This document shows positions 1 through 64,000 of a stretch of DNA of 64,000 nucleotides, one piece after another. The notes below the pieces were generated by a model. That model was not told the DNA's origin. It searched no databases and saw nothing but the letters and a program-made list of their open reading frames with translations. A program made the translations under genes and the position numbers. Each line of letters begins with the position of its first letter. Positions within the stretch are counted from its first letter, which is position 1. Source of the DNA: an uncultured Gammaproteobacteria bacterium (GTDB taxonomy: Bacteria > Pseudomonadota > Gammaproteobacteria > JAURND01); contig CAVQQD010000002.1 in the NCBI GenBank assembly GCA_963714975.1, positions 519,641 through 583,640 on the forward strand. Reading direction: 5' to 3'.

Positions 1-980
1 ATCGCGATAAATACTAAACCTGATAAAGCGGCTTGGCTGTAATAAAAAATTAAAATCCATTGTGGTGTACCGGCAATGAATAATATGCCCATTAGGATAT
101 GTAATGTGACAATCATGGTTATGATTAGAGGAATTTGCCAGTTTTTAAATCCAGATTTAAAGAACAATCGTCCTGATAGAAAACAGCTAAGACTGGCAAT
201 AATGCCGCAGATTAATCCGGTATGCGGGCTGTTAATTTGATATTTTTCTAAAATGCTAGTGCTGGTCATCATATAAAGCCAGTTAATGTTCACCAGGCAA
301 TTCGCAAAACATCCAAATAAAACCGGTTTTAGATGGTTCGAAAATAAATCATAAATACTCACTTGATGCCTGCGCTCTGGAAATTGAATGGTGCGGCGGA
401 TTAAATACACGGCCAAACCAAAAATTCCGCCAAAAATAAACGGCAAGCGCCAGTAAAAAGACATCGAACCGGTACTTTTGACCAATAAGACAATTAAGCA
501 AGCGATGACAAAACCGCCAAAAAGGAAGGTATAAAGTACGCTGTGGTTTTTATAGCGTTGTTCTGGCTTGGATTGTTCAAAGAGCAGCACAATCGCTGAG
601 CTGAGCTCACCACTGATCGACACGCCTTGCAGCATTCTCAAGGCTAACAGTAAGATGGGGGCCGCCATACCAATTTGGTCATAAGTGGGTAAGAAGCCAA
701 TCAACATCGTCACGACCGCCATAAACAACATGGAATTACGAAACACCCAAGACTTTCCTGATTTATCTCCTAAAATTCCCCACAGCACACCACTGATGGG
801 GCGGATGATAAATATAATGGAAAAACTCAGTGTGGCGAGAAATTCCTGGTGCGCGCTAAATTTTAAAAAATTCCTGGCGATTTCCGGCATTAAAAAGGCG
901 AATAAATAACTATCGTAGACTTCTAAAAAAGTGCCAGCGCAAATAATGAAAATGTGTTTTAAGGAAAAATTTTGGGACAT
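1..980 (-). CDS. MFS-family transporter (ProP/metabolite:H+ symporter-like), partial; C-terminus lies outside the window
   Basis: Manual translation of the minus strand from ATG (complement 978-980) gives an open frame to position 1 with about 8 hydrophobic TM-like segments and an MFS-type motif (GxLxDKxGRK-like 'GILGDKSGKS'). The six-frame track omits it because it runs off the window edge. Confidence 0.6.
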   Translation of the reverse strand, partial: MSQNFSLKHIFIICAGTFLEVYDSYLFAFLMPEIARNFLKFSAHQEFLATLSFSIIFIIRPISGVLWGILGDKSGKSWVFRNSMLFMAVVTMLIGFLPTYDQIGMAAPILLLALRMLQGVSISGELSSAIVLLFEQSKPEQRYKNHSVLYTFLFGGFVIACLIVLLVKSTGSMSFYWRLPFIFGGIFGLAVYLIRRTIQFPERRHQVSIYDLFSNHLKPVLFGCFANCLVNINWLYMMTSTSILEKYQINSPHTGLICGIIASLSCFLSGRLFFKSGFKNWQIPLIITMIVTLHILMGILFIAGTPQWILIFYYSQAALSGLVFIA

Positions 981-985
981 GGTGG

Positions 986-2210
986 TTAGTCATCTGGCTT
1001 AATTTTCTTTTTTCGTGCTGAAGCATGACGTTCACGCAATTCAATGTCAATGTACTTGTCGGTAATAGCGCTAGAGCTGTGCCCAGCGTCATCACGCACG
1101 TGCTCACGTGGGCGGTGCTTCACATCATCTGAAATCCCGGTATGTCTTAGCCAATGCACCGTGGCTGCTTTTAATTGTTCAGCTTCTTCAATAAATTGAT
1201 CTTTCTGTAGGCGCAAAATTGCTTGATCAAAGCAATGTTGAACAATAATGCGAATTTGTCGTGTGCTGCTGATAGCACCGCGGCCGCGATTTTTTTTCAG
1301 TAATGGGGTGGTTTCCCCTGGATAGGGCAGGGGGGTAAATTTAAATATTGGCGATACTGCTTTAATGCCGCCAGCATATCATCACTGACACTGATGATGC
1401 GTTGTTTATTGCCTTTGCCTACTGTAGTAAACCACCAGTGACCATCTTGATCGTGGTGAAAATGCCCCATTTGGGGTTCCCAACGTTTTGACACCGCCAA
1501 TTCTGAGATCCGCAGATACATACTATATAACGCTTTGATTATGAATAAACTGCGTTCGTGGATCTCGGGCTCTGCCTGTGCCATGAGTTCTGTGGTTTCA
1601 ATGACGTAGGCCCATTGGGTCTCGCTTAGACGGCGGATGATCGGTTTACTTTGATATTTACGTAGAAATTTACTTTTTTGCCGAATTTGCGTGACCGGGT
1701 TGACCTCGACATAGTTCTCTTGCAGTAGATAATTAAAAAAACTGCCGCTAATTGCAAATAGTGCCTGTAATGCCTGTTGCGAGGGGGTATATTTCGAGGG
1801 CTCTGGTTGTTCACCATGGCTATGTGCGATCTTAGTTACCGTCGCGATAAAAGGTCGCCATTGCGGATTAGCGATCCGTTCGCCCAGATGTTGAGAAAGC
1901 GCGGCGCTTGTTTAACGCCAATCCAGGCATTTGGTGGTCTTTGACAGAATTCCACCCATTGTTCAATATCCGTCCGTTTAATAGCGGGTAGATTTTTGTT
2001 AGCCACTCTCCAAGTCCATTGCAGAAGACGCTCGATTTCACGCCGATAAGCATTAAAAGTAGCCTCACTGCCTCGATACATGCGTAAAAATTGGCAAGCA
2101 TGGAAATAATCTTTTTGCTGTTCTGCCTGCAGGGTAAGTCGTGAGGCATGGTTATCCAGATAATCAAGCTTGTCAAATAAGGGCTGAGGAGGCTGTTTTA
2201 GGTATTCCAT
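986..2210 (-). pseudogene. Tyrosine recombinase / phage-type integrase, fragmented by several frameshifts
   Basis: Four consecutive minus-strand ORFs (1836-2210, 1626-1817, 1297-1584, 986-1216) carry in order an N-terminal SAM-like domain, a 'GKGNKQR' core motif, and the C-terminal catalytic region ('HWLRHTGIS...HVRDDAGHSSSAITDKYI'). Together they make one integrase split into frames. Confidence 0.65.
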
Positions 2211-2351
2211 AAGAGCTCATTGTAATCATTAGGCTAAAAAAAGAAACAGCCTTTTCTGGATTATCTTGCCTTATTGCTAATAATCCTAAAAACGGCAGTT
2301 ATACTAAGTTTGACGCAATCTAAATAATATTGAAATAGGAGGGGTACGTTC

Positions 2352-2879
2352 ATGAAAAATACCAGCTTAAAAATCTCTGCACTAACAGTTTCACTGTTAG
2401 GTTTTATGAGTTTTGCTTATGCAAATGACCTCAATGTGAATTTTGATTCTGTTGCTTCAGGTAAAAGCACTGAGCAGCGTATTGATGCCCAGCAAAACCC
2501 AAATGCCGCCAGCACAATTCAATGTAATATTTTATCCAATGCGCCAAAAATCGCTACAGGACAATCGACAATTTGGTTGAAATCTGATCAAGGGTCTACA
2601 AATCGTGTTGGTGCCTTAGATAAAAATAATGATACATCCGCTGAATTTACGCTTAATGCCAATTCAATTCCCGGGAGTGTTTATCTCGATACTACTCCAG
2701 ATTTGGTTTTAGAAAATAATGCTGCTTCTACCTCAGTACAGTGCACAGTTAAAAATGTTGCTCCTACTGCAGCCGGCGCTTACACAACGGCCCCTGCTGC
2801 ACCTGGGACTTATCCAACCGAACCTGCTGCCCCCCCAGCTGCACCCATAGCGCCTACCCAGGATAATATGGGACAGTAA
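2352..2879 (+). CDS. Hypothetical secreted protein with signal peptide and Pro/Ala-rich C-terminus
   Basis: AGGAGG RBS at 2338-2343; N-terminal 'MKNTSLKISALTVSLLGFMSFAYA' signal peptide; low-complexity PAAP tail. No family recognised. Confidence 0.55.
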   Translation: MKNTSLKISALTVSLLGFMSFAYANDLNVNFDSVASGKSTEQRIDAQQNPNAASTIQCNILSNAPKIATGQSTIWLKSDQGSTNRVGALDKNNDTSAEFTLNANSIPGSVYLDTTPDLVLENNAASTSVQCTVKNVAPTAAGAYTTAPAAPGTYPTEPAAPPAAPIAPTQDNMGQ

Positions 2880-2915
2880 TCGTTGCTGCTAATCTTTTTC
2901 CTAAATTGTTTAATA

Positions 2916-2983
2916 CCCTCTCCCACAAATCCCCCCTACCCCCCTTTTTTAAAGGGGGGTAGGGGGGATTTGTGGGAGAGGGC
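2916..2983. repeat. 68-bp near-perfect palindrome (29-bp arms, TTTTTTAAA centre) between convergent genes; terminator-like
   Basis: ccctctcccacaaatcccccctacccccc / ggggggtaggggggatttgtgggagaggg read directly; member of the 'gggagaggg' dispersed repeat family. Confidence 0.8.
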
Positions 2984-2994
2984 TTCCATAAAAG

Positions 2995-3984
2995 CTATAA
3001 CGCAGACCTTAGGTTAGAAACTTCTAGTTGTTGAGTGGAGTTTATTTGGGACGGCGCTGTAGTTGCGACACTCAGCATCCGATCCTGCTCTTGAGTAGTA
3101 CGGGCCATGGCTCTTGCTAATTCATGCTGAATGGCAGTTGCCTGAGGATCTTGCATGCGCTGTGCGGAATTATAGACAATGCTAGCAAGCCAGGCAGGAA
3201 ACTCTGCATTTCCCAGGTTGCGAATGCTTATCGCCACGGTACCATTGGGGCCTGATAATGTAGCCAGGCCTTGCATGTAGTTAGTATAGCTTTGGGAATC
3301 TTTCGCCAATGCTGCTGCCTGAATAGCCATCGCATAGGTCCACATGACATTGGAAAGAGAAGCTTTAATCTCCCTCTCCCCCGAAGATGGGAGAGAGTTG
3401 AGGAGAGGGGGCTCATAGTGCCCGTGTTGATATTGGACTGCCGCTTGGAGTGCTGCTTTATTGGCTTCATAGGCAGATTTATTATGCAATGCATAGTAAG
3501 AAAGCAGATAACCCAGGGCCCAACCAGCAAAAGCAGTATTTTCGCTATAATTTGCTTGAGTGGGAGCATACCGGGTTGAAGTGAGTGCAGGCCGCAAATC
3601 GGCTGCAATGCGGGCCGCTTCTTTTTCTTGACTGGCATGCATGGCAATTAATAATTGACGCCCTTTCATCCATAAACCAAATTCCAGACCTTCTTTGCCT
3701 TCAGCCAATAATGTTTTGAATTGCTCCGCAATTTTTGGATTCGTGTAATGCTTTGGATTAGCTAATAAAGGCATACTCATCTGGTAGGCAGTTTTAGCTT
3801 CTTGCAAATATTTTCCTGCTAATTCATTCACATTAACTGTCACTTGTTTGTGTTCTTGAAAATAACGGCTGCTCATGGGTTCCTCTGTTGTTGTTATGGA
3901 TAAACTACTGATTGAATCAAGCCCCAGGAGAAATCCTGTGACCACGATCACGACTATGTGCATAATATCTCTCTTTAACTTCAT
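2995..3984 (-). CDS. Hypothetical exported/membrane-anchored protein containing an in-frame dispersed-repeat insertion
   Basis: Start taken at internal Met 'MKLKRDIMHIVVIVVTGFLLGL' (signal/TM). The ORF track's longer 5' extension looks spurious. Repeat copy at 3371-3415 is translated in frame as '...EPPLLNSLPSSGEREIKAS...'. Confidence 0.5.
   Translation of the reverse strand: MKLKRDIMHIVVIVVTGFLLGLDSISSLSITTTEEPMSSRYFQEHKQVTVNVNELAGKYLQEAKTAYQMSMPLLANPKHYTNPKIAEQFKTLLAEGKEGLEFGLWMKGRQLLIAMHASQEKEAARIAADLRPALTSTRYAPTQANYSENTAFAGWALGYLLSYYALHNKSAYEANKAALQAAVQYQHGHYEPPLLNSLPSSGEREIKASLSNVMWTYAMAIQAAALAKDSQSYTNYMQGLATLSGPNGTVAISIRNLGNAEFPAWLASIVYNSAQRMQDPQATAIQHELARAMARTTQEQDRMLSVATTAPSQINSTQQLEVSNLRSAL
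3371..3415. repeat. Dispersed palindromic element (gggagaggg family) inserted in frame inside CDS 2995-3984
   Basis: ctccctctcccccgaagatgggagagagttgaggagagggggctc; paralogous to the copy at 19396-19445. Confidence 0.75.
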
Positions 3985-4054
3985 CGCTATTTCGAGGTTG
4001 CTATTGTAGCACGGGGGCTTATAATGACAAGCTGCAGTGTGAGCGTGTCGAAGG

Positions 4055-4112
4055 GGCATCTTCTCCCAAGGGGAGAGGAAATAATGTTGATGATAATAAT
4101 AGAGAGAGTGAT
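4055..4112. promoter_or_regulatory. Repeat-derived SD plus a 10-codon Ile-rich uORF (MLMIIIERVI) whose TGA overlaps the ATG of the downstream phosphatase gene (ATGA coupling)
   Basis: 'gggagaggaaataATGttgatgataataatagagagagtgatATGA' read directly; the same GGAGAAGGAATAATG module ends the repeat copies at 39175-39204 and 57066-57097. Confidence 0.4.
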
Positions 4113-4919
4113 ATGAGAAGATACTTATTAGCTGGTTTGATGTTTGTCTGGTGTATTGGTTCTTTGGCAGAAGCGCCACACGGGCCGGCATGCCGTCCTG
4201 GAGAAATTACGACGGCAAATGATTACATGGCAATTCAGTGGTATCGTACTTCCGCAGAGAAAAATGCTTTATACCGCGAGATATTTTCCATGGCTGAGCA
4301 ACAAGTTCGGGCAAAAAAACGCTTTTTGAAACTAGAGCCACAGCAATGGGGAGTTGTTTTTGATATTGATGATACGTTACTTGATAATAGCCTACACAGC
4401 TATGAAAATGCCTTGTACTGTGCTGGCCAACATTCTATTGGTTCAACCGCTTTCTTTGTGCGAGAAGTTTCCGTCCCGACACCGGGTGCTAAAAAAATTA
4501 CCTGTGATATTCGCAAGATGGGTGGTTATGTGTCATTAGTGAGCAATCGTGATGGGAATCAGACCGATCCACGGACTGGAAAGAATTTACTCGACGCCAC
4601 TGTAGAAAATTTAAAGAAAGCAGGCATTTGTTTTGATCAAGTAGTGCTGGCCAATTCAGTGAATGGGAATAAAAATCCGCGTTTCCAAGCCATTAACTCA
4701 GGCGAATATCCTGCGGATATGATTGTGACTCGCAAGCTGCCGGCGCATCGCGTCATCGCTTACTTTGGTGATAATATCCAGGACTTTCCCAATACATTTC
4801 AGCAAGAAATGAAGCAAGAAAATCCTGAAGGACAGGCTTATGCTAATTTTGGAATTTCTTATTTTGTGTTGCCAAATCCACTTTACGGTAGTTGGCAGCA
4901 TGCCACAAAAAAACCTTAA
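4113..4919 (+). CDS. HAD-superfamily acid phosphatase (subfamily IIIB, e(P4)/class B-C acid phosphatase-like), secreted
   Basis: Signal peptide 'MRRYLLAGLMFVWCIGSLA'; HAD motif I 'VVFDIDDTLLDNS'; length and motif order match e(P4)-type lipoprotein phosphatases. Confidence 0.7.
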   Translation: MRRYLLAGLMFVWCIGSLAEAPHGPACRPGEITTANDYMAIQWYRTSAEKNALYREIFSMAEQQVRAKKRFLKLEPQQWGVVFDIDDTLLDNSLHSYENALYCAGQHSIGSTAFFVREVSVPTPGAKKITCDIRKMGGYVSLVSNRDGNQTDPRTGKNLLDATVENLKKAGICFDQVVLANSVNGNKNPRFQAINSGEYPADMIVTRKLPAHRVIAYFGDNIQDFPNTFQQEMKQENPEGQAYANFGISYFVLPNPLYGSWQHATKKP

Positions 4920-4928
4920 GGAGTATTT

Positions 4929-5450
4929 ATGGACACCCAGGAATTAAAAAATTTAATCCGCGAGATCCCCGATTTTCCAAAACCGGGTATCAACTTTTAT
5001 GACATCACTACGCTACTTAAAGACAAGGTCGGATTACGAATGGCCATGGATGCTTTGGCTGTGCCCTATATTAAGCGACATGTCGATTGTGTCGTCGGTG
5101 TTGAAGCACGAGGTTTTATTTTTGCTTCTGCGATCGCTTATCAATTAAATGCGGGTTTTGTTCCAGCACGCAAAGCAAAAAAGCTCCCAGGTGAAGTCAC
5201 ACGGATGGTTTACGATTTAGAATATGGCGAAGAGATGTTAGAAATCCACAAAGATGCCATTATTACCGGACAAAAGGTGTTAATTATTGATGACGTATTG
5301 GCGACTGGCGGCACGGCAGCTGCTACGATTGAGCTAGTAGAAATGCTTGGCGGGGAAGTACTCGGGTTGGGGTTTCTGATGGAGCTTGGATTTTTAAATG
5401 GTCGAGATAAATTAAAAGGCTATGAAGTCTTTACCGTATTGCAGTACTAG
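4929..5450 (+). CDS. apt: Adenine phosphoribosyltransferase
   Basis: AAGGAG RBS at 4918-4923; PRPP-binding motif '[14 protein letters not shown]'; 173 aa, typical of Apt. Confidence 0.9.
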
Positions 5451-6830
5451 CTGTTGTTTAATCTGCTCAAGACCTGGTTCAACCAGCAAGGGATAAGTTT
5501 CGCTAGGATGGGTAGCTTGGAAATCCGCTAATTGCTTTTGGCAGCGCTGCTGGATTTCGGGTAGGCTAGGTTTCTTATACACACACAGCCCTTGCTGGAA
5601 AATCGGTGTTAGTAAATCTTCATAATGCGTGGCAGATTGAACTAGTGGAATGTCGTCCGCATTTAGGCCGGTAGGCAGATCGAAGAGTACATCCGCCAAA
5701 TAGTTTTGATGCTGAAAATAACGGCGTACTTGCAAAATTCCTGGATAAGTTGCTTTGTTCGGTGAATCAGAGATTTTTATTTTATAATCCCAAGTGCCTG
5801 TGTCATTTGCGATGGCTGTTAGCTTATAAATCATATCCAAAGCAGGATGCTCATAGGCTGTTATTAGCCGAGTGCCTACTCCCCAACTATCAATGGGTGC
5901 GCCTTCTCCTTTTAACTTAGCAATACTGTATTCATCCAAATCGCCGCTGGCTAGGATTTTCGTTGCGGTAAATCCAGCAGCATCTAACCGTTGCCGGGCT
6001 GTGCGACTTAATTCTGCTAAATCACCTGAATCAAGGCGAATGGCTTGTAATGAGTAACCTTGGGCTTGCAATTGCTTACCGGTGTTAATGGCATTTTCAA
6101 TGCCGGTAATGGTGTGGTAAGTATCAACGAGCAATGTTACCTGATCTGGAATGGCAGTAGCAAAACTGTTGAAAGCTGCAGCCTCATCTGCAAAAGCCAT
6201 AATCCAGCTATGCGCCTGAGTTCCTTGCACCGGGATCCCATAAAGTTTACCAGCTAACACATTGGAGGTACTGTTGCATCCCCCAATATACGCAGCTCGG
6301 CTGGCGCTTAAGCCGCCGTTGGGACCTTGTGAGCGACGTAAGCCAAATTCGATTACTGTATCTTGTTGCGCCGCTTGTCGCACGCGGCTGGCTTTAGTGG
6401 CAATTAAACTCGAAAATTGCAATAAATTAGTCAGCGCGGTTTCTAACAACTGGCATTGTAACAGTGGCGCTTTTATTCTTAACAAAGGCTCATTAGGAAA
6501 TACCGGGGTACCCTCGGGGATCACATCAATATCGCCAGTGAAGGCCAGTTGAGACAGATAGTGGAGGAATTCTTGGGTAAATAGCGGCTGGTGAGCACGA
6601 TTTGTAAGTGAGCTTAGGTAATCAAGATCTGATTGGCTGAATTTCCAAGCGTGGATAAAATCAATTACTAGTTCTAAGCCAGCACAAACGGTGTAGTTGC
6701 TGTTGAAGGGATTGTGACGAAAAAAATTTTGGAAGACGGCTTCTTGTTCGGCCTTACCCAAGCGCCAATAACCATAGGCCATAACTATTTCATATTGGTC
6801 AGTAAAGAGCGGGCTGTGGGCGGTTTCCAT
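5412..6830 (-). CDS. pncB: Nicotinate phosphoribosyltransferase
   Basis: NAPRTase-like sequence over about 470 aa. Start placed at '[14 protein letters not shown]' (AAGGAA RBS upstream) rather than the GTG at 6854. The 5' flank carries a repeat at 6855-6903. Confidence 0.8.
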
Positions 6831-6854
6831 TGGTATTCCTTTAGCAGCAGTCAC

Positions 6855-6903
6855 CCCTCATCCGCCCTTCGGGCACCTTCTCCCACAGGGGGAGAAGGAA
6901 TTA
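6855..6903. repeat. Dispersed palindromic element (gggagaagg family) between pncB and ffh
   Basis: cacccctcatccgcccttcgggcaccttctcccacagggggagaagg; close copies at 15369-15420 and 51945-52000. Confidence 0.75.
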
Positions 6904-6909
6904 TTCAGG

Positions 6910-8268
6910 CTATTCAGGAAGATCAGGTGGCAACATTCCCTTCATATTTTGCATCATGCGATTCATTCCGCCACCTTTCATTTTCTTCAGCATTTTTTGT
7001 GTTTGTAAGAAATGCTTGATGAGGCGATTGACATCTTGGACTTGGGTGCCAGAGCCATTAGCAATTCGGCGTTTCCGGGAGCCATTAATTAAATCAATAT
7101 AATGTCTTTCTTCCTGGGTCATGGAATTAATAATGGCTTCCATTTGCGTGACAAATTTATCGTTCATCATATTTTTGGCCGCTTGAGGAATTTGTCCCAT
7201 GCCCGGAATTTTTCCCATAATGCTGGCGATGCCTCCTAACTTGCGCATTTGCTGCAATTGTTCGCGAAAATCTTCTAGATCAAATTCCTTGCCTTTTTTA
7301 AATTTTTTCTCAAGCTTCTCTGCTTGTTTTTGATCCATCTTCCGCTGAGCTTCTTCGACCAAGGTGAGAATATCACCCATGCCTAAAATACGCGAAGCCA
7401 TCCGTTCAGGATGAAAGGGCTCAAAAGCATCAATTTTTTCACCAACGCCCACAAACTTAATCGGCTTACCGGTAATGGACTTAATGGAAAGAGCGGCGCC
7501 TCCGCGCGCATCGCCATCTGTTTTGGTGAGGATTACGCCAGTCAGGGTTAATGCATCATTAAATGCTTTGGCAGTATTCGCCGCGTCTTGGCCTGTCATA
7601 CTATCAACGACAAATAAGGTTTCTGTCGGTTTAATTGCGGTATGAATTTTTTGGATTTCCGCCATCATCTCTTGATCAATATGTAAGCGGCCAGCGGTAT
7701 CGATAATCACAACATCGAGCAGGTGGGTTTTAGCATATTGCACTGCGCCAGTAGCAATGGCGATGGGAGATTGGGAAGGGTTACTGGCAAAAAACTCTAC
7801 GCCTATTTGCGTAGCTAAAACTTTTAACTGTTCGATGGCCGCGGGTCGATAAATATCAGCGCTGGCAATTAATACGGATTTTTCATTTCTGGTTTTTAAT
7901 AAATTAGCCAATTTAGCCACAGTCGTGGTTTTACCGGAACCTTGCAGTCCCGCCATTAAGATGACGATCGGGGCTTGGGCTTTAAGATTGAGATCGGTTA
8001 AGCTGGGTCCTAGCAGGTCAACTAAGGCGTCATTGACGACCTTGATTAGAGCATCGCCTGGCTTTATGCTGCGGATGACTTCTTTGCCAACCGCCTTACT
8101 GCGAATGGTCTCGGTAAAGGTTTTAACCACCGGCAGCGCAACATCGGCATCCAATAGCGCAGAGCGGACTTCCTTTAGGGTCTCCTGGATGTTTTCCTCA
8201 GTTAAGCGCCCTTTGCCAGTCAGGCGTTGCATGGTTTTGGTCAATTTACTCGATAATGTTTCAAACAT
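6910..8268 (-). CDS. ffh: Signal recognition particle protein Ffh
   Basis: The SRP54 N and G domains are present, including the GKTTT P-loop and 'DTAGR'; the M domain has Met-rich 'MMQNMKGM'. Start placed at 'MFETLSSKLTKTMQRLTGKGRLTEEN' to match the canonical Ffh N-terminus, giving 452 aa. Confidence 0.9.
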   Translation of the reverse strand: MFETLSSKLTKTMQRLTGKGRLTEENIQETLKEVRSALLDADVALPVVKTFTETIRSKAVGKEVIRSIKPGDALIKVVNDALVDLLGPSLTDLNLKAQAPIVILMAGLQGSGKTTTVAKLANLLKTRNEKSVLIASADIYRPAAIEQLKVLATQIGVEFFASNPSQSPIAIATGAVQYAKTHLLDVVIIDTAGRLHIDQEMMAEIQKIHTAIKPTETLFVVDSMTGQDAANTAKAFNDALTLTGVILTKTDGDARGGAALSIKSITGKPIKFVGVGEKIDAFEPFHPERMASRILGMGDILTLVEEAQRKMDQKQAEKLEKKFKKGKEFDLEDFREQLQQMRKLGGIASIMGKIPGMGQIPQAAKNMMNDKFVTQMEAIINSMTQEERHYIDLINGSRKRRIANGSGTQVQDVNRLIKHFLQTQKMLKKMKGGGMNRMMQNMKGMLPPDLPE

Positions 8269-8364
8269 ACAAATAATGAATCCTGTCTGGTATACTTTTG
8301 TAACGATTAGTGGAACCGCGCCAAGTATACCCCTAACTCCACTCAGGAAAAAGGCCCAAATAAC

Positions 8365-8799
8365 ATGCAAAATGTGCTAACAGCTTTAGGCGTCAAAGAG
8401 CTTATTCATGTTTTATCTGCAATGGCCGCTTTTAGCGTTATCTGTCTTGGCACTCTGCAAGCCATATTTGTTGCGATTCAAGAACATTTGCTGCGTTATA
8501 ATTATGCGGGTACGGTGATCAAAAAATTGCCTCCGTTAGAGAGGATGGAGACAATCCTATTTCAACTCATTTGGCTAGGATTTATTCTGCTAAGTTTGGT
8601 TCTAATTAGCAGCTTATTCTTTTTCTATCCAGTTTTTTCCCCTTTCTTGTTAGAAAAAACCTTATTAGCAAGTTTTGCTTGGATGATTTATGCTATTTTG
8701 TTATTAGGTCGTTATTTCGTTGGTTGGCGAGGTCGGAAGATTATTTATTACACATTATGTGGGTTTGCCTTATTGGTTATTGTTTATTTTTGTCAGTAG
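8365..8799 (+). CDS. ypjD: YpjD/CcsA-family inner-membrane protein; only the C-terminal roughly 60% appears present
   Basis: The C-terminal half aligns to E. coli YpjD ('...GWRGRKIIYYTLCGFALLVIVYF'). Only 97 bp separate it from the divergent ffh start, so the N-terminal roughly 100 aa of canonical YpjD cannot be encoded. ffh-ypjD-yfjD synteny as in E. coli. Confidence 0.5.
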   Translation: MQNVLTALGVKELIHVLSAMAAFSVICLGTLQAIFVAIQEHLLRYNYAGTVIKKLPPLERMETILFQLIWLGFILLSLVLISSLFFFYPVFSPFLLEKTLLASFAWMIYAILLLGRYFVGWRGRKIIYYTLCGFALLVIVYFCQ

Positions 8800-8834
8800 T
8801 TTTGTTTAGACTGTAGAAATGGGAGCTTTTATAC

Positions 8835-10094
8835 ATGTATTTGCTGTTCCTCGGTTTGGGTTTCTTAATTTCCGTCTCTAGTTTTTTTTCAGGATCAGAA
8901 ACAGCCATGATGGCAATTAATCGTTATCGCTTACGGCACTTAGTCAGTAAGCAGCATCCTGCAGCCATGCGCGTCAGTCGTTTACTGGAACGACCTGATC
9001 GATTGCTGGGAGTCGTGTTGATCGGTAATACTTTCACCAATATGCTTATTTCTGCGGTAGCCAGCTTAGTAGCCATTCATTTGTTCGGACCAGTTGCTGT
9101 TATTCCTGCTTCCATTGCGATGGCGCTGATCGTACTTATTTTTGCCGAGGTGGTTCCTAAAACCTTAGCTGCACTACGCCCGGAAAGTTTTGCGTTCCCT
9201 GCTTCAGGACTACTTGCAATATTATTAACTGTGTTATACCCCCTGGTTTGGTGTGCTAATGCAATTTCCAATGGATTCTTGCGTTTATTCAATGTGAATA
9301 TAAAATTGTACGGGAAGGTGCTGGACCATTTAACTGGGGAAGAAGTGCGCACGATTGTGCATGAAGCAACCCACCAATTGACTACGGGTTCCAAGCATAT
9401 GATGTTAGGAGTTCTAGATTTAAGTGCTATTACGGTGGATGATGTTTCAGTGCCGCGCAATGATATTGTCGGGATTGACCTTGAGGATTCTTGGCCGGTG
9501 ATATTAGAACAACTAGCCGCTTCAGAACATACGCGATTACCGGTATTTAACAGCAATATCGATCAAGTCCAGGGAGTTTTGCATGTTCGTAAGGCTTTAA
9601 ATTTAGCGACGCAAGGGCAATTGAGCAAAACAACATTAATGAACAATTTGGAAGATGTTTATTTTATTCCCGAAGGAACCCCCCTGAATGTGCAATTATT
9701 AAATTTTCGGCAAGCAAAACGTCGCATCGGCTTGGTGGTTGATGAATATGGAGATATTCAGGGACTGATTACTTTAGACGATATACTTGAGGAGATTGTT
9801 GGAGAATATACGACTAATTTAGCGGCATCTTATAAAAATATCCAACGGCAACCGGATGGGAGTTATTTGATTGATGGTGGAGCAAGCATCCGAGAGCTCA
9901 ATCGGCGTTTTCAGTGGGGGCTACCCACCAGCGGTCCCAAAACCTTAAGTGGGCTGATTGTTGAATATCTGGAAATGATTCCTACTGCTGGAGTGGGCTT
10001 GCGCATCAGCGGTTATCCGATAGAAGTTTTAGAAATGGAAGAAAATACCATTAAGGTGGTGAGGATTTGGCCAGAACGGCGCCGTTATGAATAA
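8835..10094 (+). CDS. CNNM/CorC-HlyC family transporter-associated protein (DUF21 TM domain, CBS pair, CorC_HlyC), YfjD-like
   Basis: N-terminal TM block 'FFSGSETAMMAINRYRL', central CBS-like region and C-terminal 'IDGGASIRELNRRFQWGLPTSGPKTLSGLIVEYL' transporter-associated domain. Confidence 0.8.
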   Translation: MYLLFLGLGFLISVSSFFSGSETAMMAINRYRLRHLVSKQHPAAMRVSRLLERPDRLLGVVLIGNTFTNMLISAVASLVAIHLFGPVAVIPASIAMALIVLIFAEVVPKTLAALRPESFAFPASGLLAILLTVLYPLVWCANAISNGFLRLFNVNIKLYGKVLDHLTGEEVRTIVHEATHQLTTGSKHMMLGVLDLSAITVDDVSVPRNDIVGIDLEDSWPVILEQLAASEHTRLPVFNSNIDQVQGVLHVRKALNLATQGQLSKTTLMNNLEDVYFIPEGTPLNVQLLNFRQAKRRIGLVVDEYGDIQGLITLDDILEEIVGEYTTNLAASYKNIQRQPDGSYLIDGGASIRELNRRFQWGLPTSGPKTLSGLIVEYLEMIPTAGVGLRISGYPIEVLEMEENTIKVVRIWPERRRYE

Positions 10095-10545
10095 TTTGTT
10101 CGAGCTGTTACTCGTTTTATTTATTGTCAGTATTTTACTGATGGCTGCTGTACCTTCCGGACGGAAATTTTTAGTAGAAAAAACTACGGCTACCGCGATT
10201 AATTCTTTAGTGGCTGGTTTAAATTTTGCTCGTAGTGAGGCCATTCACCGTAGTGAAAAACTGCTATTTTGTAAGAGTTCTAATCACAAAACTTGTGGTG
10301 GAAATTGGGCCGATGGGCAGCTGGTCGTGAACCACTCAGGAGTAGTTTTGAAAGTGTTACCAGCAATCCCCAAAGCTGCGCATTTAGCGTGGAATAGTAG
10401 CGGCGGTAAAGACGATTTTCTGGAGTGGTTGCCTACAGGCTATACCAATGGTCAACGTGGCACTTTTTACTATACTGCGCCTGGAAGTCAAGCCAATTCA
10501 CAGGCGATCGTAGTTTTAAACACCGGGAGAATTAGTGTGCAATGA
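10087..10545 (+). CDS. FimT/GspH-family pseudopilin (type IV minor pilin or T2SS GspH-like) with atypical leader
   Basis: 'ARSEAIHRSEKLLFCKSS...CGGNWADGQLVV' and C-terminal 'AIVVLNTGRISV' match FimT/GspH. The N-terminal hydrophobic helix is present but lacks the canonical G-F-T-L-I-E prepilin cleavage motif ('MNNLFELLLVLFIV'). Confidence 0.6.
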   Translation: MNNLFELLLVLFIVSILLMAAVPSGRKFLVEKTTATAINSLVAGLNFARSEAIHRSEKLLFCKSSNHKTCGGNWADGQLVVNHSGVVLKVLPAIPKAAHLAWNSSGGKDDFLEWLPTGYTNGQRGTFYYTAPGSQANSQAIVVLNTGRISVQ

Positions 10546-11782
10546 ATTCTAGGAGAGGGGAGGTGCTGTCCAGAGCATTTTTAATCTCATCCATCATCCC
10601 ATAAAAATCTGGGTTGTAGTTTAAGCGTTGAATTACATGATGAAGTAAATTGGTCGGCTGCAGTGATCCAAGATAAATGTCGCCTAATTTGGGCGGTACG
10701 GAATGGGGATAATGGATGAATTCTTGATAATCTCCTTGTCTGCCATAATGAGGATTCTCGGGAGAATTGGGGATGCTTGTATGAGCAAAATCTAAGATTT
10801 TTTCTTCGGGAAAATAACTGCTGCGCTCAATGATACGTGGATCTGGCAGATGGAGTGGTTTTTTTGTATAAACTAGTAAACGATTTTGCGGGTTTTGATA
10901 GTGGCTAAAAAAATCATAAACAGCCTTGGTGACAATGACTTCATCCTCATGACTGAGAGCGATAAATAGTTGGGGTAGCTGAGGATTTAATGCCAGTAAT
11001 CGGCGAGTTCTTTGGATTAATCGATAGCATTGATAACCCGCATTAAAGCAAAAGGACTCATATTTAGCATAATTTTTGAGTGGTGATCGTTTGTACCATT
11101 TAAGTGCATTAAAAGCCCAATCAATTAAGTGGAACCAAACGCTTAAACGAATGATTCCCTCTCCATAGAATTTTAAGGCGGGAGCAAATAGGATTAAGCC
11201 TTGGATATGGCTATTATTGATAGCTTGGTCGAGGGCCAAAATTGCCCCTGTTGAATGTCCCCCTATATAGACCTGATCTACAACTTTCGTCAATTCTTTG
11301 ATCCCATAGTGGGCTGCCTTAATCCATTCTTGATAACGAATATTAAGTAAATCGCCAGGTACGGTACCATGACCTGGAAGCAATAGCCCATACACTAAAA
11401 AGCCTTGCTCTTGCAATTGACGACCTACATCGCGCATACCAAAGGGAGAATCATAAAGACCATGAATTAATAAAATGCCACGACGTATTGAAGATGATTT
11501 TGTGGGCTCAAAGATAAAGGGGCTATTTGCTGCTATGATATGCTCCTGGTGAATATTTTCATGCGATGATAAATCCAGGCGAGCTTGGCGGATCATTTTT
11601 TGAGTTTCCGCGATATAGGAAGAAAAAGATAATCCTTCACCAATAAATTGGTTATTTAGGCCTGAGGGTTTTAGTAATCGCGGATCATAGTACATGCGGC
11701 TATCATAGCAAAAATTAACTAGCAATTCCCACTGCTTCAGAGCTACAGGACCTGATAACCTTGAAGTGATATAGTACTTCAC
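10532..11782 (-). CDS. Alpha/beta-hydrolase fold protein (lysophospholipase/esterase-like)
   Basis: Nucleophile elbow 'GHSTG' and oxyanion region 'ILLIHGLYDSPFG'; 416 aa. Confidence 0.65.
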   Translation of the reverse strand: MKYYITSRLSGPVALKQWELLVNFCYDSRMYYDPRLLKPSGLNNQFIGEGLSFSSYIAETQKMIRQARLDLSSHENIHQEHIIAANSPFIFEPTKSSSIRRGILLIHGLYDSPFGMRDVGRQLQEQGFLVYGLLLPGHGTVPGDLLNIRYQEWIKAAHYGIKELTKVVDQVYIGGHSTGAILALDQAINNSHIQGLILFAPALKFYGEGIIRLSVWFHLIDWAFNALKWYKRSPLKNYAKYESFCFNAGYQCYRLIQRTRRLLALNPQLPQLFIALSHEDEVIVTKAVYDFFSHYQNPQNRLLVYTKKPLHLPDPRIIERSSYFPEEKILDFAHTSIPNSPENPHYGRQGDYQEFIHYPHSVPPKLGDIYLGSLQPTNLLHHVIQRLNYNPDFYGMMDEIKNALDSTSPLLEFIAH

Positions 11783-11799
11783 AGCCTGGAGAGTTTGAA

Positions 11800-13209
11800 A
11801 TGGTGTTTAATCGTGATTATTTGTCCCAGATATTGCAGCAATTAAATTTACCACCTCAGATTATGGTTGCTTATAGCGGCGGCTTAGATTCCCACGCGCT
11901 GTTATATGCCCTAGTTGAGTTACGCAACTTAAATCCAGGACTTTCCTTGCGGGCAGTGCATATCGATCATGGCCTTAGTGCGCGTTCCGTCGAATGGAGT
12001 GCGCATTGTGTTAGGGTATGTCAACAATTAGCAATCGAATGTATCATCAAGAAAATCCAAGTTATAGCCGCCGAGGATAGTTTGGAAGAAGTGGCGCGAA
12101 ATTTAAGATATGCCGCTTTCGCTGAAATAATGATGCCCGGCGAATGTCTGGTGACGGCACACACCGTGGATGATCAAGCCGAAACCGTCTTGCTGCAATT
12201 ATTGCGAGGAGCAGGCATTCCAGGTTTGGCAGCAATGCCCGTGGTTAAACCATTGGGACCGGGTAAATTAGCTCGCCCGCTATTATCCATAAGTCGAGCA
12301 GCATTACATACTTTTGCGTGCGAAAAGCAATTACGTTGGATTGAAGATGAAAGTAACTTAAATACTAATTTTGATCGCAATTTTATTCGCCATCAGGTCT
12401 TGCCGATACTACGAAAGCGTTGGCCCAGTACGGCTAAAGTAATCGCCCGAACCGCGCGCCATTGTGCAGAAGCCAATGATTTACTAGCCGAACTTGCCAC
12501 ATCTGCAATTCCCGCTGAAGCCCTGTTCCCCGACGGGTCCTGCCGCGCGGGCAACCCGCCGTGCTCGCACACTGCGCGCGGCGTTGTTGCCCCACGCGTC
12601 ACCCGTCGGCCAAAGTACTATAGAGCGGAAATTGCTGATTCCATACTGGGCGGAAGGAGGGGAAATTTCGCGTTAACCATCTCATGCTTACAATCATTTG
12701 ATCCTAGTCAGCAAAAAAATGTATTGCGGGTGTGGCTGCGATCTCAGCAGTTTCGGGTGCCAAGTGAGGTGAAATTACATCAATTACAACAAGACTTTTT
12801 ACACTCCAAAGCGAGTGCAACGCCCTATATGCAATGGGCGGGAGTAGAGGTGCGACGTTTTAAGGATAATTTATACGCCATGCCACCCTTGTCCGCTCAT
12901 GATCCCGGAATAATCCTAACTTGGGATTTGCACCAGCCCCTGGCTTTACCCTCAGGTATCGGCGTTTTGCAACCGCACATGCTGGCAGCAGAAGGTGTCG
13001 ATCTCTCAAATGGTTCTTTAGTGACGATCCGTTTTCGGCAGGGGGGCGAACGGTTTAAGCCAGCAGGCCGTTTTGGGTCTCATCCTTTAAAAAAACTTTT
13101 TCAAGAATGGCAAGTACCGCCTTGGCTGCGTGATCGTATACCGCTCATTTATTTGGAAGGACATTTGGTCGCCGTGATTTGGCGGCCTTTTATTAGGGAT
13201 GTGGAGTAA
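11800..13209 (+). CDS. tilS: tRNA(Ile)-lysidine synthetase, carrying an in-frame GC-rich repeat insertion
   Basis: PP-loop 'AYSGGLDSHALL'; TilS C-terminal domain. The region 12527-12612 (about 70% GC) is translated as 'PDGSCRAGNPPCSHTARGVVAPRVTRRPKYY' and is paralogous to an insertion in nlpD. Confidence 0.85.
   Translation: MVFNRDYLSQILQQLNLPPQIMVAYSGGLDSHALLYALVELRNLNPGLSLRAVHIDHGLSARSVEWSAHCVRVCQQLAIECIIKKIQVIAAEDSLEEVARNLRYAAFAEIMMPGECLVTAHTVDDQAETVLLQLLRGAGIPGLAAMPVVKPLGPGKLARPLLSISRAALHTFACEKQLRWIEDESNLNTNFDRNFIRHQVLPILRKRWPSTAKVIARTARHCAEANDLLAELATSAIPAEALFPDGSCRAGNPPCSHTARGVVAPRVTRRPKYYRAEIADSILGGRRGNFALTISCLQSFDPSQQKNVLRVWLRSQQFRVPSEVKLHQLQQDFLHSKASATPYMQWAGVEVRRFKDNLYAMPPLSAHDPGIILTWDLHQPLALPSGIGVLQPHMLAAEGVDLSNGSLVTIRFRQGGERFKPAGRFGSHPLKKLFQEWQVPPWLRDRIPLIYLEGHLVAVIWRPFIRDVE
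12527..12612. repeat. GC-rich palindromic element (family 'gttgccccacgcgtcacccgtcgg') inserted in frame in tilS
   Basis: Inverted termini ccgacgggt ... acccgtcgg; shares 24-bp and 20-bp modules with 22858-22922 inside nlpD. Confidence 0.75.
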
Positions 13210-13486
13210 TGGCTAAGATAGTGATTGCTTTTTTATTAGGTCCATAATACCAAAAAATGCGATAAGCTGCCGGAGTGTTATTTTCAGCATAAGCTTCAAA
13301 AATTTCTTCCCCATGAGGTCCCTGCAGGGAAGAGAATTTATGAGTATTAAGACTTGAGTGTTTAGGGTTTGTTTCTAAGTAGCCTAAGGCTTTACGGACA
13401 GCTTTAAAGCGTTTTGATAACGCAGCACTTTGTTCAAGTTCATCTAAATCATGACTGGCTTGGGTACTAAATAATAGTTTGAACAT
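13193..13486 (-). CDS. RelE/ParE-superfamily toxin-like protein (type II TA toxin candidate)
   Basis: 97 aa, starting 19 bp downstream of the antitoxin-like gene; C-terminal 'YRIFWYYGPNKKAITILAITPHP' resembles the RelE/ParE/YoeB C-terminus. Family assignment tentative. Confidence 0.45.
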   Translation of the reverse strand: MFKLLFSTQASHDLDELEQSAALSKRFKAVRKALGYLETNPKHSSLNTHKFSSLQGPHGEEIFEAYAENNTPAAYRIFWYYGPNKKAITILAITPHP

Positions 13487-13504
13487 TTCAATTGTAATTG
13501 TTAG

Positions 13505-13777
13505 TTAGTCGATATCATCCTCATCGACATATTTTGCAAAGCTGCCTTTTTCGTGGACTTGCTGTGAAGCAGCATCTTTTATTCCTTGTGCCACTTTTTT
13601 CAAAGCAGCTTTATTATCAAATAACCATTTTTCGCGTGCTGGGATTTCGGTATAAGGCTCTAAAATAATTCGGTCATCTTTATCTTTTTTGATTAAAAAT
13701 CCACTCACACCCTCTGCCCATCGACCTAGGGTAATTCTGCCTTTGGAATCTGGTCTTACCATTTTTACACATTTCAT
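13505..13777 (-). CDS. AbrB/MazE/SpoVT-type swapped-hairpin antitoxin-like protein
   Basis: Start at 'MKCVKMVRPDSKGRITLGRWAEGVSGFLIKKDKDDRIILEP' preceded by GAGGTGAG SD and a TTGAAT-17-TATTCT promoter. The longer ORF in the track reads through upstream receiver-domain remnant and a repeat. Confidence 0.5.
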   Translation of the reverse strand: MKCVKMVRPDSKGRITLGRWAEGVSGFLIKKDKDDRIILEPYTEIPAREKWLFDNKAALKKVAQGIKDAASQQVHEKGSFAKYVDEDDID

Positions 13778-13785
13778 TTCACTCA

Positions 13786-13860
13786 CCTCACAAAAAAGAA
13801 TAGCCCTATGTGGGATATAATTCAAGTGGGAAATAAGAAAATGTCGGAACTCAGTGAAAA
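13786..13860. promoter_or_regulatory. Promoter/leader of the antitoxin gene (-35 TTGAAT, 17 bp, -10 TATTCT, SD GAGGTGAG); first copy of a duplicated ~70-bp segment
   Basis: Read on the minus strand; second copy at 14455-14525. Confidence 0.5.
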
Positions 13861-13861
13861 T

Positions 13862-13925
13862 GTCCCCATAAAAACTCAATAGAAATCCCCCTTTGAAAAA
13901 GGGGGGGTAGGGATTAAAGAGGTTG
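13862..13925. repeat. Dispersed palindromic element (ccccctttgaaaaaggggg / gggtaggg family)
   Basis: aaatccccctttgaaaaagggggggtagggatt; related copies at 2916-2983 and 24530-24645. Confidence 0.7.
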
Positions 13926-13989
13926 ACAACTACACAGCCAACGAACGGCGGCCGTTCTTGATTCTCAAAAAAGTAACCTGTTGGTGGCT

Positions 13990-14351
13990 GCGACAAAACT
14001 AATCTATTTAGTATTTGTTCGCATAATTCATATAGTACGGGTTTGTGCAGAAATCCGCCTAATTCTAGGTTTCGCGCTTCAGTTTTTAGTTTTTCATCCC
14101 CATGCGCGGTGGCGATGAGAATTGGTGTTTGGCTATATAGGGCCTGGGCTGTGCCGAAACTGGCGAGCAACTTCCATCCCATTTAAGTCGGGCAGACCCA
14201 GGTCACAGATGATTAACAGGTAGGGGTTATGCAGCTTCTCCAATGCGACTAGCCCACAATTGGCTATATCCACATGACAACCAAGCTGTTTAAAGGAGCC
14301 GCTGATGGCGCGGGTGGCCATTGGTTCGTCATCTCTGAAGGATGAAGACAT
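13990..14351 (-). pseudogene. Single-domain CheY-like response-regulator receiver, frameshifted
   Basis: N-terminal piece 'MSSSFRDDEPMATRAISGSFKQLGCHVDIANCGLVALEKLHNPYLLIICDLGLPDLNGMEVARQFR' and, in another frame, 'TPILIATAHGDEKLKTEARNLELGGFLHKPVLYELCEQILNRL'. Frame change near 14140-14180. Confidence 0.55.
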
Positions 14352-14362
14352 TAATAATTTGA

Positions 14363-14410
14363 TGGATGCTACTTTTAGAGATGGTTCTACTATAAGAAGC
14401 ACGTGGTAGT
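14363..14410. repeat. Direct repeat (about 48 bp, 85% identical) with 15153-15200; encodes a paralogous C-terminal tail '...DATFRDGSTIRSTW*'
   Basis: gatgctacttttagagatggttctactataagaagcacgtggtagtaa versus gatggtacttttggaaatgatgctactataagaagtacgcggtagtaa. Confidence 0.7.
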
Positions 14411-14454
14411 AATTAAATGAAATAGTGTTTCTTTGTTATCTTTTATTTGTTTCA

Positions 14455-14525
14455 CATACCTCACCTCACAAAGAAGAATGGCCTAATGTGGGATGTAATT
14501 CAAGTGAGAAACAAGAAAAACATAT
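14455..14525. repeat. Second copy of the antitoxin promoter/SD/ATG segment, here followed immediately by a stop (ATG TGA), upstream of the receiver gene
   Basis: cacctcacaaagaagaatggcctaatgtgggatgtaattcaagtgagaaacaagaaaa, about 88% identical to 13786-13860. Confidence 0.65.
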
Positions 14526-14714
14526 GTTGAAATGATTAATTGCCTTTCTTTATTGAGTGTGATAAGTTTTCTAAGATTTTTAACAAAAAATATTGTAACT
14601 ATTCACCACAATTTTGGTTGCAATACTCCTTCTCCCCTTGTGGGAGAAAGAGTTCGCCCCATATCATGCTGAATGGTTACAAAATATTTTTAACTACATA
14701 TATAGAGGTGATTT

Positions 14715-15197
14715 ATGGCGGAGATCAGCATTGAAAGCAAAAGACCTGCGCAGCCAGGGTTTTTTGAAAGATTAATTTTACCTCCAGCACGATTAAATAA
14801 AGAGGATGAGATTATTAAAGGCTTTACTCTTGAGGGAAAAGAAAAAGAAAAAGAAAAAGAACAACTGATAAATTGGGTAAATAATAGCAAGTTTTGGCTC
14901 TGGGAAGGTAGGCTTGGAGCTATATTGTTTGGTGTGCTAGATACGACCCTCATTAGTATGCATTTTGGTTATGGGCAGAAGGCTAGCCCAAGTGATGTAG
15001 GCCTATATTTTATCGGATTGCTATCCGCGGTGTTTTTATATTTCGTTGTTAAGGGTGTCGTGGGTTATTGCTGTAAATTACAGGGCATCGCGGACTTGAC
15101 TGAGAGCTTACAACAAAAGAACTGGGGGGAGGATGAGATTAATAAGGTGATAGATGGTACTTTTGGAAATGATGCTACTATAAGAAGTACGCGGTAG
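14715..15197 (+). CDS. Hypothetical membrane protein with internal (GAAAAA)4 microsatellite encoding KEKEKEKE
   Basis: AGAGGTGA RBS before the ATG; two hydrophobic segments; hexanucleotide repeat at 14834-14858. Its C-terminal tail is duplicated at 14363-14410. Confidence 0.5.
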   Translation: MAEISIESKRPAQPGFFERLILPPARLNKEDEIIKGFTLEGKEKEKEKEQLINWVNNSKFWLWEGRLGAILFGVLDTTLISMHFGYGQKASPSDVGLYFIGLLSAVFLYFVVKGVVGYCCKLQGIADLTESLQQKNWGEDEINKVIDGTFGNDATIRSTR

Positions 15198-15261
15198 TAA
15201 GCAATCCATACCTCGGTTTGTAGATCAACTAGGTCCTCGTTTTTTCGTAACCATCCACCAC

Positions 15262-15422
15262 GATTTTGCCTCTCCCCTTGTGGGAGAGGCCGCCGCGCCG
15301 TAAGGCGCGCGGGTGAGGGGTAGGCAGCATTTAGCTAATAAAATGCTTCTTGCTGATTTCAAGGTTACCCCTCATCCGCCCTTTCGGGCACCTTCTCCCA
15401 CAAGGGGAGAAGGATCAATAGA
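15262..15422. repeat. Two adjacent dispersed palindromic elements (gggagaagg family) in the pyrG upstream region
   Basis: ctctccccttgtgggagaggccgccgcgccgtaaggcgcgcgggtgagggg and cccctcatccgccctttcgggcaccttctcccacaaggggagaagg. Confidence 0.7.
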
Positions 15423-15462
15423 CTGGGTCTGCTCTTGTTGTTAAAATGCCAGCTGTTCCTGA

Positions 15463-17298
<1,836 letters not shown>

Positions 17299-17302
17299 TT
17301 TC

Positions 17303-18121
17303 GTGAAAATCGGTCCCTATCAGGTAGGTATCCAACATCCCTTTTTTTTAATTGCGGGTCCTTGTGTCATTGAAAGCGAGCAGCTCGCTTTAGATACGGC
17401 GGCAGAATTGCAAGCAGTAACCCAAAGTTTGAATATTCCTTTTATTTATAAGTCTTCTTTTGATAAGGCAAATCGTACCTCAAATAAAAGTTTTCGTGGT
17501 TTGGGATTTGAAAAAGGCTTGCAAATCCTAGAAAAAGTGAAAAATAGCTTAGGGGTTTTGGTGCTAACCGATGTACACGAGGATACGCCTTTGCAGGAAG
17601 TGGCGCAGGTGGTGGATGTGTTACAGACCCCAGCCTTTTTATGTCGGCAAACTAATTTTATTCAAAAAGTAGCTGCTTGCGGCAAGCCCATGAATATCAA
17701 AAAGGGACAATTTTTGGCGCCGGGGGACATGTCCCATGTGGTTGAAAAAGCCCAGGCGATGGGGAATCAACAAATAATGGTTTGTGAACGTGGGGTGTCA
17801 TTTGGGTATAACAATTTAGTTGCGGATATGCGTTCTTTAATGATCATGCGCCAGTGTGGTGTTCCTGTGGTGTTTGATGCTACCCATTCAGTGCAACTTC
17901 CAGGAGGAGCAGGAGGTAAATCCGGTGGGCAGCGCGAATTTATCCCTGCCTTAGCACGAGCTGCTATGGCGGTTGGGATTGCAGGGATATTTATGGAAAC
18001 TCATCCCGACCCGGATAAAGCTTTAAGTGATGGCCCTAATTCATGGCCCTTAAATAAAATGCCTGCATTATTGAAAACATTGCAAGCTATTGATCAGATA
18101 GTTAAGGCGAAAGAAGGATAA
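17303..18121 (+). CDS. kdsA: 2-dehydro-3-deoxyphosphooctonate aldolase (KDO-8-P synthase)
   Basis: '[14 protein letters not shown]', 'DVHE', '[16 protein letters not shown]'; strong KdsA similarity; GTG start. Confidence 0.9.
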
Positions 18122-19445
<1,324 letters not shown>

Positions 19446-19724
19446 GTGAAACCAGCAACGATCTTTCTAGTTTCGTTAGTAATTTTACTTGCTGTATTGC
19501 AATATAAACTTTGGGTCTCTCCCGAGGGGGTCCCCCAATTTTGGAAATTAAAACATAGCATTCAGCAAGTACATAAAGAAAATGCAGTTCTCCAAGAAAG
19601 AAATGCTTGGGTAGTGAGGGAGGTCAAGGAATTAAAGCATGGTATGGACGGAGTTGAAGAACGCGCTCGTGATGATTTTGGTTTAACTAAACAAGGGGAA
19701 GTTTTTTATCAGATTGTTGAATAA
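19446..19724 (+). CDS. ftsB: Cell division protein FtsB
   Basis: GTG start at the TM helix 'VKPATIFLVSLVILLAVLQYKLW'; coiled coil; C-terminal 'EERARDDFGLTKQGEVFYQIV' matches FtsB. The track's longer N-terminus is repeat-derived. Confidence 0.75.
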   Translation: MKPATIFLVSLVILLAVLQYKLWVSPEGVPQFWKLKHSIQQVHKENAVLQERNAWVVREVKELKHGMDGVEERARDDFGLTKQGEVFYQIVE

Positions 19725-20463
19725 TTCCTTGGCCCCCCTCACCCTAACCCTCTCCCACGAGGGGAGAGGGGATTTTATAAAATACTGGGCTATTATTCCT
19801 GCTGCAGGTCTTGGTAGACGGTTTGGTTCTGACACGCCGAAACAATACCTAATGCTCAAGGATAAAACTATCTTAGAACATACCCTCAATGTTCTCTTAT
19901 CCTATCCTTTGTTTCAAAAAATAGTCGTTGTGCTAGCTTCAGCAGATCCTTATTGGTCAACATTAACATTACCCAGTCGCACTAAAGAGCGGATTATCTG
20001 CGTTACTGGGGGCCAAGAGCGTTACATTTCGGTATATCAAGGTCTGGAAGTCCTTGATAAAATAGCCGCTCCTGAGGATTGGGTACTGGTGCATGATGCG
20101 GTGCGCCCTTGTCTTAACCATGCTGATTTAGATCGGCTTATCCAGGCATTAAAAGATCATCCCGTAGGAGGGCTACTTGGCATTCCAGCGCAGGACAGTT
20201 TAAAAGCAGTTGATCCACAGCAGAATGTGCAGCACACCGTAGATCGATCCAACATTTGGCAAGCGCAATCACCACAAATGTTTCGGTTCAATAAATTAAA
20301 GCAAGCTTTGGAAAAAGTGATTCGAGAACAACAGTCAGTGACTGATGATGCGGGGGCCATTCAGCTATTAGGCGAATCACCCCTGATGGTTGAAGGTAGT
20401 CGAGAGAACATAAAAATAACACGTCCCGAAGATTTGTTACTGGCAGAGAAGTTTATGCTATAA
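19714..20463 (+). CDS. ispD: 2-C-methyl-D-erythritol 4-phosphate cytidylyltransferase with N-terminal 20 aa encoded by a repeat element
   Basis: 'AIIPAAGLGRRFGSDTPKQYL' IspD motif. The only in-frame start is the ATG at 19714, so 'MLNNSLAPLTLTLSHEGRGD' (repeat 19735-19780) is translated. Confidence 0.85.
   Translation: MLNNSLAPLTLTLSHEGRGDFIKYWAIIPAAGLGRRFGSDTPKQYLMLKDKTILEHTLNVLLSYPLFQKIVVVLASADPYWSTLTLPSRTKERIICVTGGQERYISVYQGLEVLDKIAAPEDWVLVHDAVRPCLNHADLDRLIQALKDHPVGGLLGIPAQDSLKAVDPQQNVQHTVDRSNIWQAQSPQMFRFNKLKQALEKVIREQQSVTDDAGAIQLLGESPLMVEGSRENIKITRPEDLLLAEKFML
19735..19780. repeat. Dispersed palindromic element (gggagaggg family) forming the 5' coding end of ispD
   Basis: cccctcaccctaaccctctcccacgaggggagagggga. 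Confidence 0.7.
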
Positions 20464-20600
20464 ATCCCCTCTCCCGCTTGCGAGAGCGGGTGCTGAAGGG
20501 GAACGTCGTCCCGGCATGGATGCCGGGATCCAGGGCATAAGGACATGAAACTTTAACGTCCTTGTTAACTGGATCCCGGCATCCTGCCGGGACGACGGTT
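20464..20600. repeat. Composite repeat between ispD and ispF: short gggagaggg-type palindrome plus about 100-bp 'cgtcgtcccggcatggatgccgggatcca...ggatcccggcatcctgccgggacgacg' element
   Basis: Long inverted termini acgtcgtcccggcatggatgccgggatcca / tggatcccggcatcctgccgggacgacg; paralogs at 37391-37488 and 44848-44946, partial at 24041-24117. Confidence 0.8.
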
Positions 20601-20611
20601 GGGGGAACATT

Positions 20612-21121
20612 ATGCGCATTGGCCATGGTTTTGATATTCATTGCTTCGAGCCAGAAAAACCTCTGATGTTAGGTGGCGTTCATATTCCTTTCCCGCAAGG
20701 GATGAAAGCCCATTCCGATGGTGATGTTCTCTTACATGCCCTCTGCGATGCTTTGTTGGGTGCCTTAGCTTTGGGCGATATTGGCCAACATTTTCCCGAT
20801 ACTGACCCTGAGTTTCGTTTGGCGGATAGCCGTCAGCTTTTGAGAAATGTGCTAGTATTGATAGAGAGTCATGGTTATGTTGTTGAAAATATAGATGCGA
20901 CAGTGATTGCCCAAGTCCCAAAACTCTCGCCTTATATTGAGCCAATGCGAGTCAATATAGCCCATGATTTAACAATTGACACGCAGTGTGTCAGCATTAA
21001 GGCAACTACGATGGAAAAACTGGGTCCGATTGGAGCAGGTCAAGCCATTGCAGTGCACGCCGTTGTTTTGTTAAAACGTAAGACAGAGGGTGTGCCAAAG
21101 AATGAACATACTCGTTTGTAA
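20612..21121 (+). CDS. ispF: 2-C-methyl-D-erythritol 2,4-cyclodiphosphate synthase
   Basis: 'GHGFDIHCF...HSDGDVLLHALCDALLGA' IspF metal-binding motifs; short C-terminal extension overlapping surE. Confidence 0.9.
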   Translation: MRIGHGFDIHCFEPEKPLMLGGVHIPFPQGMKAHSDGDVLLHALCDALLGALALGDIGQHFPDTDPEFRLADSRQLLRNVLVLIESHGYVVENIDATVIAQVPKLSPYIEPMRVNIAHDLTIDTQCVSIKATTMEKLGPIGAGQAIAVHAVVLLKRKTEGVPKNEHTRL

Positions 21122-21872
21122 TGATGATGGAGTCTATGCAGAGGGAATGCGCTTATTAGCAAATTCTCTGCGTAAAATTGGCAAAGTGACCATTATTGCG
21201 CCAGATCGTAATCGTAGTGGTGCTAGCAACTCCTTAACTCTTGACCATCCCGTGCGGGTAAAAGCCTTGGAAGAAAACGTTATCAGTGTTGAAGGCACTC
21301 CCACCGACTGCGTGCATTTGGCGCTAACTGGCTTATTAAAAGAACCGCAAGATATCGTTGTTTCAGGTGTCAATGAGGGTTCGAATTTAGGTGACGACGT
21401 GTTGTATTCAGGCACCGTAGCGGCTGCTATTGAGGGACGCTTTTTAGGATTACCGGCAATCGCAATTTCCCTGGGCGCCCAAGGAGGTGTGAATGCCTTG
21501 ACTTCCTTGTATTATGAAACTGCTTGTCATGTGGCTTCTCGTCTAGTGCAGCATCTCAATGCCGATCCCTTACCAGCTACTACCATTCTGAATATCAATG
21601 TGCCTAATGTGCCATTACAAGAATTAGTTGGGTATCAGGTGACTCGCTTAGGGACGCGCCATCAGGCCGAACCGACTATCCGTCAGCTAGATCCTCGAGG
21701 GCGTCCGGTGTATTGGGTCGGCCCCCCAGGTTTAGAGCAAGATGCAGGGCCAGGAACTGATTTTCATGCTATTCACTCCCGATGTGTATCAATCACGCCT
21801 TTGCAGGTTGATTTCACTCACTATCAAGTGTTCGATCAACTCGTTAAATGGATCGATGGACTAAAAGAATAA
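21102..21872 (+). CDS. surE: 5'/3'-nucleotidase SurE
   Basis: 'MNILVCNDDGVYAEG...PDRNRSGASNSLTL' canonical SurE N-terminus. Confidence 0.9.
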   Translation: MNILVCNDDGVYAEGMRLLANSLRKIGKVTIIAPDRNRSGASNSLTLDHPVRVKALEENVISVEGTPTDCVHLALTGLLKEPQDIVVSGVNEGSNLGDDVLYSGTVAAAIEGRFLGLPAIAISLGAQGGVNALTSLYYETACHVASRLVQHLNADPLPATTILNINVPNVPLQELVGYQVTRLGTRHQAEPTIRQLDPRGRPVYWVGPPGLEQDAGPGTDFHAIHSRCVSITPLQVDFTHYQVFDQLVKWIDGLKE

Positions 21873-21919
21873 TCTATGTAAATATGCCGCATAAAATCCC
21901 TCTGCTAATAAACCTCGGC

Positions 21920-21982
21920 ATTGTTCCTTCTCCCCTTGTGGGAGAAGGTGGCCGCAGGCCGGATGAGGGGAGAGGGGTAATA
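21920..21982. repeat. Dispersed palindromic element (gggagaagg family) whose end GAGGGGAGAGGGG supplies the SD for the next gene
   Basis: ttccttctccccttgtgggagaaggtggccgcaggccggatgaggggagaggggtaat ATG. Confidence 0.7.
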
Positions 21983-22566
21983 TGCGTCTTTTTTCTAAAT
22001 TATATAATCTGGTGATGAGTTGGTCTCAAAATCGTCATGCCCCTTATTACTTAGGTGCGGTCAGTTTTATTGAGTCTTCCCTATTTCCTATTCCCCCTGA
22101 TGTCATGTTAGCGCCGATGGTGATGGCCAAACCTGAGTCTGCTTGGCGCTATGCAGCATTGACAACTATCGCTTCGGTGTTGGGGGCGTTGTTTGGCTAT
22201 GTATTAGGCATGTTTTTTTTCCATTGGATCATGCCTTATTTTGAGCATTTGGGTTATCTCTCTGCCTACCAGCATGTGCAAACATGGTTTGCCGAATGGG
22301 GGGGCTGGGTTTTACTCGTGGTGGGTTTTACGCCCATTCCGTTTAAACTATTTACCATTGGCGCGGGAGCTCTGCATATGAGCTTGCTACCTTTTACTGT
22401 AGGGGTCTTTGTGGGAAGGGGTATGCGTTTTTATTTGGTATCTGGGTTTATGAAGTGGGGTGGAGCTAGCATGGATGCATTACTGCGACGCAGTGTTGAT
22501 TGGATTGGCTGGAGTGTAGTTGGTCTGATTATCGCAGGATATAGCATTTATGCCCTTTGGAAATAA
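21982..22566 (+). CDS. YqaA/DedA-related inner-membrane protein
   Basis: 'SFIESSLFPIPPDVMLAPM' aligns with the YqaA N-terminus; 4-5 TM segments. Confidence 0.6.
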   Translation: MRLFSKLYNLVMSWSQNRHAPYYLGAVSFIESSLFPIPPDVMLAPMVMAKPESAWRYAALTTIASVLGALFGYVLGMFFFHWIMPYFEHLGYLSAYQHVQTWFAEWGGWVLLVVGFTPIPFKLFTIGAGALHMSLLPFTVGVFVGRGMRFYLVSGFMKWGGASMDALLRRSVDWIGWSVVGLIIAGYSIYALWK

Positions 22567-23344
22567 ATTTAAAGCGGGAATTGCGGTTCTAATCCTAAGT
22601 TTATTGACACCGGCCTGCACGCTAACTCCCACGGAGGAGGCGCCGATCATTGATGGCTGGCAACAGCCGGCATTCAGTGGGGATTATCGAGTGCAGCCTG
22701 GGGACACTATTTATTCCATTGCTTGGTCTTTTGGGATGGATTATCGTGCTATTGCTAAGTTCAATCAGCTCACTGAGCCTTACCACTTACATCCTGGACA
22801 GTGGTTGTATATGGCTTCTCGTCCCGCAATTTCTGCTGCAGCTCTGATCCCCGAGGGTGTTGCCCCACGCGTCACCCGTCGGAGCACGGTGGGGTGCCGC
22901 AGCGGCAGGACCCGTCGGGCATCAGGGCTGCAGCGGGAATTGCTGAAGGATCCAGTGCACAGAGATGTGAAAGCGTCGTCCTGGCAATGGCCAACGGTTG
23001 GTAAAGTGGTACGTGGTTATTCACCTGCCTTTGGCGGCAATCGTGGTTTGGATATTAAGGGTAAGTTTAATCAACCGGTGTTAGCCGCTGCGGCAGGTAA
23101 AGTCGTTTATACCGGGTCAAGTATGCCGGGTTATGGTAATTTAATTATCATTAAGCATAATGATAATGATTTGAGCGCTTATGCGTTTAATAAGACCCTG
23201 ATGGTGACGGAAGGCCAGATAGTGAAGACGGGTCAGACGATCGCGATGATGGGGAAAAATGAGCGTGGTGAAACCATGTTGCATTTTGAAATTCGTCGAA
23301 GTGGCAAGCCTGTAGATCCTAGGAGATACTTAAAGAATGATTGA
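22550..23344 (+). CDS. nlpD: LysM/M23-peptidase lipoprotein NlpD-like, with in-frame GC-rich repeat insertion
   Basis: Lipoprotein signal '...LTPAC'; LysM 'YRVQPGDTIYSIAWSFGMDYRAIAKFNQL'; M23 domain 'GGNRGLDIKG...GYGNLIIIKH'. Insertion 22858-22922 translated as 'VAPRVTRRSTVGCRSGRTRRASG'. Confidence 0.8.
   Translation: MPFGNKFKAGIAVLILSLLTPACTLTPTEEAPIIDGWQQPAFSGDYRVQPGDTIYSIAWSFGMDYRAIAKFNQLTEPYHLHPGQWLYMASRPAISAAALIPEGVAPRVTRRSTVGCRSGRTRRASGLQRELLKDPVHRDVKASSWQWPTVGKVVRGYSPAFGGNRGLDIKGKFNQPVLAAAAGKVVYTGSSMPGYGNLIIIKHNDNDLSAYAFNKTLMVTEGQIVKTGQTIAMMGKNERGETMLHFEIRRSGKPVDPRRYLKND
22858..22922. repeat. GC-rich element (same family as in tilS) inserted in frame in nlpD
   Basis: gttgccccacgcgtcacccgtcggagcacggtggggtgccgcagcggcaggacccgtcgggc. 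Confidence 0.75.
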
Positions 23345-25265
23345 GCGCATCCAACGATTAGATACTTTATTAGCAAACCAAATTGCTGCCGGAGAAGTGG
23401 TGAGCCGTCCTGCCTCTGCGTTGAAAGAGTTAGTTGAAAATAGCTTGGATGCGGGGGCAACGCAGATTGAAGTGACGTTAGAAAAAGGCGGTATTCAATT
23501 AATTCGCGTCCGGGATAATGGTCGGGGGATTCATAAAGAAGATTTACCGTTGGCTTTAAGCCGACACGCCACCAGTAAAATTTCCACGCTGGAAGAGTTA
23601 GAATGCATCCAATCCTTAGGTTTTCGTGGAGAAGCTTTGGCGAGCATTGCTTCGGTATCACGTTTGGTTTTAACTTCGCGCCAAGCCAATGAAACTTTGG
23701 CCTGGCAAATTAAAGCGGAAGGTCGGACGGCAGAAATTGAATTTAATCCGGTATCTCATCCCATGGGCAGCACTATTGAAGTGCGCGATTTATTTTTTAA
23801 TACACCAGCGCGGCGAAAATTTTTACGCTCAGAAAAAACCGAATATTCCCACTGTGAGGAATTGATTAATCGCATTGCATTAGCTTCTTTTCATGTTGCT
23901 TTTGTGCTGAAACATAATCAAAAAACTATTTTGCAATTGCCTCCCGCTATTTCTCAAGCAGAACAAGAGCAACGCGTGGGCAAATTGTGCGGAAATTTTT
24001 TTATCGAACAAGCCAAGGCTATACAGATTGGAAACCATTCACCCGTCGTCCCGCTCCCGCGACTTGATCGCGGGATTGTCCGCGGGATCCAGGATCCAGA
24101 AAGCAGGGATGCAGGATTTTCATTAGCGGGTTGGTTGGGCTTGCCGATTATTTCGCGCGCGCAGGCTGATTTGCAATATTTCTATGTCAATGGGCGCATG
24201 GTCCGTGATAAGTTAATTACTCACGCCATTAAACAAGCGTACCACGATGTAATGTATGGTCATCGCTATCCCGCCTATGTGTTATTTCTTAGTTTGGATC
24301 CAACTTTGGTTGATGTTAATGTGCACCCCACAAAATCCGAGGTGCGGTTTCGTGACAGTCGCTTTATTTATGATTTTTTATTTAGTCGCATCCATGAATC
24401 TTTGGCGCAAAAAGAGCAAGTCACCGCTGGAATTTCTGCTATAGCCGATTCAATATTCGCGCCAGAACCATGGGGGATGCAGCATCAATTGCAGATTAGT
24501 GAAGCAAAAGCAGACTACTTAGCGTACCAGGAAATCCCCCCTACCCCTCTTTTTCAAAGGGGGGGCGATAAAATTCCCCCCTTTTTCGAGGATGGGGATC
24601 AAGAAATTCCCCCCTTTGAAAAAGGGGGGGTAGAGGGGATTTCCTGCAGTTTAGCTCCCAGCCCCGTGCGGGAACGACTTGAGGGAGCTCTAGGCTATGC
24701 TCTTGGCCAATTACATGGCATCTTCATCCTAGCCGAAAATCAACAAGGCTTAGTGATTGTCGACATGCACGCCGCTCACGAACGTATTTTGTATGAAGAA
24801 TTAAAGCTAGCTCATCAGCGCGAGAAAATTGTGCGCCAAACCTTGTTAATTCCACTGACTTTATCATTGACGACGCGAGAGGCGGACTATGTGCAAGAAC
24901 AACAAGCTTTGTTTGCTGAGCTTGGGTTTGAACTCGAGCGAATTAGCCCAACGAGTTGTATTATTCGCCAGGTTCCTGTGTTATTGAAACAGGTGGATGT
25001 TTTGCAGTTAATCCGTGATGTGATAGCAGATTTTCTAACTCTGGAGAAAAGCCAGCGCATCGAACAACAATTCCATAAAGTTTTGGCGACTATTGCCTGC
25101 CACAGCTCGGCACGGGCTCATCGCCGTCTTACCCTCCCGGAAATGAATGCACTGTTGCGGCAACTGGAACAGACCGACCGCAGCGGTCAGTGCAATCATG
25201 GCCGTCCTACGATCAGGCAGTTTTCCCTGGAAGAATTGGATAAGTTATTTTTAAGGGGAAGATAA
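23337..25265 (+). CDS. mutL: DNA mismatch repair protein MutL carrying two in-frame repeat insertions in its linker
   Basis: GHKL ATPase motifs (ELVENSLDAGAT, DNGRGI, GFRGEAL); C-terminal dimerisation domain (QCNHGRPT). Insertions at 24041-24117 ('PVVPLPRLDRGIVRGIQDPESRDAGFS') and 24530-24645 ('PTPLFQRGGDKIPPFFEDGDQEIPPFEKGGVEG'). Confidence 0.9.
   Translation: MIERIQRLDTLLANQIAAGEVVSRPASALKELVENSLDAGATQIEVTLEKGGIQLIRVRDNGRGIHKEDLPLALSRHATSKISTLEELECIQSLGFRGEALASIASVSRLVLTSRQANETLAWQIKAEGRTAEIEFNPVSHPMGSTIEVRDLFFNTPARRKFLRSEKTEYSHCEELINRIALASFHVAFVLKHNQKTILQLPPAISQAEQEQRVGKLCGNFFIEQAKAIQIGNHSPVVPLPRLDRGIVRGIQDPESRDAGFSLAGWLGLPIISRAQADLQYFYVNGRMVRDKLITHAIKQAYHDVMYGHRYPAYVLFLSLDPTLVDVNVHPTKSEVRFRDSRFIYDFLFSRIHESLAQKEQVTAGISAIADSIFAPEPWGMQHQLQISEAKADYLAYQEIPPTPLFQRGGDKIPPFFEDGDQEIPPFEKGGVEGISCSLAPSPVRERLEGALGYALGQLHGIFILAENQQGLVIVDMHAAHERILYEELKLAHQREKIVRQTLLIPLTLSLTTREADYVQEQQALFAELGFELERISPTSCIIRQVPVLLKQVDVLQLIRDVIADFLTLEKSQRIEQQFHKVLATIACHSSARAHRRLTLPEMNALLRQLEQTDRSGQCNHGRPTIRQFSLEELDKLFLRGR
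24041..24117. repeat. Partial 'cgtcgtccc...gatcgcgggatcca' family element in frame in the mutL linker
   Basis: acccgtcgtcccgctcccgcgacttgatcgcgggattgtccgcgggatccaggatccagaaagcagggatgcagga; compare 44848-44880. Confidence 0.7.
24530..24645. repeat. Two tandem copies of the 'ccccctttttcaaaggggg' palindromic element in frame in mutL
   Basis: ccccctacccctctttttcaaagggggggcgataaaattcccccctttttcgaggatggggatcaagaaattcccccctttgaaaaagggggggtagagggga. Confidence 0.75.
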
Positions 25266-25280
25266 CACGAGCGCGTTTGA

Positions 25281-26465
25281 TCACTGGATTAAACTAAAAA
25301 TTTTTGCAATATTTTTAAAATTTACCAGATGAAAATCCTCAATTTGCTGTTCGTATTCTCCGGTATAAATTAAAAAACCAGTAGGGCAGCGGTCATTGAC
25401 TAATTTTTTAAAAAACCGCAGATTTTTTAATAACGCGGGATGAAAAGTTTGGGTAGATTTAATTTCAATGGGTATTAGTTGATGACCGACTTTTAATATG
25501 GCGTCTACTTCGTTGTGATGGTTGTCTCGATAATAATAAATTTCTGGTTCCATCGCATGATTCAAGCGAAATTTGATCAATTCTAAGATGGCTAAATTTT
25601 CAAATAACGGACCACGCAGCGGGTCACGATCCAGTTGCTCGGGTGTTTGAATACCTAATAAATAGCTGGCTAAGCCTACATCGGTGCAATAAATTTTTGG
25701 GGACTTAATTATTCGTTTACCAAAATTTTCAAAATAGGGCTGAATTCTAACCATGAGATAAGAAGCTTCTAGTACAGATAACCAATTTTGGATTGTTTTA
25801 TGGGCTACGCCTACATCATTGCCCAAGCTTTCCAGATTTAAAATACTGCCAATTCGTCCGGCGCATAAGCGCATAAACCGCTGAAATTGCGTTAAATCTT
25901 TTACATTAATAATTTGTCGGACATCTCGTTCCACATAAGTTCGTACATAATTTCGATAAGCGAAGCTGGGCTCAAGATCTGAGGCATAAATACGGGGGAA
26001 AAAACCTTTAATTAACAGTTCTGGAAAGGAAAGGGATTGAATTGGTTTTTGTATCTCATCTAAGCTAAGTGGCAGTAAGTCGAATAAGGCAGCACGGCCT
26101 GCCAGTGATTGACTGATCGCTTCTTGCAAAATCAATTGATGGCTGCCCGTTAAAATGAACATGCCTGCTTTTTGCTTTTGATCGACAATGGATTGGATAT
26201 AAGAGAGTAAAGTAGGAACCCGTTGAATCTCATCCAGAATTGCACCTTCTGGGATACTAGCAAGAAAATGTCGAGGGTCAGCTGCAATTAAAGCCCGAGT
26301 GTCAGGCTCTTCTAAATTGAAGTAGGGCTTATGGGGAAATAAATACCTTACCAGGGTAGTTTTACCCGATTGCCGAGGTCCCATTAATACAATCGCAGGG
26401 TATTGCTGAAATGCTTTTTGGACTGCGTCTTCAATTGTTCGCTTAAACATTACCACTCCGTACAA
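25281..26465 (-). CDS. COG1373-type AAA+ ATPase (AAA_14 N-domain plus DUF4143 restriction-endonuclease-like C-domain)
   Basis: Walker A 'LMGPRQSGKTTL', Walker B 'ILDEIQ'; about 390 aa with characteristic C-terminal DUF4143 region; paralog at 27974-29152. Confidence 0.7.
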   Translation of the reverse strand: MYGVVMFKRTIEDAVQKAFQQYPAIVLMGPRQSGKTTLVRYLFPHKPYFNLEEPDTRALIAADPRHFLASIPEGAILDEIQRVPTLLSYIQSIVDQKQKAGMFILTGSHQLILQEAISQSLAGRAALFDLLPLSLDEIQKPIQSLSFPELLIKGFFPRIYASDLEPSFAYRNYVRTYVERDVRQIINVKDLTQFQRFMRLCAGRIGSILNLESLGNDVGVAHKTIQNWLSVLEASYLMVRIQPYFENFGKRIIKSPKIYCTDVGLASYLLGIQTPEQLDRDPLRGPLFENLAILELIKFRLNHAMEPEIYYYRDNHHNEVDAILKVGHQLIPIEIKSTQTFHPALLKNLRFFKKLVNDRCPTGFLIYTGEYEQQIEDFHLVNFKNIAKIFSLIQ

Positions 26466-26606
26466 AATTAGAACTCAAGTGCTAAAATTGTACAGATTGG
26501 GTTGGGAAATACAACTTTTTAGTGATGTTACACACAAACTCCCTTGGTTAATACTCTAATTTATGGTAAATTTTATAAAATTTATTTATTAATGAGGAAT
26601 TTAGGC

Positions 26607-27740
26607 ATGAGCGAAGATAAAGAGACTAAAGAAAATAAAGAAACCAGGGTTGAGCCAGAGGGTGGAGAATTACTGAACCAGTTGAGTAATTTGGATTCAG
26701 TCACGCAGGGGGTGCTTTTCGAACAAATGGGCCAATATTTAACTCCCAATGATCAGAAAGAGTTAAGTGAGGTCAATCATAACTTTCATGACAATCATCC
26801 TTTCCTGCCAACTACGTATGAACAGCTAGGGCTAAGCGATTCTGAAATTAAAATTCCTTCACATGAACGTTCCAATATTCATCAAATTCTCACTGCCTAC
26901 TTTAAACACTGCAATTTCGGAACTGAACCACGACCTGATCAAATAGCTGAGCTTTTAAAAGATGAAAACTTAGGTGGCAAGTTGGCTGTTTTTTGTAGTA
27001 AAAATTGGAAAATGGCCCATCTGGTTTGCAAAACTCCCTATTTATGGAAAAAATTACCCCCCAAAGAGCGAGAAGAATTGCAGCAAGCTATTACTTGGCA
27101 AAGTAGTTTAGCTGGCGGTCTAGGCGCTGCAGGCTTAGGTTTGTTAGGTGTGGGTATTTCAGGGGCTATGATTTTTGGGTTCGAACAATTCTGGGAAAGA
27201 GTTGCTTTACCTGGGCTAAGTGCTCAGGTTAATGGCAAACTTCTTAATGATCCTCAATTGTTACAAGATGTTGCTTGGGTTTTGGCTCTTGTTGTTGTGT
27301 TTTTTATATCCACGATCATGCAAGCTTCTGAGAAACCAGAAACAGGTAAACAGGGGGCGCCAGCTGGGCCTACTATAGCCCCCATACCTTTTGCCTGGTT
27401 TACCTATTTATATGATTGCTTTTGCTTTGGTTGGAAGCATGGCCATAAAGTTCTTAATGCGACAAATGCAGATAAACTCGTTAGCTATGGGATGTTTGCG
27501 CCTAGTCAAGGGGATGGGTTTGCTGCTCGAATGTTGCCAATTTGTATGTTGGCGCAGAAGTATCAACAAAATATGGAAGCCAAACCAGAAGCAATGCTAC
27601 CTGCAGCTTCCTTTTGGTCATCGGCGCCTACGCCACCGGTTGACGACCGGGGGGAGGGAATTGAATTTGCTTTTAGAGATCCTAATAGGGATGCTAACGG
27701 GGGCGAACAGGCTCCTTTGCTTGTCCCTTGTCAATCTTGA
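26607..27740 (+). CDS. Hypothetical membrane protein with N-terminal F-box-like motif and glycine-zipper TM segments (effector-like)
   Basis: Start at 'MSEDKETKENKE' (GAGGA RBS). 'GVLFEQMGQYLTPNDQKELSEVNHNF' matches the F-box pattern (ILLEIFSYLDPKDLLRLSLVCKRW). TM 'LAGGLGAAGLGLLGVGISGAMIFGF' and 'VAWVLALVVVFFISTIM'. Confidence 0.45.
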   Translation: MSEDKETKENKETRVEPEGGELLNQLSNLDSVTQGVLFEQMGQYLTPNDQKELSEVNHNFHDNHPFLPTTYEQLGLSDSEIKIPSHERSNIHQILTAYFKHCNFGTEPRPDQIAELLKDENLGGKLAVFCSKNWKMAHLVCKTPYLWKKLPPKEREELQQAITWQSSLAGGLGAAGLGLLGVGISGAMIFGFEQFWERVALPGLSAQVNGKLLNDPQLLQDVAWVLALVVVFFISTIMQASEKPETGKQGAPAGPTIAPIPFAWFTYLYDCFCFGWKHGHKVLNATNADKLVSYGMFAPSQGDGFAARMLPICMLAQKYQQNMEAKPEAMLPAASFWSSAPTPPVDDRGEGIEFAFRDPNRDANGGEQAPLLVPCQS

Positions 27741-27973
27741 GCTCAGGGGAAGAGGGGACTTAAAAAATTGATTGAAAATGCACTTGCGTAAACGTTAAGA
27801 CACTACCGATGCTCACACCTTGTTCTACGACTTCTTCGCGTAAGCTTACAATTTGTTCTCCCAGTTTTTTAATAGCATCGTTGACAGCGCTGATTAAATT
27901 GCTCACGAGGGTTGAGAATCAATTTTCCTGGAAAATTGTTGACAGTGTTTAAAAAATTCTGCATCCTGGAGCC

Positions 27974-29152
27974 ATGCTTATTCATCGCCTATTAGAAAAT
28001 GCTCTGCTTAAATATCTGGGAAAAGGTAAGAGCATTTTATTGTTGGGGCCGCGACAAACTGGCAAAACCACTCTAATTAATCAATTATCTTTCACTCGTC
28101 TGATTTCTCTAGCCAATCCTCAAGAACGCTTGCGCTATGAAAAGCAGCCTGAGCTGTTAACCGCGGAAATGGAAGCTCTTGCGGCAGCAAGTGCAGGTCA
28201 GCGTCCTTTAATTGTCGTTGATGAGATACAAAAAATTCCGTTTCTGCTGGATGCTATTCAAGATTTAATTGATAGAAAGATAGCGCAATTTGTTTTGACA
28301 GGTTCATCAGCAAGAAAGTTGCGTAAAGGCACGCAGGTTAATTTATTACCTGGACGCGTTATTCCGTTACGCTTAGATCCTTTATTACAAAGTGAAATAC
28401 CAACGGAATTGTGTGAACTCAATCATTTGATTTTAGATGGTTGTTTGCCGGAAATTGTGCTGGAAAAGGATGCGCAGATGCGCGAGACTTTGCTTGATGC
28501 TTATGTCACTATTTATCTCGAGGAAGAAATTCGTGCTGAGGCTCGTGTGCGAGAATTAGGCCTTTTTGCTCGCTTTCTTGAACTTGCGGCATCTGAATCA
28601 GGTAAAATTGTTAATCTCAGTAAATTATCGCAAGAAATTGGCGTCTCACATTCAACCATTGCAGGGTATTATCAAATACTTGAAGATTGTTTAATCGTAG
28701 AACGCATTGAGCCTATCACCACGAGTAAAGTTCGCAAAAAATTATCCCGATCTCAAAAATATTTATTCTATGATTTGGGGGTCAGGCGGGTTGCTGCTCG
28801 TGAAGGGAGGCGCTTATCTCGCGATCAATTAGGACATTTGTTTGAACAATATGTCGGATTAGAGCTAATTAAGTTATTACGCTTATCATATCCTCGTTTT
28901 GTTCTCAAATATTGGCGCGATCCTGGTGGACCTGAAGTGGATTGGGTCGTTGAGACGGATTCGGGGTATATTCCTATTGAAATTAAGTCTACCACTGCAC
29001 CTGGAGTTCAAGATGCCAAGTATCTGCAGATTTTTTTAAATGAATACCCGCAAGCTAAACAAGCTTATATTATTTGCCAAAGCCCACATCCGATGAAAAT
29101 TGCGAGCAATATAACAGCTTTACCCTGGCAACGCCTCGCGGAGATTTTTTGA
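27974..29152 (+). CDS. COG1373-type AAA+ ATPase (AAA_14 plus DUF4143), second paralog
   Basis: Walker A 'LLGPRQTGKTTL', Walker B 'VVDEIQ'; same architecture as 25281-26465. Confidence 0.7.
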   Translation: MLIHRLLENALLKYLGKGKSILLLGPRQTGKTTLINQLSFTRLISLANPQERLRYEKQPELLTAEMEALAAASAGQRPLIVVDEIQKIPFLLDAIQDLIDRKIAQFVLTGSSARKLRKGTQVNLLPGRVIPLRLDPLLQSEIPTELCELNHLILDGCLPEIVLEKDAQMRETLLDAYVTIYLEEEIRAEARVRELGLFARFLELAASESGKIVNLSKLSQEIGVSHSTIAGYYQILEDCLIVERIEPITTSKVRKKLSRSQKYLFYDLGVRRVAAREGRRLSRDQLGHLFEQYVGLELIKLLRLSYPRFVLKYWRDPGGPEVDWVVETDSGYIPIEIKSTTAPGVQDAKYLQIFLNEYPQAKQAYIICQSPHPMKIASNITALPWQRLAEIF

Positions 29153-29156
29153 ATGG

Positions 29157-29228
29157 ATCCTGACCATTCTGACACCAATTCCGTTTTGGTCATGACTAAA
29201 ACGGAATTGGTGTCAGAATGGTCAGGAT
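29157..29228. repeat. 72-bp near-perfect palindrome (32-bp arms, GTCATGAC centre) between ATPase paralog 2 and clpB
   Basis: atcctgaccattctgacaccaattccgttttgGTCATGACtaaaacggaattggtgtcagaatggtcaggat; one mismatch; no trailing T-run. Confidence 0.8.
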
Positions 29229-29305
29229 GATATTATCATTTGAAACTCTGAGCAGGATCCCCATATTATGGTTAATGAACTTAACTCTTGAAATCGGAGG
29301 AAATA

Positions 29306-31898
29306 ATGCCACGACTAGATAAATTCACCACCTCATTTCAAAATGCCATCATGGATGCCAAATCCATGGCGTTAGGCTTAGATAACCAAGTGATCGAACC
29401 CTTGCATCTAATGAAAGCTTTACTCGAGCAAGAGGCAGGAACAGTGCCGGCTTTGTTAGAACAAGCAGGGGTCAATCTTAATCAATTCCAAGCAAAGCTA
29501 CAGCAAGCATTAGATCGTGTACCCAAAGTGGAGGGAGCTGGCGGTGAATTAATGATTTCTCATGAATTAGATCGCTTGCTGAATGTGATGGATAAATTAG
29601 CGCGAGAGCGAAATGATGCTTTTATTGCTTCTGAACTTTTTGTAGTCGCTGCTCTCAAGGATCGAGGTGAATTAGGGCGAATTCTGCGAGAATCAGGCGC
29701 CAATGAAGCAGCGTTATTAAGCGCCATTGATAAAATTCGAGGAGGAGAGCGAGTGGAAAATCCAGAATCTGAAGGTCAACGTCAAGCCTTGGAAAAATAT
29801 ACGATTGATTTAACTGCCATGGCGAGAAAGGGTAAATTAGATCCAGTCATTGGTCGTGATGCGGTGATTATGCGCGTGATTCAAGTGTTGCAACGTCGCA
29901 CTAAAAATAATCCCGTGTTGATTGGCGAACCTGGGGTGGGTAAAACAGCTATTGTGGAAGGATTGGCGCAGCGTATTGTCAATGGTGAAGTTCCTGAGGC
30001 GATGAAAAATAAACGCATTTTGGCCTTAGACATGGGTGCATTAATTGCCGGGGCGAAATTTCGTGGTGAATTTGAAGAACGTTTAAAAGCGGTGTTAAAA
30101 GATTTAGCCAAACAAGAAGGCCAAATTATTTTATTTATTGATGAATTGCATACGATGGTGGGGGCGGGAAAAGCAGAAGGTGCCATGGATGCAGGTAATA
30201 TGTTAAAACCTGCTTTAGCACGAGGTGAATTGCATTGTGTTGGCGCGACCACATTAGATGAATATCGCAAATATATTGAAAAAGATGCAGCGTTAGAACG
30301 TCGTTTTCAAAAAGTATTAGTGGATGAACCCAGCGTTGAGGATACCATTGCTATTTTGCGTGGCTTAAAAGAACGTTATGAAGTGCATCATGGCGTAGAA
30401 ATTACTGATCCTGCCATTGTCGCTGCGGCCACCTTATCGCATCGTTATATTACTGATCGAAATTTGCCTGATAAAGCCATTGATTTAATGGATGAAGCAG
30501 CCAGTCAAATTCGCATGGAAATTGATTCCAAACCGGAAGAAATGGATCGATTAGAACGACGCTTAATTCAATTAAAAATTGAACGCGAGGCTTTGAAAAA
30601 AGAAAAAGATGAAGCCACTAAAAAACGCTTAGAACGATTTAGAAACAGAAATTCAAGCAAATTAGAAAAAGAATATGCGGATTTAGAAGAAGATTTGGAA
30701 AGCAGAAAAAGCCAGCTTGCAAGGCACGCAGCAAATTAAAGAAGCACTGGAACAAGCGCAGTGTAGAATTAGAAGCTGCACGTCGTGCCGGTGATTTAGC
30801 GCGCATGTCGGAATTACAATATGGCCGTATTCCTGAGTTAGAAAAACAATTAGCGAAGCTGCCAATTCAGCAGAAAGAAAGGCAACATAAATTATTACGT
30901 AATAAAGTGACTGAAGAAGAAATTGCTGAAGTTGTTTCAAAATGGACGCATATTCCTGTAGCAAAAATGATGGAAGGTGAGCGAGAAAAATTATTGCATA
31001 TGGAAGAAGCGTTGCATAAACGTGTTGATTGGTCAAGATGAAGCGATTAAAGTCGTTTCTAATGCGATTCGCCGTTCGCGCGCTGGGTTGTCTGATCCTA
31101 ATCGACCCATTGGTTCTTTTTTATTTTTGGGCCCCACCGGTGTTGGTAAAACTGAATTATGTAAGGCCTTAGCTGGATTTTTATTTGATACTGAAGAGGC
31201 GATGGTGCGTATTGATATGTCTGAATTTATGGAAAAACATTCGGTGGCGCGATTAATTGGCGCGCCTCCTGGTTATGTAGGTTATGAAGAAGGTGGTTAT
31301 TTAACCGAAGCAGTGCGTCGTCAGACCTTATTCGTGTGATTTTGTTAGATGAAATTGAAAAAGCACATACGGATGTATTTAATATTTTATTGCAAGTGTT
31401 AGATGATGGTCGTTTAACCGATGGTCAAGGGCGCACAGTTGATTTTCGTAATACGGTGATGGTCATGACTTCAAATTTAGGTTCGCATTTGATTCAAGAA
31501 TTGTAGCTGACGAAAGTTATACAGTAATGAAAAAAGCCGTGATGGAAATTGTTAGCAAACATTTTCGTCCTGAATTTATTAATCGAATTGATGAAATGGT
31601 GGTATTTCATCCCTTGGATAAAGAGCAGATTACCAGGATTGCTGCGTTGCAAATGGAGCAAGTGCGAAAACGCCTGCAGGAAAAAGAATTACAATTACAG
31701 CTTGATGAGCCTATTTTAGATTTCTTAGCTGATGCGGGCTATGATCCTGTTTATGGCGCCAGACCATTGAAACGTGCCATCCAGCAATATCTAGAAAATC
31801 CTTTGGCGCAGGATATTTTGTCCGGAAAATTTTTGCCAGGGGACACTATCGTGGTGAGTATGCGTGATCGTGGTGGGTTAAGGTTTGAGAAGGGATAA
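29306..31898 (+). pseudogene. clpB: Chaperone ClpB, disrupted by six single-base indels
   Basis: RBS GGAGGAAATA then '[24 protein letters not shown]'. Four ORF pieces (29306-30739, 30805-31041, 30977-31339, 31527-31898) plus an untracked piece (31336-31506 '[41 protein letters not shown]'). Indels reconstructed at about 30695, 30765, 31033, 31318, 31332 and 31506. No in-frame nonsense or obvious missense decay otherwise. Confidence 0.8.
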
Positions 31899-31905
31899 GT
31901 CCCGA

Positions 31906-32941
31906 TCAAGAAGGAGTACCAGGAATACTTGTCACATGTTGTTCTGGTGGAGATGGTTTGTCACGTGAGCTATCTTTGGCGACGACAGATGGTGGGCTTT
32001 GGCGATGCTTAAATAAATCGGTTAGGTTGTTTATTTTCTGTAGTGCGGGTACAGAAATTTCCAGGTCAGGCAGGCCTGAGTATTTTATCTCGAGTTTTTT
32101 TGGTGATAAATTTTGGGATGCTTCATACTCACGCAGGAGTCTGATCTTTGATTTCTCAAATAACACAGCATCAATCTCTGGAATAAAAGGGACCAGGCCG
32201 ATTAAATTGAGGCTGTCTTCTATTTGCGTCAGGTGTTTAACGATGAGTTTAAATTGTTCTGGGGTAAATGCTCGGCGAAATTCTGCAACCGCTTTAAAGA
32301 TTATAAGTCCATAGGAAAGCCAGTCTATATTGTTTTGTGTTTTTCTTTGGTGCATATTTATTTTTTTTAAATATTTAGCGCAGAAATAAAAATAATCTGG
32401 GTCATGTTGTAATTTTTCACATTTTTTTGTCAAATCATCCAGGAAATGAGATTGTCTATTTAGAAAATTCTGCCAAGATTCGTTTTGGTTCATCCGATAG
32501 GGCTTACTATCAAAGAAAGCAGCTATTTGCTCGAGTTTTTCGTGAAGAGCTTGGAATTGCTGTAGAGAAAGTGAAGGTGTTAGATCAAAATAGTCAATAC
32601 CATACTGTTTAAATAAATTACGCAGCTGTCGGGCACTGAAAACATTGGAGATTAGCACTTTCTCGGTGATATAGGCAATTAACGTACTGTATTTTTCTTT
32701 ACTTGGTTTATCGGATTCCAGCTCGCTCGCGAGCTTCACAGAGTGCTCTTAAGTAATGAAAAACGATATAAGTTTCAGACCGATGTTTTTCACTATCATG
32801 AGCTAAGGGTTTTGTCAGATTATCAATCCATAATTGGGCTTCATTTAAAGAATAGTTTAAAGCATTTGCAAAAAAAATAGATTTTGGTTGAAAATCATGA
32901 GGATTGATGGTTGGCAAATGGGGAGGTTTTCGTTGTTCCAT
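31906..32941 (-). CDS. Hypothetical protein (about 345 aa), apparently one gene split by a frameshift near 32725
   Basis: ORFs 32708-32941 (AGGAG RBS, 'MEQRKPPHLPTINPHDF...') and 31906-32739 abut in adjacent frames ('...HYLRALCEA' / 'SELESDKPSKEKY...'). No recognised domain. Confidence 0.4.
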
Positions 32942-32961
32942 AGCAATCTCCTGGGTTTCAA

Positions 32962-33056
32962 GTGTCATCCCGAGCGCAGCGAGGGATCTGTTGTTCATGC
33001 CACATTCATGAGAATCCCTCGCTTCGCTCGGGATGACACCGCTCGGGATGACACCT
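32962..33056. repeat. Dispersed palindromic element (gtcatcccgagcgaagcgagggatc family) abutting the maeB stop codon
   Basis: gtgtcatcccgagcgcagcgagggatctgttgttcatgccacattcatgagaatccctcgcttcgctcgggatgacaccgctcgggatgacacc; 'gccacattcatgaga' block shared with 58563-58625. Confidence 0.75.
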
Positions 33057-34737
33057 AAGGGAATTTTCTTAAACTAACATACTTAGGTTCCCAAATTTGC
33101 TCGTTGATACAGGTTGCGACATCCGCATAAGTGAGGGTAGCCACGCCGTCTTTTTGGGCTTGCAATGCAACACAAATGGCAATTTCACGAGCAATTTTTT
33201 GTGCATTTTTAAGCGGTGGTAATACCGACCCATGCCTATCTTGATGGATAGGCGCACACCGATTCAGCGCTAGGCACGCTTCCCACAGCATGTTATCAGT
33301 AACCTCCTTGGCTTTGACGGTAATGACGCCTAACCCAATTCCTGGAAATATTAACGCATTATTGCATTGAGCAATAGGCCAATCTTGATTTTGGTAATGA
33401 ACAGGTGGGAAAGGGCTGCCAGTGGCAATGAGAGCTTTACCTTGGGTCCAGTGAAATAAATCTTCTGGCGTGGCCTCAACTTTTTCTGTGGGATTTGAGA
33501 GCGGAAGAATAATTGGTGTTGCAGTGTGTGCTGCCATGGCTTGTACCACTTCTTTCGTAAAAGCACCACTTTGCGCAGAACAACCAATCAGAATGGTTGG
33601 TTTGATATGGGTTACGACATCATATAATTGTGGCGAAGGCAGCCAATCCACTAGTTCATCGGCGGGGCGAGCAAAGGGGACTTGGGCTGGAGTTAAATCA
33701 GTAATGGTATCTACGAGTAAACCGGGTTTATCAATCAACCAAAAGCGTCGGCGGGCTTCGCTGTAACTTAGGCCCATCCGCACCATGGCAGCGGTGATTT
33801 GATTAGCGACCCCAGTTCCGGCACTACCGCTGCCGAAAATGACAATGCGTTGCTCGATTAAAGAAGAATCCGTACTTTTAATCGCGGCCAATAACGCTGC
33901 CAAGGTGGTCGCTCCTGTGCCTTGGATATCGTCATTAAATGAACAAATATCTTGTTGGTAACGGTGTAAGATGCGATTGGCATTATCCCGACCAAAATCT
34001 TCCCAGTGAAGAAAAACTTGCGGTAAGTTTTCTTTGACTGCCTGCACGAAAAGCTCGATAAACTCATCATAAGCTCGGCCGCTAATGCGCGGATGGCGTA
34101 AACCAAGATAGAATGGGTCATTGAGTAGATCTTCATTATCAGTGCCAAGGTCTAATAGAATTGGCAAAGTTCTTAAGGGATTAATTCCGCCGCAAATCGT
34201 GTAAACCATTAGTTTCGCCACTGGAATTAACATCGCACCAACCCCTTGGTCGCCAATGCCTAAAACCCCGCCGCCATCGCTGACTACAATCAAATCCACT
34301 TCAGGATTACTGCGGTTCATTAAAATTTCTGGGATACGAAAACGGTCTGCATAGGAAATATATAAACCACGAGCTTGCTGAAATTCACGGCTAAATTTTT
34401 TAATTGCCGTGCTGACAGTTGGAGTGTAGACGATGGGAATCATCTCTTCTTCATGATGTTGCATCAACTTGTAAAATAACACTTGATTATAATCATGGAG
34501 CTTGTTGAGAAAGATATTTTTTTGCAGTGGTGTGGTATAAGTTTGATATTGCAAATAAGCACGTTGTACTTGTTGCTCTAAAGTTTCTATTTGTGCCGGT
34601 AATTTTCCAGTAAGATTAAACAGACTGCGCTCTTCTTCGGTAAAAGCGGTCCCTTTGTTTAGTTGTGGTGTGGTCAATAAAGGCTTGCCACTGAGAGAGG
34701 TTTCAATCCAATTTTTTTTAATTTTAAAATTCAGCAT
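33055..34737 (-). CDS. NAD(P)-dependent malic enzyme (SfcA/MaeA type)
   Basis: 560 aa; malic enzyme motifs ('FNDDIQGTGATTLAALLAA', 'IVIFGSGSAGTG'). Confidence 0.9.
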   Translation of the reverse strand: MLNFKIKKNWIETSLSGKPLLTTPQLNKGTAFTEEERSLFNLTGKLPAQIETLEQQVQRAYLQYQTYTTPLQKNIFLNKLHDYNQVLFYKLMQHHEEEMIPIVYTPTVSTAIKKFSREFQQARGLYISYADRFRIPEILMNRSNPEVDLIVVSDGGGVLGIGDQGVGAMLIPVAKLMVYTICGGINPLRTLPILLDLGTDNEDLLNDPFYLGLRHPRISGRAYDEFIELFVQAVKENLPQVFLHWEDFGRDNANRILHRYQQDICSFNDDIQGTGATTLAALLAAIKSTDSSLIEQRIVIFGSGSAGTGVANQITAAMVRMGLSYSEARRRFWLIDKPGLLVDTITDLTPAQVPFARPADELVDWLPSPQLYDVVTHIKPTILIGCSAQSGAFTKEVVQAMAAHTATPIILPLSNPTEKVEATPEDLFHWTQGKALIATGSPFPPVHYQNQDWPIAQCNNALIFPGIGLGVITVKAKEVTDNMLWEACLALNRCAPIHQDRHGSVLPPLKNAQKIAREIAICVALQAQKDGVATLTYADVATCINEQIWEPKYVSLRKFP

Positions 34738-34770
34738 TATTATTTTTCACTAGTATCAGATTTTTGCCAG

Positions 34771-34830
34771 GTGTCATCCCGACTCCAGGGTTGTCATCCC
34801 GAACGAAGTGAGGGATCCCTCGCTGCGCTC
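34771..34830. repeat. Inverted arm and core of a gtcatcccga-family element immediately upstream of maeB
   Basis: gtgtcatcccgactccagggttgtcatcccgaacgaagtgagggatccctcgctgcgctc. Confidence 0.75.
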
Positions 34831-35057
34831 GGGATGACACCCTGGAGTCGGGATGACACCCTGGAGTCGGGATGACACCCTGGAGTCGGGATGACACCCT
34901 GGAGTCGGGATGACACCCTGGAGTCGGGATGACACCCTGGAGTCGGGATGACACCCTGGAGTCGGGATGACACCCTGGAGTCGGGATGACACCCTGGAGT
35001 CGGGATGACACCCTGGAGTCGGGATGACACCCTGGAGTCGGGATGATGCCCCGAGAG
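34831..35057. repeat. Tandem repeat: 19-bp unit gggatgacaccctggagtc x 11 perfect copies plus a degenerate 12th
   Basis: Units begin at 34831, 34850, 34869 ... 35021; derived from the right arm of the adjacent palindromic element. Not CRISPR-like (no spacers). The three overlapping minus-strand ORFs with 19-aa repeats in the track are artefacts of this array. Confidence 0.9.
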
Positions 35058-35987
35058 TCATGTTTTTTTTTCTTGCTTTTGTTCCTTTTTTTCTTCCTCG
35101 AAGTGGGGATTCGCAGTTGGTATCAAACTAATTAATCGCTTGTGATTTCCTTTCGTTTTGTTGCTCTCTGGATGATTTTGAATTCGAATATATTCTATGC
35201 CACTGGTTTGATCTTCTTGCCAGGGCAAGTGCTGATATACACTTTCACCAATCAATGGCAGCACAGGATATTTAATGATATCGAAAAACGGGGAGAAATC
35301 AAAATCTTTGGGAGTGAACAAGCGTGGGTTGCGACTCACCAGAGTGATTCCTTCTTTATCTTCAATGATTTCCGGTAAAATCGGGAAGTGCACTGTTTGA
35401 AATGCGCTAGCAATCATTGAAGAACATATTTCCTCCGTGGGTTTTAGCGCGTTATGTACAAATAAGGTAGAACGCCATTTTCTGGGCAAAACTCCCCACG
35501 GAAATAAAAAACGAAATAAATCGATCACATGCCTGAGACTATAGCGCATTCCAAGGTGGTTAATGCCATAGCCAATCACTTTTTGTGCGTCTTCGCGTGA
35601 TAGCCCACGGGGGCGGCAGATGCGAATATTGTAATCTTTGTAGCGCACCAGCGAGGTCACAATAGTTCCCCGGCCGACCATGCTTTCAATCAGCAATTGC
35701 TCATCTGGTGGCCCTTTGTAATATTTTTTAACCTGAGCTCGCAGGTGAATATCATCGATATCATACAGGCGACCAATATACAGGGTAGAGTGAGACCACA
35801 TGCTATGAGTGACCTGCTTAATAATATCACTCATGCGATTACGCCCTTCTACCAGCAGGACATCGCCAGGTCTGATTTCAAAACGAATTTTTTCAAAATC
35901 GTATAAAAAGGCCGGTTTTAGTGGGGGTTCGCGTAAGAACCATTTGCTAAAACTAATAATAATCCGTTGGGCAAATTTAGACTTCAT
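35058..35987 (-). CDS. Hypothetical protein, possibly YiiX/permuted-papain-fold (NlpC/P60-like) family
   Basis: Start 'MKSKFAQRII' 1 nt after the purB stop. 'PGDVLLVEGRNRMSDIIKQVTHSMWSHSTLYIG' resembles YiiX-type motif. Lys/Glu-rich C-terminal tail. Assignment tentative. Confidence 0.4.
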   Translation of the reverse strand: MKSKFAQRIIISFSKWFLREPPLKPAFLYDFEKIRFEIRPGDVLLVEGRNRMSDIIKQVTHSMWSHSTLYIGRLYDIDDIHLRAQVKKYYKGPPDEQLLIESMVGRGTIVTSLVRYKDYNIRICRPRGLSREDAQKVIGYGINHLGMRYSLRHVIDLFRFLFPWGVLPRKWRSTLFVHNALKPTEEICSSMIASAFQTVHFPILPEIIEDKEGITLVSRNPRLFTPKDFDFSPFFDIIKYPVLPLIGESVYQHLPWQEDQTSGIEYIRIQNHPESNKTKGNHKRLISLIPTANPHFEEEKKEQKQEKKT

Positions 35988-35988
35988 G

Positions 35989-37386
<1,398 letters not shown>

Positions 37387-37390
37387 TCAA

Positions 37391-37488
37391 GCGTCGTCCT
37401 GGCATGGATACCAGGATCCAGATCATAGGGACGTGAAACTTTGCATCCTGCAGACTGGATCCCTGCTGCCATGCAGGGACGACGTGCT
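37391..37488. repeat. About 100-bp 'cgtcgtcc...ggacgacg' family element in the divergent purB/znuC promoter region
   Basis: gcgtcgtcctggcatggataccaggatccagatcatagggacgtgaaactttgcatcctgcagactggatccctgctgccatgcagggacgacg. Confidence 0.8.
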
Positions 37489-37533
37489 TGCAGGGGATTT
37501 TAACATAGTCCATTGAGGTCAAGACAATAAAAT

Positions 37534-38325
37534 ATGACGATTGCCATCTGTGCTGAGGATCTTAGTGTTGGATATAAAAATCAAGCAGTGGTTTCTGCCT
37601 TTTGTGGCCACATTGAGCAAGGTCAATTTGTCGGGGTATTTGGGGCCAATGGGGCAGGGAAAACCACATTATTACAATGTGCACTTGGCTTGCTAAAGCC
37701 CGTGGCGGGCCGACTTTTGGTTTTAGGAAAGGTCCCGCGAGTGGGAAACCGGAATATCGGTTATGTGCCGCAAGTTTTGCCTGCAATCAATGTGCCCATT
37801 ACGGGGCGGAGCTTTTTATTGGCAATTCTGCAAGGCAATCAATGGGGGTTACCTATAGTAAGGGCAAAGCACCGGCAGGAAGTTGATCGGGTCGTGGAAC
37901 TTGTGGGCTCGGAACATTATATTAATCGGCCCTTCATGCAACTTTCAGGCGGCGAGAAGCGCCGCTTATTATTGGCTCAAGCTTTGTTGAATAAACCGAA
38001 AATTTTGTTGCTCGATGAACCCTTGGCAAATTTAGACCCACATTATCAATATGTGCTTATTGATTTGTTGAAAAGAATCCACCGAGAGTTAGGTATCACG
38101 GTTTTACTGACTGCTCACGATGTCAATCCCTTGCTCGAGGTGATGACGCAGGTGCTGTATTTAGCGCGAGGTAATGCGGCAATGGGGAGAGTCGAGGAGG
38201 TGATCACCAGCCAAGCCTTATCTTCTCTTTATGGTTCCCCAATAGAGGTAATTCGGCTTAAAGGTCGGATTCTTGTGATCCACAGTGCTACAGGACAACA
38301 TGAAGATGCTGCATGTCATCATTGA
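37534..38325 (+). CDS. znuC: Metal (Zn/Mn-type) ABC transporter ATP-binding protein
   Basis: Walker A 'GANGAGKTTL', signature 'LSGGEKRR', Walker B 'LLLDEP'; followed by an ABC-3 permease. No substrate-binding protein gene adjacent. Confidence 0.7.
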   Translation: MTIAICAEDLSVGYKNQAVVSAFCGHIEQGQFVGVFGANGAGKTTLLQCALGLLKPVAGRLLVLGKVPRVGNRNIGYVPQVLPAINVPITGRSFLLAILQGNQWGLPIVRAKHRQEVDRVVELVGSEHYINRPFMQLSGGEKRRLLLAQALLNKPKILLLDEPLANLDPHYQYVLIDLLKRIHRELGITVLLTAHDVNPLLEVMTQVLYLARGNAAMGRVEEVITSQALSSLYGSPIEVIRLKGRILVIHSATGQHEDAACHH

Positions 38326-39139
38326 TTTCTTTACTCTGCCATTTCAATACGATTTTATGCGCAATGCATTTTGGGCTGGCAGCATGGCTGCGATCGTAGC
38401 AAGCTTAGTGGGTTTTTTTGTGGTGGTGCGACAAATTGGTTTTGCGGCCCATGCTTTAGGACATATCAGCTTTGCCGGCGCTTGTGGGGCGATTCTGTTG
38501 GGTTGGTTGCCCATTATTGGCCAGCTGGTTGTTACTTTAGGCGCAGGCATTATTATGGGCAGTATGGGTCGACGTTTGAACGAAAAGGATACCATTATCG
38601 GGGTGACATTAGCATTGGCTTTGGGAGTGGGTGTGTTGTTGCTACATTTTTTTCGTTCCTATAGCGGTCAGGCCAATAGTATTTTATTTGGTGATTTATT
38701 GGGCGTATCCACTTCCGCTTTGCGTTGGATGGCTTCTTTGATGCTATTAGCGATTTTGGGTTTGGGGTTGCTAGCGCGCAGGCTGTGGTTTGCAAGTTTA
38801 GTGCCGACATTAGCTCAGGCGAAAAGTATTTCATTAACCTGGATTTCACTACTATTTTTTTCTATCATGGCGCTAGCAATTACTTTAGCTAGTCAGGTTG
38901 TTGGAATTTTATTAGTATTTACCCTAATTGTGGGCCCTCCTGCCATTGCCTTGCAGTGGTCGAAAAATTTTTGGAGTGCCATGGGCGTATGTTGTGCTAC
39001 CGGAGTTTTAATCGTATGGCTAGCGGTTTATTTATCTTATTATACTGACTGGCCAGTTAGCTTTTGGATTAGTACAGCTGTATTCGTGCTTTATGTGATA
39101 GGGGTACTTTTGCGAGGCCAGGTAGTTTCTGAAGCGTAA
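38303..39139 (+). CDS. znuB: ABC-3 family metal transporter permease
   Basis: Eight predicted TM segments; 'FAAHALGHISFAGACGAIL' ABC-3 motif. Confidence 0.7.
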   Translation, partial: KMLHVIIDFFTLPFQYDFMRNAFWAGSMAAIVASLVGFFVVVRQIGFAAHALGHISFAGACGAILLGWLPIIGQLVVTLGAGIIMGSMGRRLNEKDTIIGVTLALALGVGVLLLHFFRSYSGQANSILFGDLLGVSTSALRWMASLMLLAILGLGLLARRLWFASLVPTLAQAKSISLTWISLLFFSIMALAITLASQVVGILLVFTLIVGPPAIALQWSKNFWSAMGVCCATGVLIVWLAVYLSYYTDWPVSFWISTAVFVLYVIGVLLRGQVVSEA

Positions 39140-39146
39140 CTAAATC

Positions 39147-39204
39147 CCCTCCCCCCATAAGCTTTTGCATTATTCCTTCTCCCCTGGTGGGAGAAGGAAT
39201 AATG
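39147..39204. repeat. Dispersed palindromic element (gggagaagg family) ending in GGAGAAGGAATAATG upstream of pstS
   Basis: ttccttctcccctggtgggagaaggaataatg; creates an out-of-frame ORF (39187-39417) overlapping the pstS start. Confidence 0.7.
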
Positions 39205-39229
39205 TCAAAGGGTGTATCAGGAGTAATAT

Positions 39230-40260
39230 ATGAAAATTTTATTTTGGTTAACAGGACTAGCACTGCTAGTCTCAAGTGCTGCCTTAGCGGACACCATATT
39301 AACTGGAGCGGGTGCCACTTTCCCTTATCCACTTTACGTCAAATGGGCACAGGCCTATCAGAAGAAAATCGCTGTGCGTTTAAATTATCAACCTATTGGT
39401 TCGGGTGGCGGTATTAATCAGATACAAGCTAAAACAGTGGATTTTGGCGCTTCAGATAAGCCTTTATCGAAAGAAGAGTTAACAGCTAGTCACTTAATCC
39501 AATTTCCTACAGTGGTGGGTGGGGTGGTTCCTGTGATTAATTTGCTTGGAATCCCCAGTGGACAGCTGAAACTTTCAGGTCCAGTCTTAGCCAATATTTA
39601 TTTAGGTAAAATTAAAAAATGGAATGACCCAGCCATTGTGGCTTTAAATCCACAGCTTTCCCTACCGAATAAAGGTATTGTAGTAGTCCATCGTTCTGAT
39701 GGTTCAGGGACAAGCTATCTCTTTACCTACTATTTAAGTCAGGTAAGCCCAGAATGGCAAACGCGGGTAGGTAGTAATACAGCAGTGGCTTGGCCTGTGG
39801 GAATTGGCGGGAAAGGTAATGAAGGGGTAGCTTCCTATACCCAGCGGGTCAATGGCAGTATTGGTTATGTTGAGTATGTCTATGCGGCACAAAATAAACT
39901 GAACTATGTGCAATTGATTAATCAAGCAGGCCATGCAGTTTCTCCTTCATTAGAATCTTTTGAAGCAGCGGTAAGTCAGCTACTTGGGATTCAGAGCAGC
40001 AATTTGCTGGCAGCATTACCAATAGCCCAGGTGCAGATAGTTGGCCTATTACTGGCGCCACATTTATCCTGATGCAAACTGAACAAGATAATCCTGAAAA
40101 AGCCAAGGCAGTATTGGCATTCTTTGCTTGGGCCTATAAAGAGGGACAAGCAATGACCAAGGAATTAGATTATGTTCCTTTAGAAGATAAGGAAATTCAG
40201 CTAATTCAAGCCTCTTGGAAGCAAAATATTAAAGACAAGGCAGGAAACCCCATTTGGTAA
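39230..40260 (+). CDS. pstS: Phosphate ABC transporter substrate-binding protein PstS, apparent single-base deletion frameshift near 39967
   Basis: CAGGAG RBS; signal peptide; PstS sequence. The C-terminal 95 aa continue in the +1 frame ('...ASGKSATWDSEQQFAGSITNSPGADSWPITGATFILMQTEQD...[10 protein letters not shown]'). Two ORFs in the track (39230-40072, 40072-40260). Confidence 0.75.
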
Positions 40261-42113
40261 CTAAATTGTCACAGCAATTCCAAACCCAGCGCCGCTTCGA
40301 TCAACTGTTATTGGCAGTTGCTCTTTTCTTTGCCATTGTTTTACTCGTATTAGCTGGCTGTATTGTTTTTAAATTGTATCAGGCTAGCATCCCAAGCCTC
40401 CAAGCCTTTGGTTTGAGGTTTTTGATTAGCAGCGAATGGAATCCGGTAACCGAGCAGTTTGGTGCTTTAGTCGCAATTTTAGGGACTTTAACTACAGCTT
40501 TTATTGCGCTTTTGCTAGGAATCCCGATTAGCTTTGGTATTGCTGTATTTCTTACTGAGCTAGCTCCGACTATGCTTCGTCGCCCGTTACGCATTTTAAT
40601 TGAATTACTTGCTGGAATTCCCAGTATTATTTATGGCATGTGGGGACTGTTTATTTTTGCTCCCCTTTTCGCAGACACAGTCCAGCCTTGGTTAATCGAA
40701 CATTTGGGTAGTAGACCCCTAATTGGCCCATTTTTCCAAGGGGTCCCAATGGGAATTGGGATATTAACCGCTGGAATTGTACTCAGTATTATGGTGATTC
40801 CTTTTATTGCCTCGGTAATGCGTGATGTTTTTGAGATTGTACCTGATCTACTTAAAGAATCTGCCTATGCTTTGGGCGCCACTCGTTGGGAAGTAGTGTG
40901 GAATGTGATCCTACCCTATTCTCGTATTGGTGTTGTGGGTGGAATTATTTTGGGATTAGGCCGTGCTTTGGGAGAGACAATGGCAGTCGCTTTTGTGATT
41001 GGCAATTCACATGCATTATCCGCCTCAATTTTGATGCCAGGCAGCAGCATTTCCTCAGTATTAGCCAATGAATTTACTGAGGCCACTGGAAAAATTTATA
41101 GCTCCTCTTTAAGCGAATTAGGGTTAATTTTGTTTGCGATCACTTTAGTGGTTTTTGTGTGTGCCAAGTTATTGACGCAGAGGTTAAAAAAGATCCTCCT
41201 CTCTCATGCCTTCTCCCCTTGTGGGAGAAGGCGCCGAAGGCGGATGAGGGGAAAACCGGAAAAAAATATGACACTACTGTATATTAAACGCAGATTAGTT
41301 AATTTTATTAATCTATCCCTTGCGACCTTGGCTATGCTGATTGGCCTATTGTGGCTAAGCTGGATTTTATTTAGCCTGGTTCAAAATGGCTTACCAGGTT
41401 TCTCTTGGGCACTTTTTACCCAGATTACCCAAGCACCGGGTGGCCAAGGTGGGTTATTAAATGCCATTATTGGCAGTTTATTAATCGTGTTTTTTGCGGT
41501 CATCATTGGTGCTCCCATCGGTTTATTAGTGGGCACTTATCTTGCCGAGTTTGGAAAATATAGCCGATTTGCCCGCATCGTACGCTTTGTTAATGATATT
41601 TTATTGAGTGCTCCGTCGATTATTTTAGGTTTGTTTATTTATCAACTCTATGTCGTCAATGTGCAACATTTTTCAGGCTGGGCTGGTTCTTTTGCCTTAG
41701 CATTCTTAGTGGTGCCTATTGTCGTGCGCATTACCGAAGATATGTTTCTATTAGTGCCTAGTTCATTGCGAGAAGCGGCGGCTGCTTTAGGTGCTCCGCG
41801 GTGGAAAGTAATTGCTGAAATTGTGCTACGGGTGTCGAGAACGGGGGTGATCACTGGGATTCTATTAGCTTTAGCCAGGATTAGCGGTGAGACAGCCCCC
41901 TTGTTATTTACTGCGTTAAATAACCAATTTTTGAGCTTTAATATGAACCACCCCATGGCCAATTTACCTTCAGTAATTTTTCAGTATGCCATGAGTCCTT
42001 ATGCCGATTGGCACCAATTAGCATGGGCAGGAGCATTACTCATTACCGCCTGTGTTTTGGGATTGAATATTATCGTGAGAGTTGTGTTTAAACAAAAGCC
42101 GCCAATCACTTAG
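40254..42113 (+). CDS. pstCA: PstC-PstA phosphate permease as one 619-aa ORF, joined through an in-frame repeat element
   Basis: Residues 1-300 align to PstC and 330-619 to PstA ('[34 protein letters not shown]...'). Junction '[24 protein letters not shown]' is encoded by the repeat at 41205-41262 with no stop codon. Confidence 0.8.
41205..41262. repeat. Dispersed palindromic element (gggagaagg family) occupying the pstC/pstA junction, open in frame
   Basis: ctctcatgccttctccccttgtgggagaaggcgccgaaggcggatgaggggaaaacc. Confidence 0.75.
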
Positions 42114-42121
42114 GGGTTTGC

Positions 42122-42883
42122 ATGAAACAAGACGAAAAGATCAGGACGCGCGATTTAAATTTTTACTATGCCAAGTTTCGTGCGCTTAAAAATATTAATG
42201 TGAGCGTCATCAAAAATCATGTGACAGCACTGATCGGCCCCTCAGGTTGCGGCAAATCGACTTTGTTACGCACTTTTAATCGCATGTATGAGTTATATGA
42301 TGAACAACACGCTTTAGGGGAAGTGTGGTTAGATCAGGAAAATATTCTAACGCCTCGCTATGATTTAAATCGATTGCGCAGCCGAGTTGGGATGGTATTT
42401 CAAAAACCAACGCCATTTCCTATGTCGATTTTTGATAATGTCGCCTTTGGGGTAAAGTTATATGAAAATTTAAGCCATGTGGAGTTAGCTGCCCGAGTTG
42501 AATGGGCACTTCGCAAGGCTGCCTTATGGAGAGAAGTAAAGGATATATTAAAACTAAGTGGCCTAGGACTTTCGGGTGGTCAGCAGCAACGGCTTTGTAT
42601 TGCTAGAGCCATCGCGGTAAGACCTGAGGTTATTTTATTAGATGAACCAACTTCGGCATTAGACCCGCTCTCTACCGCTCGTATTGAAGAATTAATTCGG
42701 GAATTAAAAGACGATTATACTATTTGCATCGTCACGCATAATATGCACCAAGCAAAAAGAATTTCCGATTACACCGCATTTATGTATTTAGGGCGAATGA
42801 TTGAATACAATAAAACTGAAGTAATTTTTTCTAACCCAACAGAGCAAGCAACCAAAGATTTCATTTCGGGAAAAGTGGGATAA
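42122..42883 (+). CDS. pstB: Phosphate ABC transporter ATP-binding protein
   Basis: 'GPSGCGKST', '[14 protein letters not shown]', '[10 protein letters not shown]'. Confidence 0.9.
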
Positions 42884-42888
42884 TTTTT

Positions 42889-43575
42889 ATGCAAGCAAAT
42901 CTGGGCATTTTAATTGTCGAAGATGAGGAACCCATTAAGGAAATGCTTAAACGTTGTTTAGAAATGGCGGATTATCGTGTCATGGAAGCTACAGATACAA
43001 CTCAAGCTGAAAAGCGAATTCAGCAAGAGATGCCGGATTTATTATTGTTAGATTGGATGCTGCCTGGCCTAAGTGGCATTGATTATGTGCAAGTGTTACG
43101 CAAGAGCGCTCTAACCGCACATTTACCTATTATTTTGTTAACAGCTCGTGCCGAAGAAGAAAGTAAGATCCGCGGCTTAGATATGGGTGCGGATGATTAT
43201 GTCACTAAGCCTTTTTCACCACGAGAACTTATTACGCGCATCAAAACGGTGCTGCGACGTGGTCCTTTGGTGGAGGCAAATGCTATTTTGATGGTGCGAG
43301 GTTTAATGGTTGATACTCAGTCCTGCCAGGTGACACTGGCAGGAAGGAAATTATCGCTCACCACCGACAATTATCAGCTGTTGCTTTTTTTTATGCAGCA
43401 CCCTCGAAAAGTTATTTCTCGTGAAAGTTTATTAATGCATGTTTGGGGTGGAGATAAAGGCGCCAGTGATCGCAGTGTCGATGTTCAGATATTGCGCTTG
43501 CGCAAGATATTAGCACAGCATGGCTGTGATGATTTGATTCACACGGTAAGAGGTTTGGGATACCAATTTCGCTGA
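42889..43575 (+). CDS. phoB: Phosphate regulon response regulator PhoB (OmpR family)
   Basis: Receiver 'ILIVEDEEPIKEML...LLDWMLPGLSG' and winged-helix output domain; 228 aa. It follows pstB directly with no phoU between. Confidence 0.85.
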   Translation: MQANLGILIVEDEEPIKEMLKRCLEMADYRVMEATDTTQAEKRIQQEMPDLLLLDWMLPGLSGIDYVQVLRKSALTAHLPIILLTARAEEESKIRGLDMGADDYVTKPFSPRELITRIKTVLRRGPLVEANAILMVRGLMVDTQSCQVTLAGRKLSLTTDNYQLLLFFMQHPRKVISRESLLMHVWGGDKGASDRSVDVQILRLRKILAQHGCDDLIHTVRGLGYQFR

Positions 43576-44324
43576 TGCCAATGAATAGTAATGAACTCGT
43601 GTTGACCTCTTTAATATTTTTAGATACCCAATTGCGTCTCTTGGAAAGTATGCGGCAAGATTTTGTCGCGAATGTTTCTCATGAATTACGTACGCCGCTT
43701 ACCGTATTTCATGGCTATTTAGAAATGCTTTTGGATCTGACAAATCAACCAGGTAATGAGCAACATCAAATCTTAGAGCAAATGTATCAACAAAGTTTAC
43801 GCATGAGCCAGTTGATTGAAGATTTGTTGCTTTTGTCACGTTTGGATAGTTATGTCAGTAAAGATAAATGCAGTTCAGTTGATGTGCCTTATTTACTTAA
43901 AACCATTGCTGAAGATGCTCGAGTGCTTAGTCGAGAGCAACAGCACAAAATCGAACTCTATATCGATGATCAATTAAAAATCCAAGGGATTGAGCGTGAA
44001 TTAAGCAGTGCATTTTCCAATCTTATTATTAATGCTATTAATTATACCCCGATGGGCGGTGAAATTAAGATTCGTTGGTTTAAGCAACAGCATCAGGCCT
44101 ACCTGGAAGTCATTGATACCGGTATTGGTATTGCGCCCGAACATATTCCTCGACTGACCGAGCGATTTTATCGAGTAGACAAGGCTCGTTCACGCAGCAC
44201 CGGTGGTACTGGTTTAGGCTTGGCCATTGTGAAACATGTTTTGTTACGACATAAAGCCAATTTAAAAATTGCCAGCGAGTTAGGTCAGGGCAGTAGCTTT
44301 ACCTGCATTTTTCCGCTGCTCTAG
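43575..44324 (+). CDS. phoR: PhoR-like histidine kinase consisting only of DHp and catalytic domains (no TM, charged or PAS sensor region)
   Basis: ORF begins at the phoB stop. H-box 'VSHELRTPLTVFHGYLEML' lies about 30 aa from the N-terminus; N, G1 and G2 boxes present; 249 aa against about 430 aa for canonical PhoR. Confidence 0.7.
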   Translation: MPMNSNELVLTSLIFLDTQLRLLESMRQDFVANVSHELRTPLTVFHGYLEMLLDLTNQPGNEQHQILEQMYQQSLRMSQLIEDLLLLSRLDSYVSKDKCSSVDVPYLLKTIAEDARVLSREQQHKIELYIDDQLKIQGIERELSSAFSNLIINAINYTPMGGEIKIRWFKQQHQAYLEVIDTGIGIAPEHIPRLTERFYRVDKARSRSTGGTGLGLAIVKHVLLRHKANLKIASELGQGSSFTCIFPLL

Positions 44325-44400
44325 GGAGAGGGGACTACGGTATTGTTTTTAAGCTTCATGCTATATGCTGTGAAGCCTAAAACAACCGGAGATCTTTACT

Positions 44401-44805
44401 ATGATTGAAACAATTCAAAAATTGAAACAATTAAGCTTAGAAAAAACTGCAGATTTTTCCCATTGCTTTAATATGTTTATGGACCTTGCGGCAGAGCCGC
44501 AATTTGCTCAAGCAGGGCAAGCACTGCAAAGCAATAAAGAATTTTTCCAAGCGTTACTGGCGCCAGTAACTAATTTTTTTGGCGAAACTATTACTATGAC
44601 TACTTTGTTTCCAGTCAGCGTCCAGCAATATCATTTAATTCATGGCTTTGCCAATCTTTCGAATCACTATATGGTTGCCTTTTATTTTTTTGATGATATT
44701 CAATGTGGAATAGCTTGTGCTTCTAAACTAGGTGAGATACGTAGCGAATTTTTTAGAATTACCCTGATAGAAACTAGTTCTTCGCCTTCGTCGCTGCTGC
44801 ATTAA
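44401..44805 (+). CDS. Hypothetical protein
   Basis: 134-aa ORF in the accessory islet; no recognised domain. Confidence 0.35.
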   Translation: MIETIQKLKQLSLEKTADFSHCFNMFMDLAAEPQFAQAGQALQSNKEFFQALLAPVTNFFGETITMTTLFPVSVQQYHLIHGFANLSNHYMVAFYFFDDIQCGIACASKLGEIRSEFFRITLIETSSSPSSLLH

Positions 44806-44847
44806 AAATCCCTTCTCCCAATGGTTCCCTACCCTTTCTCGGCGAAA

Positions 44848-44946
44848 ACGTCGTCCCGCGACTTGATCGCGGGATCCATGCCATTGAGACGCACGAAACG
44901 TTAACTTCCCTGCTCCCTGGATTCCAGCTTCCATGCTGGGACGACG
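44848..44946. repeat. About 100-bp 'cgtcgtccc...gggacgacg' family element
   Basis: aacgtcgtcccgcgacttgatcgcgggatccatgccattgagacgcacgaaacgttaacttccctgctccctggattccagcttccatgctgggacgacg. Confidence 0.8.
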
Positions 44947-45061
44947 AGGCTTTGGAAATTCACCGGGAATTGCTGGACTTGCATTGCTTAAATCGCTCAT
45001 CTCAACTAGAATTCCTAATCAGATAACTTTGTTTTTAATTTTTAAAAGAAGAAAATACAGT

Positions 45062-45991
45062 ATGTCAGAACAAACCGGTAATCCTATTTCACAGCATTCA
45101 TCTGGCAGCGGGTTTACCGCAGAGTTCATTCCAATCTCTGAACTTCAAAAATTTCTTCCGCTATTCAATAAAGAATTAAGCGAAAAAGTTTTTTCATACC
45201 ATTTAATTCCTCAACCTTTTCCAGTCCAATTCGCATTTGCTTGTGATTTTTTTAAAGCTTTTGTTAATGGAAATCCATTACCCGAATCAATACCTAATTT
45301 TTTTGAAAAGTGGTTTGATTCTGGGCGATATAAATTGGCACATGGTGATGATTCAATTTTTACATTGCAAGATGAGAAAGGGCAAAATAAATCAAGAGGG
45401 CGCCGTGTCTTTGACTTATTTATTAAATTTGATAATTGGGGAGAAAGAGGGGTAACATTTGAAAAATATTTCAAAATTACTAACGGTTTACAACAACATC
45501 TCACCGTAGTACAAGAATTATTGAATGTTCTTAAACGTTATGACCCACAAGGTTCGCAAGCAGATGAGAAATTACAAAACGTAACAGCTGCTCCCTCATT
45601 GATTACTTCTTTTCAATGGTTGTCATCTGAAAGTCTAAAAACTCCATTTTTGCCAGAGAAAAAATTTACAGGTATGGCTGGACAAACCAACATTTCTATT
45701 CCACGGAATTTACCTGAAGGTCAGTCGTTCTCAAAGTTACCTCCAAGCTCTGAACTGGATACAAAAACTTCATTTTTATCAAAGAAAAAATTTATAGGTA
45801 TGGTTGGCTTAATCAGCCTTGGGGGCTTGATTACCACAGCTTTAATGGCCAAAGATCGATTGATGATCGAGGTTTATATTGCAGTCGTGATATTGGAAAT
45901 TTTATTAACCACTTTTTTTATAGGTTTAACTGGTAAAAAAGTGTTAGATGATTGCCGTGAAATTTCCAGTCAGAACAATAGCATGGCTTAA
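45062..45991 (+). CDS. Hypothetical protein with C-terminal transmembrane segments (effector-like)
   Basis: Start at 'MSEQTGNPISQHSSGSG'; C-terminal 'MVGLISLGGLITTALMA' and 'VYIAVVILEILLTTFFIGL' TM helices; internal duplication 'LPEKKFTGMAGQT' / 'LSKKKFIGMVGLI'. Confidence 0.4.
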   Translation: MSEQTGNPISQHSSGSGFTAEFIPISELQKFLPLFNKELSEKVFSYHLIPQPFPVQFAFACDFFKAFVNGNPLPESIPNFFEKWFDSGRYKLAHGDDSIFTLQDEKGQNKSRGRRVFDLFIKFDNWGERGVTFEKYFKITNGLQQHLTVVQELLNVLKRYDPQGSQADEKLQNVTAAPSLITSFQWLSSESLKTPFLPEKKFTGMAGQTNISIPRNLPEGQSFSKLPPSSELDTKTSFLSKKKFIGMVGLISLGGLITTALMAKDRLMIEVYIAVVILEILLTTFFIGLTGKKVLDDCREISSQNNSMA

Positions 45992-46032
45992 ATCAGTCAT
46001 GAGATCCCTCGCTTCGCTCGGGAGGACAGCTG

Positions 46033-46057
46033 GGATGAATCAAGCATTTTAAAATCC
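46033..46057. repeat. 22-bp direct repeat (g[ga]tgaatcaagcattt(t)aaaatc) flanking the yhcG-like gene; second copy 47109-47130
   Basis: ggatgaatcaagcattttaaaatcc versus ggtgaatcaagcatttaaaatcttc read directly. Confidence 0.7.
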
Positions 46058-46071
46058 TTTTGCCCTAATCA

Positions 46072-47094
46072 TCATATTTCTCCTAACAATTGAGCAATTA
46101 GTTCGGGACTGGGTAATTGGCTTTTTAACTCCTTGGGCAATTTAGTAAATACTCGATATTGAGCAACACCAATAGGTTTATTTGCATCATGCAAAGTATA
46201 TTCAACAATAGTTTTGCGCTTGCTTTTGCAAAGAATAATGCCTATGGATGGGTTTTCATCTGGCAATCTTACCTGCACATCCAGGGCGCGTAGATAAAAT
46301 TGCATCTTGCCAACATATTCTGGCTCAAATTCTCCTATTTTTAATTCTACCGCTACGAGTGCCTTCAGTTGACGATGATATAGCAAAATATCAATGAAAA
46401 ACTCCCTGTTGTCTACTTCAAGCTTATATTGGCTGCCAACAAATGTGAAAATTCCACCCATTTCTCTTAGGAAATGCTCTATTTTCGCCAAAAGTGCTTG
46501 TTCCAGCTCATGCTCACTGTGGGCTTCACCCAATTCCAAAAAGTCAAAAGTGTACTCATCTTTAACTGCCAATTTAGCTTGTGTTTTGATTTCTTTAGGC
46601 AGGGTGTTTTCAAAATTGTTTTGATTTAAAAGGGTTTTTTCGTAGGCTTGATTTTCAATTTGGTGGATAAGGACATTTTTTGACCAGCCAAATTTGCGAG
46701 TCATCCGTAGGTAAAACTCGCACTGCAGCTCGTCCTTACACTGATCCATAATGATGAGATTATTAGACCAGCTAATTTCTCTCACCAGTGGTGAGAGTTT
46801 TGGGTTTTGGTGGTAAGTTTCGTAAAATGAGCGCATTCGCCATAAATTAGGGGCAGAAAAACCTTTTATTTCAGGAAAATCTATTTTTAAATCATTAGCT
46901 AATTGTTCTACTACAGACTTCCCCCAACCTTCTATTCGCTGACGTTCAATAATCATTTTTCCAATATCCCAATAAAGTCCCACTAGTGTTTTATTAACTG
47001 TTTTTAACGCTTCATATTGTGCCTCAGCAATGCGGGTCTTGATTTCTTTCAGGAGGCTGGCATAGTTTTTTATTTTTTGGTTAGTTGATGTCAT
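46072..47094 (-). CDS. YhcG-family PDDEXK nuclease (DUF1016 N-domain plus restriction-endonuclease-like C-domain)
   Basis: 'FTFVGSQYKLEVDNREFFIDILLYHRQLKALVAVELKIGEFEPEYVGKMQFYLRALD' matches the YhcG/DUF1016 signature. Start at 'MTSTNQKIKNYASLL'. Confidence 0.75.
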   Translation of the reverse strand: MTSTNQKIKNYASLLKEIKTRIAEAQYEALKTVNKTLVGLYWDIGKMIIERQRIEGWGKSVVEQLANDLKIDFPEIKGFSAPNLWRMRSFYETYHQNPKLSPLVREISWSNNLIIMDQCKDELQCEFYLRMTRKFGWSKNVLIHQIENQAYEKTLLNQNNFENTLPKEIKTQAKLAVKDEYTFDFLELGEAHSEHELEQALLAKIEHFLREMGGIFTFVGSQYKLEVDNREFFIDILLYHRQLKALVAVELKIGEFEPEYVGKMQFYLRALDVQVRLPDENPSIGIILCKSKRKTIVEYTLHDANKPIGVAQYRVFTKLPKELKSQLPSPELIAQLLGEI

Positions 47095-47161
47095 TGGAAT
47101 ATTCAGCAGGTGAATCAAGCATTTAAAATCTTCTAGGGGACGTGCGCAAAATAACTTCAAA

Positions 47162-47668
47162 CTATTGTGCACGTTCCTTTGTTCCTACCATCACGCAGAG
47201 TGCATAACAAGGTTCAGAATTATTATTGATCCAAGTATGTTCTGGACCAACCTGTACTAGAAAATCTCCAGCATGTAAATCAATTTTATTTTTACCGACA
47301 ATGCAGGTAATTGATCCAGATAAAATGAAAATATAATCCACTGAATTGGTGCTGTGTAGGTTAAATTTTGTCCAATCTGTGGGAATAGCTTGCCCAGAAT
47401 TTTGCAGGTCTGCGGCTATTTGTGCTTGGGTGGGCATACAAATCTTTAAAAACCGCATCGCACCCTCTGGCAAGTGAAGATCGTAAATATTATCTAGATG
47501 TCGAGTTGCCAAGGTTTGTGGATTTTCTTCTGTATAGAAAAGGTCCTGCAAATAAAAAGAGGGAAGAGAAGGGTATGGTGCAAGAGCTGCAATTTTTTCA
47601 TCGGCAAGGATGGTTGACTTTTGATTGGCATTGATGCCTGATATAACTCTGCGGGTTTTTTTTAACAT
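47162..47668 (-). CDS. Cupin-domain protein
   Basis: 'HAGDFLVQVGPEHTWINNNSEPCYALCVM' cupin beta-barrel motif region; 168 aa. Confidence 0.5.
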   Translation of the reverse strand: MLKKTRRVISGINANQKSTILADEKIAALAPYPSLPSFYLQDLFYTEENPQTLATRHLDNIYDLHLPEGAMRFLKICMPTQAQIAADLQNSGQAIPTDWTKFNLHSTNSVDYIFILSGSITCIVGKNKIDLHAGDFLVQVGPEHTWINNNSEPCYALCVMVGTKERAQ

Positions 47669-47700
47669 TTTTTATCCTTTTTAGGTTAAGCCACCGCGAT

Positions 47701-47725
47701 TTGAGGTCACAATTTGTGACCTCAA
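47701..47725. promoter_or_regulatory. Perfect 12-1-12 inverted repeat TTGAGGTCACAA-t-TTGTGACCTCAA about 35 bp upstream of the cupin gene; candidate operator
   Basis: Read directly; lies between the HTH regulator gene (stop 47869) and the cupin start (47668). Confidence 0.45.
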
Positions 47726-47868
47726 ACTTTCAAATTCCTGAGGAAAAAGAACTGGTAAGAAATTTTGACCGGTTTTAAAGGCTACAATGATTCGTGTGCT
47801 TCTGCTCTTACCGCGACTTGTTGGTAATTCGTTTTATTACGCCATGGCCATAATAAACATAGTAAGTA

Positions 47869-48255
47869 TTATGCCGTCTTATTCTCTGTGTGCTTTTTCC
47901 AATGTATACCCAACATCACATTAAATTTCGTAGCTTTGGCGATAGGGCAAATAGTTCTATGACGTTTTTCGAGCCTCACAAAACCATAAGCCGACAGTGT
48001 TTTTAATGTCCTAGACAAGTTATTGAGTTGACGTCCTGTGATCGCAGCTAATTCACTTATAGAATCAGGTTTTTTCTCTGTAATAATTTGTAATAAGGCT
48101 TGATTTTCATCACTTAATACCTCTGCGAGTGACCTTATTGAAGTAAACCAAATTTTAGGCTCATCTGGTTTTGGTTTGTATTTACCTTGTGCAACCGCAA
48201 GCGTTCGTTCTCTGATTTCTTTTTGCGACATAAGGCCAATTCTGACAGTCTTCAT
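47869..48255 (-). CDS. Predicted winged-helix transcriptional regulator (COG4190-like)
   Basis: 'MKTVRIGLMSQKEIRERTLAVAQGKYKPKPDEPKIWFTSIRSLAEVLSDENQALLQII' resembles conserved COG4190 predicted-regulator sequences; 128 aa. Confidence 0.5.
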   Translation of the reverse strand: MKTVRIGLMSQKEIRERTLAVAQGKYKPKPDEPKIWFTSIRSLAEVLSDENQALLQIITEKKPDSISELAAITGRQLNNLSRTLKTLSAYGFVRLEKRHRTICPIAKATKFNVMLGIHWKKHTENKTA

Positions 48256-48368
48256 TATGGTTACTCCTTTATTCCGAGTGCATTCAATCTCTCCAATCCT
48301 AGCTTAAAACAAGGGGTCCCCTCAACCGTAAGAACGTAGGAACCCCCTCATCTCAAGTTTATTACTTC

Positions 48369-48827
48369 TTAGAACAAACCGGTCTGTTTTTTCTGCGTGA
48401 GCAGGTCCATGAACCGGTTACATTCTTCCCAGGGTACGTCCCCATGACGATAACTCAGCGCTTTACACAGCAAGCGGCAGAATTCACCATGGTAGACGGG
48501 ATATTTCACAAAGCTAAAAACATAAGCTCCGCCAGCTACGATTTCTGCAATGGCTCGTGAGAACATATGCAAATACTCCAGATGCTCCTTAAATTCTCGG
48601 TAGCGTATGAAGGTTTGCAGGCGAGACTCATAGATGCATAGCAGACGCCCATCGGTTAAGATTGCCGTGAAACTAAGCCCCACTAACGCGGAGATTTCAC
48701 GTAAATACTCTTTCTCGTTGGGATCGCATACGTCGCAGTAACGTTTGAAGCTAGAGTGGAATATTTCAGCAAGACGATAAATGTCGTTGCTCGATAGCGG
48801 CAAAGCCGCTAAAGTAGGATTAGCCAT
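48369..48827 (-). CDS. Hypothetical protein upstream of and co-directional with the HTH regulator
   Basis: 152-aa ORF; no recognised motif. Confidence 0.35.
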   Translation of the reverse strand: MANPTLAALPLSSNDIYRLAEIFHSSFKRYCDVCDPNEKEYLREISALVGLSFTAILTDGRLLCIYESRLQTFIRYREFKEHLEYLHMFSRAIAEIVAGGAYVFSFVKYPVYHGEFCRLLCKALSYRHGDVPWEECNRFMDLLTQKKQTGLF

Positions 48828-49190
48828 CTTGACCTCCTATAACAGGTTAATTTGGTTAGCATCGTCATTGGGCTGCAATCCCTTTGACGGTGCGCTTACA
48901 AGATACGGAGACATTTGCTCCCCATTGGAAAACTGATGTCTCCATCTCCCGCTTCCTTGTAGTGGATTTAATACACAACAAGAAAGCGAGTTGATTATCC
49001 CCTCTAAGAAAAAGCCTGTCAACGCGGGTTTCAAATTTTTTAAATTAGGTGAGTTTACTGTGTCTTCGATGGGCGAATAGTATATTGTTATTCATTTCTT
49101 TCAATACTTTAGTTGTTTTGGTTGTGACAGAACTGATGCACCCAAGGTTGAACAACAGAATTCACAAAACCGTCCATCGGAGGTTTAAGC

Positions 49191-49406
49191 ATGTCACAGA
49201 TCCCACCCTGCCTCGAACAAATTTTTGACGATCTAAATAACAGTGATGAATTCAAAATTCTTCTCATTATTTTTGCTGCCTGTATAGTAGTAGCAATGGG
49301 CCTATTTCCCCTTCTGGGTTCTTGCTGCTGCGGAATTCAGGATCAAGGAGCGCCGGATAATAACAATCCACCACTTCCACAAAACCAAATGCGTACGACG
49401 CAGTAG
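49191..49406 (+). CDS. Small hypothetical membrane protein with Cys-rich segment
   Basis: 71 aa; 'ILLIIFAACIVVAMGLFPLLGSCCCG' single TM. Confidence 0.3.
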   Translation: MSQIPPCLEQIFDDLNNSDEFKILLIIFAACIVVAMGLFPLLGSCCCGIQDQGAPDNNNPPLPQNQMRTTQ

Positions 49407-49429
49407 CTTCAGAAGGCCAGCCTTGAGGA

Positions 49430-50511
49430 TTAACGCAACTTCAGCGAAGCGAGTCCGCATAGCACCAGCATGAAGGTAATAATCCAAAACCGCACGATTA
49501 CTCGAGGTTCAGGCCAGCCTTTGAGCTCAAAATGGTGATGAAGGGGAGCCATTTTAAAAATACGTTTACCGGTGAGCTTAAATGAAGCGACCTGTAATAT
49601 CACCGAAAGCGTTTCTATTACAAATACCCCGCCCATAATAAAGAGCACTAATTCTTGGCGAACAATTACTGCCACAATACCTAAAGCAGCGCCTAGTCCT
49701 AAAGCGCCTACATCACCCATAAATACCTGGGCAGGATAAGTGTTGAACCATAAAAAGCCTAAGCCTGCTCCGACCAGAGCGGCGCAAAAGACTGCGACTT
49801 CTCCTGCACCAGGGACATAGGGAATGGTTAAATATTTAGAAAATTCAAAATTACCACTTAAATAAGCAAAAATAGCCATAGCGCCAGCGACCATTACTGT
49901 GGGCAGAATGGCCAGCCCATCTAGGCCATCAGTCAGGTTGACGGCATTACTGGTGCCGACAATCACAAAATAAGCCAATAAAATATACAACAAACCTAAG
50001 TTAATACTGACATTCTTGAGATAGGGAATTAACAACTGGGTTTCAGCAGGTGTTTTCGCCATGTAGTAGAGAATAACAGCGATGGTAATACCCAATATAG
50101 ATTGCCAAAGATATTTCCAGCGCGCTGGTAAACCACTGGGTGATTTCTTGCTAAGTTTTAGATAATCATCTAACCATCCAATAATGCCAAATCCCAGCAT
50201 ACCAAACAGGGTTAGCCAAATGTAGGGATTGGCTAAATACCCCACAACAAAATGCTGGCGCTGATAGCAATGAGGATTAGGGTGCCTCCCATAGTGGGTG
50301 TGCCGGCTTTGGAGAAATGGCTCTTCGGTCCATCGTTGCGCACCACTTGCCCGACTTGATGATGACTGAGCGCATCAATCATTTTGGGGCCGACAATCAG
50401 AGCGATCACCAGCGCAGTGAGCGCGGCGAGAATCGAGCGAAAAGTGAGATATTGAAAAACCCGAAAGCCTTCGTAATAGTGTTGTAAAAATTGCGTTAGC
50501 CAAAGTAACAT
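49430..50511 (-). CDS. mraY: Phospho-N-acetylmuramoyl-pentapeptide transferase; apparent -1 error in a G4 run near 50246
   Basis: Two ORFs (50233-50511, 49430-50245) align to MraY. Adding one G to 'ttgtggggtattta' restores '...[14 protein letters not shown]...'. Confidence 0.85.
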
Positions 50512-50512
50512 A

Positions 50513-51926
50513 TTAAGCCTCTCCTTCTAAAGCAGCGACAATTTTCCCATTTTGCATCGAGCGCGATCCTTTAATCAATGCGGTCGTTTGAGCATTAAGT
50601 TGTAATTTCAAGGCAGCAATTAATTGCTGTTGTTCAGAAAAATGTTGGGCTTGCTGACCAAAGGCTGCTACTGCTAAGCGGCTCAACTCACCATAGGCAA
50701 ATAATTGCGTAATGCCCAAACGCTGTGCTTCATAGCCAAGCAATTTTAATGAAATATTCGGGCCCATAGGAGCCTAATTCTTTCATGTCGGCAAGTACCA
50801 AAATTTTAATTCCGGGCATATGAGCTAATACTTCAATAGCTGCTTGGGCTGAGCGTGGATTGGCATTGTAACTATCATCAATAATCCGTGCGCCATTGGT
50901 TAAGTATTTTATTTGTAAGCGTTTGTTTACCGCTTGAGTATTTTCCAAGCCCTGTTTTATCGCAGTCAATGGTATATTCAGTGCGCAAGCGCAAGCAGCT
51001 GCTGCCAAGGCATTGGCAATATTATGTTTTCCTAGCAGAGGCAGTTGAATAAAAATGGTTCCATAGGGGGTATGTAGAGTAAATTCAGGATTTCCTTCGG
51101 GATTTATTAAGGGACTTTCTGCCCAAATAGATGCTTTTTTCTGAAGGCCAAAGTGGAGAATTTTCTTGGTTGGCACGAGAGATTCCCAATAGGGGGCAAA
51201 GTGATCGTCAGCATTAATGATGGCAATTCCAGTCTCATCGAGTCCGCGAAAAATTTCGCCTTTTGCCTGTGCTACTCCTTCTAGAGTTTGTACTCCTTGC
51301 AAATGAGCAGGTGCTGCATTAGTAATTAGGGCAATGGTCGGATGAGCGAGCTGCGATAAATGAGCAATTTCACCAAAATGATTCATCCCTATTTCAATCA
51401 CGGCATATTGATGATCAGAATTTAATCCCAATAGGGTCAGCGGGACACCGATTTCATTATTAAAACTTTTTTCGCTAGCCAAAACTTTGTTGGATCCCTC
51501 GCTGCGCTCGGGATGACACCCCTGCTCGGGATGACACGCCTGCTCGGGATGACCCCCCCCCTGCTGCAGAATGCTGGCGAGCATAGAGCGCACGGTAGTT
51601 TTACCACAACTACCGGTGATGCCGATCATTGGCAGCGTAAATTGTTGCCGATGAAAACGCGCAAATTGTCCCAGTGCCTGAATCGTGTCGTTGACTTGTA
51701 GCTGTGGTAGCGGGCAGGGCAGGGGGTGCTGGACCAAGGCGGCAGCGGCCTGCTGTTGTTTTGCCATGGCAATAAAATCATGGCCATCGAAATGAGGGCC
51801 TTTGATGGCGACAAATAATTCTCCAGGTTGTAAGCTGCGGGTATCCGTGCTCACACCTTGAAAACAGACATCTGCGCCTAACAGTTGGCCGCTAAGTAAA
51901 TGGCTAAGACTTGAAAGTTGTATCAT
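50513..51926 (-). CDS. murF: UDP-MurNAc-pentapeptide synthetase MurF; apparent single-base indel near 50760, plus an in-frame repeat insertion
   Basis: ORFs 50730-51926 and 50513-50767 match the MurF N- and C-terminal parts. Frame change at 'tatgggcccgaat' (ggg/ccc runs). The 51492-51561 element is translated '[23 protein letters not shown]' just after the P-loop 'GSCGKTT'. Confidence 0.85.
51492..51561. repeat. gtcatcccga-family element with three partial 15-bp tandem units and a C9 homopolymer, in frame inside murF
   Basis: ggatccctcgctgcgctcgggatgacacccctgctcgggatgacacgcctgctcgggatgaccccccccc; C-run 51553-51561. Confidence 0.8.
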
Positions 51927-51937
51927 TATACACTCCC

Positions 51938-52042
51938 TCTCCCTACTGCCCTCTCAAATCCCCCTCATCCGGCCTGCGGCCACCTTCTCCCACAAGGGGA
52001 GAAGGGATGCTGCCGAGAGTTTATAGAGGAGAGGGGATTAGA
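51938..52042. repeat. Dispersed palindromic elements (gggagaagg and gagaggggat types) between murE and murF
   Basis: ccctcatccggcctgcggccaccttctcccacaaggggagaagggatgctgccgagagtttatagaggagaggggatta. Confidence 0.7.
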
Positions 52043-53520
52043 TATCGCAAAACTTGTTCTACATCATTAAACGGCAATTTTTCCGCACCAATTTGTTGAT
52101 AATTCTCGTGACCTTTGCCCGCCACTAAAACCACATCCCCTGCTTGCGCATGGTGGATGGCATAAGCAATAGCTCGTTGCCGATCATGTTCCACTTGGAT
52201 GTCTTCAACAGCTTGCAGACCACTTAAGATATCGTCAGTAATGCGTTGCGGATCCTCAAAACGCGGGTTATCCGTGGTAATAATCATCCGATCACTATAA
52301 CGCTGGGCGATTTGCCCCATCAGTGGACGTTTCCCCGCATCTCGATTGCCGCCACAACCAAAAACGCACCACAAAGTTCCTGAGCAATGCTCACGTAAGG
52401 CGATCAATGCTTGTTCTAAAGCATCCGGAGTGTGCGAATAGTCAACGACCACTAAAGGCTGATTGATTCCGCCCAAAGCTTGCATACGGCCATTGATCGT
52501 GGACAAAGCAGACACCTGTCGCAGGATATCAGTCCAGGGCATCCCTAAAATCCCTAAGGTGGCCACTGACGCTAGTAAATTGCTTAAATTGAAGCGCCCT
52601 AATAATGGACTTTGAATCAGGCCTTGACCCCAAGGAGAACTCACTTGAGCTGAAAACCCTCTGGCATTAAGTTGAATCTCAGAGGCCGAAATAGTAGCAG
52701 TAGCAGTAGCTTTAGCATTTTGAGTAGTATAGGCATAACAGGGTAATTTAGTGGAGAATTCCTCTAATAATTGCCGACCAAAGGCGTCATCGGCATTAAT
52801 GATGGCGGCTTGCAAGGGCCGCAAGAATAATTGTCGCTTGACTTGACCATAGGCTTCCATGCTGCCGTGATAATCCAGGTGGTCGCGAGTTAAATTAGTG
52901 AATACGGCAATGTCAAATTTTACCCCAGCTACCCGATGTTGTGCCAAACTGTGCGAGGAAACTTCCATGGCAACACATTGGGCTTTTTGCGCTTTTAATT
53001 CAGCTAAGATACGTTGCAGACTGATGGCGTCTGGTGTAGTCAAAAATCCGGGTTGGATTGCTTCAGGAAAGCCATAACCTAGGGTGCCAATCACCCCACA
53101 ACGGGAATTTAATTGACTTAAGGCCGCAGCAATAAATTGGCTGCAAGAGGTTTTGCCATTGGTGCCAGTGATACCAATGGTTGTCAGATCGCAAGAAGGA
53201 TCCTGATAAAAACGCGCGGCAATAGGCCCTACTTGGGCTTTTAGGTCGGGAATCGCTAAAATGGGGATAGTCTGCTGACCAAATTTCTGCAGAGTCAGTG
53301 CAGAAGTGGCGTTATCTGCCTCTTGTAATACCGCAGCAGCTCCTTTGCTAAGGGCTTGTTGGATAAAACGCGGTCTAAATTCCATGGGTCCGGCTGCAGC
53401 AATAAATAAATCAGCGGCCTTGGTTTGGCGACTATCTGAACATAGGCCAGTGATTTCAAGTGGGAAATCACTGGGCCAAGGGGCTATGCCATCTAATAAT
53501 ACACTAAGTTTCTTCATCAC
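52021..53520 (-). CDS. murE: UDP-MurNAc-tripeptide:meso-DAP ligase
   Basis: 'GITGTNGKTS' P-loop; Mur ligase middle and C domains; 499 aa. The 5' end of the ORF likely starts at 'MMKKLSVLL'. Confidence 0.9.
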   Translation of the reverse strand: MMKKLSVLLDGIAPWPSDFPLEITGLCSDSRQTKAADLFIAAAGPMEFRPRFIQQALSKGAAAVLQEADNATSALTLQKFGQQTIPILAIPDLKAQVGPIAARFYQDPSCDLTTIGITGTNGKTSCSQFIAAALSQLNSRCGVIGTLGYGFPEAIQPGFLTTPDAISLQRILAELKAQKAQCVAMEVSSHSLAQHRVAGVKFDIAVFTNLTRDHLDYHGSMEAYGQVKRQLFLRPLQAAIINADDAFGRQLLEEFSTKLPCYAYTTQNAKATATATISASEIQLNARGFSAQVSSPWGQGLIQSPLLGRFNLSNLLASVATLGILGMPWTDILRQVSALSTINGRMQALGGINQPLVVVDYSHTPDALEQALIALREHCSGTLWCVFGCGGNRDAGKRPLMGQIAQRYSDRMIITTDNPRFEDPQRITDDILSGLQAVEDIQVEHDRQRAIAYAIHHAQAGDVVLVAGKGHENYQQIGAEKLPFNDVEQVLRYLIPSPL

Positions 53521-55186
53521 TAGTTCCTCTCGCTGCAGCTGCTGCTAAATTATCCGGCGCAATATTTAAATATCGTAAAGCGCCTCCCATCACTTGCGCA
53601 AATAGGGGAGCTGACACTTGGGCGCCAAAATGCAAATTCCCTCTGACATCATGCAAAATAACGGCTACGACCAATTGCGGATTGCTTAAGGGTGCAATGC
53701 CGATAAACGAGGAATTATAACGATCTTTTTGGTAACCGTTAGGCCCAGAAATATAAGCCGTTCCTGTTTTGCCGCCAATTTGATAGCCAAAAATGCGGGC
53801 TTGTAAGCCACTTCCCCCCTCAGCGACGGCTTGCAACAGAACTAACATTTGATCGGCTAATGAACGTGTAATCACTCGTTCTCCAGCCGGCGCTTGAGTT
53901 AGTTTCACAAACGTCACGGGCTTTTTTACCCCATGGGCAGCAAGAATGGCATAGGCTTGAGTGAGTTGCAATGCTGTTGCCGATAATCCGTAGCCATAGG
54001 ACATGGTGGCTAAATTAGCTGGGTATTTAATGCGTTCCTTGATTAAGCTACCACTGGCTTCTCCAGGAAAACCACTCGCAGTTCGCTCGCCAAAACCCAT
54101 GCTGCTTAAGAACCGCCACAAATTTTCCGGAGGTAAGGATAAAGTGATTTTAGCAGCGCCAATATTACTGGATTTTTGTAGCACTTGGGTCAAATTAATG
54201 ACGCCGTAATTTTCATGATCCCGAATCACTCGACCACTGATGGACATCCAACCCGGGTGAGTGTCGACCATAGAATTAGGCGTATATTTACCACTGGCGA
54301 GAGCGCTGGCGACGCTGAAGGCTTTCATGGTGGAACCTGGTTCAAATTGATCTGTCACCGCACGATTGCGGTAACGATTATCATGAGCGGAGCGGGCATT
54401 AGGATTGTAAGAGGGCGCATTGGCCATGGCCAAAATTTCTCCGGTATTAACATCCAGCACCACAATCGAGCCAGATTCGGCGTTGAATTTTGGTACAGCG
54501 GTTTGTAATGCGGTATAGGCCAAATATTGAATTCGCGAGTCGATACTTAAACTAAGATCATGTCCTTCTTGCGGCGGACGTAACACTCCAAGATCAGAGA
54601 CAATTTGCCCAAGGCGATCTTTCACCACTTGTCTTTTTCCGACGACCCCTTGTAAATAGTCGTTAAAGGCCAATTCCAATCCCTCTTGCCCTTGATCATC
54701 CACGTTATTAAAACCTAGGATATGTGCAGTAACTTCACCTGAAGGGTAAAAACGCCGATATTCCCGTTGAAAAGCGACGCCGTTAATTTTGAGTGCGGCA
54801 ATTTTGTTGGCTGTTTCAGGAGGAATGCTGCGAGCAAGATAGACAAATTCACGATCTTGATTTTTCCTGATTTTCTGTTCAATTTCTGTCGGGGTAAGCT
54901 TAAGCCAGGCGCCTAATTGTTTTAATTGGGCAGGATTGGCGTCAAAAACTCGCGGATTAGCCCATGCTGAATCCACTGGGGCACTGATGGCCAGAGGGAC
55001 GCCATTTCTGTCAGTCAACATTCCACGATGTGCTGGAATATCAACCACACGTAAGACGCGGGCTTGGCTTTGTTTTAACAAAAAAGTTCGATTAATAATG
55101 CTCAGATCCAACATGCGGCCAATTAAACCGATGGCTCCCAATAACATGAGGATAATGAGCACCAAAAATCGCCACGAGTTTTGCAT
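53504..55186 (-). CDS. ftsI: Peptidoglycan transpeptidase PBP3
   Basis: N-terminal TM; 'STMK' (STxK), 'SSN', 'KTGT' penicillin-binding motifs. Confidence 0.9.
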   Translation of the reverse strand: MQNSWRFLVLIILMLLGAIGLIGRMLDLSIINRTFLLKQSQARVLRVVDIPAHRGMLTDRNGVPLAISAPVDSAWANPRVFDANPAQLKQLGAWLKLTPTEIEQKIRKNQDREFVYLARSIPPETANKIAALKINGVAFQREYRRFYPSGEVTAHILGFNNVDDQGQEGLELAFNDYLQGVVGKRQVVKDRLGQIVSDLGVLRPPQEGHDLSLSIDSRIQYLAYTALQTAVPKFNAESGSIVVLDVNTGEILAMANAPSYNPNARSAHDNRYRNRAVTDQFEPGSTMKAFSVASALASGKYTPNSMVDTHPGWMSISGRVIRDHENYGVINLTQVLQKSSNIGAAKITLSLPPENLWRFLSSMGFGERTASGFPGEASGSLIKERIKYPANLATMSYGYGLSATALQLTQAYAILAAHGVKKPVTFVKLTQAPAGERVITRSLADQMLVLLQAVAEGGSGLQARIFGYQIGGKTGTAYISGPNGYQKDRYNSSFIGIAPLSNPQLVVAVILHDVRGNLHFGAQVSAPLFAQVMGGALRYLNIAPDNLAAAAARGTSDEET

Positions 55187-55197
55187 GGTTTTAACCT

Positions 55198-55560
55198 TCA
55201 GGCTTCATCAGCAGGAGCGTTGCTTGAGCTCTTAATGATCATAATTTTATCGTTGGCAGGTGCGCTCATTTCCAAATGTTGTTGCGCTAAATTTTGGATT
55301 CTTGCTTGCGTGGACCAGGTACTTTCTTCCAGGAGTAAATTTCCCCATTCTTGACGAATTTGGCCTTGAATAGTTTGCGCCATTTGCAATTCCATAAACA
55401 GGCGGCGATTGATATCTGTGGTGTAGACGACGGCCAAGCCCGAGAGCATGACGACAATGGCTAACAGCAAGGTTCCCATGCTGGGTTTGATGAAGAAAAG
55501 GAAATGCTGCTTTTTAAATGGTTCATTGTTTTGTGGTAAAGCTCTTACAGCAGTGTTCAT
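55198..55560 (-). CDS. ftsL: Cell division protein FtsL
   Basis: 120 aa; single TM plus coiled coil; position between rsmH and ftsI. Confidence 0.7.
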   Translation of the reverse strand: MNTAVRALPQNNEPFKKQHFLFFIKPSMGTLLLAIVVMLSGLAVVYTTDINRRLFMELQMAQTIQGQIRQEWGNLLLEESTWSTQARIQNLAQQHLEMSAPANDKIMIIKSSSNAPADEA

Positions 55561-56483
55561 GAGAGTTTCTCCATGGTGTGTAGTTTTGCGCTCCTTGCGC
55601 GGGGGTTAGCTTGTAATTCGCTCTCGCTGGGACGAATAACGCCGTTGATACGTTTTAAACGTCGTAGCGATTGCAGTTGAGCATGAGTTAACGGCAATTC
55701 TCGGGGCACATGCGCGGTGTTGGCGTAAATTTGAAGAAACGCCTTGATGATTTGTTCCTCCAAGGAATGAAAGCTAATCACCAATAAACGCCCGCCGATG
55801 GTTAATGCAGTCAAGCACTGCGGGAGCACTGCCGTTAATTCCTCTAGCTCGTGGTTAATAAAAATTCGAATGGCTTGGAAAGTGCGCGTTGCCGGATGTT
55901 TATTGGGTTCCCAACGTGGGTGTGCCTGCGCCACAATTTCCGCTAATTGCAAAGTGGTGGTGATCGGCGTTAGTTGGCGCGCTTGGGCAATAGCAGTGGC
56001 AATGCGCTTGGCGAAACGCTCTTCGCCATATTCTTTTAATATTTGGCGAATTTCTTGCTCGCTGGCTTGATTGAGCCAGCGAGCTGCATTCATTGTTTGT
56101 GTGGTATCCATACGCATATCTAGAGGTCCGTCTCTAAGAAAGCTAAAACCGCGGTCAGCTTCATCTATTTGTGGTGATGAAACGCCTAAATCCAGCAGGA
56201 TGCCATTGACTCTACCTTCCCAGCCACGTTGGCTGATGTTTTCGCCTAAACTGACGAAAGAACCTGCTTGCATGGAGAAGCGAGGGTCATTCATTAAGCC
56301 GCTTGCTGCGCTAACAGCCTGCGGGTCTTTATCTATTGCCAATAAGCGCCCAGCTGGCCCCAAATGGTTTAGTATCGCTGTGCTATGGCCGCCTCGACCA
56401 AACGTCGCATCGACATAAATGCCATTAGGCTCTATTGCTAAATGCGCAATCACTTCGTCAAGTAATACAGGTCGATGCTTCAT
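55557..56483 (-). CDS. rsmH: 16S rRNA m4C1402 methyltransferase
   Basis: 'YVDATFGRGGHS' SAM-binding motif; 308 aa. Confidence 0.9.
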   Translation of the reverse strand: MKHRPVLLDEVIAHLAIEPNGIYVDATFGRGGHSTAILNHLGPAGRLLAIDKDPQAVSAASGLMNDPRFSMQAGSFVSLGENISQRGWEGRVNGILLDLGVSSPQIDEADRGFSFLRDGPLDMRMDTTQTMNAARWLNQASEQEIRQILKEYGEERFAKRIATAIAQARQLTPITTTLQLAEIVAQAHPRWEPNKHPATRTFQAIRIFINHELEELTAVLPQCLTALTIGGRLLVISFHSLEEQIIKAFLQIYANTAHVPRELPLTHAQLQSLRRLKRINGVIRPSESELQANPRARSAKLHTMEKLS

Positions 56484-56520
56484 AAAAAATGCGTTCGTAG
56501 ATATTTTTATTATTATGTTC

Positions 56521-56976
56521 TTATAACGAAAAAGACTGCAGTTCCGGTGGCGTCAGTTCCTCTTGGGATTCTTCAGACAACCATCCGTCTCGTCCCGACT
56601 GCCAATTTTTCTCGCTCCAAAGCTCAAATTTTTTCCCTTGCCCTACCAAAATGACTTGTTTTTCGAGGTGGGCATAATCACGTAATAAAGTAGGCAATAA
56701 GAATCGACCATTACTATCCAGTTCTATTTCAGTGGCATGTCCAATCAGCAGACGTTGAATTCGTCTGGTGGCTTTATGAAAACTCGGTAGTGCATCGATT
56801 TTTGCTTCAATTAACTCCCATTCGGGGAGTGGATAAAGTAATAAGCAAGCTGCTTGTGTATCGATAGTGAGAATAAGCTGTCCCTTGGATAGGGTTTCCA
56901 GACGAGCACGATAGCGAGCGGGTATCGCTAAACGTCCTTTAGGGTCCAGACTTATTAAGTTTATTCCTCGGAACAC
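56521..56976 (-). CDS. mraZ: Transcriptional regulator MraZ
   Basis: 'MFRGINLISLDPKGRLAIPARYR' duplicated MraZ domain; 151 aa. Confidence 0.9.
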   Translation of the reverse strand: MFRGINLISLDPKGRLAIPARYRARLETLSKGQLILTIDTQAACLLLYPLPEWELIEAKIDALPSFHKATRRIQRLLIGHATEIELDSNGRFLLPTLLRDYAHLEKQVILVGQGKKFELWSEKNWQSGRDGWLSEESQEELTPPELQSFSL

Positions 56977-58322
56977 AACTTTACTCCACTATCACCCACT
57001 TTTCTCCACATTATGGCACTAAATTTCCAAAATGCAAGAAGGTGCGCAATGCGCACCACCCGAATTTCCTTCTCCCCTTGTGGGAGAAGGAATAATGACG
57101 GACAGTCAAGCTCGCTTGATAATCCCCATGTCCCCACAAGACATGCTACGAGTTTTTGGGGAATGGTGATTTTTTTTGGGGGGGGGAAAGACTCTGGGTT
57201 GAGGAGATTTTCCTCCGATCTGGATATAACTTTTGGATCCTTTGGTATTTTAAAAACTTGTTGCGCTTTTTGTTCTTGGATTTGTTGAAATTGTTTTTCT
57301 CGTTCTTCTTCTTCATCATCAGAGTGGTAGGATGCAGCATTACTCATCAGGCTTTCTCTGCTTATGGTAGGGTATACCCCCTTGAAGGTTCGTATATAGG
57401 GGGGGCTGGTAGGATCCTGGTCGATGCGGCGTTGGCTTAGATTTAGATTTGAATCATCCGTCGTTCTTGGTTGCACTTCTGGGGTTTTGGGGATAGGGAG
57501 TGTTTCAAGTAGGGGGATATAGCGTGGTCTCGAGAGCAAAGTTTTATAAGCAATTTCGGCCCCTTCGCCAAACAGGCCATGCGCAAGGCCATAACTTAAA
57601 TCTTTTCCCACTAGACTGAGCCTAGTTTTCCAAGGCAGATGTTCATCAATCTCGGTGGTCGAGATTTTGCATGGCTCGGTGAATTGTGCATAAATACTAT
57701 CGGTAATAATTCGGGCAATGAGTATGGTGATAGAGAGCATCATTAGATAGTGCATTTCTGTGGATAGAGAGTTTGAGCTAATATTTAGTTTTCTTTTAAT
57801 AAACTCGAGAGAAAGTTGCGTAGATTGATAGTCTTTAGCGAGCCAAATTGCAGGAATTGCCGTGACGACAAAATCAAGCGTGTACTCGCTGAGTTTTTTT
57901 TCATAATTTTTATTTTGTAAATAGATTTCCTCATCGGATATACGCGCTAGTTGCGTATGCAGGTCTTTATACTCAGCACTTGCTATAGCAATTTTATAGG
58001 CATTAATAGCCTCAATTTTCCTTTTTCGCTGATGCGCTAATTTGTGCAGGGCATTGTCCTTGTTGAAATAACGATAAAGCGTTTTGAATAAAGAAAGGCA
58101 GGAACCTAGAAAAGGTAAACTAAGATTTAAAATACTATGCAGACCCACGCTAATCCAGGATGCCCACCCTGGTGCTGGGATATTAGCTTGTGCTTCTAGT
58201 TGCGCTTGCTGGTGTGGCTCGGAAAGTTGTGGTTCTTTCCCAGTGGTTGGGGCTTTGGGAACCTCTGGGTCATAGTTATCACTAGAATCAGACCTTGATT
58301 TTTCTTCTTTGATGTTTTCCAA
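56961..58322 (-). CDS. Hypothetical acidic coiled-coil protein (effector-like) containing a repeat element and T8/G9 homopolymer tracts near its 3' end
   Basis: 453-aa uninterrupted ORF; acidic 'SDDEEEEREKQFQQIQEQKAQQ'; TM-like segments; repeat 57062-57097 translated 'SLFLLPQGEKEI'; tract 57170-57186 translated 'PPPKKI'. Confidence 0.45.
   Translation of the reverse strand: MENIKEEKSRSDSSDNYDPEVPKAPTTGKEPQLSEPHQQAQLEAQANIPAPGWASWISVGLHSILNLSLPFLGSCLSLFKTLYRYFNKDNALHKLAHQRKRKIEAINAYKIAIASAEYKDLHTQLARISDEEIYLQNKNYEKKLSEYTLDFVVTAIPAIWLAKDYQSTQLSLEFIKRKLNISSNSLSTEMHYLMMLSITILIARIITDSIYAQFTEPCKISTTEIDEHLPWKTRLSLVGKDLSYGLAHGLFGEGAEIAYKTLLSRPRYIPLLETLPIPKTPEVQPRTTDDSNLNLSQRRIDQDPTSPPYIRTFKGVYPTISRESLMSNAASYHSDDEEEEREKQFQQIQEQKAQQVFKIPKDPKVISRSEENLLNPESFPPPKKITIPQKLVACLVGTWGLSSELDCPSLFLLPQGEKEIRVVRIAHLLAFWKFSAIMWRKVGDSGVKLCSEE
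57062..57097. repeat. Dispersed palindromic element (gggagaagg family) ending GGAGAAGGAATAATG, inside CDS 56961-58322
   Basis: ttccttctccccttgtgggagaaggaataatg, near-identical to 39175-39204. Confidence 0.75.
57170..57186. repeat. Adjacent homopolymers T8 then G9 within a coding region
   Basis: gattttttttgggggggggaaag read directly. Confidence 0.9.
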
Positions 58323-58467
58323 AGTTTTTTCCTATAGATCAGGATGTTACATTAGTGAATTATGCGGCAGTTTAGCTGGTGATTTAAAAAATATCATCAA
58401 TTTGATGGTTTTAGCTTTAATGTTTAGCTAAATAACAACGTAAAGCTCGTTGTCCTGGCATCCTGCA

Positions 58468-58625
58468 GGAAATCCCCTCTCCCCCGCCTGAGCGTCAGCG
58501 AAGGAAGGTGGGAGAGGGTTAGGGAGAGGGGGGTGGTGGATCTGGCTCTGCCCTCATCCGTATGCTTTGCCACATTCATGAGATCCCTCGCTTCGCTCGG
58601 GATGACATCTTTCGCTCGGATGACA
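58468..58625. repeat. Cluster of a gggagaggg-family element and a gtcatcccga-family element upstream of the ankyrin-like ORF
   Basis: tcccctctcccccgcctgagcgtcagcgaaggaaggtgggagagggttagggagaggggggtgg then gccacattcatgagatccctcgcttcgctcgggatgacatctttcgctcggatgacacc. Confidence 0.75.
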
Positions 58626-58733
58626 CCTGGGGGGAGGGAATAAAGCCGAGGCTAAAAAAACATTGGAAAAAAATCCTAATTTTTGGTAAATTATTGCCAT
58701 TCAGATTATTTAAAATTAAGAGGGGTGAGATAT

Positions 58734-60899
58734 ATGGCAGAGCAGCCTGAGCAAAAGCAGGGCGAGAACAAAGAAGAAAATAGTGGGTCAGGGGTGTTTG
58801 AGCTAGTGCTTAATGATTCAGCAACCCCTGGAGGGCCTGAGCCACCAAAGGGGACCACCGATCCGTCTATTATCATTTCTATCGACCCTAACAGCCCAAT
58901 TACACCTCTGAACAAGGATTTCAGGCCTTTGAGGGGTGTGGTTAATCCCGATGCTAATCTGCCTCTTACTGGTAAACTTAAATCCGAAGTTAAAGAAAAA
59001 AAGGAACCTTACCCGGATCTGTTCGAGCACAAATACCCATCATTCTCTTTTTTCCACCCGTCTCATGAGCAACCTACAGAAATAAAAGTCCAGGGGGATG
59101 ACATTGCCTCATTAAAAGCTCTCGCCGAAAAGATTAATAAAGGCGATTGGTACGAGGCAAAGAGTTATGTTGTTAATGGTCAGTGGAAAGATTTACGAGA
59201 TAATCCTGAGCCATTTGTCGCATTTCTAACACAATTTGTAGGCTCGATGGGTAAGTATTCAGCTTCTTTTACTCAGCGCTTGTTACTATTACGTGAGATG
59301 CGGACCAATCTTGTTTTTAGTCCATTCTTTAACTGCCAGGAGAAAAATTATCCTATATTCTATGCAGCATTAGCATCTAACCAAGGAAAAGTAATCGACG
59401 AACTAATACGAGATAATCATAGCGATGTCACAGAATATATTCTTCACTGTGCTGTATATAAAAATAATGTACCTATGTTAGATCATTTGTTTGGAACAGT
59501 GAAACACCAGCGTGATCTGATCCGGAGAGCTTTAAGCATAGCCGTAGAGCATGAAAAAATTCAAGGTTTTGCTAGCCTACTACAAAAATTGGACTTGAAT
59601 TTACCGGAGCATCATCAAATTATCTCGGATCAGGTTTCTAGGATTGCCTTGGGAAATTTACCCCCACGCACGAAAAATAAATTTCAAGTTTTATTGTTGA
59701 AAAAGTTACAAAAAGCTCCTTTTACATCAAGCGATACTAACTTAGCGGGTCAGGCGCCTTCTCCGTTCAAATTGGTTTTAGACTATTTCAAGTCAGATGC
59801 ACCAGCTGATGATTATTGGGATCAAGTGATCCCTTATGTCATGCAATCGCCGGAAGAAGAGAAAAAAAACGGCATGGCCACAGAACACAAAGAGGAATCA
59901 AGTTATCTAAAGATTCCAGCGAAGAAAGAAAGGGCAGGGAAATTACGTTGCAGTCAAGCTCTTGCTGCAGCTGCACAAGCCCCAATTGAGGGTGAACATA
60001 GTTTTTTTGAAAAATTAGTAAAGTATGTGCGTGAGAAAATTGCCATTGAGCTAAATTACCATGAAAACTTTCATATTGTGGGGGGTATACCGGAAGAACT
60101 AGAACGTAAGCCTGGTGTTCTCTATGTTGTACTAGGTTCTTCACAGGTAGAAGTTGCTTCTGCGAAAGCTAAACAAAAAATAGTAATGAAAGATGGGGCG
60201 ATAATCCAAGCTGTAACTGAGATTGTGGGAAATCAAAAGGGTCAAGATGCAATTGGCAATATTATATCAATATGTGGTTTTGTTCCTGATGGTTTTACTA
60301 AAGCTAAGAAAGAACTTATTTCTTACGTCACTGAAGAACTTGACTATGTAATAGAGTCTAGTGCTAATAATTCTGGGTTCCATTTCCTCCCTGATTATGC
60401 CACTCGATTAATGAATGTAAAACAGCAATTGGAAGAAGAATTGGCTCGTGATTGGGATACCGCTCATAGAAAACGCTGGGCAGCTCTAACTGCGGCTTTT
60501 GCCAAAATGGGAAGTTTGCACGATAGATGGCATCATCGTAGAGCGCCTGCTCCTTCGTTCCATGAATTTATGTTGGCTTATCAGGAGATTTTGCAGCGCT
60601 GTGATGCTTTACCAGAATTAATGCAGCGTAAAAAATGGACTAAGTTAGGCTTTTATTGGGGGTTGCCAATAATGTTGGCAATACCAGGAATCTGCATTTT
60701 AGGGATACCGCCTGTTACTGATGCGCTCATGAATTTAGTAAACGCACCTAGTCTTACTACTTTTATTACGTATAACATTTTTCCAGTATATACTTTCCTC
60801 CTTACTGCATATGCCGTGGTAAGGAAATATGTGGAGGAAAATAAATTGTTAGAGGATCCTTTGCTTAGCCAGGCCAAAGCGCTGAGTGCGCCAGGGTGA
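58734..60899 (+). CDS. Large hypothetical protein with ankyrin-like repeats and C-terminal hydrophobic segments (candidate secreted effector)
   Basis: Start 'MAEQPEQKQGENKE' with a GAGGGGTGAG RBS upstream. 'PIFYAALASNQGKVIDELIRDNHSDV', 'YILHCAVYKNNVPMLDHLFG' and 'LIRRALSIAVEHEKIQGFASLLQKLD' fit the ANK pattern. C-terminal TM 'LGFYWGLPIMLAIPGICILGI' and 'ITYNIFPVYTFLLTAYAVV'. Confidence 0.5.
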   Translation: MAEQPEQKQGENKEENSGSGVFELVLNDSATPGGPEPPKGTTDPSIIISIDPNSPITPLNKDFRPLRGVVNPDANLPLTGKLKSEVKEKKEPYPDLFEHKYPSFSFFHPSHEQPTEIKVQGDDIASLKALAEKINKGDWYEAKSYVVNGQWKDLRDNPEPFVAFLTQFVGSMGKYSASFTQRLLLLREMRTNLVFSPFFNCQEKNYPIFYAALASNQGKVIDELIRDNHSDVTEYILHCAVYKNNVPMLDHLFGTVKHQRDLIRRALSIAVEHEKIQGFASLLQKLDLNLPEHHQIISDQVSRIALGNLPPRTKNKFQVLLLKKLQKAPFTSSDTNLAGQAPSPFKLVLDYFKSDAPADDYWDQVIPYVMQSPEEEKKNGMATEHKEESSYLKIPAKKERAGKLRCSQALAAAAQAPIEGEHSFFEKLVKYVREKIAIELNYHENFHIVGGIPEELERKPGVLYVVLGSSQVEVASAKAKQKIVMKDGAIIQAVTEIVGNQKGQDAIGNIISICGFVPDGFTKAKKELISYVTEELDYVIESSANNSGFHFLPDYATRLMNVKQQLEEELARDWDTAHRKRWAALTAAFAKMGSLHDRWHHRRAPAPSFHEFMLAYQEILQRCDALPELMQRKKWTKLGFYWGLPIMLAIPGICILGIPPVTDALMNLVNAPSLTTFITYNIFPVYTFLLTAYAVVRKYVEENKLLEDPLLSQAKALSAPG

Positions 60900-60905
60900 G
60901 GGACT

Positions 60906-61592
60906 TCACAACCCCCAATCAATCTCCTTTTTGCCCATCTGCTGCAGTAACGCATTGGTCCTGGAAAAATGTTTGCAGCCAAAGAAACCCCGATGCGCTG
61001 ATAAGGGTGAGGGATGGGCGGCTTTTAAGATGTAATGCTTGGTTGGATCAATGAGTTCTCCTTTGCGTTGCGCAGGGGATCCCCAAAAAATAAAAATCAA
61101 TCCTGCTTTTTCTGCATTGAGGATTTCAATGACTTTGTTGGTGAAGAGTTCCCAGCCGATCTTGGCATGAGAATGCGGCAGTCCGGCTTCGACGGTTAAG
61201 ATGGTGTTGAGTAATAACACCCCTTGCTTGGCCCATTTTTCTAGGCAACCCTGCTTAGGAATTGGAACGCCCAGATCATTATGCAGTTCCTTAAAAATAT
61301 TTTGTAATGAAGGGGGTGGGGTAATCCCGAGTGGTACGGAAAAACATAGGCCGTGCGCTTGGTTAGGGCCATGGTAAGGGTCTTGGCCGAGAATCACTAC
61401 ATTCACTTCCGCAAACGGGGTGTAGCGAAAGGCATTGAAAATGTCAGAATTTTTCGGGTAAATTTTCTTACCTGTCGCGGCCGCTTTTTTGAGAAAATCG
61501 AGGATCTGCAAAAAATAGGGTTGTTGTTTTTCATCAGCCAGTAAATTTTGCCAGGTTTTATTAGCGAGAACCGCTGTTTTATTGTTATCCAT
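60906..61592 (-). CDS. ung: Uracil-DNA glycosylase
   Basis: Start '[15 protein letters not shown]'; '[18 protein letters not shown]' and '[14 protein letters not shown]' UDG motifs. Confidence 0.9.
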
Positions 61593-61603
61593 GGTGACTC
61601 CAA

Positions 61604-62623
61604 ATGTATATTTTAGGCATTGAAACCTCGTGTGACGAAACCGCTGTGGCGATTTACGCGACCGAGGGAGGGTTGTTGGCGCACACATTATATAGTCAAA
61701 TTGATTTACATGCGCAATATGGCGGAGTAGTGCCTGAGCTGGCTTCGCGTGACCACGGGCGCCGCTTGTTGCCACTGGTGCGCCAAGTTCTGAGTGAGGC
61801 CCAGTTAAGCCTGCAACAACTTACCGGCATTGCCTATACCCAAGGCCCTGGATTAATCGGCGCCTTATTAGTGGGTGCTGCCTTTGCTCGTAGTTTAGCT
61901 TGGGCCTTAACTATTCCTTGCTTAGGGGTGCACCATCTGGAAGGGCATTTGTTAGCGCCAATGTTAGAAGCCAAGGCGCCGGTTTTTCCATTTGTAGCGT
62001 TGTTAGTTTCCGGTGGGCATACTTTGTTAGTGGCCGTTGAAGCTTTGGGGCGTTATCAGGTGTTGGGTGAGACTTTGGACGATGCTGTGGGAGAGGCTTT
62101 TGACAAGACGGCAAAATTATTGGGGCTTCCTTATCCTGGCGGGGCGCAGCTGGCGCAGTTGGCTTTGCATGGCAACCTTCAGCGCTTTCATTTTCCTCGA
62201 CCCATGATCGATCGTCCTGGGGTGGAGTTTAGCTTTAGTGGTCTTAAAACTTTTGCGCGTAATACTTTGCAGATGGCGGGCGACGATCCCCAAACTAAAG
62301 CAGATATTGCCTGTGCTTTTCAGCAAGCCATTGTGGATACCTTACGGATTAAATGTCAGCGGGCACTGGCAATGACTGGGATAAACCGGCTGGTGGTGGC
62401 GGGGGGAGTAGGGGCGAATCAAGCTTTGCGTACTGCGTTGCAGAATCACTTAGCTCCACAGGGCGTCGAGTTATTTTTCCCGCGTAAAGAATTTTGCACG
62501 GATAACGCCGCCATGATTGCCTATACCGGCTATCAGCGTTTAAGTGCTGGTCAGCGTGATTTTGGCTTGGAAATCCAGGTCAAACCGCGCTGGCCAATTG
62601 AAGAGTTAGCTGCGGTGGGATAG
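61604..62623 (+). CDS. tsaD: tRNA N6-adenosine threonylcarbamoyltransferase (Kae1/YgjD)
   Basis: '[18 protein letters not shown]', 'GVHHLEGH', '[10 protein letters not shown]'; 339 aa. Confidence 0.9.
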
Positions 62624-62681
62624 AATTCCCGCTCCCCTCTCCCGCTTGCGGGAGAAGGAATTTATTCAACAAGGATCCCCT

Positions 62682-64000
62682 ATGCCAATTATTACTTTGC
62701 CCGATGGGCATACTAAACATTTCCCCCAACCGGTAACTGTGGCTGAAGTCGCAGCGAGTATAGGTTCTGGTCTAGCTAAAGCGGCGTTGGCTGGAAAAGT
62801 GAACGGCCAATTGGTTGATACTTCCTACTTGCTGGAGCAAGATGTCGAAGCCAATCTGGCCATCATTACTGACAAAGATCCGGAAGGCCTGGAAATACTC
62901 CGGCATTCGTCGGCGCATTTATTAGCTCACGCCGTGAAACAATTGTTTCCGCAAGCACAAGTGACGATTGGACCGGTTATTGCCGATGGTTTTTATTATG
63001 ATTTCTCTTATCCACCTGGTTTCACTCTTGACGATTTGCTTGCGATTGAAGCACGGATGCGCGAACTAGCGGCGCAGGATTTCTCCGTCAGCCGCAAGGT
63101 GGTGACCCGGGAAGAAGCCTTGGCTTTTTTTCGAGCCCAAGGTGAAATTTACAAGGCGCAGATTATCGAGGCTATCCCCGAAACCGAAACACTCAGCTTG
63201 TATCAACAAGGCGATTTCGTCGATCTCTGCCGCGGCCCGCATGTACCGCGTACCGGAATGTTAAAAGTATTTAAATTAACGCATTTAGCCGGCGCTTATT
63301 GGCGGGGTGATGCTAATAATGAAATGCTGCAGCGGATTTATGGCACGGCTTGGTCGGATAAAAAAGCTTTAGAGGATTATCTGCATCGACTCGAAGAAGC
63401 TGAAAAACGTGATCATCGTAAATTGGCAAAGAAATTAGATTTATTTCATTTGCAAGAAGAAGCTCCAGGAATGGTGTTTTGGCATCCGGATGGTTGGACG
63501 ATTTATCAAACGATCGAGCGCTATCTACGTCGCAAACTGCGTCAACAGGATTATCAGGAAATCCGTACCCCGCAATTATTGGATCGAAGTTTATGGGAAA
63601 AATCCGGCCATTGGGACAAATTTGGCGAGGATATGTTTTATTCTGAATCGGAATCGCGGCATTTTGCTATTAAGCCCATGAACTGTCCTTGCCATGTCCA
63701 AGTGTTCAAGCAAGGCTTGCGTAGTTATCGAGATTTGCCATTGCGCCTAGCTGAATTTGGAGTGTTACATCGTAATGAATCCTCGGGTAGCTTGCATGGC
63801 TTATTGCGTGTGCGCAGTTTTGTGCAAGATGATGGGCATATTTTCTGTACTGAAGAACAAATTGTTTCAGAGGGGGTGCGCTTTATTCAGCAACTGCGTG
63901 AGGTGTATGCGGATTTTGGCTTTAATTCCATTATCGTCAAATTATCTACTCGTCCTGATAAACGCATTGGCAGCGATGAGATTTGGGATAAGGCTGAGCA
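62682..64000 (+). CDS. thrS: Threonyl-tRNA synthetase, N-terminal roughly 440 aa (continues beyond window)
   Basis: '[28 protein letters not shown]' TGS domain; '[11 protein letters not shown]'; class II core motifs begin near the window end. No stop before 64000. Confidence 0.85.

Follow-up and report, generated by a model that had tools for sequence, protein, structure and literature searches.

The window analysed here, the whole 64,000-nt stretch of DNA presented above, contains several short structured repeat families in numbers far beyond chance, with 22 occurrences of TCGGGATGAC (0.11 expected) and 8 of the hairpin CTTCTCCC-N5-GGGAGAAG (0 expected). The elements measure 25-141 nt, many are predicted to form strong hairpins (RNA folding, z-scores), and the majority of copies are intergenic. 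The reading frame continues through at least ten copies, in tilS, nlpD, mutL (two copies), murF, the 3' end of pyrG, the 5' end of ispD and a conserved hypothetical gene, and a further in-frame copy, beyond those in the original prediction, joins pstC to pstA. Every locus claimed earlier was found again by self-BLAST and a repeat search, and the central claim, that several repeat families lie in frame inside conserved genes, is borne out by the chance counts, self-BLAST and orthologue alignments. By these alignments, the in-gene inserts are lineage-specific and located in loops, linkers or termini.

We are fairly confident that the best explanation is colonisation of the genome by several REP-type families, with in-gene copies tolerated in frame at permissive sites. 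The chromosome of this small-genome uncultured gammaproteobacterium would have been colonised by short interspersed REP-type repeats, non-autonomous and forming hairpins or triplexes, and in-gene copies would survive only where their length keeps the frame, they contain no stop codon, and the site tolerates additions, as would a linker between domains, a loop at the surface or either end of the coding sequence. Judging only from their intact reading frames, such copies are probably transcribed and translated as additional, probably disordered, peptide segments, and they could also lengthen a C-terminus (pyrG), provide an N-terminus (ispD) or fuse neighbours (pstC-pstA). The inserts are probably near-neutral. 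By sequence, families E and the related C are classed as CGTC-tagged REPs, and B', B and D as BoxC / triplex-motif repeats, while family A looks like a lineage-specific, palindromic MITE-like element of 120-130 nt. In-frame intragenic REPs are already known, and the window is not a new system but a second, dense example of a phenomenon already seen in Rickettsia, of note chiefly for the density of its copies.

Table 1. Repeat elements in the 64,000-nt window (positions within the window)
Position	Strand	Element	Location	Evidence
2912..2986	+	Nested palindrome, family D within CCCTCTCCCAC/GTGGGAGAGGG stem	intergenic	fold z -15.4
3368..3415	-	Family B' copy, predicted translation EPPLLNSLPSSGEREI	conserved hypothetical gene (2995-4191, called as 354 aa)	repeat search, homologues
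12505..12635	+	Family A palindromic element, ~131 nt	tilS (11800-13209)	sequence, fold, homologue gap
17150..17290	+	Family B' fragment + family C inverted dimer, 141 nt	last 47 codons of pyrG (15463/15526-17298)	homology end, fold
19405..19444	+	Family B' copy	between eno and ftsB	sequence
19726..19775	+	Family B' (BoxC / triplex-motif)	codons ~5-20 of ispD (19714-20463)	homology start, start codons
20500..20600	+	Family E head-to-head dimer, 101-nt palindrome	between ispD and ispF	fold z -12.5
22826..22943	+	Family A element, 118 nt	nlpD (22550-23344)	sequence, fold, Pfam limits
24030..24104	+	Family E (CGTC-4 / RPE-4-like REP), 75 nt = 25 residues	mutL (23337-25265)	homologue alignments, empty site
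24528..24650	+	Family D composite palindrome, 123 nt	mutL interdomain linker (residues ~398-438)	fold, TRF, model
32960..33056	+	Full-length family C inverted dimer	next to malic-enzyme gene stop codon	fold z -7.4
34770..35058	+	Family C dimer, then 19-nt tandem array of its terminal unit	intergenic	repeat search, TRF
41200..41256	+	Family B hairpin	in frame between pstC and pstA	NCBIfam PstC + PstA matches
51488..51562	-	Family C unit + two 18-nt partial tandem units	murF (50513-51926)	TRF, alignments
58504..58626	+	Mosaic, family B' copy + family C half element	intergenic	repeat search

The tilS and nlpD elements share an exact 25-mer and belong to one family, as predicted, with corrected, wider limits (Table 1) in place of 12527-12612 and 22858-22922. 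The tilS element has inverted termini (GCAATTCCCGCT.../...AGCGGAAATTGC) and a predicted RNA fold of -67 kcal/mol (z -5.2), and lies in the linker between the ATPase and substrate-binding domains, where it contributes 42 extra residues that correspond to a gap in 11 of 11 aligned homologues and in E. coli TilS (1ni5), the E. coli alignment being interrupted at residue 232. Other lineages have independent REP-like inserts at or close to this point of the TilS linker (P0080 'HSRESGNL', P0087 'PPFSKG' and P0047). The nlpD element, with inverted termini ~34 nt long and a fold of -84 kcal/mol (z -7.6), occupies the linker that connects LysM to M23 (Pfam domain limits), which is hypervariable among homologues. 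With sizes of 118-131 nt and inverted termini of 12-34 nt, family A has the small size (50-500 bp) and terminal inverted repeats of a MITE; no clear direct repeats indicative of target-site duplication were seen by eye beside the two copies, and the window contains no IS that could be a parent with matching ends, nor any transposase detectable by profile search of the scanned ORFs. A family A 21-mer found no match in IMG/VR or JGI metagenomes, and this family alone appears to be private to the host lineage.

Both mutL inserts had been placed in the linker and, while this is correct for the second, the first is in an N-terminal-domain loop flanked by the ATPase and transducer subdomains. This first insert (GNHSPVVPLPRLDRGIVRGIQDPES, G232-S256) is missing from 10 of 10 aligned homologues and from E. 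coli MutL, and the mutL DNA of the closest relative has an empty site, shorter by exactly 75 nt. It reads VVPLPRLDRGIVRGIQ, containing PRLDRGI, and residues 234-258 have pLDDT <50 in the structure model; contrary to prediction, the copy as a whole is not palindromic (z -1.9). The second element includes three C6/G6 hairpin units with a period of 33 (TRF, 2.7 copies) and a fold of -79 kcal/mol (z -11.8), in a region that is disordered in the structure model (low pLDDT), and other copies of it occur at 2916-2982 and 13887-13910. The presence of two inserts in mutL, together with the over-representation of REPs among genes for replication and repair (Di Nocera et al., PMC3733652) and the repeated targeting of the TilS linker in different lineages, could suggest that selection maintains the inserted peptides as functional modules that alter, for instance, mismatch repair or other enzymes, as speculated for REPs in repair genes. 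We consider this quite improbable, since the hosts are unrelated in function, the same DNA families are mainly intergenic, the inserts fall in disordered or variable regions, and permissiveness accounts equally well for recurrent hits at one site.

In murF, the copy encodes a 23-residue peptide directly after the P-loop helix, with ~22 residues extra relative to the E. coli and P. aeruginosa enzymes; the predicted position holds, but the copy as a whole is not palindromic (z -0.4). Its array (period 18, 2.9 copies) and the 33-nt array of mutL are the two tandem arrays within coding sequence, the remaining arrays having periods of 19, 15 and 14 nt (TRF). At the 3' end of pyrG, where about 45 extra codons were predicted, homology stops at residue 564 of 611, leaving 47 codons within an element with a fold of -85.5 kcal/mol (z -10.9). 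The comparison of host proteins with orthologues and RNA folding, both proposed with the original prediction, gave lineage-specific segments in TilS, MutL and MurF, absent from aligned homologues, and, among the elements with a fold score, strong predicted hairpins (z to -15.4) other than for the murF and first mutL copies.

The assembly contains single-base frameshifts in murF, mraY and clpB, reflecting either imperfect sequence quality or decay of some host genes. murF, itself an insert host, is broken downstream of its insert, near 50750. These frameshifts, together with a response-regulator fragment near 13900-14182 and the small contig (1.24 Mb), would be in keeping with a degrading, host-restricted genome in which the host genes are pseudogenes and the repeats mark decay, an explanation to which we give little credence: tilS, nlpD, mutL, pyrG, ispD and pstCA are full-length with invariant catalytic residues and are 50-70% identical to homologues over their whole length, no stop or frameshift lies within or beside the inserts, and each frameshift elsewhere is a lone single-base event. 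Artefacts of assembly or sequencing (chimeras formed at repeats, long-read metagenome errors) could likewise be suspected from the same three frameshifts, from the many family C-sharing genomes that are long-read soil MAGs, and from the 19-nt array at 34770..35058, with 11.5 copies 100% identical to each other (TRF). However, ten separate insertions all keep the frame with colinear conserved coding sequence on both sides, similar TilS-linker inserts are present in independent assemblies of other lineages, inserts of this kind are published for finished genomes, and identical proteins are recorded for the contig in NCBI/ENA, making an artefactual origin of the in-gene repeats highly improbable.

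Colonisation with tolerance in frame would also cover gene termini and junctions. Homology in IspD begins at residues 14-25, and no start codon is found 3' of the repeat in ispD; the sole candidate starts (TTG at 19714 and 19729) are both upstream, and the repeat would provide N-terminal codons, as predicted. The copy between eno and ftsB would be part of either the 5' UTR or the N-terminal codons of ftsB, according to the start codon used. The predicted insert in the ORF at 2995-4191 lies in a real conserved hypothetical gene, with a net gain of merely ~8-9 residues. Through the family B hairpin, whose in-frame copy spans 41205-41252, pstC (residues 11-313) and pstA (residues 340-615) are read as a single 619-codon ORF (40254-42113).

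Family B' matches an E. coli repeat (BLAST, 87% over 47 nt) found in 5410 of 5426 genomes, at a median of 17 places per E. coli genome. The BoxC / TMECO consensus CCCTCTCCC - loop - GGGAGAGGG - TTA - GGG[A/T]GAGGGG is present at 19405-19444 and 19726-19775 (reverse strand) and diverged at 3368-3415. Family B' has the same succession of a pyrimidine block and two purine blocks, with the near-identical sequence GGGAGAGGGTTAGGG[A/T]GAGGGG, and is, on this sequence evidence, the E. coli BoxC / TMECO triplex-motif repeat and a candidate for triplex formation. This intrastrand triplex motif occurs in >260 genomes, and TMECO triplexes were obtained in vitro on single strands only (Holder et al. 2015, PMC4666352). 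In that study the repeats are intergenic, whereas three to four copies here are inside coding sequence. The three-block layout recurs in families B and D, whose cores are also present in IMG/VR contigs, with family B additionally at two alphaproteobacterial loci.

CGTC REPs are defined by an unpaired CGTC (or TGTC/CCTC) tag, an 8-9-bp stem, a 4-5-nt loop and a 3-nt tail, ~CCA (Di Nocera, De Gregorio, Rocco 2013, PMC3733652). Family E, with CGTC ahead of the stem at 20504, 24041 and 44854, fits the CGTC-3/4 definition in its predicted structure, which at 44854 reads GTCCCGCGA / CTTGA / TCGCGGGAT / CCA, giving a stem of 9 bp whose first pair is G-T, with 5 nt in the loop and CCA as tail. The peptide encoded by the family E insert in MutL, PRLDRGI, is also that of R. 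conorii CGTC-4 (= RPE-4), for which RC0679 AIPRLDRGIQ and RC0355 AIPRLDLGI are reported (PMC3733652). The likeness to Rickettsia palindromic elements noted in the original prediction is therefore closer than supposed, extending to tag, stem, loop, tail and the PRLDRGI(Q) peptide of RPE-4, and the statement that the sequences differ from RPEs is not supported for family E; this comparison covers the CGTC-type units (RPE-4 = CGTC-4, RPE-6 = CGTC-1). As with RPEs (Ogata et al. 2000, 2002), a small genome carries short palindromic repeats in frame in housekeeping genes that are unrelated to one another, at sites that tolerate them. Unlike RPEs, the repeats here include BoxC-type families and family A, and one copy fuses two genes. 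The host is gammaproteobacterial and not Rickettsia (alphaproteobacteria), its best named TilS and MutL homologues being from, for example, Pseudomonas and Alcanivorax (~52%).

Family C has CGTC or TGTC ahead of ATCCC (17169, 17181, 32962 and 34791), and its unit, ATCCC-GA-GC-GAA-GC-GA-GGGAT with tail CT, forms a 5-bp stem with an 11-nt interior. Its stem, loop and tail sizes exclude a strict CGTC REP, and only the layout recalls CGTC-1 (ATTCCC-N8-GGGAAT). Traits in common with the GTAG/CGTC REP superfamilies (PMC3733652) are the unpaired tag, the hairpin with its short tail, dimers arranged head-to-head, occurrence across many phyla, and in-frame intragenic copies, frequently in repair genes, while the tandem G-A mismatches and GC-GAA-GC tip, in place of an 8-9-bp stem and 4-5-nt loop, and the frequent partial tandem copies of the unit's outer end set family C apart from the families described there. 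Exact copies of a family C 25-mer occur in 120 or more stretches, whose genomes represent ~nine phyla, mostly as inverted pairs, compared with 5 phyla known for CGTC repeats (PMC3733652). Head-to-head dimers are formed by family C at 17181/17228, 32962/33013 and 34791/34814, as at most loci in other phyla, and by family E at 20504-20597. Like REPINs, these dimers consist of two inverted REP units with a short spacer and the capacity for a long hairpin, but families C and E have CGTC/TGTC and not the GTAG tag of REPIN/RAYT systems, and the ORFs scanned within the window yielded no RAYT / Y1_Tnp domain. RAYT-mobilised REPINs are vertically inherited and usually species-specific (Bertels and Rainey), whereas family C is identical across phyla. 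No transposase linked to CGTC REPs was found in the literature.

Another gammaproteobacterium, Coxiella burnetii, has MITE/REP elements that overlap gene ends, extending C-termini, or lie in frame in ORFs. Its QMITE1 and QMITE2 measure 300-400 bp and 150-190 bp, touch only the 3' ends of genes of known function (e.g. extending the C-terminus of enhC), and in QMITE2 include a REP also common to alphaproteobacteria (Wachter et al. 2018, PMC5896051). The elements here, at 25-141 nt, do not match QMITE1/QMITE2 (CbsR13 / CbsR16) in published size, and the host is not Coxiella, the nearest TilS being 54% identical.

The view that the system had not been described in this form is unsupported because family B' is the known BoxC/TMECO, family C is widespread, the family B and D cores occur elsewhere in IMG/VR, and a 2013 study already listed in-frame intragenic REPs for the housekeeping and DNA-repair genes of numerous species (PMC3733652). 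The block gccacattcatgaga, reported as common to families C and D at 32975 and 58565, is located at 32999 and 58575, both of which are family C.

Self-comparison of the window identified about 35 repeat-bearing intervals, about 2 kb in total, belonging to the short structured repeat families A, B, B', C, D and E. Their abundance exceeds that expected by chance, with 22 occurrences of TCGGGATGAC in the window (0.11 expected) and 8 occurrences of CTTCTCCC-N5-GGGAGAAG (0 expected). Family C is mostly found as an inverted pair with a 20-25-nt spacer, frequently accompanied by partial tandem copies of ...GCTCGGGATGAC at its outer end. The tilS, nlpD, second mutL and pyrG elements and the intergenic dimers have very stable predicted RNA folds (fold-stability score z of -5 to -15); the copies in murF and at the first mutL site consist of half elements or tandem units and form no whole-length palindrome (z of -0.4 and -1.9). 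Rfam searches matched no family at the gathering threshold, and gave only spurious microRNA-hairpin matches at a relaxed threshold. Assignment of family D to the GTAG-REPs (REP, short palindromic repeat) was ruled out, as its TAG lies 3' of the hairpin and not at the 5' end. The window also contains a single palindrome unrelated to the other families (family F), located between a DUF4143 ATPase gene and clpB, and a 19-nt tandem array between a malic-enzyme gene and a C92 peptidase gene. This array derives from the outer end of family C, and is ruled out as a CRISPR by the absence of spacers between its identical copies.

Repeat families and other features, with positions in the window
Feature	Position	Description
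Family A	12505-12635 (tilS); 22826-22943 (nlpD)	G+C-rich palindromic element, 118-131 nt, long inverted termini; only two copies
Family B		CCCCTCATCCGCCCTTCGGGCA then hairpin CCTTCTCCC-loop-GGGAGAAGG; about 10 copies
Family B'		CCCTCTCCC-loop-GGGAGAGGGTTAGGGAGAGGGG
Family C		Unit (C/T)GTCATCCCGAGCG(A/C)AGCGAGGGATC
Family D		C6-loop-G6-TA-G6ATTT and palindromic composites thereof
Family E		CGTC-GTCCCGCGA-CTTGA-TCGCGGGAT-CCA and variants
Family F	29157-29228	72-nt near-perfect palindrome, z -14.5; one copy in window
19-nt array	34829-35046	Perfect tandem array of TCGGGATGACACCCTGGAG, 11.5 copies, 100% identical
pstC-pstA ORF	40254-42113	Single ORF of 619 codons
Family B hairpin, pstC-pstA	41205-41252	In frame between pstC and pstA
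Family B copy, murE-murF	51961-52045	Overlaps murE stop codon
453-codon ORF	56961-58322	No family match; continues towards mraZ, true end uncertain
Family B hairpin in 453-codon ORF	57061-57097	Read through near 3' end of ORF
clpB	29288-31898	At least three ORFs: Clp_N+AAA+lid, first part of AAA_2, D2-small
mraY	49430-50511	Single-base frameshift near 50245, at G run
murF	50513-51926	Single-base frameshift near 50750
Response-regulator remnant and AbrB-like ORF	13505-14182	Adjoin duplicated cassette
Direct-repeat pair	13763-13841 / 14441-14519	About 80% identical
Direct-repeat pair	14340-14412 / 15128-15200	About 80% identical
AAA_14/DUF4143 ATPase paralogues	25281-26465; 27974-29152	Opposite strands; 398-aa ORF without family match between

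The repeats are embedded in DNA of about 43% G+C over the 64 kb, with a typical gammaproteobacterial housekeeping gene set, including pncB, ffh, tilS, pyrG-kdsA-eno-ftsB-ispD-ispF-surE, nlpD-mutL, clpB, malic enzyme, purB, znuCB, pstSCAB-phoBR, the mraZ-rsmH-ftsL-ftsI-murE-murF-mraY cluster and tsaD; no tRNA or tmRNA genes were found in the window. Records in NCBI/ENA place identical TilS, MutL and PyrG proteins together on one 1.24-Mb contig. Because the best relatives of TilS and MutL are only 54% and 63-69% identical, respectively, the host is an uncultured, deep-branching gammaproteobacterium. Coxiella burnetii with its QMITE elements was ruled out as the source by the same TilS identity and by the differing QMITE sizes (judged on size).

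The original prediction that repeats are carried in frame within housekeeping genes was borne out, with corrections, by the self-comparison, the folds and alignment to orthologues, in which the TilS, first MutL and MurF inserts proved lineage-specific, being missing from the aligned homologues. The structure, distribution, frame preservation, lineage specificity and protein position of the inserts are matters of direct observation. The TilS insert adds 42 residues found in 0 of 11 homologues, and by comparison with E. coli TilS lies at the break between the ATPase domain and the following domain. The first MutL insert adds 25 residues (G232-S256), lacking in ten homologues and in E. coli MutL. 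In the closest relative, mutL DNA can be aligned up to and beyond the insertion and is exactly 75 nt shorter, thus representing an empty site. The 9-kb contig of this relative contains no copy of any repeat family, and is silent on their age. This insert had been placed in the MutL linker, and instead sits in a loop of the N-terminal domain; it is the second insert, a 123-nt family D composite, that lies in the disordered interdomain linker. In a MutL model built with AlphaFold from a shallow alignment, pLDDT is <50 at residues 234-258 and 360-450. In MurF, about 22 residues lacking in the E. coli and P. aeruginosa enzymes are added immediately after the P-loop helix. Homology of PyrG extends to residue 564 of 611; beyond it, a family B' fragment and a family C dimer make up the final 47 codons. 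In IspD, homology begins at residues 14-25, and since every candidate start codon is located upstream of the family B' repeat, this repeat would have to be translated. The NlpD element occupies the hypervariable LysM-M23 linker. Six homologues exist for the host earlier described as a secreted hypothetical, which is a genuine conserved gene; the net insertion in it amounts to only about 8-9 residues. A further in-frame copy, missed previously, is the family B hairpin that joins pstC and pstA in a single ORF, a possible repeat-mediated gene fusion. Elsewhere in the window, family B copies are found between murE and murF, where the final murE codons (IPSPL*) may derive from the repeat, and within the 453-codon ORF.

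Altogether, about 10 insertions are present among the approximately 58 genes of the window (about one per six genes), and about 25 other copies are intergenic. Since intergenic DNA makes up a small fraction of the window, the repeats are far scarcer inside genes than the share of genic sequence would predict, as would be the case if selection purged most insertions into genes. Two tandem arrays within coding regions repeat every 18 and 33 nt, against periods of 19, 15 and 14 nt for the others, a contrast that is suggestive only. Three genes are interrupted: the essential cell-wall genes murF and mraY by single-base frameshifts, and clpB, in at least three ORFs, apparently by two or more. These may be sequencing errors, in murF and mraY for instance long-read homopolymer errors, a reading suggested by the many long-read soil MAGs among the listed family C matches, or they may reflect real gene decay into pseudogenes. 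The frameshifts leave the ten in-frame insertions standing: conserved coding sequence continues colinearly on either side of each.

Several of the families have counterparts in other bacteria, and the claim of an undescribed system therefore did not hold: B' and E are known repeats, and intragenic REPs were catalogued in 2013 (PMC3733652). The family B' sequence is that of E. coli BoxC, also known as the TMECO "intrastrand triplex motif", present in >260 genomes (Holder et al. 2015, PMC4666352). Of 5426 complete E. coli genomes, 5410 carry a repeat matched by the ispD copy, with a median of 17 occurrences per genome. CGTC-tagged REPs have a CGTC/TGTC tag, an 8-9-bp stem, a 4-5-nt loop and a CCA tail, and mostly form head-to-head dimers (Di Nocera et al. 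2013, PMC3733652); family E has all of these features. In R. conorii, the Rickettsia palindromic elements (RPEs) RPE-4 and RPE-6 correspond to CGTC-4 and CGTC-1, respectively (PMC3733652). The proposed analogy with RPEs is thus correct, and extends to the encoded peptide: the family E insert in MutL encodes PRLDRGI, and R. conorii CGTC-4 copies are tabulated as AIPRLDRGIQ. Family C is CGTC-like: it has the tag and the ATCCC...GGGAT stem base of CGTC-tagged REPs and likewise forms dimers, but differs in stem and loop sizes. An exact-match scan of one genome per species recovered its 25-mer in at least 120 stretches. Among the matches listed, this 25-mer is identical in about nine phyla, the hosts including Acidobacteriota, Gemmatimonadota, Alpha-, Beta- and Gammaproteobacteria, Verrucomicrobiota, Chloroflexota, Bacteroidales and a Patescibacteria MAG, and the copies mostly form inverted pairs with variable spacers, often with the same partial tandem copies. 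The latter (...GCTCGGGATGAC) follow the family C unit at varying spacing in unrelated phyla (e.g. at the matching loci L008, L016, L029, L038 and L041), which hints at a common amplification mode. Family C is also present in 11 IMG/VR contigs. The family B 26-mer occurs in 61 stretches of IMG/VR, and loci of Reyranellaceae and Vineibacter also carry it, with the composite layout kept; the family D hairpin followed by G6ATTT is present in 31 IMG/VR stretches of 0.42-0.68 G+C. Literature searches with the family C and family B strings returned no published description. The family E 28-mer has no exact match in IMG/VR, and the family A 21-mer has none in IMG/VR or JGI metagenomes, so that family A appears private to this lineage.

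Precedents for intragenic repeats are numerous. REPs lying wholly within ORFs have been listed for many species, with repair and replication genes over-represented; Opitutus terrae and R. conorii account for about 70 and about 30 rows of the list, respectively, and Sphingomonas, Rhodopseudomonas, Coxiella and more also appear in it. Di Nocera et al. argue that surviving copies lie in flexible linkers or loops (PMC3733652). C-terminal extensions and in-frame copies are described in the Coxiella QMITE paper. In-frame MITE fusions are "not unusual" according to a 2024 review, which takes RPEs as the extreme case and treats their occurrence elsewhere as conjecture. Five environmental TilS homologues (P0047, P0080, P0087, P0021 and P0053) have REP-like inserts of their own, e.g. 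"HSRESGNL" and "PPFSKG", which in P0047, P0080 and P0087 occupy the same interdomain linker as the window copy, supporting the view of this linker as a permissive site. The window is an unusually dense example of a known phenomenon, and what remains novel is its density, the PstC-PstA fusion and the P-loop-adjacent MurF insertion, and a family C unit conserved exactly across phyla. A bolder reading combines the highest density of in-frame REPs yet seen with undescribed trans-acting mobilization or horizontal spread of family C, as opposed to ancient vertical descent. If true, the density would provide a second, independent "Rickettsia-like" case for testing the tolerance or use of inserts by proteins. 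The identical 25-mer in about nine phyla, the recurrent partial tandem copies and the lack of a known transposase may reflect such mobilization, and we consider the combination improbable.

In the mechanism we propose, several non-autonomous REP-type families would spread within the genome, and selection would retain genic copies solely where the frame is kept and the position is tolerant. Translation of retained copies would add disordered segments, extend protein termini or fuse genes; we infer both this translation and the near-neutrality of the inserts. No transposase has been tied to CGTC REPs in the literature, none was found among the ORFs scanned in the window, and inspection by eye showed no clear target-site duplications around the two family A copies. 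In-frame REP insertions constitute a natural experiment on the tolerance of essential enzymes to inserted peptides, for which MurF, MutL, TilS and PstCA offer a concrete test system, and are a possible source of new protein segments and gene fusions. A dense gammaproteobacterial case, built on repeat families also present in E. coli, in Rickettsia and in soil bacteria from many phyla, shows the process to be general. For annotation, odd extra segments in conserved MAG proteins may be REP-derived.

Other features of the window concern its gene order. In the closest relative (locus L224), a gene of 2134 residues with no Pfam hit (594-6998 of that locus) separates nlpD and mutL, and is absent at this place in the window. 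Downstream of mutL lie the two AAA_14/DUF4143 ATPase paralogues, and the two direct-repeat pairs indicate local duplication of a small cassette.

Follow-up and report, generated by a model that had tools for sequence, protein, structure and literature searches.

The clpB gene at positions 29306-31898 on the forward strand of the window (the whole 64,000-nucleotide stretch of DNA analyzed here) raises the question of whether a major disaggregase gene is broken in this organism or only in its sequence record. As written, the gene spans 2593 nt, and its open reading frame stops after 477 amino acids; from the ORF listing and a three-frame translation, the coding path runs through frames 2, 0, 1, 2, 0, 1 and 0 in turn. 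An earlier note had counted six single-base indels in an otherwise undamaged gene and offered three readings: inactivation in the very recent past through some process prone to indels, a locally error-rich region of the assembly, or a pseudogene under unusual constraint. Our analysis points to the second of these. The organism’s clpB is most likely intact and controlled by sigma32, and the insertions probably reflect consensus sequence that, in this one patch, was polished too little or collapsed wrongly, a reading to which we assign a probability of roughly 0.8.

The identity of the gene is clear. The first 477 amino acids of the ORF match the E. coli ClpB structures with E=1e-212, and the closest proteins in a collection of 5.8 billion sequences are intact ClpBs of 856-861 amino acids from uncultured Gammaproteobacteria, at identities of at most 83 %. 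When the 10-13 inserted bases described below are removed, the conceptual gene measures 2580-2583 nt and encodes 859-860 amino acids. This repaired product passes the ClpB models NF008118 (1512.1 bits; cutoff 1417) and TIGR03346 (1452.6 bits; cutoff 1232.1) and covers model positions 2-850 of 857. The 477-residue ORF as written reaches 787 bits, below the ClpB equivalog cutoff. On the models for ClpV, ClpA, ClpK and ClpG, the repaired product falls short of every cutoff. Like E. coli ClpB (PDB 4d2q/6rn2), the repaired product comprises an N-domain, NBD1, an M-domain coiled coil, which aligns to 120 relatives, and NBD2. It shares with canonical ClpB both Walker A/B pairs (GEPGVGKT at 207, ILFIDE at 275, GPTGVGKT at 606 and one more at 674), the pore loops (AKFRGEFE at 250 and GYVG at 653) and the sensor-2 GAR motif (GARPLKR at 813), and the 859-residue version contains no stop codon. 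It departs from canonical ClpB in lineage-specific substitutions that precede the NBD1 Walker A motif, and the window’s ORF departs from it in ending after 477 residues. Upstream, the expression signals of the gene are intact:

29240-29266, forward strand: heat-shock promoter of the sigma32 (RpoH) type, TTGAAA-N13-CCCCATAT, read from the sequence
29296-29301, forward strand: GGAGGA, ribosome-binding site, separated by 4 nt from the start codon ATG at 29306

We take the promoter to fit the sigma32 consensus.

The frameshifts were located with a purpose-written protein-to-DNA aligner that makes explicit frameshift moves. With a stiff frameshift penalty, all five references agreed on +1 shifts at about 30692, 30762, 31027, 31322 and 31335 and on a -1 shift at about 31501-4. 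To within 3-6 nt, these switches coincide with the six sites that the earlier note had proposed, which bears out its placement of the damage. In the same alignment, every reference required codon gaps at about 30645 and about 30856-89. A second run, in which +1, +2 and -1 moves were allowed at a lower penalty, used eight intact reference ClpBs that are 79-83 % identical to the window’s ClpB. All eight returned an identical set of eight robust events, every one an insertion, and a further pair of insertions is probable. Together they amount to 10-13 extra bases and lie within 30632-31505 (874 bp). Frameshift-aware alignment called no frameshift in the first 1.3 kb of clpB, and 21 control alignments of genes from three intact relatives gave no interior frameshift calls. 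The insertions, labeled j1 to j8 for the robust events and jA and jB for the probable pair, are as follows:

30632-30638, forward strand: j1, +1, GAACGAT read as two codons plus one base; masked by j2; 8 of 8 references
30654-30658, forward strand: j2, +2 or two +1 insertions, CAAGC read as one codon plus two bases; returns the sequence to the nominal frame; 8 of 8 references
30689-30692, forward strand: j3, +1, GAAG, with E encoded by GAA or GAG; placed at 30695 by the earlier note; frameshift-aware alignment
30759-30762, forward strand: j4, +1, CAGT; previously placed at 30765; frameshift-aware alignment
30853-30854 (to 30856), forward strand: jA, probable +2, tta GC gaa; masked, paired with jB; 3-4 of 8 references
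30888, forward strand: jB, probable +1, aca T aaa; resets the frame after jA; 3-4 of 8 references
31024-31027, forward strand: j5, +1, GTTG, with V encoded by GTT or GTG; previously placed at 31033; frameshift-aware alignment
31322-31325, forward strand: j6, +1, CAGA, with R encoded by CGA or AGA; not a homopolymer; previously placed at 31318; frameshift-aware alignment
31332-31335, forward strand: j7, +1, TCGT, with S encoded by TCG or TCT; not a homopolymer; previously placed at 31332; frameshift-aware alignment
31504-31505 (placed from 31501), forward strand: j8, +2, ttg TA gct; +2 preferred by 8 of 8 references once that move is permitted

The earlier count of six was therefore too low: at least eight events are present, and j1/j2, together with the probable jA/jB, had gone unseen because each set restores the frame. 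At j1/j2, all 40 aligned relatives read KKRL-xx-LE-x-E-I-x-KLEKEY, and the window’s nominal frame is one residue longer. Between the two insertions this frame encodes ERFRNRNSS where all 40 relatives have xxLExEIx, and frame 0 reads NDLETEIQ exactly where the nominal frame departs from them; at j1 its DLETEI agrees with the xxLExEI of all 40. In the same way, repair of jA recovers two conserved residues, A and E, in the variable loop of the M-domain, and acceptance of the jA/jB pair adds 7.6 bits to the profile score. At the 3′ end of the patch, what had been taken for the loss of a g at 31506 is more plausibly a gain of two bases. With j8 as a +2 insertion the sequence becomes LIQELADESY, equal in length to every relative, whereas the deletion reading leaves it one residue too long. 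An extra t at 30695, as had been proposed, is likewise improbable, for its removal would replace an I/V present in all 40 aligned relatives. The profile scores follow the same progression. Removal of the six indels originally listed gives 1633.7 bits, below the lowest-scoring intact reference (1648.7), removal of the eight robust events gives 1684.2 bits, and removal of all ten gives 1691.8 bits.

Upon close examination, the events share a signature. All eight robust insertions, and all ten when the probable pair is included, add one or two bases, and no deletion is present. In curated bacterial pseudogenes, 300 insertions stand against 396 deletions, and direct repeats result from about half of the insertions (PMC6054270). 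Given a natural insertion fraction of 300/696, eight insertions out of eight have a probability of about 0.001. The sites CAGT (j4), CAGA (j6) and TCGT (j7) are explained neither by homopolymer slippage nor by duplication of a neighboring base, whichever base is removed, so that a homopolymer-related or 454/nanopore-type cause of the cluster is ruled out for at least these three. Nor do the two-base insertions TA and GC duplicate the bases beside them. No repeats or duplications flank the indel zone. A systematic error or site-specific process linked to a sequence motif was rejected as well, since max-statistic permutations gave no 4-5-mer signal; an enrichment of GATT/ATT that we had noticed by eye did not hold, the ATT signal being lost at ±2-4 nt. 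At most of the clpB sites, more than one base could be the inserted one. At four of the six +1 junctions, the four bases consist of a codon and its synonymous alternative base (GAA|G, GTT|G, TCG|T and C|AGA), as if both alleles of a wobble-position SNP had been kept. By our own estimate, this arrangement arises by chance with a probability of about 0.37 per site, so that four of six carries P ~0.14, and we regard the pattern as suggestive.

We compared this patch with the frameshift background of the window. The background set comprised 12 genes covering 13.4 kb, aligned with the same aligner to proteins from the contig of the closest relative (L081), which is syntenic with the window downstream of clpB, and to E. 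coli dcw proteins. Three robust, isolated frameshifts emerged, with mixed directions:

about 39960-77: -1 frameshift in a pstS-like gene, by frameshift-aware alignment
about 50241: -1 frameshift in mraY, a G-run one G short, by frameshift-aware alignment
about 50741-50790: +1 frameshift in murF, by frameshift-aware alignment

This corresponds to about one frameshift per 4.5 kb. The nine other neighboring genes tested were clean, and ftsI, murE, rsmH and mraZ, which neighbor mraY and murF, are intact. Further calls in pepC92 (35102), ASL (37366) and the termini of ftsI proved to be artefacts of alignment ends, and Pfam scans of 30 further ORFs revealed no other clearly split gene. In the clpB patch there is about one event per 90 bp, a density some 40-50 times that of the background genes. 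By our calculation, a Poisson process at the background rate predicts 0.2 events in 874 bp, against at least eight observed (P ~4e-11). The earlier impression of an indel density far above background thus holds, now with 8-10 events in 874 bp set against three in the background genes. Because mraY and murF are essential cell-wall genes, their disruption shows that the assembly has frameshifts for which a biological origin is improbable.

The conservation of the encoded protein provides a separate measure of damage. We compared the repaired product with 120 intact ClpBs, treating residues 441-735 as the indel zone and the 440 residues before it as the N-terminal part. In the indel zone, none of the 142 columns that are at least 98 % conserved deviates, and two of the 190 columns conserved at 90 % or more do (intact isolated references: 3.5 ± 1.7). 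Both of these lie in the stretch between jA and jB and vanish if that pair is accepted. The N-terminal part deviates at 16 of 292 columns conserved at 90 % or more. A leave-one-out comparison had suggested relaxed constraint in this half of the protein; the excess fell within range when calibrated on 30 equally isolated intact ClpBs (7.0 ± 3.5, maximum 16), with the window’s value at the top of that range. A cluster of substitutions at residues 171-191 reads TAMARKG... where the relatives have TxRAExG...RDxEIRRTIQ. It does not hide a compensated frameshift, since translation in the other frames does not yield the canonical motif, and an assembly error leaves this cluster unaddressed. Thus, the description of the gene as otherwise undamaged stands: no stop interrupts the repaired frame, every motif is present, and the N-terminal deviations stay within the range of intact proteins.

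These observations bear directly on whether clpB could be a long-standing pseudogene of a genome in decay, its sequence kept under unusual constraint. The gene does carry several frame disruptions, other genes in the window are broken, and its 16 N-terminal deviations equal the highest number among comparable intact ClpBs. In these respects it resembles the pseudogenes of reductive genomes such as those of the Ca. Burkholderia leaf-nodule symbionts, with several indels in one gene, further genes that are disrupted and numerous small repeats (PMC6054270). Those pseudogenes, however, are deletion-biased, vary widely in indel size and show elevated non-synonymous change (PMC6054270), whereas in clpB deletions are absent, every event is +1 or +2 and conserved sites show no surplus of change. 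An N-terminal count of 16 is matched by the maximum among intact isolated relatives, and neither the promoter nor the ribosome-binding site is damaged. Decay of the gene would also have to accommodate codons that lie past a frameshift, in a frame that is not translated, and that selection cannot preserve; a product truncated at residue ~477 offers selection no hold on the 142 near-invariant positions, all of which are unchanged. In bacterial mutation spectra, substitutions outnumber indels about ten-fold. Therefore, 8-10 neutral indels should be accompanied by dozens of substitutions, and by our estimate the chance that even ten substitutions would all miss the 142 invariant codons is only about 0.01. 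What we find in clpB is neither an excess of substitutions, nor in-frame stops, nor a natural indel spectrum, and we consider a constrained pseudogene effectively ruled out. Still harder to credit is a gene that functions as written, with programmed ribosomal frameshifting or recoding at each site. Each frame segment does encode perfect ClpB sequence, as such a gene would require. Eight to ten recoding events would then be needed in one mRNA, at sites that share no slippery or other motif and with frame-0 stops up to 15 codons beyond the points of shift, and one frame suffices for ClpB in each of the 120 relatives.

A more serious contender is a set of genuine insertions of very recent date, introduced by an error-prone synthesis event or a short burst over a tract of ~0.9 kb, in this clone or in some genome copies of a population that is polyploid or heterogeneous. 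A single repair tract would leave insertions clustered as tightly as these, which are confined to 874 bp and spare the 1.3 kb before it, and the absence of substitutions is compatible with extreme recency. To this extent, the proposal of a very recent inactivation is tenable in its timing; it would require an indel-prone process that makes solely +1 and +2 insertions outside repeats within 874 bp, unlike the natural bacterial spectrum. The natural spectrum is deletion-biased, with direct repeats formed by about half of its insertions (PMC6054270). The full-length MutL encoded in the window gives no hint of a mismatch-repair defect, and the frameshifts in mraY and murF, unlikely to be biological, lie in the same window. 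We know of no bacterial process that yields only non-repeat +1 and +2 insertions, nor, to our knowledge, has such an insertion-only, non-repeat signature been described for bacteria. We therefore judge a recent real burst unlikely. Less likely again is the narrower version in which an untemplated burst of +1 and +2 insertions genuinely occurred over one ~0.9-kb tract, or in which one clpB allele among several genome copies or strains is defective.

Rather, we favor a local assembly error, because the events are exclusively insertions, share no motif and come with no substitution damage, because essential genes in the same window are frameshifted, and because the source contig is megabase-long (1.24 Mb). 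Of the three explanations originally offered, the error-rich assembly region is thus the one that these data support. The 8-10 small insertions at 30632-31505 would be consensus errors in a single patch of about 0.9 kb, which may be a stretch of low read depth or one in which polishing failed. One way for polishing to fail would be the collapse of reads that stem from slightly divergent strains or copies of the genome: where variants lie close together, such reads could misalign and leave spurious extra bases. We infer the artefact from the signature that the sequence carries rather than from direct observation, and we likewise infer both a long-read, possibly metagenome-derived, source assembly and the collapsed-variant mechanism.

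Several features of the source are in line with this. Five of the window’s proteins are recorded on one NCBI/ENA contig of 1,240,461 bp, and the nearest relatives lie on megabase contigs with Flye-style ‘contig_N’ names. The genome is also rich in a 25-nt palindromic repeat. Taken together, the 1.24-Mb contig, the repeat-rich genome and the Flye-style relatives are suggestive of a long-read assembly and do not amount to proof. Misalignment at closely spaced allelic variants is documented to introduce indel errors, and with them false frameshifts, into a collapsed long-read consensus (PMC8445201), and PMC12007338 treats gene-fragmenting indels as a recognized long-read artefact. The window resembles such assemblies (PMC12007338, ‘Kastor’; PMC8445201, Trypanosoma brucei, collapsed versus phased) in its frameshifted but otherwise undamaged conserved genes, in the involvement of essential genes and in its megabase-scale contig, a match by signature only. 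It differs from them in that its errors are concentrated about 40-fold in 874 bp, are exclusively insertions and lie mostly outside homopolymers.

A homopolymer-type error does fit the isolated mraY lesion. Residual nanopore consensus errors are usually homopolymer deletions, as in mraY, not random insertions, and the clpB patch therefore requires a second mode of error. Cross-mapping of reads driven by extreme nucleotide conservation was considered and set aside: the indel zone is 0.69-0.87 identical to its relatives at the nucleotide level, not above the clean NBD1 stretch, and conservation-driven cross-mapping thus fails to explain where the patch lies. Conspecific DNA was not found in metagenome scans that used as query either a downstream lineage-specific gene or an indel-tolerant DNA pattern across j6/j7. 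In a scan of a genome collection, the best match among the matches listed was 78 %.

If the insertions are artefactual, as we favor, the lesson concerns data quality: the conserved genes tested in this window contain a frameshift about every 4.5 kb, plus at least one dense patch. Beyond what the earlier note had recognized, all clpB lesions are insertions, and a third of them compensate one another’s frame and are invisible to ORF-based checks. Frameshift scans that rely on stop codons alone would overlook this third, and frame-cancelling errors silently corrupt the protein, as in the ERFRNRNSS that replaces the ED-LETEI-K indicated by the relatives; the probable jA/jB pair would alter the translated M-domain loop just as silently. 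Pseudogene counts, or a claimed loss of clpB, mraY or murF in this lineage, would then be wrong. If the insertions were instead real, they would be evidence of a mutational process new to science that makes insertions only, and a genome of free-living type would have lost a major disaggregase. Most probably, clpB is an ordinary gene in this organism, and the defect is one of sequence quality.

Isolated frameshifts occur in three window genes outside clpB, two of which (mraY and murF) are essential cell-wall genes.

~50241: mraY frameshift, one G short in a G-run
~50741-50790: murF frameshift, one base extra, possibly in a T-run
~39960-39977: frameshift in the pstS-like phosphate-binding-protein gene, one base missing

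Three further genes show possible coding anomalies.

8365-8799, + strand: ypjD/CcsA-like ORF adjoining ffh
15463-17298: pyrG (CTP synthase), with ~45 additional residues within the GATase domain
23337-25265: mutL, with ~40 additional residues between the ATPase and DNA_mis_repair domains

The ypjD/CcsA-like ORF matches profile positions 73-202 of 212 only and has space for at most ~166 amino acids, so that it may be truncated at its N terminus or carry another frameshift. The extra residues in CTP synthase and MutL may be more in-frame insertions; the tail of the pyrG ORF reads across two copies of the 25-nt repeat described below.

Within the N-terminal part of ClpB, several substitutions are grouped at positions whose conservation among 120 intact ClpBs is 91-100%.

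29815-29885: ClpB substitution cluster, residues 171-191

The changes comprise R to M (twice), E to R, E to V and T to V, and the invariant R189 is among the altered positions. Alternative reading frames do not explain the cluster, and a frame error was therefore rejected. The cluster may be lineage-specific, with the motif becoming more ClpC-like, or an error of another kind.

Upstream of clpB, the surroundings differ from those in the closest relative (contig L081): synteny is kept downstream of clpB and lost at two DUF4143/AAA_14 genes.

25281-26465, - strand: DUF4143/AAA_14 ATPase gene
27974-29152, + strand: DUF4143/AAA_14 ATPase gene
29157-29228: 72-nt palindrome, flanked by the DUF4143 ATPase gene on one side and the clpB promoter on the other

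The palindrome, termed perfect, has 36-nt arms that are 97% complementary and no loop. It could act as a terminator or an operator, or be the scar of a mobile element.

The cell-wall cluster is not continued by murD.

46072-49430, - strand: region at the end of the dcw cluster mraZ-rsmH-ftsL-ftsI-murE-murF-mraY, which stops after mraY

Rather than by murD, mraY is followed by a 152-aa ORF without assignment and an ORF of HTH type, together with genes for a cupin and for a PDDEXK nuclease of the YhcG type.

The window contains nine copies of a palindromic 25-nt repeat, GTCATCCCGAGCGCAGCGAGGGATC, with none expected by chance.

17183-17252, 32964-33037, 34793-34838, 46003-46027, 51493-51517, 58582-58606: 25-nt palindromic repeat
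51493-51560, - strand: one repeat copy plus two 18-nt partial tandem copies, in frame within murF

Inverted pairs spaced 20-50 nt apart are frequent, and most copies lie at gene ends or between genes, a placement resembling that of REP/MITE-type elements. A VIPSAKN-like peptide tail in the closest relative is related to this repeat. In murF, a run of nine G immediately precedes the in-frame copy, and the insertion adds ~21 residues that E. coli MurF lacks. This arrangement, in an essential gene, resembles the in-frame palindromic elements that occur in Rickettsia genes; it could alternatively be an assembly problem.

Follow-up and report, generated by a model that had tools for sequence, protein, structure and literature searches.

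Introduction

The CGTC-tagged REP superfamily was defined by Di Nocera, De Gregorio & Rocco (2013, BMC Genomics 14:522; PMC3733652) and includes the dRS3 repeats of Neisseria and the RPE-4 and RPE-6 repeats of Rickettsia. Its members are small hairpins with a CGTC, often TGTC, tag, stems of 8-9 bp that start with A-T and T-A, loops of 4-5 nt and short unpaired tails with the consensus CCA; they occur mainly as head-head (HH) dimers, in five phyla, and have no dedicated transposase (PMC3733652). Typically, they lie between co-directional or convergent ORFs, within ~20 bp of the upstream ORF's 3′ end, with some copies being intragenic, and CGTC and GTAG REPs alike are thought to work as RNA elements beside ORF 3′ ends (PMC3733652). 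Tandem reiteration in this superfamily concerns whole REPs or dimers together with flanking DNA, and CGTC-1 elements encode peptides such as CHSRRSGNP and CYSRESRNP, as listed in the supplement (PMC3733652). The paper describes the mode of spread of CGTC REPs as unknown (PMC3733652).

Related architectures are found in REPIN/RAYT systems and E. coli BIMEs, in which two inverted, GTAG-tagged hairpin repeats are combined in a larger hairpin, dispersed between genes with no target-site duplication and, in the case of REP clusters, sometimes reiterated in tandem. The VNTRs used in MLVA, i.e., minisatellites, consist of identical short units arranged head to tail in intergenic spacers, with a degenerate terminal copy, and slipped-strand mispairing is the accepted mechanism of their growth. 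REPs near stop codons and trans-translation are reportedly the subject of work by Liang, Rudd and Deutscher from 2015. Finally, in Coxiella burnetii, QMITE1 and QMITE2 are described as elements of 150-400 bp with direct-repeat target duplications, QMITE2 containing a GTAG REP (Wachter et al. 2018; PMC5896051).

Here, we analyse a 64-kb stretch of DNA (hereafter, the window) from an uncultured Coxiellales-like lineage, in which a reading of the letters and open reading frames (hereafter, the sequence-only reading) had pointed out a short-period tandem array next to a malic-enzyme gene. We conclude that the array is real but fairly ordinary, being the outer end of a widespread and already described kind of repeat, a TGTC/CGTC-tagged REP. 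In the scenario that we consider probable, a non-coding, REP-like palindromic repeat inserted into the conserved spacer of a purB / C92-like / malic-enzyme gene string, and one of its arm ends was subsequently expanded by slippage.

Results

A perfect tandem array attached to an inverted partner

The spacer between the ATG of the malic-enzyme gene (34737) and the stop of the upstream gene (35058) measures 320 bp and is filled by the array (Table 1), in agreement with the placement given by the sequence-only reading. Tandem Repeats Finder (TRF) describes 11.5 copies, as assembled, of a 19-bp unit, TCGGGATGACACCCTGGAG, with 100% matches and no indels (score 436). The earlier count of eleven perfect copies plus a degenerate one is matched by these 11.5 identical copies and by a degenerate 20-nt copy at the distal end. 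For the 10-mer GGGATGACAC, 18 occurrences were counted in the window, compared with 0.07 expected. On the minus strand, the unit is composed of 7 nt of flank-like filler, CTCCAGG, followed by the 12-nt outer end of a hairpin arm, GTGTCATCCCGA. Read along the plus strand from 34760 to 35060, the order is a left inverted segment, gccaggTGTCATCCCGACTCCAGGGTTGTCATCCCGAACGAAGTGAGGGATC, then the abutting CCCTCGCTGCGCTCGGGATGACACCCTGGAGTC, the copies of GGGATGACACCCTGGAGTC and the degenerate GGGATGATGCCCCGAGAGTC; GGGATGACACCCTGGAGTC is present in 11 perfect copies in total, one of which is located inside CCCTCGCTGCGCTCGGGATGACACCCTGGAGTC. The degenerate unit is the oldest-looking of the array and overlaps, with its final 2 nt, the TGA stop codon (35058-60, minus strand) of the upstream 319-aa ORF.

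Table 1. Coordinates of the array locus, the adjacent genes and the other repeat-family loci in the window.
Feature	Coordinates	Strand	Description and basis
Perfect tandem array	34829..35046	.	19 bp x 11.5, unit TCGGGATGACACCCTGGAG; TRF and sequence
Degenerate distal unit, 20 nt	35040..35059	.	GGGATGATGCCCCGAGAGTC; sequence and ORF end at 35058
Right consensus core arm, TGTC-tagged	34816..34842	-	GTGTCATCCCGAGCGCAGCGAGGGATC on the minus strand; agrees with the 23-nt metagenome core
Left inverted partner	34767..34815	+	~1.5 inverse units and degenerate core arm GTCATCCCGAaCGaAGtGAGGGATC
NAD-dependent malic enzyme, MaeA/SfcA type, 560 aa	33055..34737	-	NF010052, 789 bits; Pfam malic and Malic_M; no PTA domain
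Upstream gene, 319 aa	35058..36017	-	Weak Peptidase_C92/YiiX-like match; ORF and profile search
purB	35989..37365	-	Further upstream of the malic enzyme
Second family member, tags-outside (HH) dimer	32962..33054	.	26-nt spacer; 96% self-complementary; outer right arm duplicated, 15 bp x 2.1
Family member, HH dimer	17160..17255	.	Left arm end duplicated, 14 bp x 2.6; fused to pyrG 3′ end
Single arm with arm-end array	51493..51565	-	18 bp x 2.9 (TRF); in frame in murF, adds 24 residues
Half element: spacer and right arm	58566..58630	-	32962-type subfamily; arm end duplicated, ~19 bp; intergenic
Single degenerate arm	46000..46035	-	GTCCTCCCGAGCGAAGCGAGGGATCTCATGA; intergenic

With its head-to-tail, near-identical units (11.5 copies at 100% identity), the array has the makeup of a VNTR or minisatellite. 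A CRISPR array is rejected because the units are contiguous, without spacers, and iterons are rejected on account of the neighbours, namely, purB, the C92-like gene and the malic enzyme.

An inverted-repeat search showed that the left flank is indeed the inverse arm, as had been proposed: positions 34770-34791 are complementary to the junction of array units at 100%. Immediately inwards, 34789-34815 pairs with 34816-34842 at 85% and with zero spacer, so that the left and right arms together make up a zero-spacer palindrome of ~47 bp centred on GGATCC. With this inverted partner in place, the proposal that the array grew from one arm of a palindromic element is borne out. The core end lies here ~25 nt from the tag of the partner, the minimum among 87 dimers elsewhere being 40 nt.

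An element inserted between conserved genes

The gene downstream of the array had been called maeB, a name that has to be replaced. Its 560-aa product scores as MaeA/SfcA-type (Table 1) and reaches only 43 bits with the NADP-ME/MaeB model PRK12861, the cutoff of which is 1178; its length, the missing PTA domain and this score rule out MaeB, a protein of ~760 aa with a C-terminal PTA-like domain. No record was found on look-up of the exact protein sequence. A search of 5.8 billion protein clusters gave 76% identity for the nearest homologue; in GTDB species genomes, the top homologues, at most 68% identical, come from Coxiellaceae-like or unclassified gammaproteobacterial MAGs.

Comparison with these relatives places the element in a conserved setting. 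In the closest contig (L016; 76% identity), the order purB / C92-like / malic enzyme is the same and only 14 bp separate the stop of the C92-like gene from the ATG; in the next one (L014; 68%), the order is also kept, with a gap of ~90 bp and no element there; and in six further MAGs, purB stands immediately upstream of the malic enzyme. The family core was absent from 15 related genome loci and from L016. Given that the gaps in L016 and L014 measure 14 and ~90 bp without the element, the 320-bp spacer is best described as an insertion into an operon-like gene string. The same conserved order and short gaps agree with the earlier proposal that a transcript from upstream would traverse the element. 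L014 has a palindrome, TGTCATCCT...AGGATGACA, with its outer end duplicated (13 bp x 2.2).

A scan for promoters and terminators yielded no more sites than shuffled sequence did, and gave no convincing candidate in the stretch from the array to the ATG. In view of this lack of a convincing sigma-70-type promoter, expression of the malic enzyme probably requires read-through and, judging from the sequence, probably depends on reading through the ~47-bp hairpin.

Folded as DNA, positions 34767-34865 yield a stem of ~47 bp with a dG of -50.1 kcal/mol (z -12.4), and the array units on their own do not fold (z +1.1). In the sense-strand RNA, the same hairpin is predicted to form, ending ~30 nt before the malic-enzyme ATG, and the centroid structure leaves the array unpaired. 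These predictions qualify the idea of a highly structured leader of 290 nt: an upstream transcript would have to cross the element, as that idea requires, but only a hairpin of ~95 nt is predicted to fold, with the array units remaining unpaired. According to this model, a read-through transcript would carry ~220 nt of unstructured repeat along with one long hairpin. By analogy with REPs, for which such effects are described, the element could alter the polarity, processing or stability of such a transcript.

Whether the array and hairpin have been selected as a cis-regulatory leader, which, as an attenuator, insulator or RNA-processing site tunable by copy number (phase-variable), would set malic-enzyme expression relative to the upstream genes, has to be weighed against the same data. 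Within a conserved string of co-directional genes, the element takes up one spacer completely, but it is missing from the equivalent spacer in the two nearest relatives. The hairpin is very stable and ends close to the start codon of a gene that probably relies on read-through; however, no U-tract follows it, the ribosome-binding region is outside it, and the units that would be tuned by copy number are unstructured. The RNA activity ascribed to CGTC and GTAG REPs near ORF 3′ ends (PMC3733652) fits a regulatory role, whereas the presence of like elements at unrelated loci, even within murF and pyrG, is what would be expected of a selfish or neutral repeat. On balance, we regard a selected leader as unlikely, and infer that the array, most probably, has no dedicated function.

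Translation of the array was considered as well. All three minus-strand frames are open through it, and a 95-aa ORF (34774-35061, minus strand) could encode a repetitive peptide, with an ATG that overlaps the upstream TGA in an ATGA arrangement permitting translational coupling. The open frames follow, however, from the absence of stop triplets on the minus strand of the unit. The 19-bp period, not being a multiple of 3, runs through the three frames, and the 95-aa ORF has no homologue among 5.8 billion protein clusters; for these two reasons a coding role is rejected, as is, on anatomy, a coding-repeat reading of the array, and we consider a peptide product to be extremely improbable.

A family of tagged hairpin repeats in the window and in metagenomes

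The core GTCATCCCGAGCGNAGCGAGGGAT is found at six loci in the window (Table 1), and all three full window copies are HH dimers. One of these stands directly against the stop codon of the malic-enzyme gene (33055-57), so that the second copy reported there by the sequence-only reading is confirmed, its end lying, however, at 33054 rather than 33056. The homology between the two copies that flank the malic-enzyme gene, which according to the sequence-only reading would make it prone to deletion or inversion, amounts to only 26-27 nt, a generic property of REP-like repeats. The copy at the 3′ end of pyrG gives the gene product a C-terminal extension of ~51 aa. The array in murF has a frame-preserving period, unlike the 19-bp period of the intergenic array. 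Weak matches to the core at 19664 and 61321 were inspected and rejected as chance.

Beyond the window, a 23-nt core, TCATCCCGAGCGNAGCGAGGGAT, was detected in at least 120 metagenome contigs and in 13 IMG/VR viral contigs. The contigs carrying it range in GC content from 45 to 73%, which implies that it is carried by many lineages. We derived the statistics of the repeat from 169 arms in metagenome and viral contigs. The usual arm consists of nTGTCATCCCGAGCGNAGCGAGGGATCtgc, a variable loop and gcaGATCCCTCGCTNCGCTCGGGATGACA. The base preceding GTCAT is T in 146 of the 169 arms and C in 16, the arms in the window being tagged with TGTC or CGTC. The stem starts with AT...AT and comprises 9 positions (ATCCCGAGC/GCGAGGGAT), positions 6-7 of which are G.A/A.G mismatches. 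Where the stem triplets vary, 11 of 12 arms are still fully paired (TCC/GGA, CCT/AGG, TTC/GAA), i.e., the outer triplet co-varies. The loop is GNA, 3 nt long (N being C in 68 arms, A in 62, G in 22 and T in 17), or, without counting the closing C-G, 5 nt, CGNAG. Among the tails, CTG is the most frequent (82 of 169), followed by CTC (28), CTT (20) and CTA (13), with CCA occurring once. An inverted partner with the tags outside lies 40-88 nt downstream of 87 of the 169 arms, and 6 have an inverted tag upstream (tags inside).

Searches for known families and for partners of this repeat were negative. At the gathering threshold, Rfam assigned no family to the whole window or to 13 loci that carry the element; with a permissive cutoff, the 32900-35100 region gave nothing beyond the sub-threshold noise of generic hairpins (miRNA). 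Plasmid and phage collections yielded no meaningful BLAST match to the arm. Among 133 loci, no gene, transposase-like or other, recurred beside the motif; what the search turned up was limited to short-chain dehydrogenases and a group of related phage contigs. Within the window, no transposase was evident from the layout of the ORFs, a minority of which were compared with protein-family models. A full-text search with the family sequence strings retrieved no relevant paper, and the strings are not in Di Nocera 2013 or its supplements.

Relationship to described repeats

In most of the features compared, the repeat resembles the CGTC-tagged REPs. It has an unpaired (C/T)GTC tag at one end and a stem that starts with A-T and T-A; it occurs mostly as HH dimers able to form long hairpins and is present in several phyla; no associated transposase was found at the 133 loci; and some copies are intragenic (here, in murF and pyrG). 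Its copies are located between co-directional ORFs, hard against the upstream 3′ end, and sometimes supply the stop codon: the element with the array overlaps the stop codon of the C92-like gene, and the one at 32962 adjoins that of the malic enzyme. Where the elements are translated, even the peptides are alike, being of the C-H-x type (CHSRRSGNP there, CHPERSEGS here).

The differences concern the inside of the hairpin and the mode of reiteration. The stem interior, ATCCC-GA-GC / GC-GA-GGGAT, contains two G.A mismatches and is closed by a GNA triloop, in contrast to the plain 8-9-bp stem and 4-5-nt loop of the described families, and the most common tail is CTG (82/169) rather than CCA. Tandem reiteration of only the tag-side half of an arm, here in up to 11.5 copies, is not described by Di Nocera et al. 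(2013). Thus, with most of the defining features shared and with a different stem interior, tail and sequence, we file the element of this locus, on sequence features, with the CGTC-tagged REP superfamily, as a putative relative or new member that stands outside the four named families. This link to a described, cross-phylum superfamily is one of two points that go beyond the sequence-only reading, the other being that duplication of the arm end is a family-wide habit.

Other kinds of palindromic repeat are more distant. The REPIN/RAYT systems and BIMEs share with the present repeat the combination of two inverted hairpins in a larger one, the dispersed, intergenic location, the lack of target-site duplications and the capacity of clusters for tandem reiteration. 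However, their tag is GTAG rather than TGTC/CGTC, neither the window nor the surroundings of the 133 loci showed a RAYT gene, and a 23-mer that is nearly identical across GC contents of 45-73% differs from the lineage-specific REP/RAYT pairs. The tag and the lack of a recurrent Y1-transposase-like neighbour in the 133 loci speak against a REPIN/RAYT system.

A MITE is rejected, too: the inverted termini are present, but there is no direct duplication in the flanks of the full copies, as no target-site duplication was found around the copies L032, L038, L055, L057, L059 and L060 and those at 17160 and 32962 in the window. The QMITEs of Coxiella burnetii, a member of a related order, are likewise small palindromic or non-autonomous repeats, found in 3′ UTRs, in intergenic regions or overlapping ORFs; as described, they are set apart by their length and target duplications (PMC5896051) from the present repeat, which is TGTC-tagged and has no target duplication.

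Partial duplications are confined to the tag side

Extra upstream copies of the tag accompany 4 of the 7 exact arms in the window, numbering 1, 2, 10 and 1, with periods of 14, 18, 19 and 15 bp, respectively. In the metagenome and viral set, 12 of 169 arms (7%) have 1-3 extra tag copies with periods of 15-25 bp, and arm-end duplications are accordingly far commoner in the genome of the window than in that set. In an unbiased TRF analysis of 859 kb of loci, 10 partial arrays touch a core; all 10 are made up of flank, tag and 5′ stem half, with their ends +5 to +16 nt inside the core, and none is on the inner side. In two further cases from the same 859 kb, the whole arm or the whole dimer is duplicated. 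Both boundaries of the unit and its length (14-25 bp) differ from locus to locus. The 11.5 copies upstream of the malic-enzyme gene are the largest number seen in the family, other arrays having at most 3.6. The partial tandem duplications in this TGTC-tagged family are always on the tag side, which is a modest and somewhat new point.

Discussion

Taken together, these observations make replication slippage the most likely origin of the array. We propose that a dimer of (T/C)GTC-tagged hairpin arms, with the tags outside, entered the short spacer of the gene string. The outer arm end, along with ~7 nt of adjoining sequence, would have been duplicated first and then expanded to 11.5 copies by replication slippage, probably set off by stalling of the polymerase as it entered the hairpin from the tag side. 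Because a single arm is predicted to fold with only -3.5 kcal/mol (z -0.6; nearest-neighbour model), the argument from stalling rests on the hairpin of the dimer and on the published stability of GNA-triloop, sheared-GA minihairpins. The bias to the tag side fits hairpin-stalled slippage and could inform the evolution of transposase-less REPs.

As for the order of events, we infer a path from a single arm through duplication of the arm end and inverted duplication, which would have produced the zero-spacer palindrome, to further expansion on one side. This order is suggested by the ~1.5 perfect units in the left arm and by the abutting arms with their ~25-nt distance. The left core differs from its partner by 3-4 mismatches, yet the outer 22 nt pair with the array without a mismatch, a pattern that runs against a simple inverted duplication followed by decay.

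The consistent position of the partial arrays can also be read as the mark of an enzyme. Every one of them is on the tag side and ends inside the ascending stem, as if produced by repeated abortive cleavage, joining or re-initiation at (T/C)GTC by an enzyme that acts on the tag or hairpin, e.g., an HUH/tyrosine transposase (RAYT-like) or an IS110-type recombinase. However, with unit lengths of 14-25 bp and two variable boundaries, there is no fixed cleavage position, and the variability of periods and boundaries points to imprecise replication errors rather than to a site-specific enzyme. The frequency of arm-end arrays (4/7 here against 7% elsewhere) suggests lineage-specific activity, whereas no transposase-like neighbour recurs in the 133 loci and none is evident in the window by ORF layout, the latter being a weak point in that protein-family models were applied to a minority of the ORFs. 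That the mode of spread of CGTC REPs is described as unknown leaves room for such an enzyme, but the same REPs are reported to have no dedicated transposase of their own (PMC3733652). We thus consider an enzymatic origin of the arrays quite unlikely.

With similarly little confidence, one may speculate that the tag-side half-hairpin duplications are footprints of the process that copies CGTC/TGTC-tagged REPs, for example, through a single-strand DNA enzyme, from the host or the element, whose initiation or strand transfer at the tag is repeatedly aborted. If true, loci of this type would offer a handle on the spread of transposase-less, 'orphan' REPs.

Two further points weigh against our preferred reading of slippage at the arm end and no dedicated function. 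The difference between 4/7 and 7% could reflect a lineage-specific factor and not simple slippage. Also, the array may have some effect on malic-enzyme expression.

The quality of the assembly bears on the copy number. In the window, the essential genes mraY and murF are split by frameshifts (at profile position 55 and at ~346, respectively), and several other same-strand ORFs look fragmented and overlapping; these splits and fragments imply either an indel-prone assembly or a decaying genome. Such defects raise the possibility of an assembly artefact, in the array itself or in its copy number. However, artefacts alter the copy number of repeats rather than create them, the eleven base-perfect copies are set in a consistent inverted partner, and there are four other arm-end arrays of the family in the window as well as similar arrays in independent metagenome assemblies. 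Accordingly, an artefact appears very unlikely to us. The array is also a reminder that repeats of this kind break or collapse in short-read assemblies.

What the locus offers, then, is a dispersed palindromic repeat that now resides within a conserved, operon-like spacer. It shares with the VNTRs used in MLVA the identical, short head-to-tail units, the intergenic spacer and the degenerate terminal copy, and differs from them in that its unit comes from the arm of a mobile or dispersed palindromic repeat and not from unique sequence. As such, it is a candidate length-polymorphic marker in this uncultured Coxiellales-like lineage.

Elements within and beside coding sequences

Members of the TGTC family, a dispersed REP-like palindromic repeat tagged with (T/C)GTC, have entered two coding sequences of the window (see table). 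In murF, the insertion consists of a single arm and an arm-end array, with the P-loop on one side and the NNxIGxP motif on the other; it keeps the reading frame and contributes approximately 21-24 extra residues that the murF profile match passes over. The array period here, 18 bp, is a multiple of 3, versus 19 bp in the intergenic main array upstream of the malic-enzyme gene. The murF insertion resembles the Rickettsia palindromic elements (RPE), for which in-frame insertions are likewise known. At the 3′ end of pyrG, a full element is joined to the gene; because the CTP synthase profile stops at residue 560 of the 611-residue product, the last residues, approximately 51 in number, are encoded by the element. 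This tail is read in the CHPERSEGS frame, as is the murF insertion, and kdsA starts 5 nt past the new pyrG stop.

Two genes essential for the cell wall, mraY and murF, are each broken in two by one frameshift, and further same-strand overlapping ORF fragments occur at 986-2216, 13193-14435, 19359-20463 and 42835-44324. Together, these disruptions point to either an assembly prone to indels or a genome rich in pseudogenes.

Coordinates of repeats and split genes
Feature	Position	Gene	Detail
Single arm with arm-end array	window 51493-51565	murF, 50730-51926 (-)	18 bp x 2.9
Full element	window 17160-17255	pyrG, 15463-17298 (+)	joined to CTP synthase end
Single frameshift	window 49430-50511	mraY	profile positions 2-54 + 56-321
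Single frameshift	window 50513-51926	murF	profile positions 1-345 + 348-418
G/C-run palindromes	window 19405-19446, 19733-19775, 58500-58545, 17145-17165
Imperfect tandem repeat	window 24544-24630		33 bp x 2.7
TGTCATCCT...AGGATGACA palindrome	L014 16243-16283		outer end in tandem, 13 bp x 2.2

The arm in other contigs

The 23-nt arm core is identical across metagenome and viral contigs (L017-L149) ranging in GC from 45% to 73%. Its carriers include 13 IMG/VR viral contigs, several of which (L139, L142, L144 and L147) are related phage contigs where the arm adjoins a terminase gene. The simpler palindrome of L014, the relative with 68% identity, displays the tag-side duplication habit of the TGTC family in another arm variant.

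Motifs and other repeats

Every 19-bp unit of the main array (34829-35046) contains a CCTGG (CCWGG) and a GAGTC (GANTC) site, so that potential targets of methylation or restriction would be densely packed along the array; a GGATCC site forms the centre of the palindrome at this locus.

A second dispersed family in the window consists of G/C-run palindromes, CCCTCTCCC...GGGAGAGGG and CCCTCACCCTAACCC. Two copies directly adjoin TGTC-tagged arms, producing small mosaics reminiscent of BIME/NIME clusters. The 33-bp tandem repeat with C6/G8 runs (CCCCCCTTTTTCAAAGGGGGGGGATAAGAAATT) is unrelated to the TGTC family.

Follow-up and report, generated by a model that had tools for sequence, protein, structure and literature searches.

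In the assembly of an uncultured gammaproteobacterium, the phosphate permease genes pstC and pstA are read as one uninterrupted 619-aa open reading frame, and the DNA that joins them is built around a copy of a short palindromic repeat that recurs in the window (the whole 64-kb stretch of DNA that was analysed). Repetitive extragenic palindromes (REPs) and their inverted doublets (REPINs) are moved by RAYT transposases. We consider it probable, at roughly 0.68, that the insertion of such a REP/REPIN-type element, with the displacement of reading frame that followed, fused pstC with pstA.

A single reading frame with two permease domains

The joined frame (40254..42113, + strand) starts at TTG and has no internal stops, as the sequence-only reading had recognized in describing one open frame with a PstC-like and a PstA-like part. 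The limits given there for the two parts, residues 1-300 and 330-619, were approximately right. BLASTP against the closest relative (L081) aligns residues 4-313 with PstC residues 27-336 at 77% identity, and residues 339-619 with PstA residues 1-282 at 80% identity. M339 (ATG 41268-70) is the first residue of the PstA alignment and corresponds to Met1 of the relative's PstA, which bears out the earlier suggestion that the native pstA start (MTLLYIK) survives. The frame is divided as follows:

40254..41192, + strand: PstC-homologous part, residues 1-313; the TTG start overlaps the pstS stop
41193..41267, + strand: 25-codon bridge, 25 aa with nine Arg/Lys and one acidic residue
41268..42113, + strand: PstA-homologous part, residues 339-619 plus stop, by BLASTP to the PstA of L081

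We assigned proteins to the PstC and PstA families by a score over the curated NCBIfam equivalog cut-off together with near full-length coverage of the profile, and on this basis each half belongs to its family. The PstC half scores 398.3 bits against TIGR02138 (cut-off 196.45), with residues 19-311 covering profile positions 4-295 of 296, while the PstA half scores 399.1 bits against TIGR00974 (cut-off 193.45), with residues 353-614 covering positions 4-269 of 272, and 448.2 bits against NF008430 (cut-off 439). Among known structures, the halves match cryo-EM chains of E. coli: PstC (PDB 9k3s_B, E=2e-99) for the first and PstA (9k3s_A, E=5e-99) for the second.

The bridge is built around a repeat unit

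Every base of the repeat family is matched in the linker DNA. The joint is the work of the gggagaagg-family repeat to which it had previously been attributed. The narrower statement that the bridge is exactly the repeat element (41205-41262) stands only in part: the bridge is built round a repeat core at 41209-41251, and its last 16 nt (41252-67, AAAACCGGAAAAAAAT) fall outside the repeat. The junction contains the following features:

41193..41208, + strand: left flank, 16 nt, ATCCTCCTCTCTCATG, which pairs with the element tail in the predicted fold
41209..41251, + strand: REP-like unit, 43 nt, consisting of hairpin 1, hairpin 2 and a tail
41268..41271, + strand: ATGA, the pstA ATG overlapped by a TGA of the +1 frame, from frame translations and excision scenarios

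Within the unit, hairpin 1 is CCTTCTCCCC-TTGT-GGGAGAAGG (41209-31), hairpin 2 is CGCC-GAA-GGC(G) (41232-41) and the tail is GGATGAGGGG (41242-51). The RNA fold predicted for 41170-41290 has an energy of -39.9 kcal/mol (z = -4.1). The left flank belongs either to the inserted element or to what is left of the old pstC tail; modules like it, ATCCCCTCTCC, are found to the left of the repeat copies at 21926, 39175 and 51983. Runs of A stand on both sides of the insert (AAAAAAG ... AAAACC) and could be a target-site duplication or merely local sequence, the unit being palindromic and its ends hard to define.

Across the bridge, frame 0 is open, frame +1 has TGA at 41245 and 41269, and frame +2 stays open until the TAA at 41285-87. 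In silico excision of either 43 or 58 nt restores a normal pstC end (...NRKKI*) at the TGA of ATGA, which is likely to have been the original pstC stop and now lies out of frame. As the insert length is not divisible by three, the stop was most likely bypassed by a change of frame rather than deleted. The sequence-only reading, which held that the repeat had removed the pstC stop, was therefore probably wrong in detail, as the TGA (ATGA 41268-71) and the TAA (41285-87) both persist out of frame.

A course of events can be proposed, in which the exact boundaries of the insertion and the route through frame shift as opposed to stop loss are what we infer from these frames. A short, structured palindrome of REP/REPIN type would have inserted in the last few codons of pstC, just upstream of the place where the pstC stop overlapped the pstA start or sat just inside it. 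An insert of about 43 or 58 nt, not divisible by three, would have displaced the pstC frame into that of pstA, and the frame in which the element is now read happens to contain no stop. Ribosomes starting at pstC should then traverse the element and pstA, and the product would be a single chain of 619 residues composed of PstC, a 25-residue, Arg-rich cytoplasmic tether and PstA.

A dispersed repeat family with two hairpins

Searching the 64-kb window for CCTTCTCCC-N5-GGGAGAAGG with up to 2 mismatches, we found nine copies of the hairpin, against an expectation of 0.00 (100 shuffles). Seven of the nine are located in spacers between ORFs (one of these between murE and murF), one is at the pstC/pstA junction and one, the copy at 57068, lies within an unannotated ORF, at its 3′ end. 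The family has a 9-bp hairpin that is invariant, a short GC hairpin whose pairs covary, and a tail, GGATGAGGGG. This architecture is present in >120 metagenome contigs, and hairpin 1, the variable hairpin 2 and the tail occur jointly in 70 of 97 metagenome copies. Both sides of hairpin 2 change in four of seven pairs, and the observed covariation score was reached in none of 500 shuffles. The unit also occurs in plasmids of Rhizobium, Shinella and Xanthomonas. Inverted copies are found as well, with one doublet in the window at 15266-15413 and +/- pairs 75-130 nt apart in at least 10 metagenome loci. The window's other full copies are 2-3 nt longer than the junction copy across the same span, and hairpin 2 of the junction copy lacks one base pair (2 nt) that the window's other copies have.

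At gathering thresholds, Rfam gave no match in the window, and matches around the element itself were only at chance level (E >= 0.67). A consensus scan of the + strand found no promoter or terminator at the element, and a literature search with the repeat's own sequence returned unrelated primer matches only. The RIME elements of Rhizobium are a possible lead. The family is common to a small-genome gammaproteobacterium of 44% G+C and to soil bacteria of 60-70% G+C, and may deserve a separate study.

The genes are separate in relatives

In the nearest relative, the TAA of pstC is followed by AA and then by the ATG of pstA, and there is no element. Among 82 related loci of pstC and pstA, we found no clean fusion; the junctions mostly range from -4 to +30 nt, and six have an ATGA overlap. 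The only apparent fusion among them (L048) was rejected, its junction being out-of-frame frameshift junk. Comparison with related strains lacking the element had been suggested from the sequence alone; in the relatives found here the genes are separate, and this distribution across loci supports the fused state as derived. The host itself belongs with Gammaproteobacteria by the relatives of its MutL and PstC, and MutL, with a best match of 63% identity, places it as a deep branch of the class. In the protein databases, the 619-aa ORF has no match with an identity between 77% and 100%; the protein itself forms a cluster of its own, with one contig as its source, and neither it nor PstB appears in the contig index. 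No second genome of the host organism that would confirm the junction was found in the databases searched; among the matches listed in a scan of genome collections, relatives were no more than 72% identical in their best segment, and a metagenome scan with the junction region gave no match.

Fused PstC-PstA proteins are common elsewhere, which raises the alternative of an ancestral fusion as in other lineages, with a linker that is merely repeat-like. We regard this as hardly credible. Two genes are present in the nearest relative and in the related loci, no protein in the 77%-100% identity range was found, and the linker DNA is that of the repeat family at every base, with PstA homology beginning exactly at the old Met1.

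Broken and intact genes around the fusion

The remaining features of the operon are as follows:

39168..39204, no strand assigned: hairpin-only repeat copy, a palindrome with a 17-bp stem, CATTATTCCTTCTCCCC-TGG-TGGGAGAAGGAATAATG
39230..40260, + strand: pstS, phosphate-binding protein gene, with a -1 frameshift at ~39970 (GCGG-TAAG), read as a 280-aa ORF and a 62-aa ORF
42122..42883, + strand: pstB, ATPase gene, intact; TIGR00972 377 bits (cut-off 343), 78% identity to the relative
42889..43575, + strand: phoB, response regulator gene, intact; TIGR02154 275 bits, just below the cut-off of 296, 56% identity to the relative
43575..44324, + strand: phoR lacking 83-104 residues at the N terminus (the membrane anchor and the PAS region); only HisKA and HATPase_c remain (Pfam)

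A 90-nt spacer precedes pstS, and the hairpin-only copy makes up the greater part of it. A tblastn search with the relative's PstS places residues 20-247 at 39278-39961 and residues 256-346 in another frame at 39985-40257, and Pfam PBP_like_2 matches the first part of the gene. A complete PstSCAB system encodes an intact periplasmic binding protein, PstS, with its permease; here pstS is interrupted by a single frameshift, which could be a sequencing error. Both this frameshift and the repeat copy at 39168-39204 lie within the piece at 39147-42113 to which the sequence-only reading referred, and neither appears in it. The relative's PhoR aligns to phoR only from residue 84, and phoR matches TIGR02966 at profile positions 105-333 of 333. 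No Pho box was found upstream of pstS in the window or in the relative using the E. coli consensus, which is uninformative for the host lineage.

Elsewhere in the window, mraY has one frameshift, at a C/G run near 50240, and clpB has at least four frame changes, in 30700-31520, with every segment 55-91% identical to E. coli ClpB. We do not take clpB as proof of true decay: collinearity with the E. coli gene is retained (71% nucleotide identity), all segments are conserved, and its frameshifts fit sequencing error no less than recent decay. Because of the frameshifts in pstS, mraY and clpB and the truncation of phoR, operon decay and assembly error both remain live alternatives.

If the Pst-Pho system has fallen into disuse in a small-genome bacterium, the insertion may be a neutral lesion and the fused product non-functional or irrelevant. 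We see a smaller but real chance of this. The frameshifted pstS would yield a product lacking ~65 C-terminal residues, phoR is without its N-terminal membrane and PAS part, the spacer upstream of pstS is just 90 nt and largely repeat, and the protein comes from a 1.24-Mb contig whose window has further broken genes and dense repeats. However, pstC, pstA, pstB and phoB are free of stops and frameshifts, with 56-80% identity to the relative's proteins, and the phosphate-site residues are kept. The main argument for decay vanishes if the pstS frameshift is a sequencing error, as is suspected in mraY, and a second pstS may exist elsewhere in the genome, of which one 64-kb window was seen.

An assembly artefact would leave the element real, with a length error of one or two bases in the element or its A-runs opening the frame and pstA in truth separate; pstC would then end at TGA 41245 in the element tail, at the ATGA TGA 41269 or at TAA 41285. 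Frameshifts in other conserved genes of the window (pstS, mraY and clpB) speak for such an error, as does a junction rich in homopolymers (A6, C4, G4, A4, A7), and hairpin 2 of the junction copy is 2 nt short, the addition of which puts TGA 41245 in frame. We nevertheless judge this improbable. By rough reckoning, at least seven breaks per 64 kb, if all were errors, would amount to ~1e-4 per base and <1% per 76-nt junction; even with tenfold enrichment at homopolymers the chance stays <10%, and the fusion also requires an error of the right sign. A random insertion would in any case fall into the pstA frame with a chance of one in three. The short hairpin 2 can still fold although a whole base pair is gone, which resembles a real variant and not a one-base miscall, and many long genes in the window are intact.

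Translation and viability of the fused permease

Free PstA might also be made by internal initiation at ATG 41268, beside the fused chain or replacing a working one. The native ATG and its A-rich leader are intact, and the predicted anti-Shine-Dalgarno pairing of the -20 region (-5.5 kcal/mol) equals the window median. Yet this pairing derives from the GGGG of the tail, at least 16 nt from the ATG, and the last 12 nt give only -3.5 kcal/mol. The relative likewise has no good ribosome-binding site and its pstA is probably coupled to pstC termination, a coupling that cannot occur here because the stop is absent. Without a stop, every ribosome on pstC still yields the fused chain, and we think internal initiation rather unlikely to account for PstA in this operon.

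PstC and PstA each have six membrane helices and both termini in the cytoplasm, and helix 1 of PstA normally packs on PstC. With termini and packing so arranged, the tethered chain predicted from the repeat insertion can fold as the usual PstC/PstA pair, in the manner of permeases that are fused by nature. The AlphaFold model of the fused chain (pLDDT 90.5, pTM 0.88) has low confidence only around residues 315-340, with pLDDT of 72, 51 and 63 for three blocks over residues 311-340 and >90 on either side. Each half is predicted to adopt a six-helix fold, and the two to pack as a pseudo-symmetric dimer. In structural comparison, the halves of the model match E. coli PstA (9k3x_A, TM 0.93, rmsd 1.8 Å) and E. 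coli PstC (9k3y_B, TM 0.90, rmsd 2.1 Å), while the whole chain aligns with the fused permease FbpB (9j4r_A) over 579 columns with TM 0.60. The phosphate-site pairs are kept in GRALGETM (R237, E241) and ARISGETA (R542, E546), in invariant or nearly invariant columns; the corresponding Arg/Glu pairs are R237/E241 in E. coli PstC and R220/E224 in PstA (PMC12976172). Two-domain PstC-PstA proteins of at least 560 aa number ~75 among the best 150 cluster representatives, and fusions of the Planctomycete type pass both the PstC and the PstA NCBIfam models. Literature searches on REP-mediated gene fusion and on pstCA fusions found nothing specific.

On these grounds, a PstC-PstA fusion looks viable. 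That the fused chain is made and works remains an uncertain point, given the frameshift in pstS and the truncation of phoR, both genes of this operon. The fuller claim, that the fused gene is real and functional and that a REP-type repeat gave an Arg-rich cytoplasmic tether in one step to produce a single-chain PstCA, is one we offer only tentatively.

Comparison with known elements and fusions

Rickettsia palindromic elements (RPEs), reportedly described by Ogata et al. (2000) as cited in a review, share several properties with the junction repeat: a multi-copy palindrome is translated without breaking the host ORF and adds a peptide that the fold tolerates, in a small genome. The part of the review that treats them presents RPEs as small palindromic mobile repeats in frame inside genes (PMC10969869). 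They are ~100-150 bp long, Rickettsia-specific and inside single genes, whereas the junction unit is ~43-58 nt, belongs to another, cross-phylum family and joins two genes instead of lengthening one. With this length, a gammaproteobacterial host, and the unit present in Rhizobium, Shinella and Xanthomonas plasmids, the repeat falls outside the RPEs, though it resembles them in how it works.

REP/REPIN elements, reportedly the subject of Bertels and Rainey (2011), offer another parallel. The window repeat, like them, is a short imperfect palindrome in many copies that is almost always intergenic and often within operons, and its inverted doublets, ~75-130 nt apart in the window and in metagenome loci, are those of REPINs. 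By these properties (a short imperfect palindrome, multi-copy and mainly intergenic, with inverted doublets) we class the repeat with REP/REPIN elements. In contrast to a single hairpin with a GTAG head, it consists of two hairpins and a G-rich tail, and its sequence is common to distant phyla, which is unusual for REPs. No RAYT gene was seen among the ~35 ORFs of the window scanned with Pfam, none of which matched Y1_Tnp.

A non-autonomous repeat is also known from another phosphate operon: the title of Chen et al. (2008) is said to state that operon structure is kept with Chunjie. In the passage of a review that covers it, this MITE lies in a phosphate-uptake operon of Geobacter uraniireducens and disrupts one of two such operons (PMC10969869). 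Both Chunjie, as presented there, and the junction repeat are small non-autonomous repeats inside a pst operon. Chunjie differs in being a MITE of 235 bp that has both terminal inverted repeats and direct repeats, and the same passage mentions no gene fusion (PMC10969869).

Against this background, the repeat-made fusion of pstC with pstA is a tidy, not unprecedented case in which genes are reshaped by selfish DNA. Provided that the junction is real, the effect of a very short palindromic repeat can go beyond lengthening a protein to welding two neighbouring operon genes, a covalent link replaces stop-start translational coupling in a transporter architecture that tolerates fusion, and there is a concrete route to the fused permeases of many lineages. 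If the fusion is both real and functional, it would substitute for the lost translational coupling of pstA to pstC and would be a caught-in-the-act origin of fused importers such as FbpB or the lineage PstC-PstA fusions. For annotation, junction repeats can create apparent fusions that pipelines call pseudogenes or novel architectures.

FbpB (PDB 9j4r_A) and the lineage PstC-PstA fusions (for example P0077, P0095, P0096 and P0100) likewise carry both membrane domains on one chain, and P0077 and P0100 both pass the PstC and PstA family models. Entire lineages have these fusions in fixed form, and their linkers are ordinary ones, 60-110 aa long, in contrast to the junction ORF, a singleton with a 25-aa linker of repeat DNA whose nearest relatives are unfused. 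Sporadic single-genome joins of adjacent pstC and pstA by read-through are also seen in the enterobacteria Salmonella (P0005) and Citrobacter koseri (P0008), 616 aa each. There the neighbouring genes already share a frame and abut, and only about two residues come from the join, with no inserted element.

A single reading frame spans pstC and pstA

In the closest relative among the matches listed, a gammaproteobacterial MAG contig (L081; DASZWJ010000017) taken as reference, the gene order pstS-pstC-pstA-pstB-phoB-phoR is identical to that of the window, which has one reading frame in the place of pstC and pstA. This frame contains two BPD_transp_1 stretches (Pfam) and a bridge of 25 codons between its halves.

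40254..42113, + strand: fused pstC-pstA ORF, TTG start, 619 aa, uninterrupted
41193-41267, + strand: bridge, residues 314-338, no counterpart in L081
41209-31, + strand: bridge centre, first hairpin, CCTTCTCCCC-TTGT-GGGAGAAGG
41232-41, + strand: bridge centre, small GC hairpin, CGCC-GAA-GGC(G)
41242-51, + strand: bridge centre, G-rich tail, GGATGAGGGG

By BLASTP, residues 4-313 align with residues 27-336 of L081 PstC (77% identity) and residues 339-619 with residues 1-282 of L081 PstA (80% identity), the latter match beginning precisely at Met1. The PstC half scores above the NCBIfam equivalog cut-off (TIGR02138, 398 bits versus 196), as does the PstA half (TIGR00974, 399 versus 193; NF008430, 448 versus 439), and the respective halves match Escherichia coli PstC and PstA from the 2026 cryo-EM structures with E ~1e-99. 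On these three lines of evidence, the sequence-only reading was correct in describing a 619-aa ORF with PstC-like and PstA-like halves and a surviving native pstA start (ATG, 41268-70). It had also assigned the bridge to the gggagaagg-family repeat, which holds: the first hairpin occurs nine times in the window against 0.00 copies expected (up to two mismatches). The 121 nt around the bridge have a predicted fold of -39.9 kcal/mol (z = -4.1), in which the G-rich tail pairs with the 16 nt flanking the repeat unit on its left. In this copy the second hairpin lacks 1 bp (2 nt) relative to the other window copies.

Probable displacement of the reading frame by the insertion

In L081, pstC ends ...RLQNYRAV-TAA and is followed by AA-ATG of pstA. 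Across 82 related loci, the distance from pstC stop to pstA start is mostly -4 to +30 nt, with an ATGA overlap in six; as this junction normally has almost no spacer, an insertion there must fall in coding sequence. Comparison of the junction with relatives found the bridge absent from L081 and two separate genes in both L081 and L082, another related locus. No clean pstC-pstA fusion was found among the 82 loci; the sole apparent one (L048) was rejected, its junction being out-of-frame junk. The fused state is thus derived, because L081 and L082 have two genes and the 82 loci lack a clean fusion.

The bridge is open in its current frame and, in the +2 frame, up to a TAA at 41285, while the +1 frame holds a TGA at 41245, in the element tail, and another at 41269 that overlaps the pstA ATG as ATGA. 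In-silico removal of 43 or 58 nt yields a pstC of 319-324 aa ending ...NRKKI-stop at the ATGA, and removal of 44, 56 or 59 nt yields one ending ...KKYDTTVY-stop at 41285; in these excision scenarios the genes stay fused only after removals in multiples of three. The original pstC stop would therefore still be there, out of frame, and the length of the insert would have displaced pstC into the pstA frame, an outcome with a chance of about 1 in 3 because the element is stop-free in the frame now read. The claim that the repeat had removed the pstC stop codon is not borne out by these scenarios: the observation of joined genes was correct, and its mechanism is corrected to probable frame displacement with the stop retained. 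A canonical-length copy at the junction would put the tail TGA in frame; given this and the shorter second hairpin, a two-step history in which 2 nt were lost after the insertion is equally possible.

A single-chain permease is architecturally plausible

PstC and PstA have six membrane helices each, and TM1 of one packs on TM2-6 of the other (PMC12976172). With this arrangement the PstC C-terminus and the PstA N-terminus are both cytoplasmic and lie near each other. The bridge has nine Arg/Lys and one acidic residue in 25, consistent with a cytoplasmic loop by the positive-inside rule. AlphaFold2, run with a 52-sequence alignment, modeled the fused chain with a mean pLDDT of 90.5 and a pTM of 0.88; predicted helices 280-318 and 338-382 flank the sole low-confidence stretch (residues 311-340, pLDDT 51-72). 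In Foldseek comparisons, the halves of the model superpose on E. coli PstA (TM 0.93, 1.8 A) and PstC (TM 0.90, 2.1 A), and the whole model aligns over 579 columns with FbpB (PDB 9j4r_A), a naturally fused importer permease. Both halves keep the Arg/Glu pair of the phosphate site.

Fused importer permeases are well known. Of the top 150 cluster representatives (clustering at 50% identity), approximately 75 are at least 560 aa long and match both PstC and PstA halves. Several planctomycete-type clusters are PstC-PstA fusions with linkers of 60-110 aa, and both of the two scanned pass the PstC and PstA family models; sporadic 616-aa fusions occur in single genomes of Salmonella and Citrobacter. 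Taken together, the bridge charge, the model and its superpositions, the conserved Arg/Glu pairs and the other fusions leave no architectural argument against a working single-chain permease. Some proteins of ~1060-1150 aa (P0287-P0388, from the database matches) have their PstC-PstA match confined to the C-terminal ~560 residues and an additional N-terminal part of ~480-500 aa; they are candidates for larger fusions among Pst components.

Separate initiation of pstA at ATG 41268 is possible, but the pairing energies lend it weak support. The last 12 nt before this ATG pair with the anti-Shine-Dalgarno sequence at only -3.5 kcal/mol; stronger pairing (-5.5 kcal/mol, equal to the window median) lies at least 16 nt upstream in the element tail, too far for a ribosome-binding site.

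The repeat belongs to a widespread REP-like family

Five of the nine window copies have the full three-part architecture. Most copies other than that at the junction are in short inter-ORF spacers, several between co-directional genes. The family often occurs as inverted pairs spaced by 75-130 nt, and the window has one inverted pair at 15266-15413.

Repeat family positions: 6855-6898, 15266-15413, 21926-21969, 39168-39204, 41209-41251, 51962-52005
51927-52020: copy at the murE/murF junction, in the spacer between the genes
Directly after ffh: copy in the spacer
Between an ABC-3 permease gene and pstS: copy in the spacer

A metagenome scan for the first hairpin returned at least 120 stretches, and layout was judged in 80 loci (L083-L162). 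Among the matches listed for these loci, 70 of 97 copies share one layout, in which a single T separates hairpin 1 from a GC-rich hairpin and GGATGAGGGG follows. The GC-rich hairpin varies in sequence and length (3-11 bp), with a loop of mostly GAA or GCA. In the 12 copies whose second hairpin spans 18 nt, both sides change in four of seven pairs, 96% of cells are paired versus 50-58% with partners slid, and the covariation score was reached by none of 500 shuffles. The repeat also occurs, almost always without annotation, on plasmids or chromids, with 90 records for Rhizobium, 17 for Shinella and further ones for Xanthomonas, Planctomyces, Azospirillum and others. This genome has a G+C content of 44%, and the at least 120 metagenome contigs range from 42 to 72%.

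In these properties the repeat resembles REP/REPIN-type elements, a class whose defining trait is association with RAYT transposases. It is unusual for a REP-like sequence to be conserved across phyla; the element matches no Rfam family, and no name for the cross-phylum family was found. Small palindromic repeats in frame inside genes are well known (RPEs in Rickettsia, ERIC, BOX and other MITEs; reviewed in PMC10969869), and a MITE within a Geobacter pst operon has been described. Particular to this case is that a repeat at a stop/start junction joins two genes, and that it belongs to a cross-phylum REP-like family.

At two genes, one at 21982 and murF at 51926, the G-rich tail of a copy or its GGGAGAGGG flank immediately precedes the ATG (21949-21984, 51924-51982), and the best Shine-Dalgarno pairing predicted for these genes comes from it (-8.7 and -8.9 kcal/mol, respectively); the repeat may supply ribosome-binding sites where coupled genes get split by insertion. 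An unannotated 453-aa ORF (56961-58322, - strand), with no Pfam match and overlapping the mraZ start by 16 nt, reads through a repeat copy (57068-57090) within its last ~43 codons and may be a second case of the repeat altering a C-terminus.

Damage elsewhere and assembly quality

The sequence-only reading did not raise two caveats: the operon is damaged at other points, and the quality of the assembly is open to doubt.

39230-40260: pstS, one -1 frameshift near 39970 (GCGG-TAAG), giving 280-aa and 62-aa ORFs in different frames
43575-44324: phoR, HisKA and HATPase domains only, N-terminal 83-104 residues absent
49433-50511, - strand: mraY, single frameshift at a four-base C/G run, ~50240-50243
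29312-31850: clpB, four or more frame changes, near 30700, 31025, 31324-36 and 31500-18

Residues 20-247 and 256-346 of L081 PstS (347 aa) match different window frames, so that both pstS parts are homologous; the frameshift is possibly a contraction of the G-run. The phoR gene begins at the equivalent of L081 PhoR residue 84 and covers TIGR02966 profile positions 105-333, the missing portion being the membrane anchor and PAS. Since its start overlaps the phoB stop neatly, this is a real deletion, not a frameshift. Truncated PhoR proteins without the membrane/PAS part tend towards constitutive activity. From their sequences, pstB and phoB look intact.

Residues 1-90 and 92-360 of MraY, otherwise 63-66% identical to the E. 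coli protein, are in different frames; either this is a sequencing error, or an essential cell-wall gene was inactivated very recently. The clpB gene is collinear with that of E. coli (71% nucleotide identity; segments 55-91% identical at the protein level), and its frame changes are mostly +1 insertions outside homopolymers, clustered in the second half. The window frameshifts fit either residual assembly indels or very recent inactivation in a shrinking genome. Such breaks in highly conserved genes raise the possibility that an indel error at the junction produced the fusion, and a protein identical to the fused product is on record from a single 1.24-Mb contig. However, even with all of the at least seven breaks taken as errors, we roughly estimate the chance of a right-sign hit in the 76-nt junction at ~1% or less, rising to a few per cent should homopolymers be prone to error. 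Set against the prior of about 1 in 3 for a real insertion in frame, this makes an artefact unlikely.

The window has an unusually high density of small repeats. Between the malic-enzyme gene and the one that follows, a 19-nt unit is tandemly repeated in at least 12 in-register copies (34774-35096). A second palindromic family, GTCATCCCGAGCGAAGCGAGGGATC, occurs at 17181, 17228, 32962, 33013, 34791, 34814, 46003, 51493 and 58582, and a third, G-rich family, GAAGGTGGGAGAGGGTTAGGGAGAGGGGG, at 3383, 19416, 30154 and 58504. Two adjacent diverged duplicates in 13505-15200, ~80% identical (13763-13841 with 14441-14519; 14340-14412 with 15128-15200), flank ORFs without a Pfam match and look like a tandemly duplicated gene.
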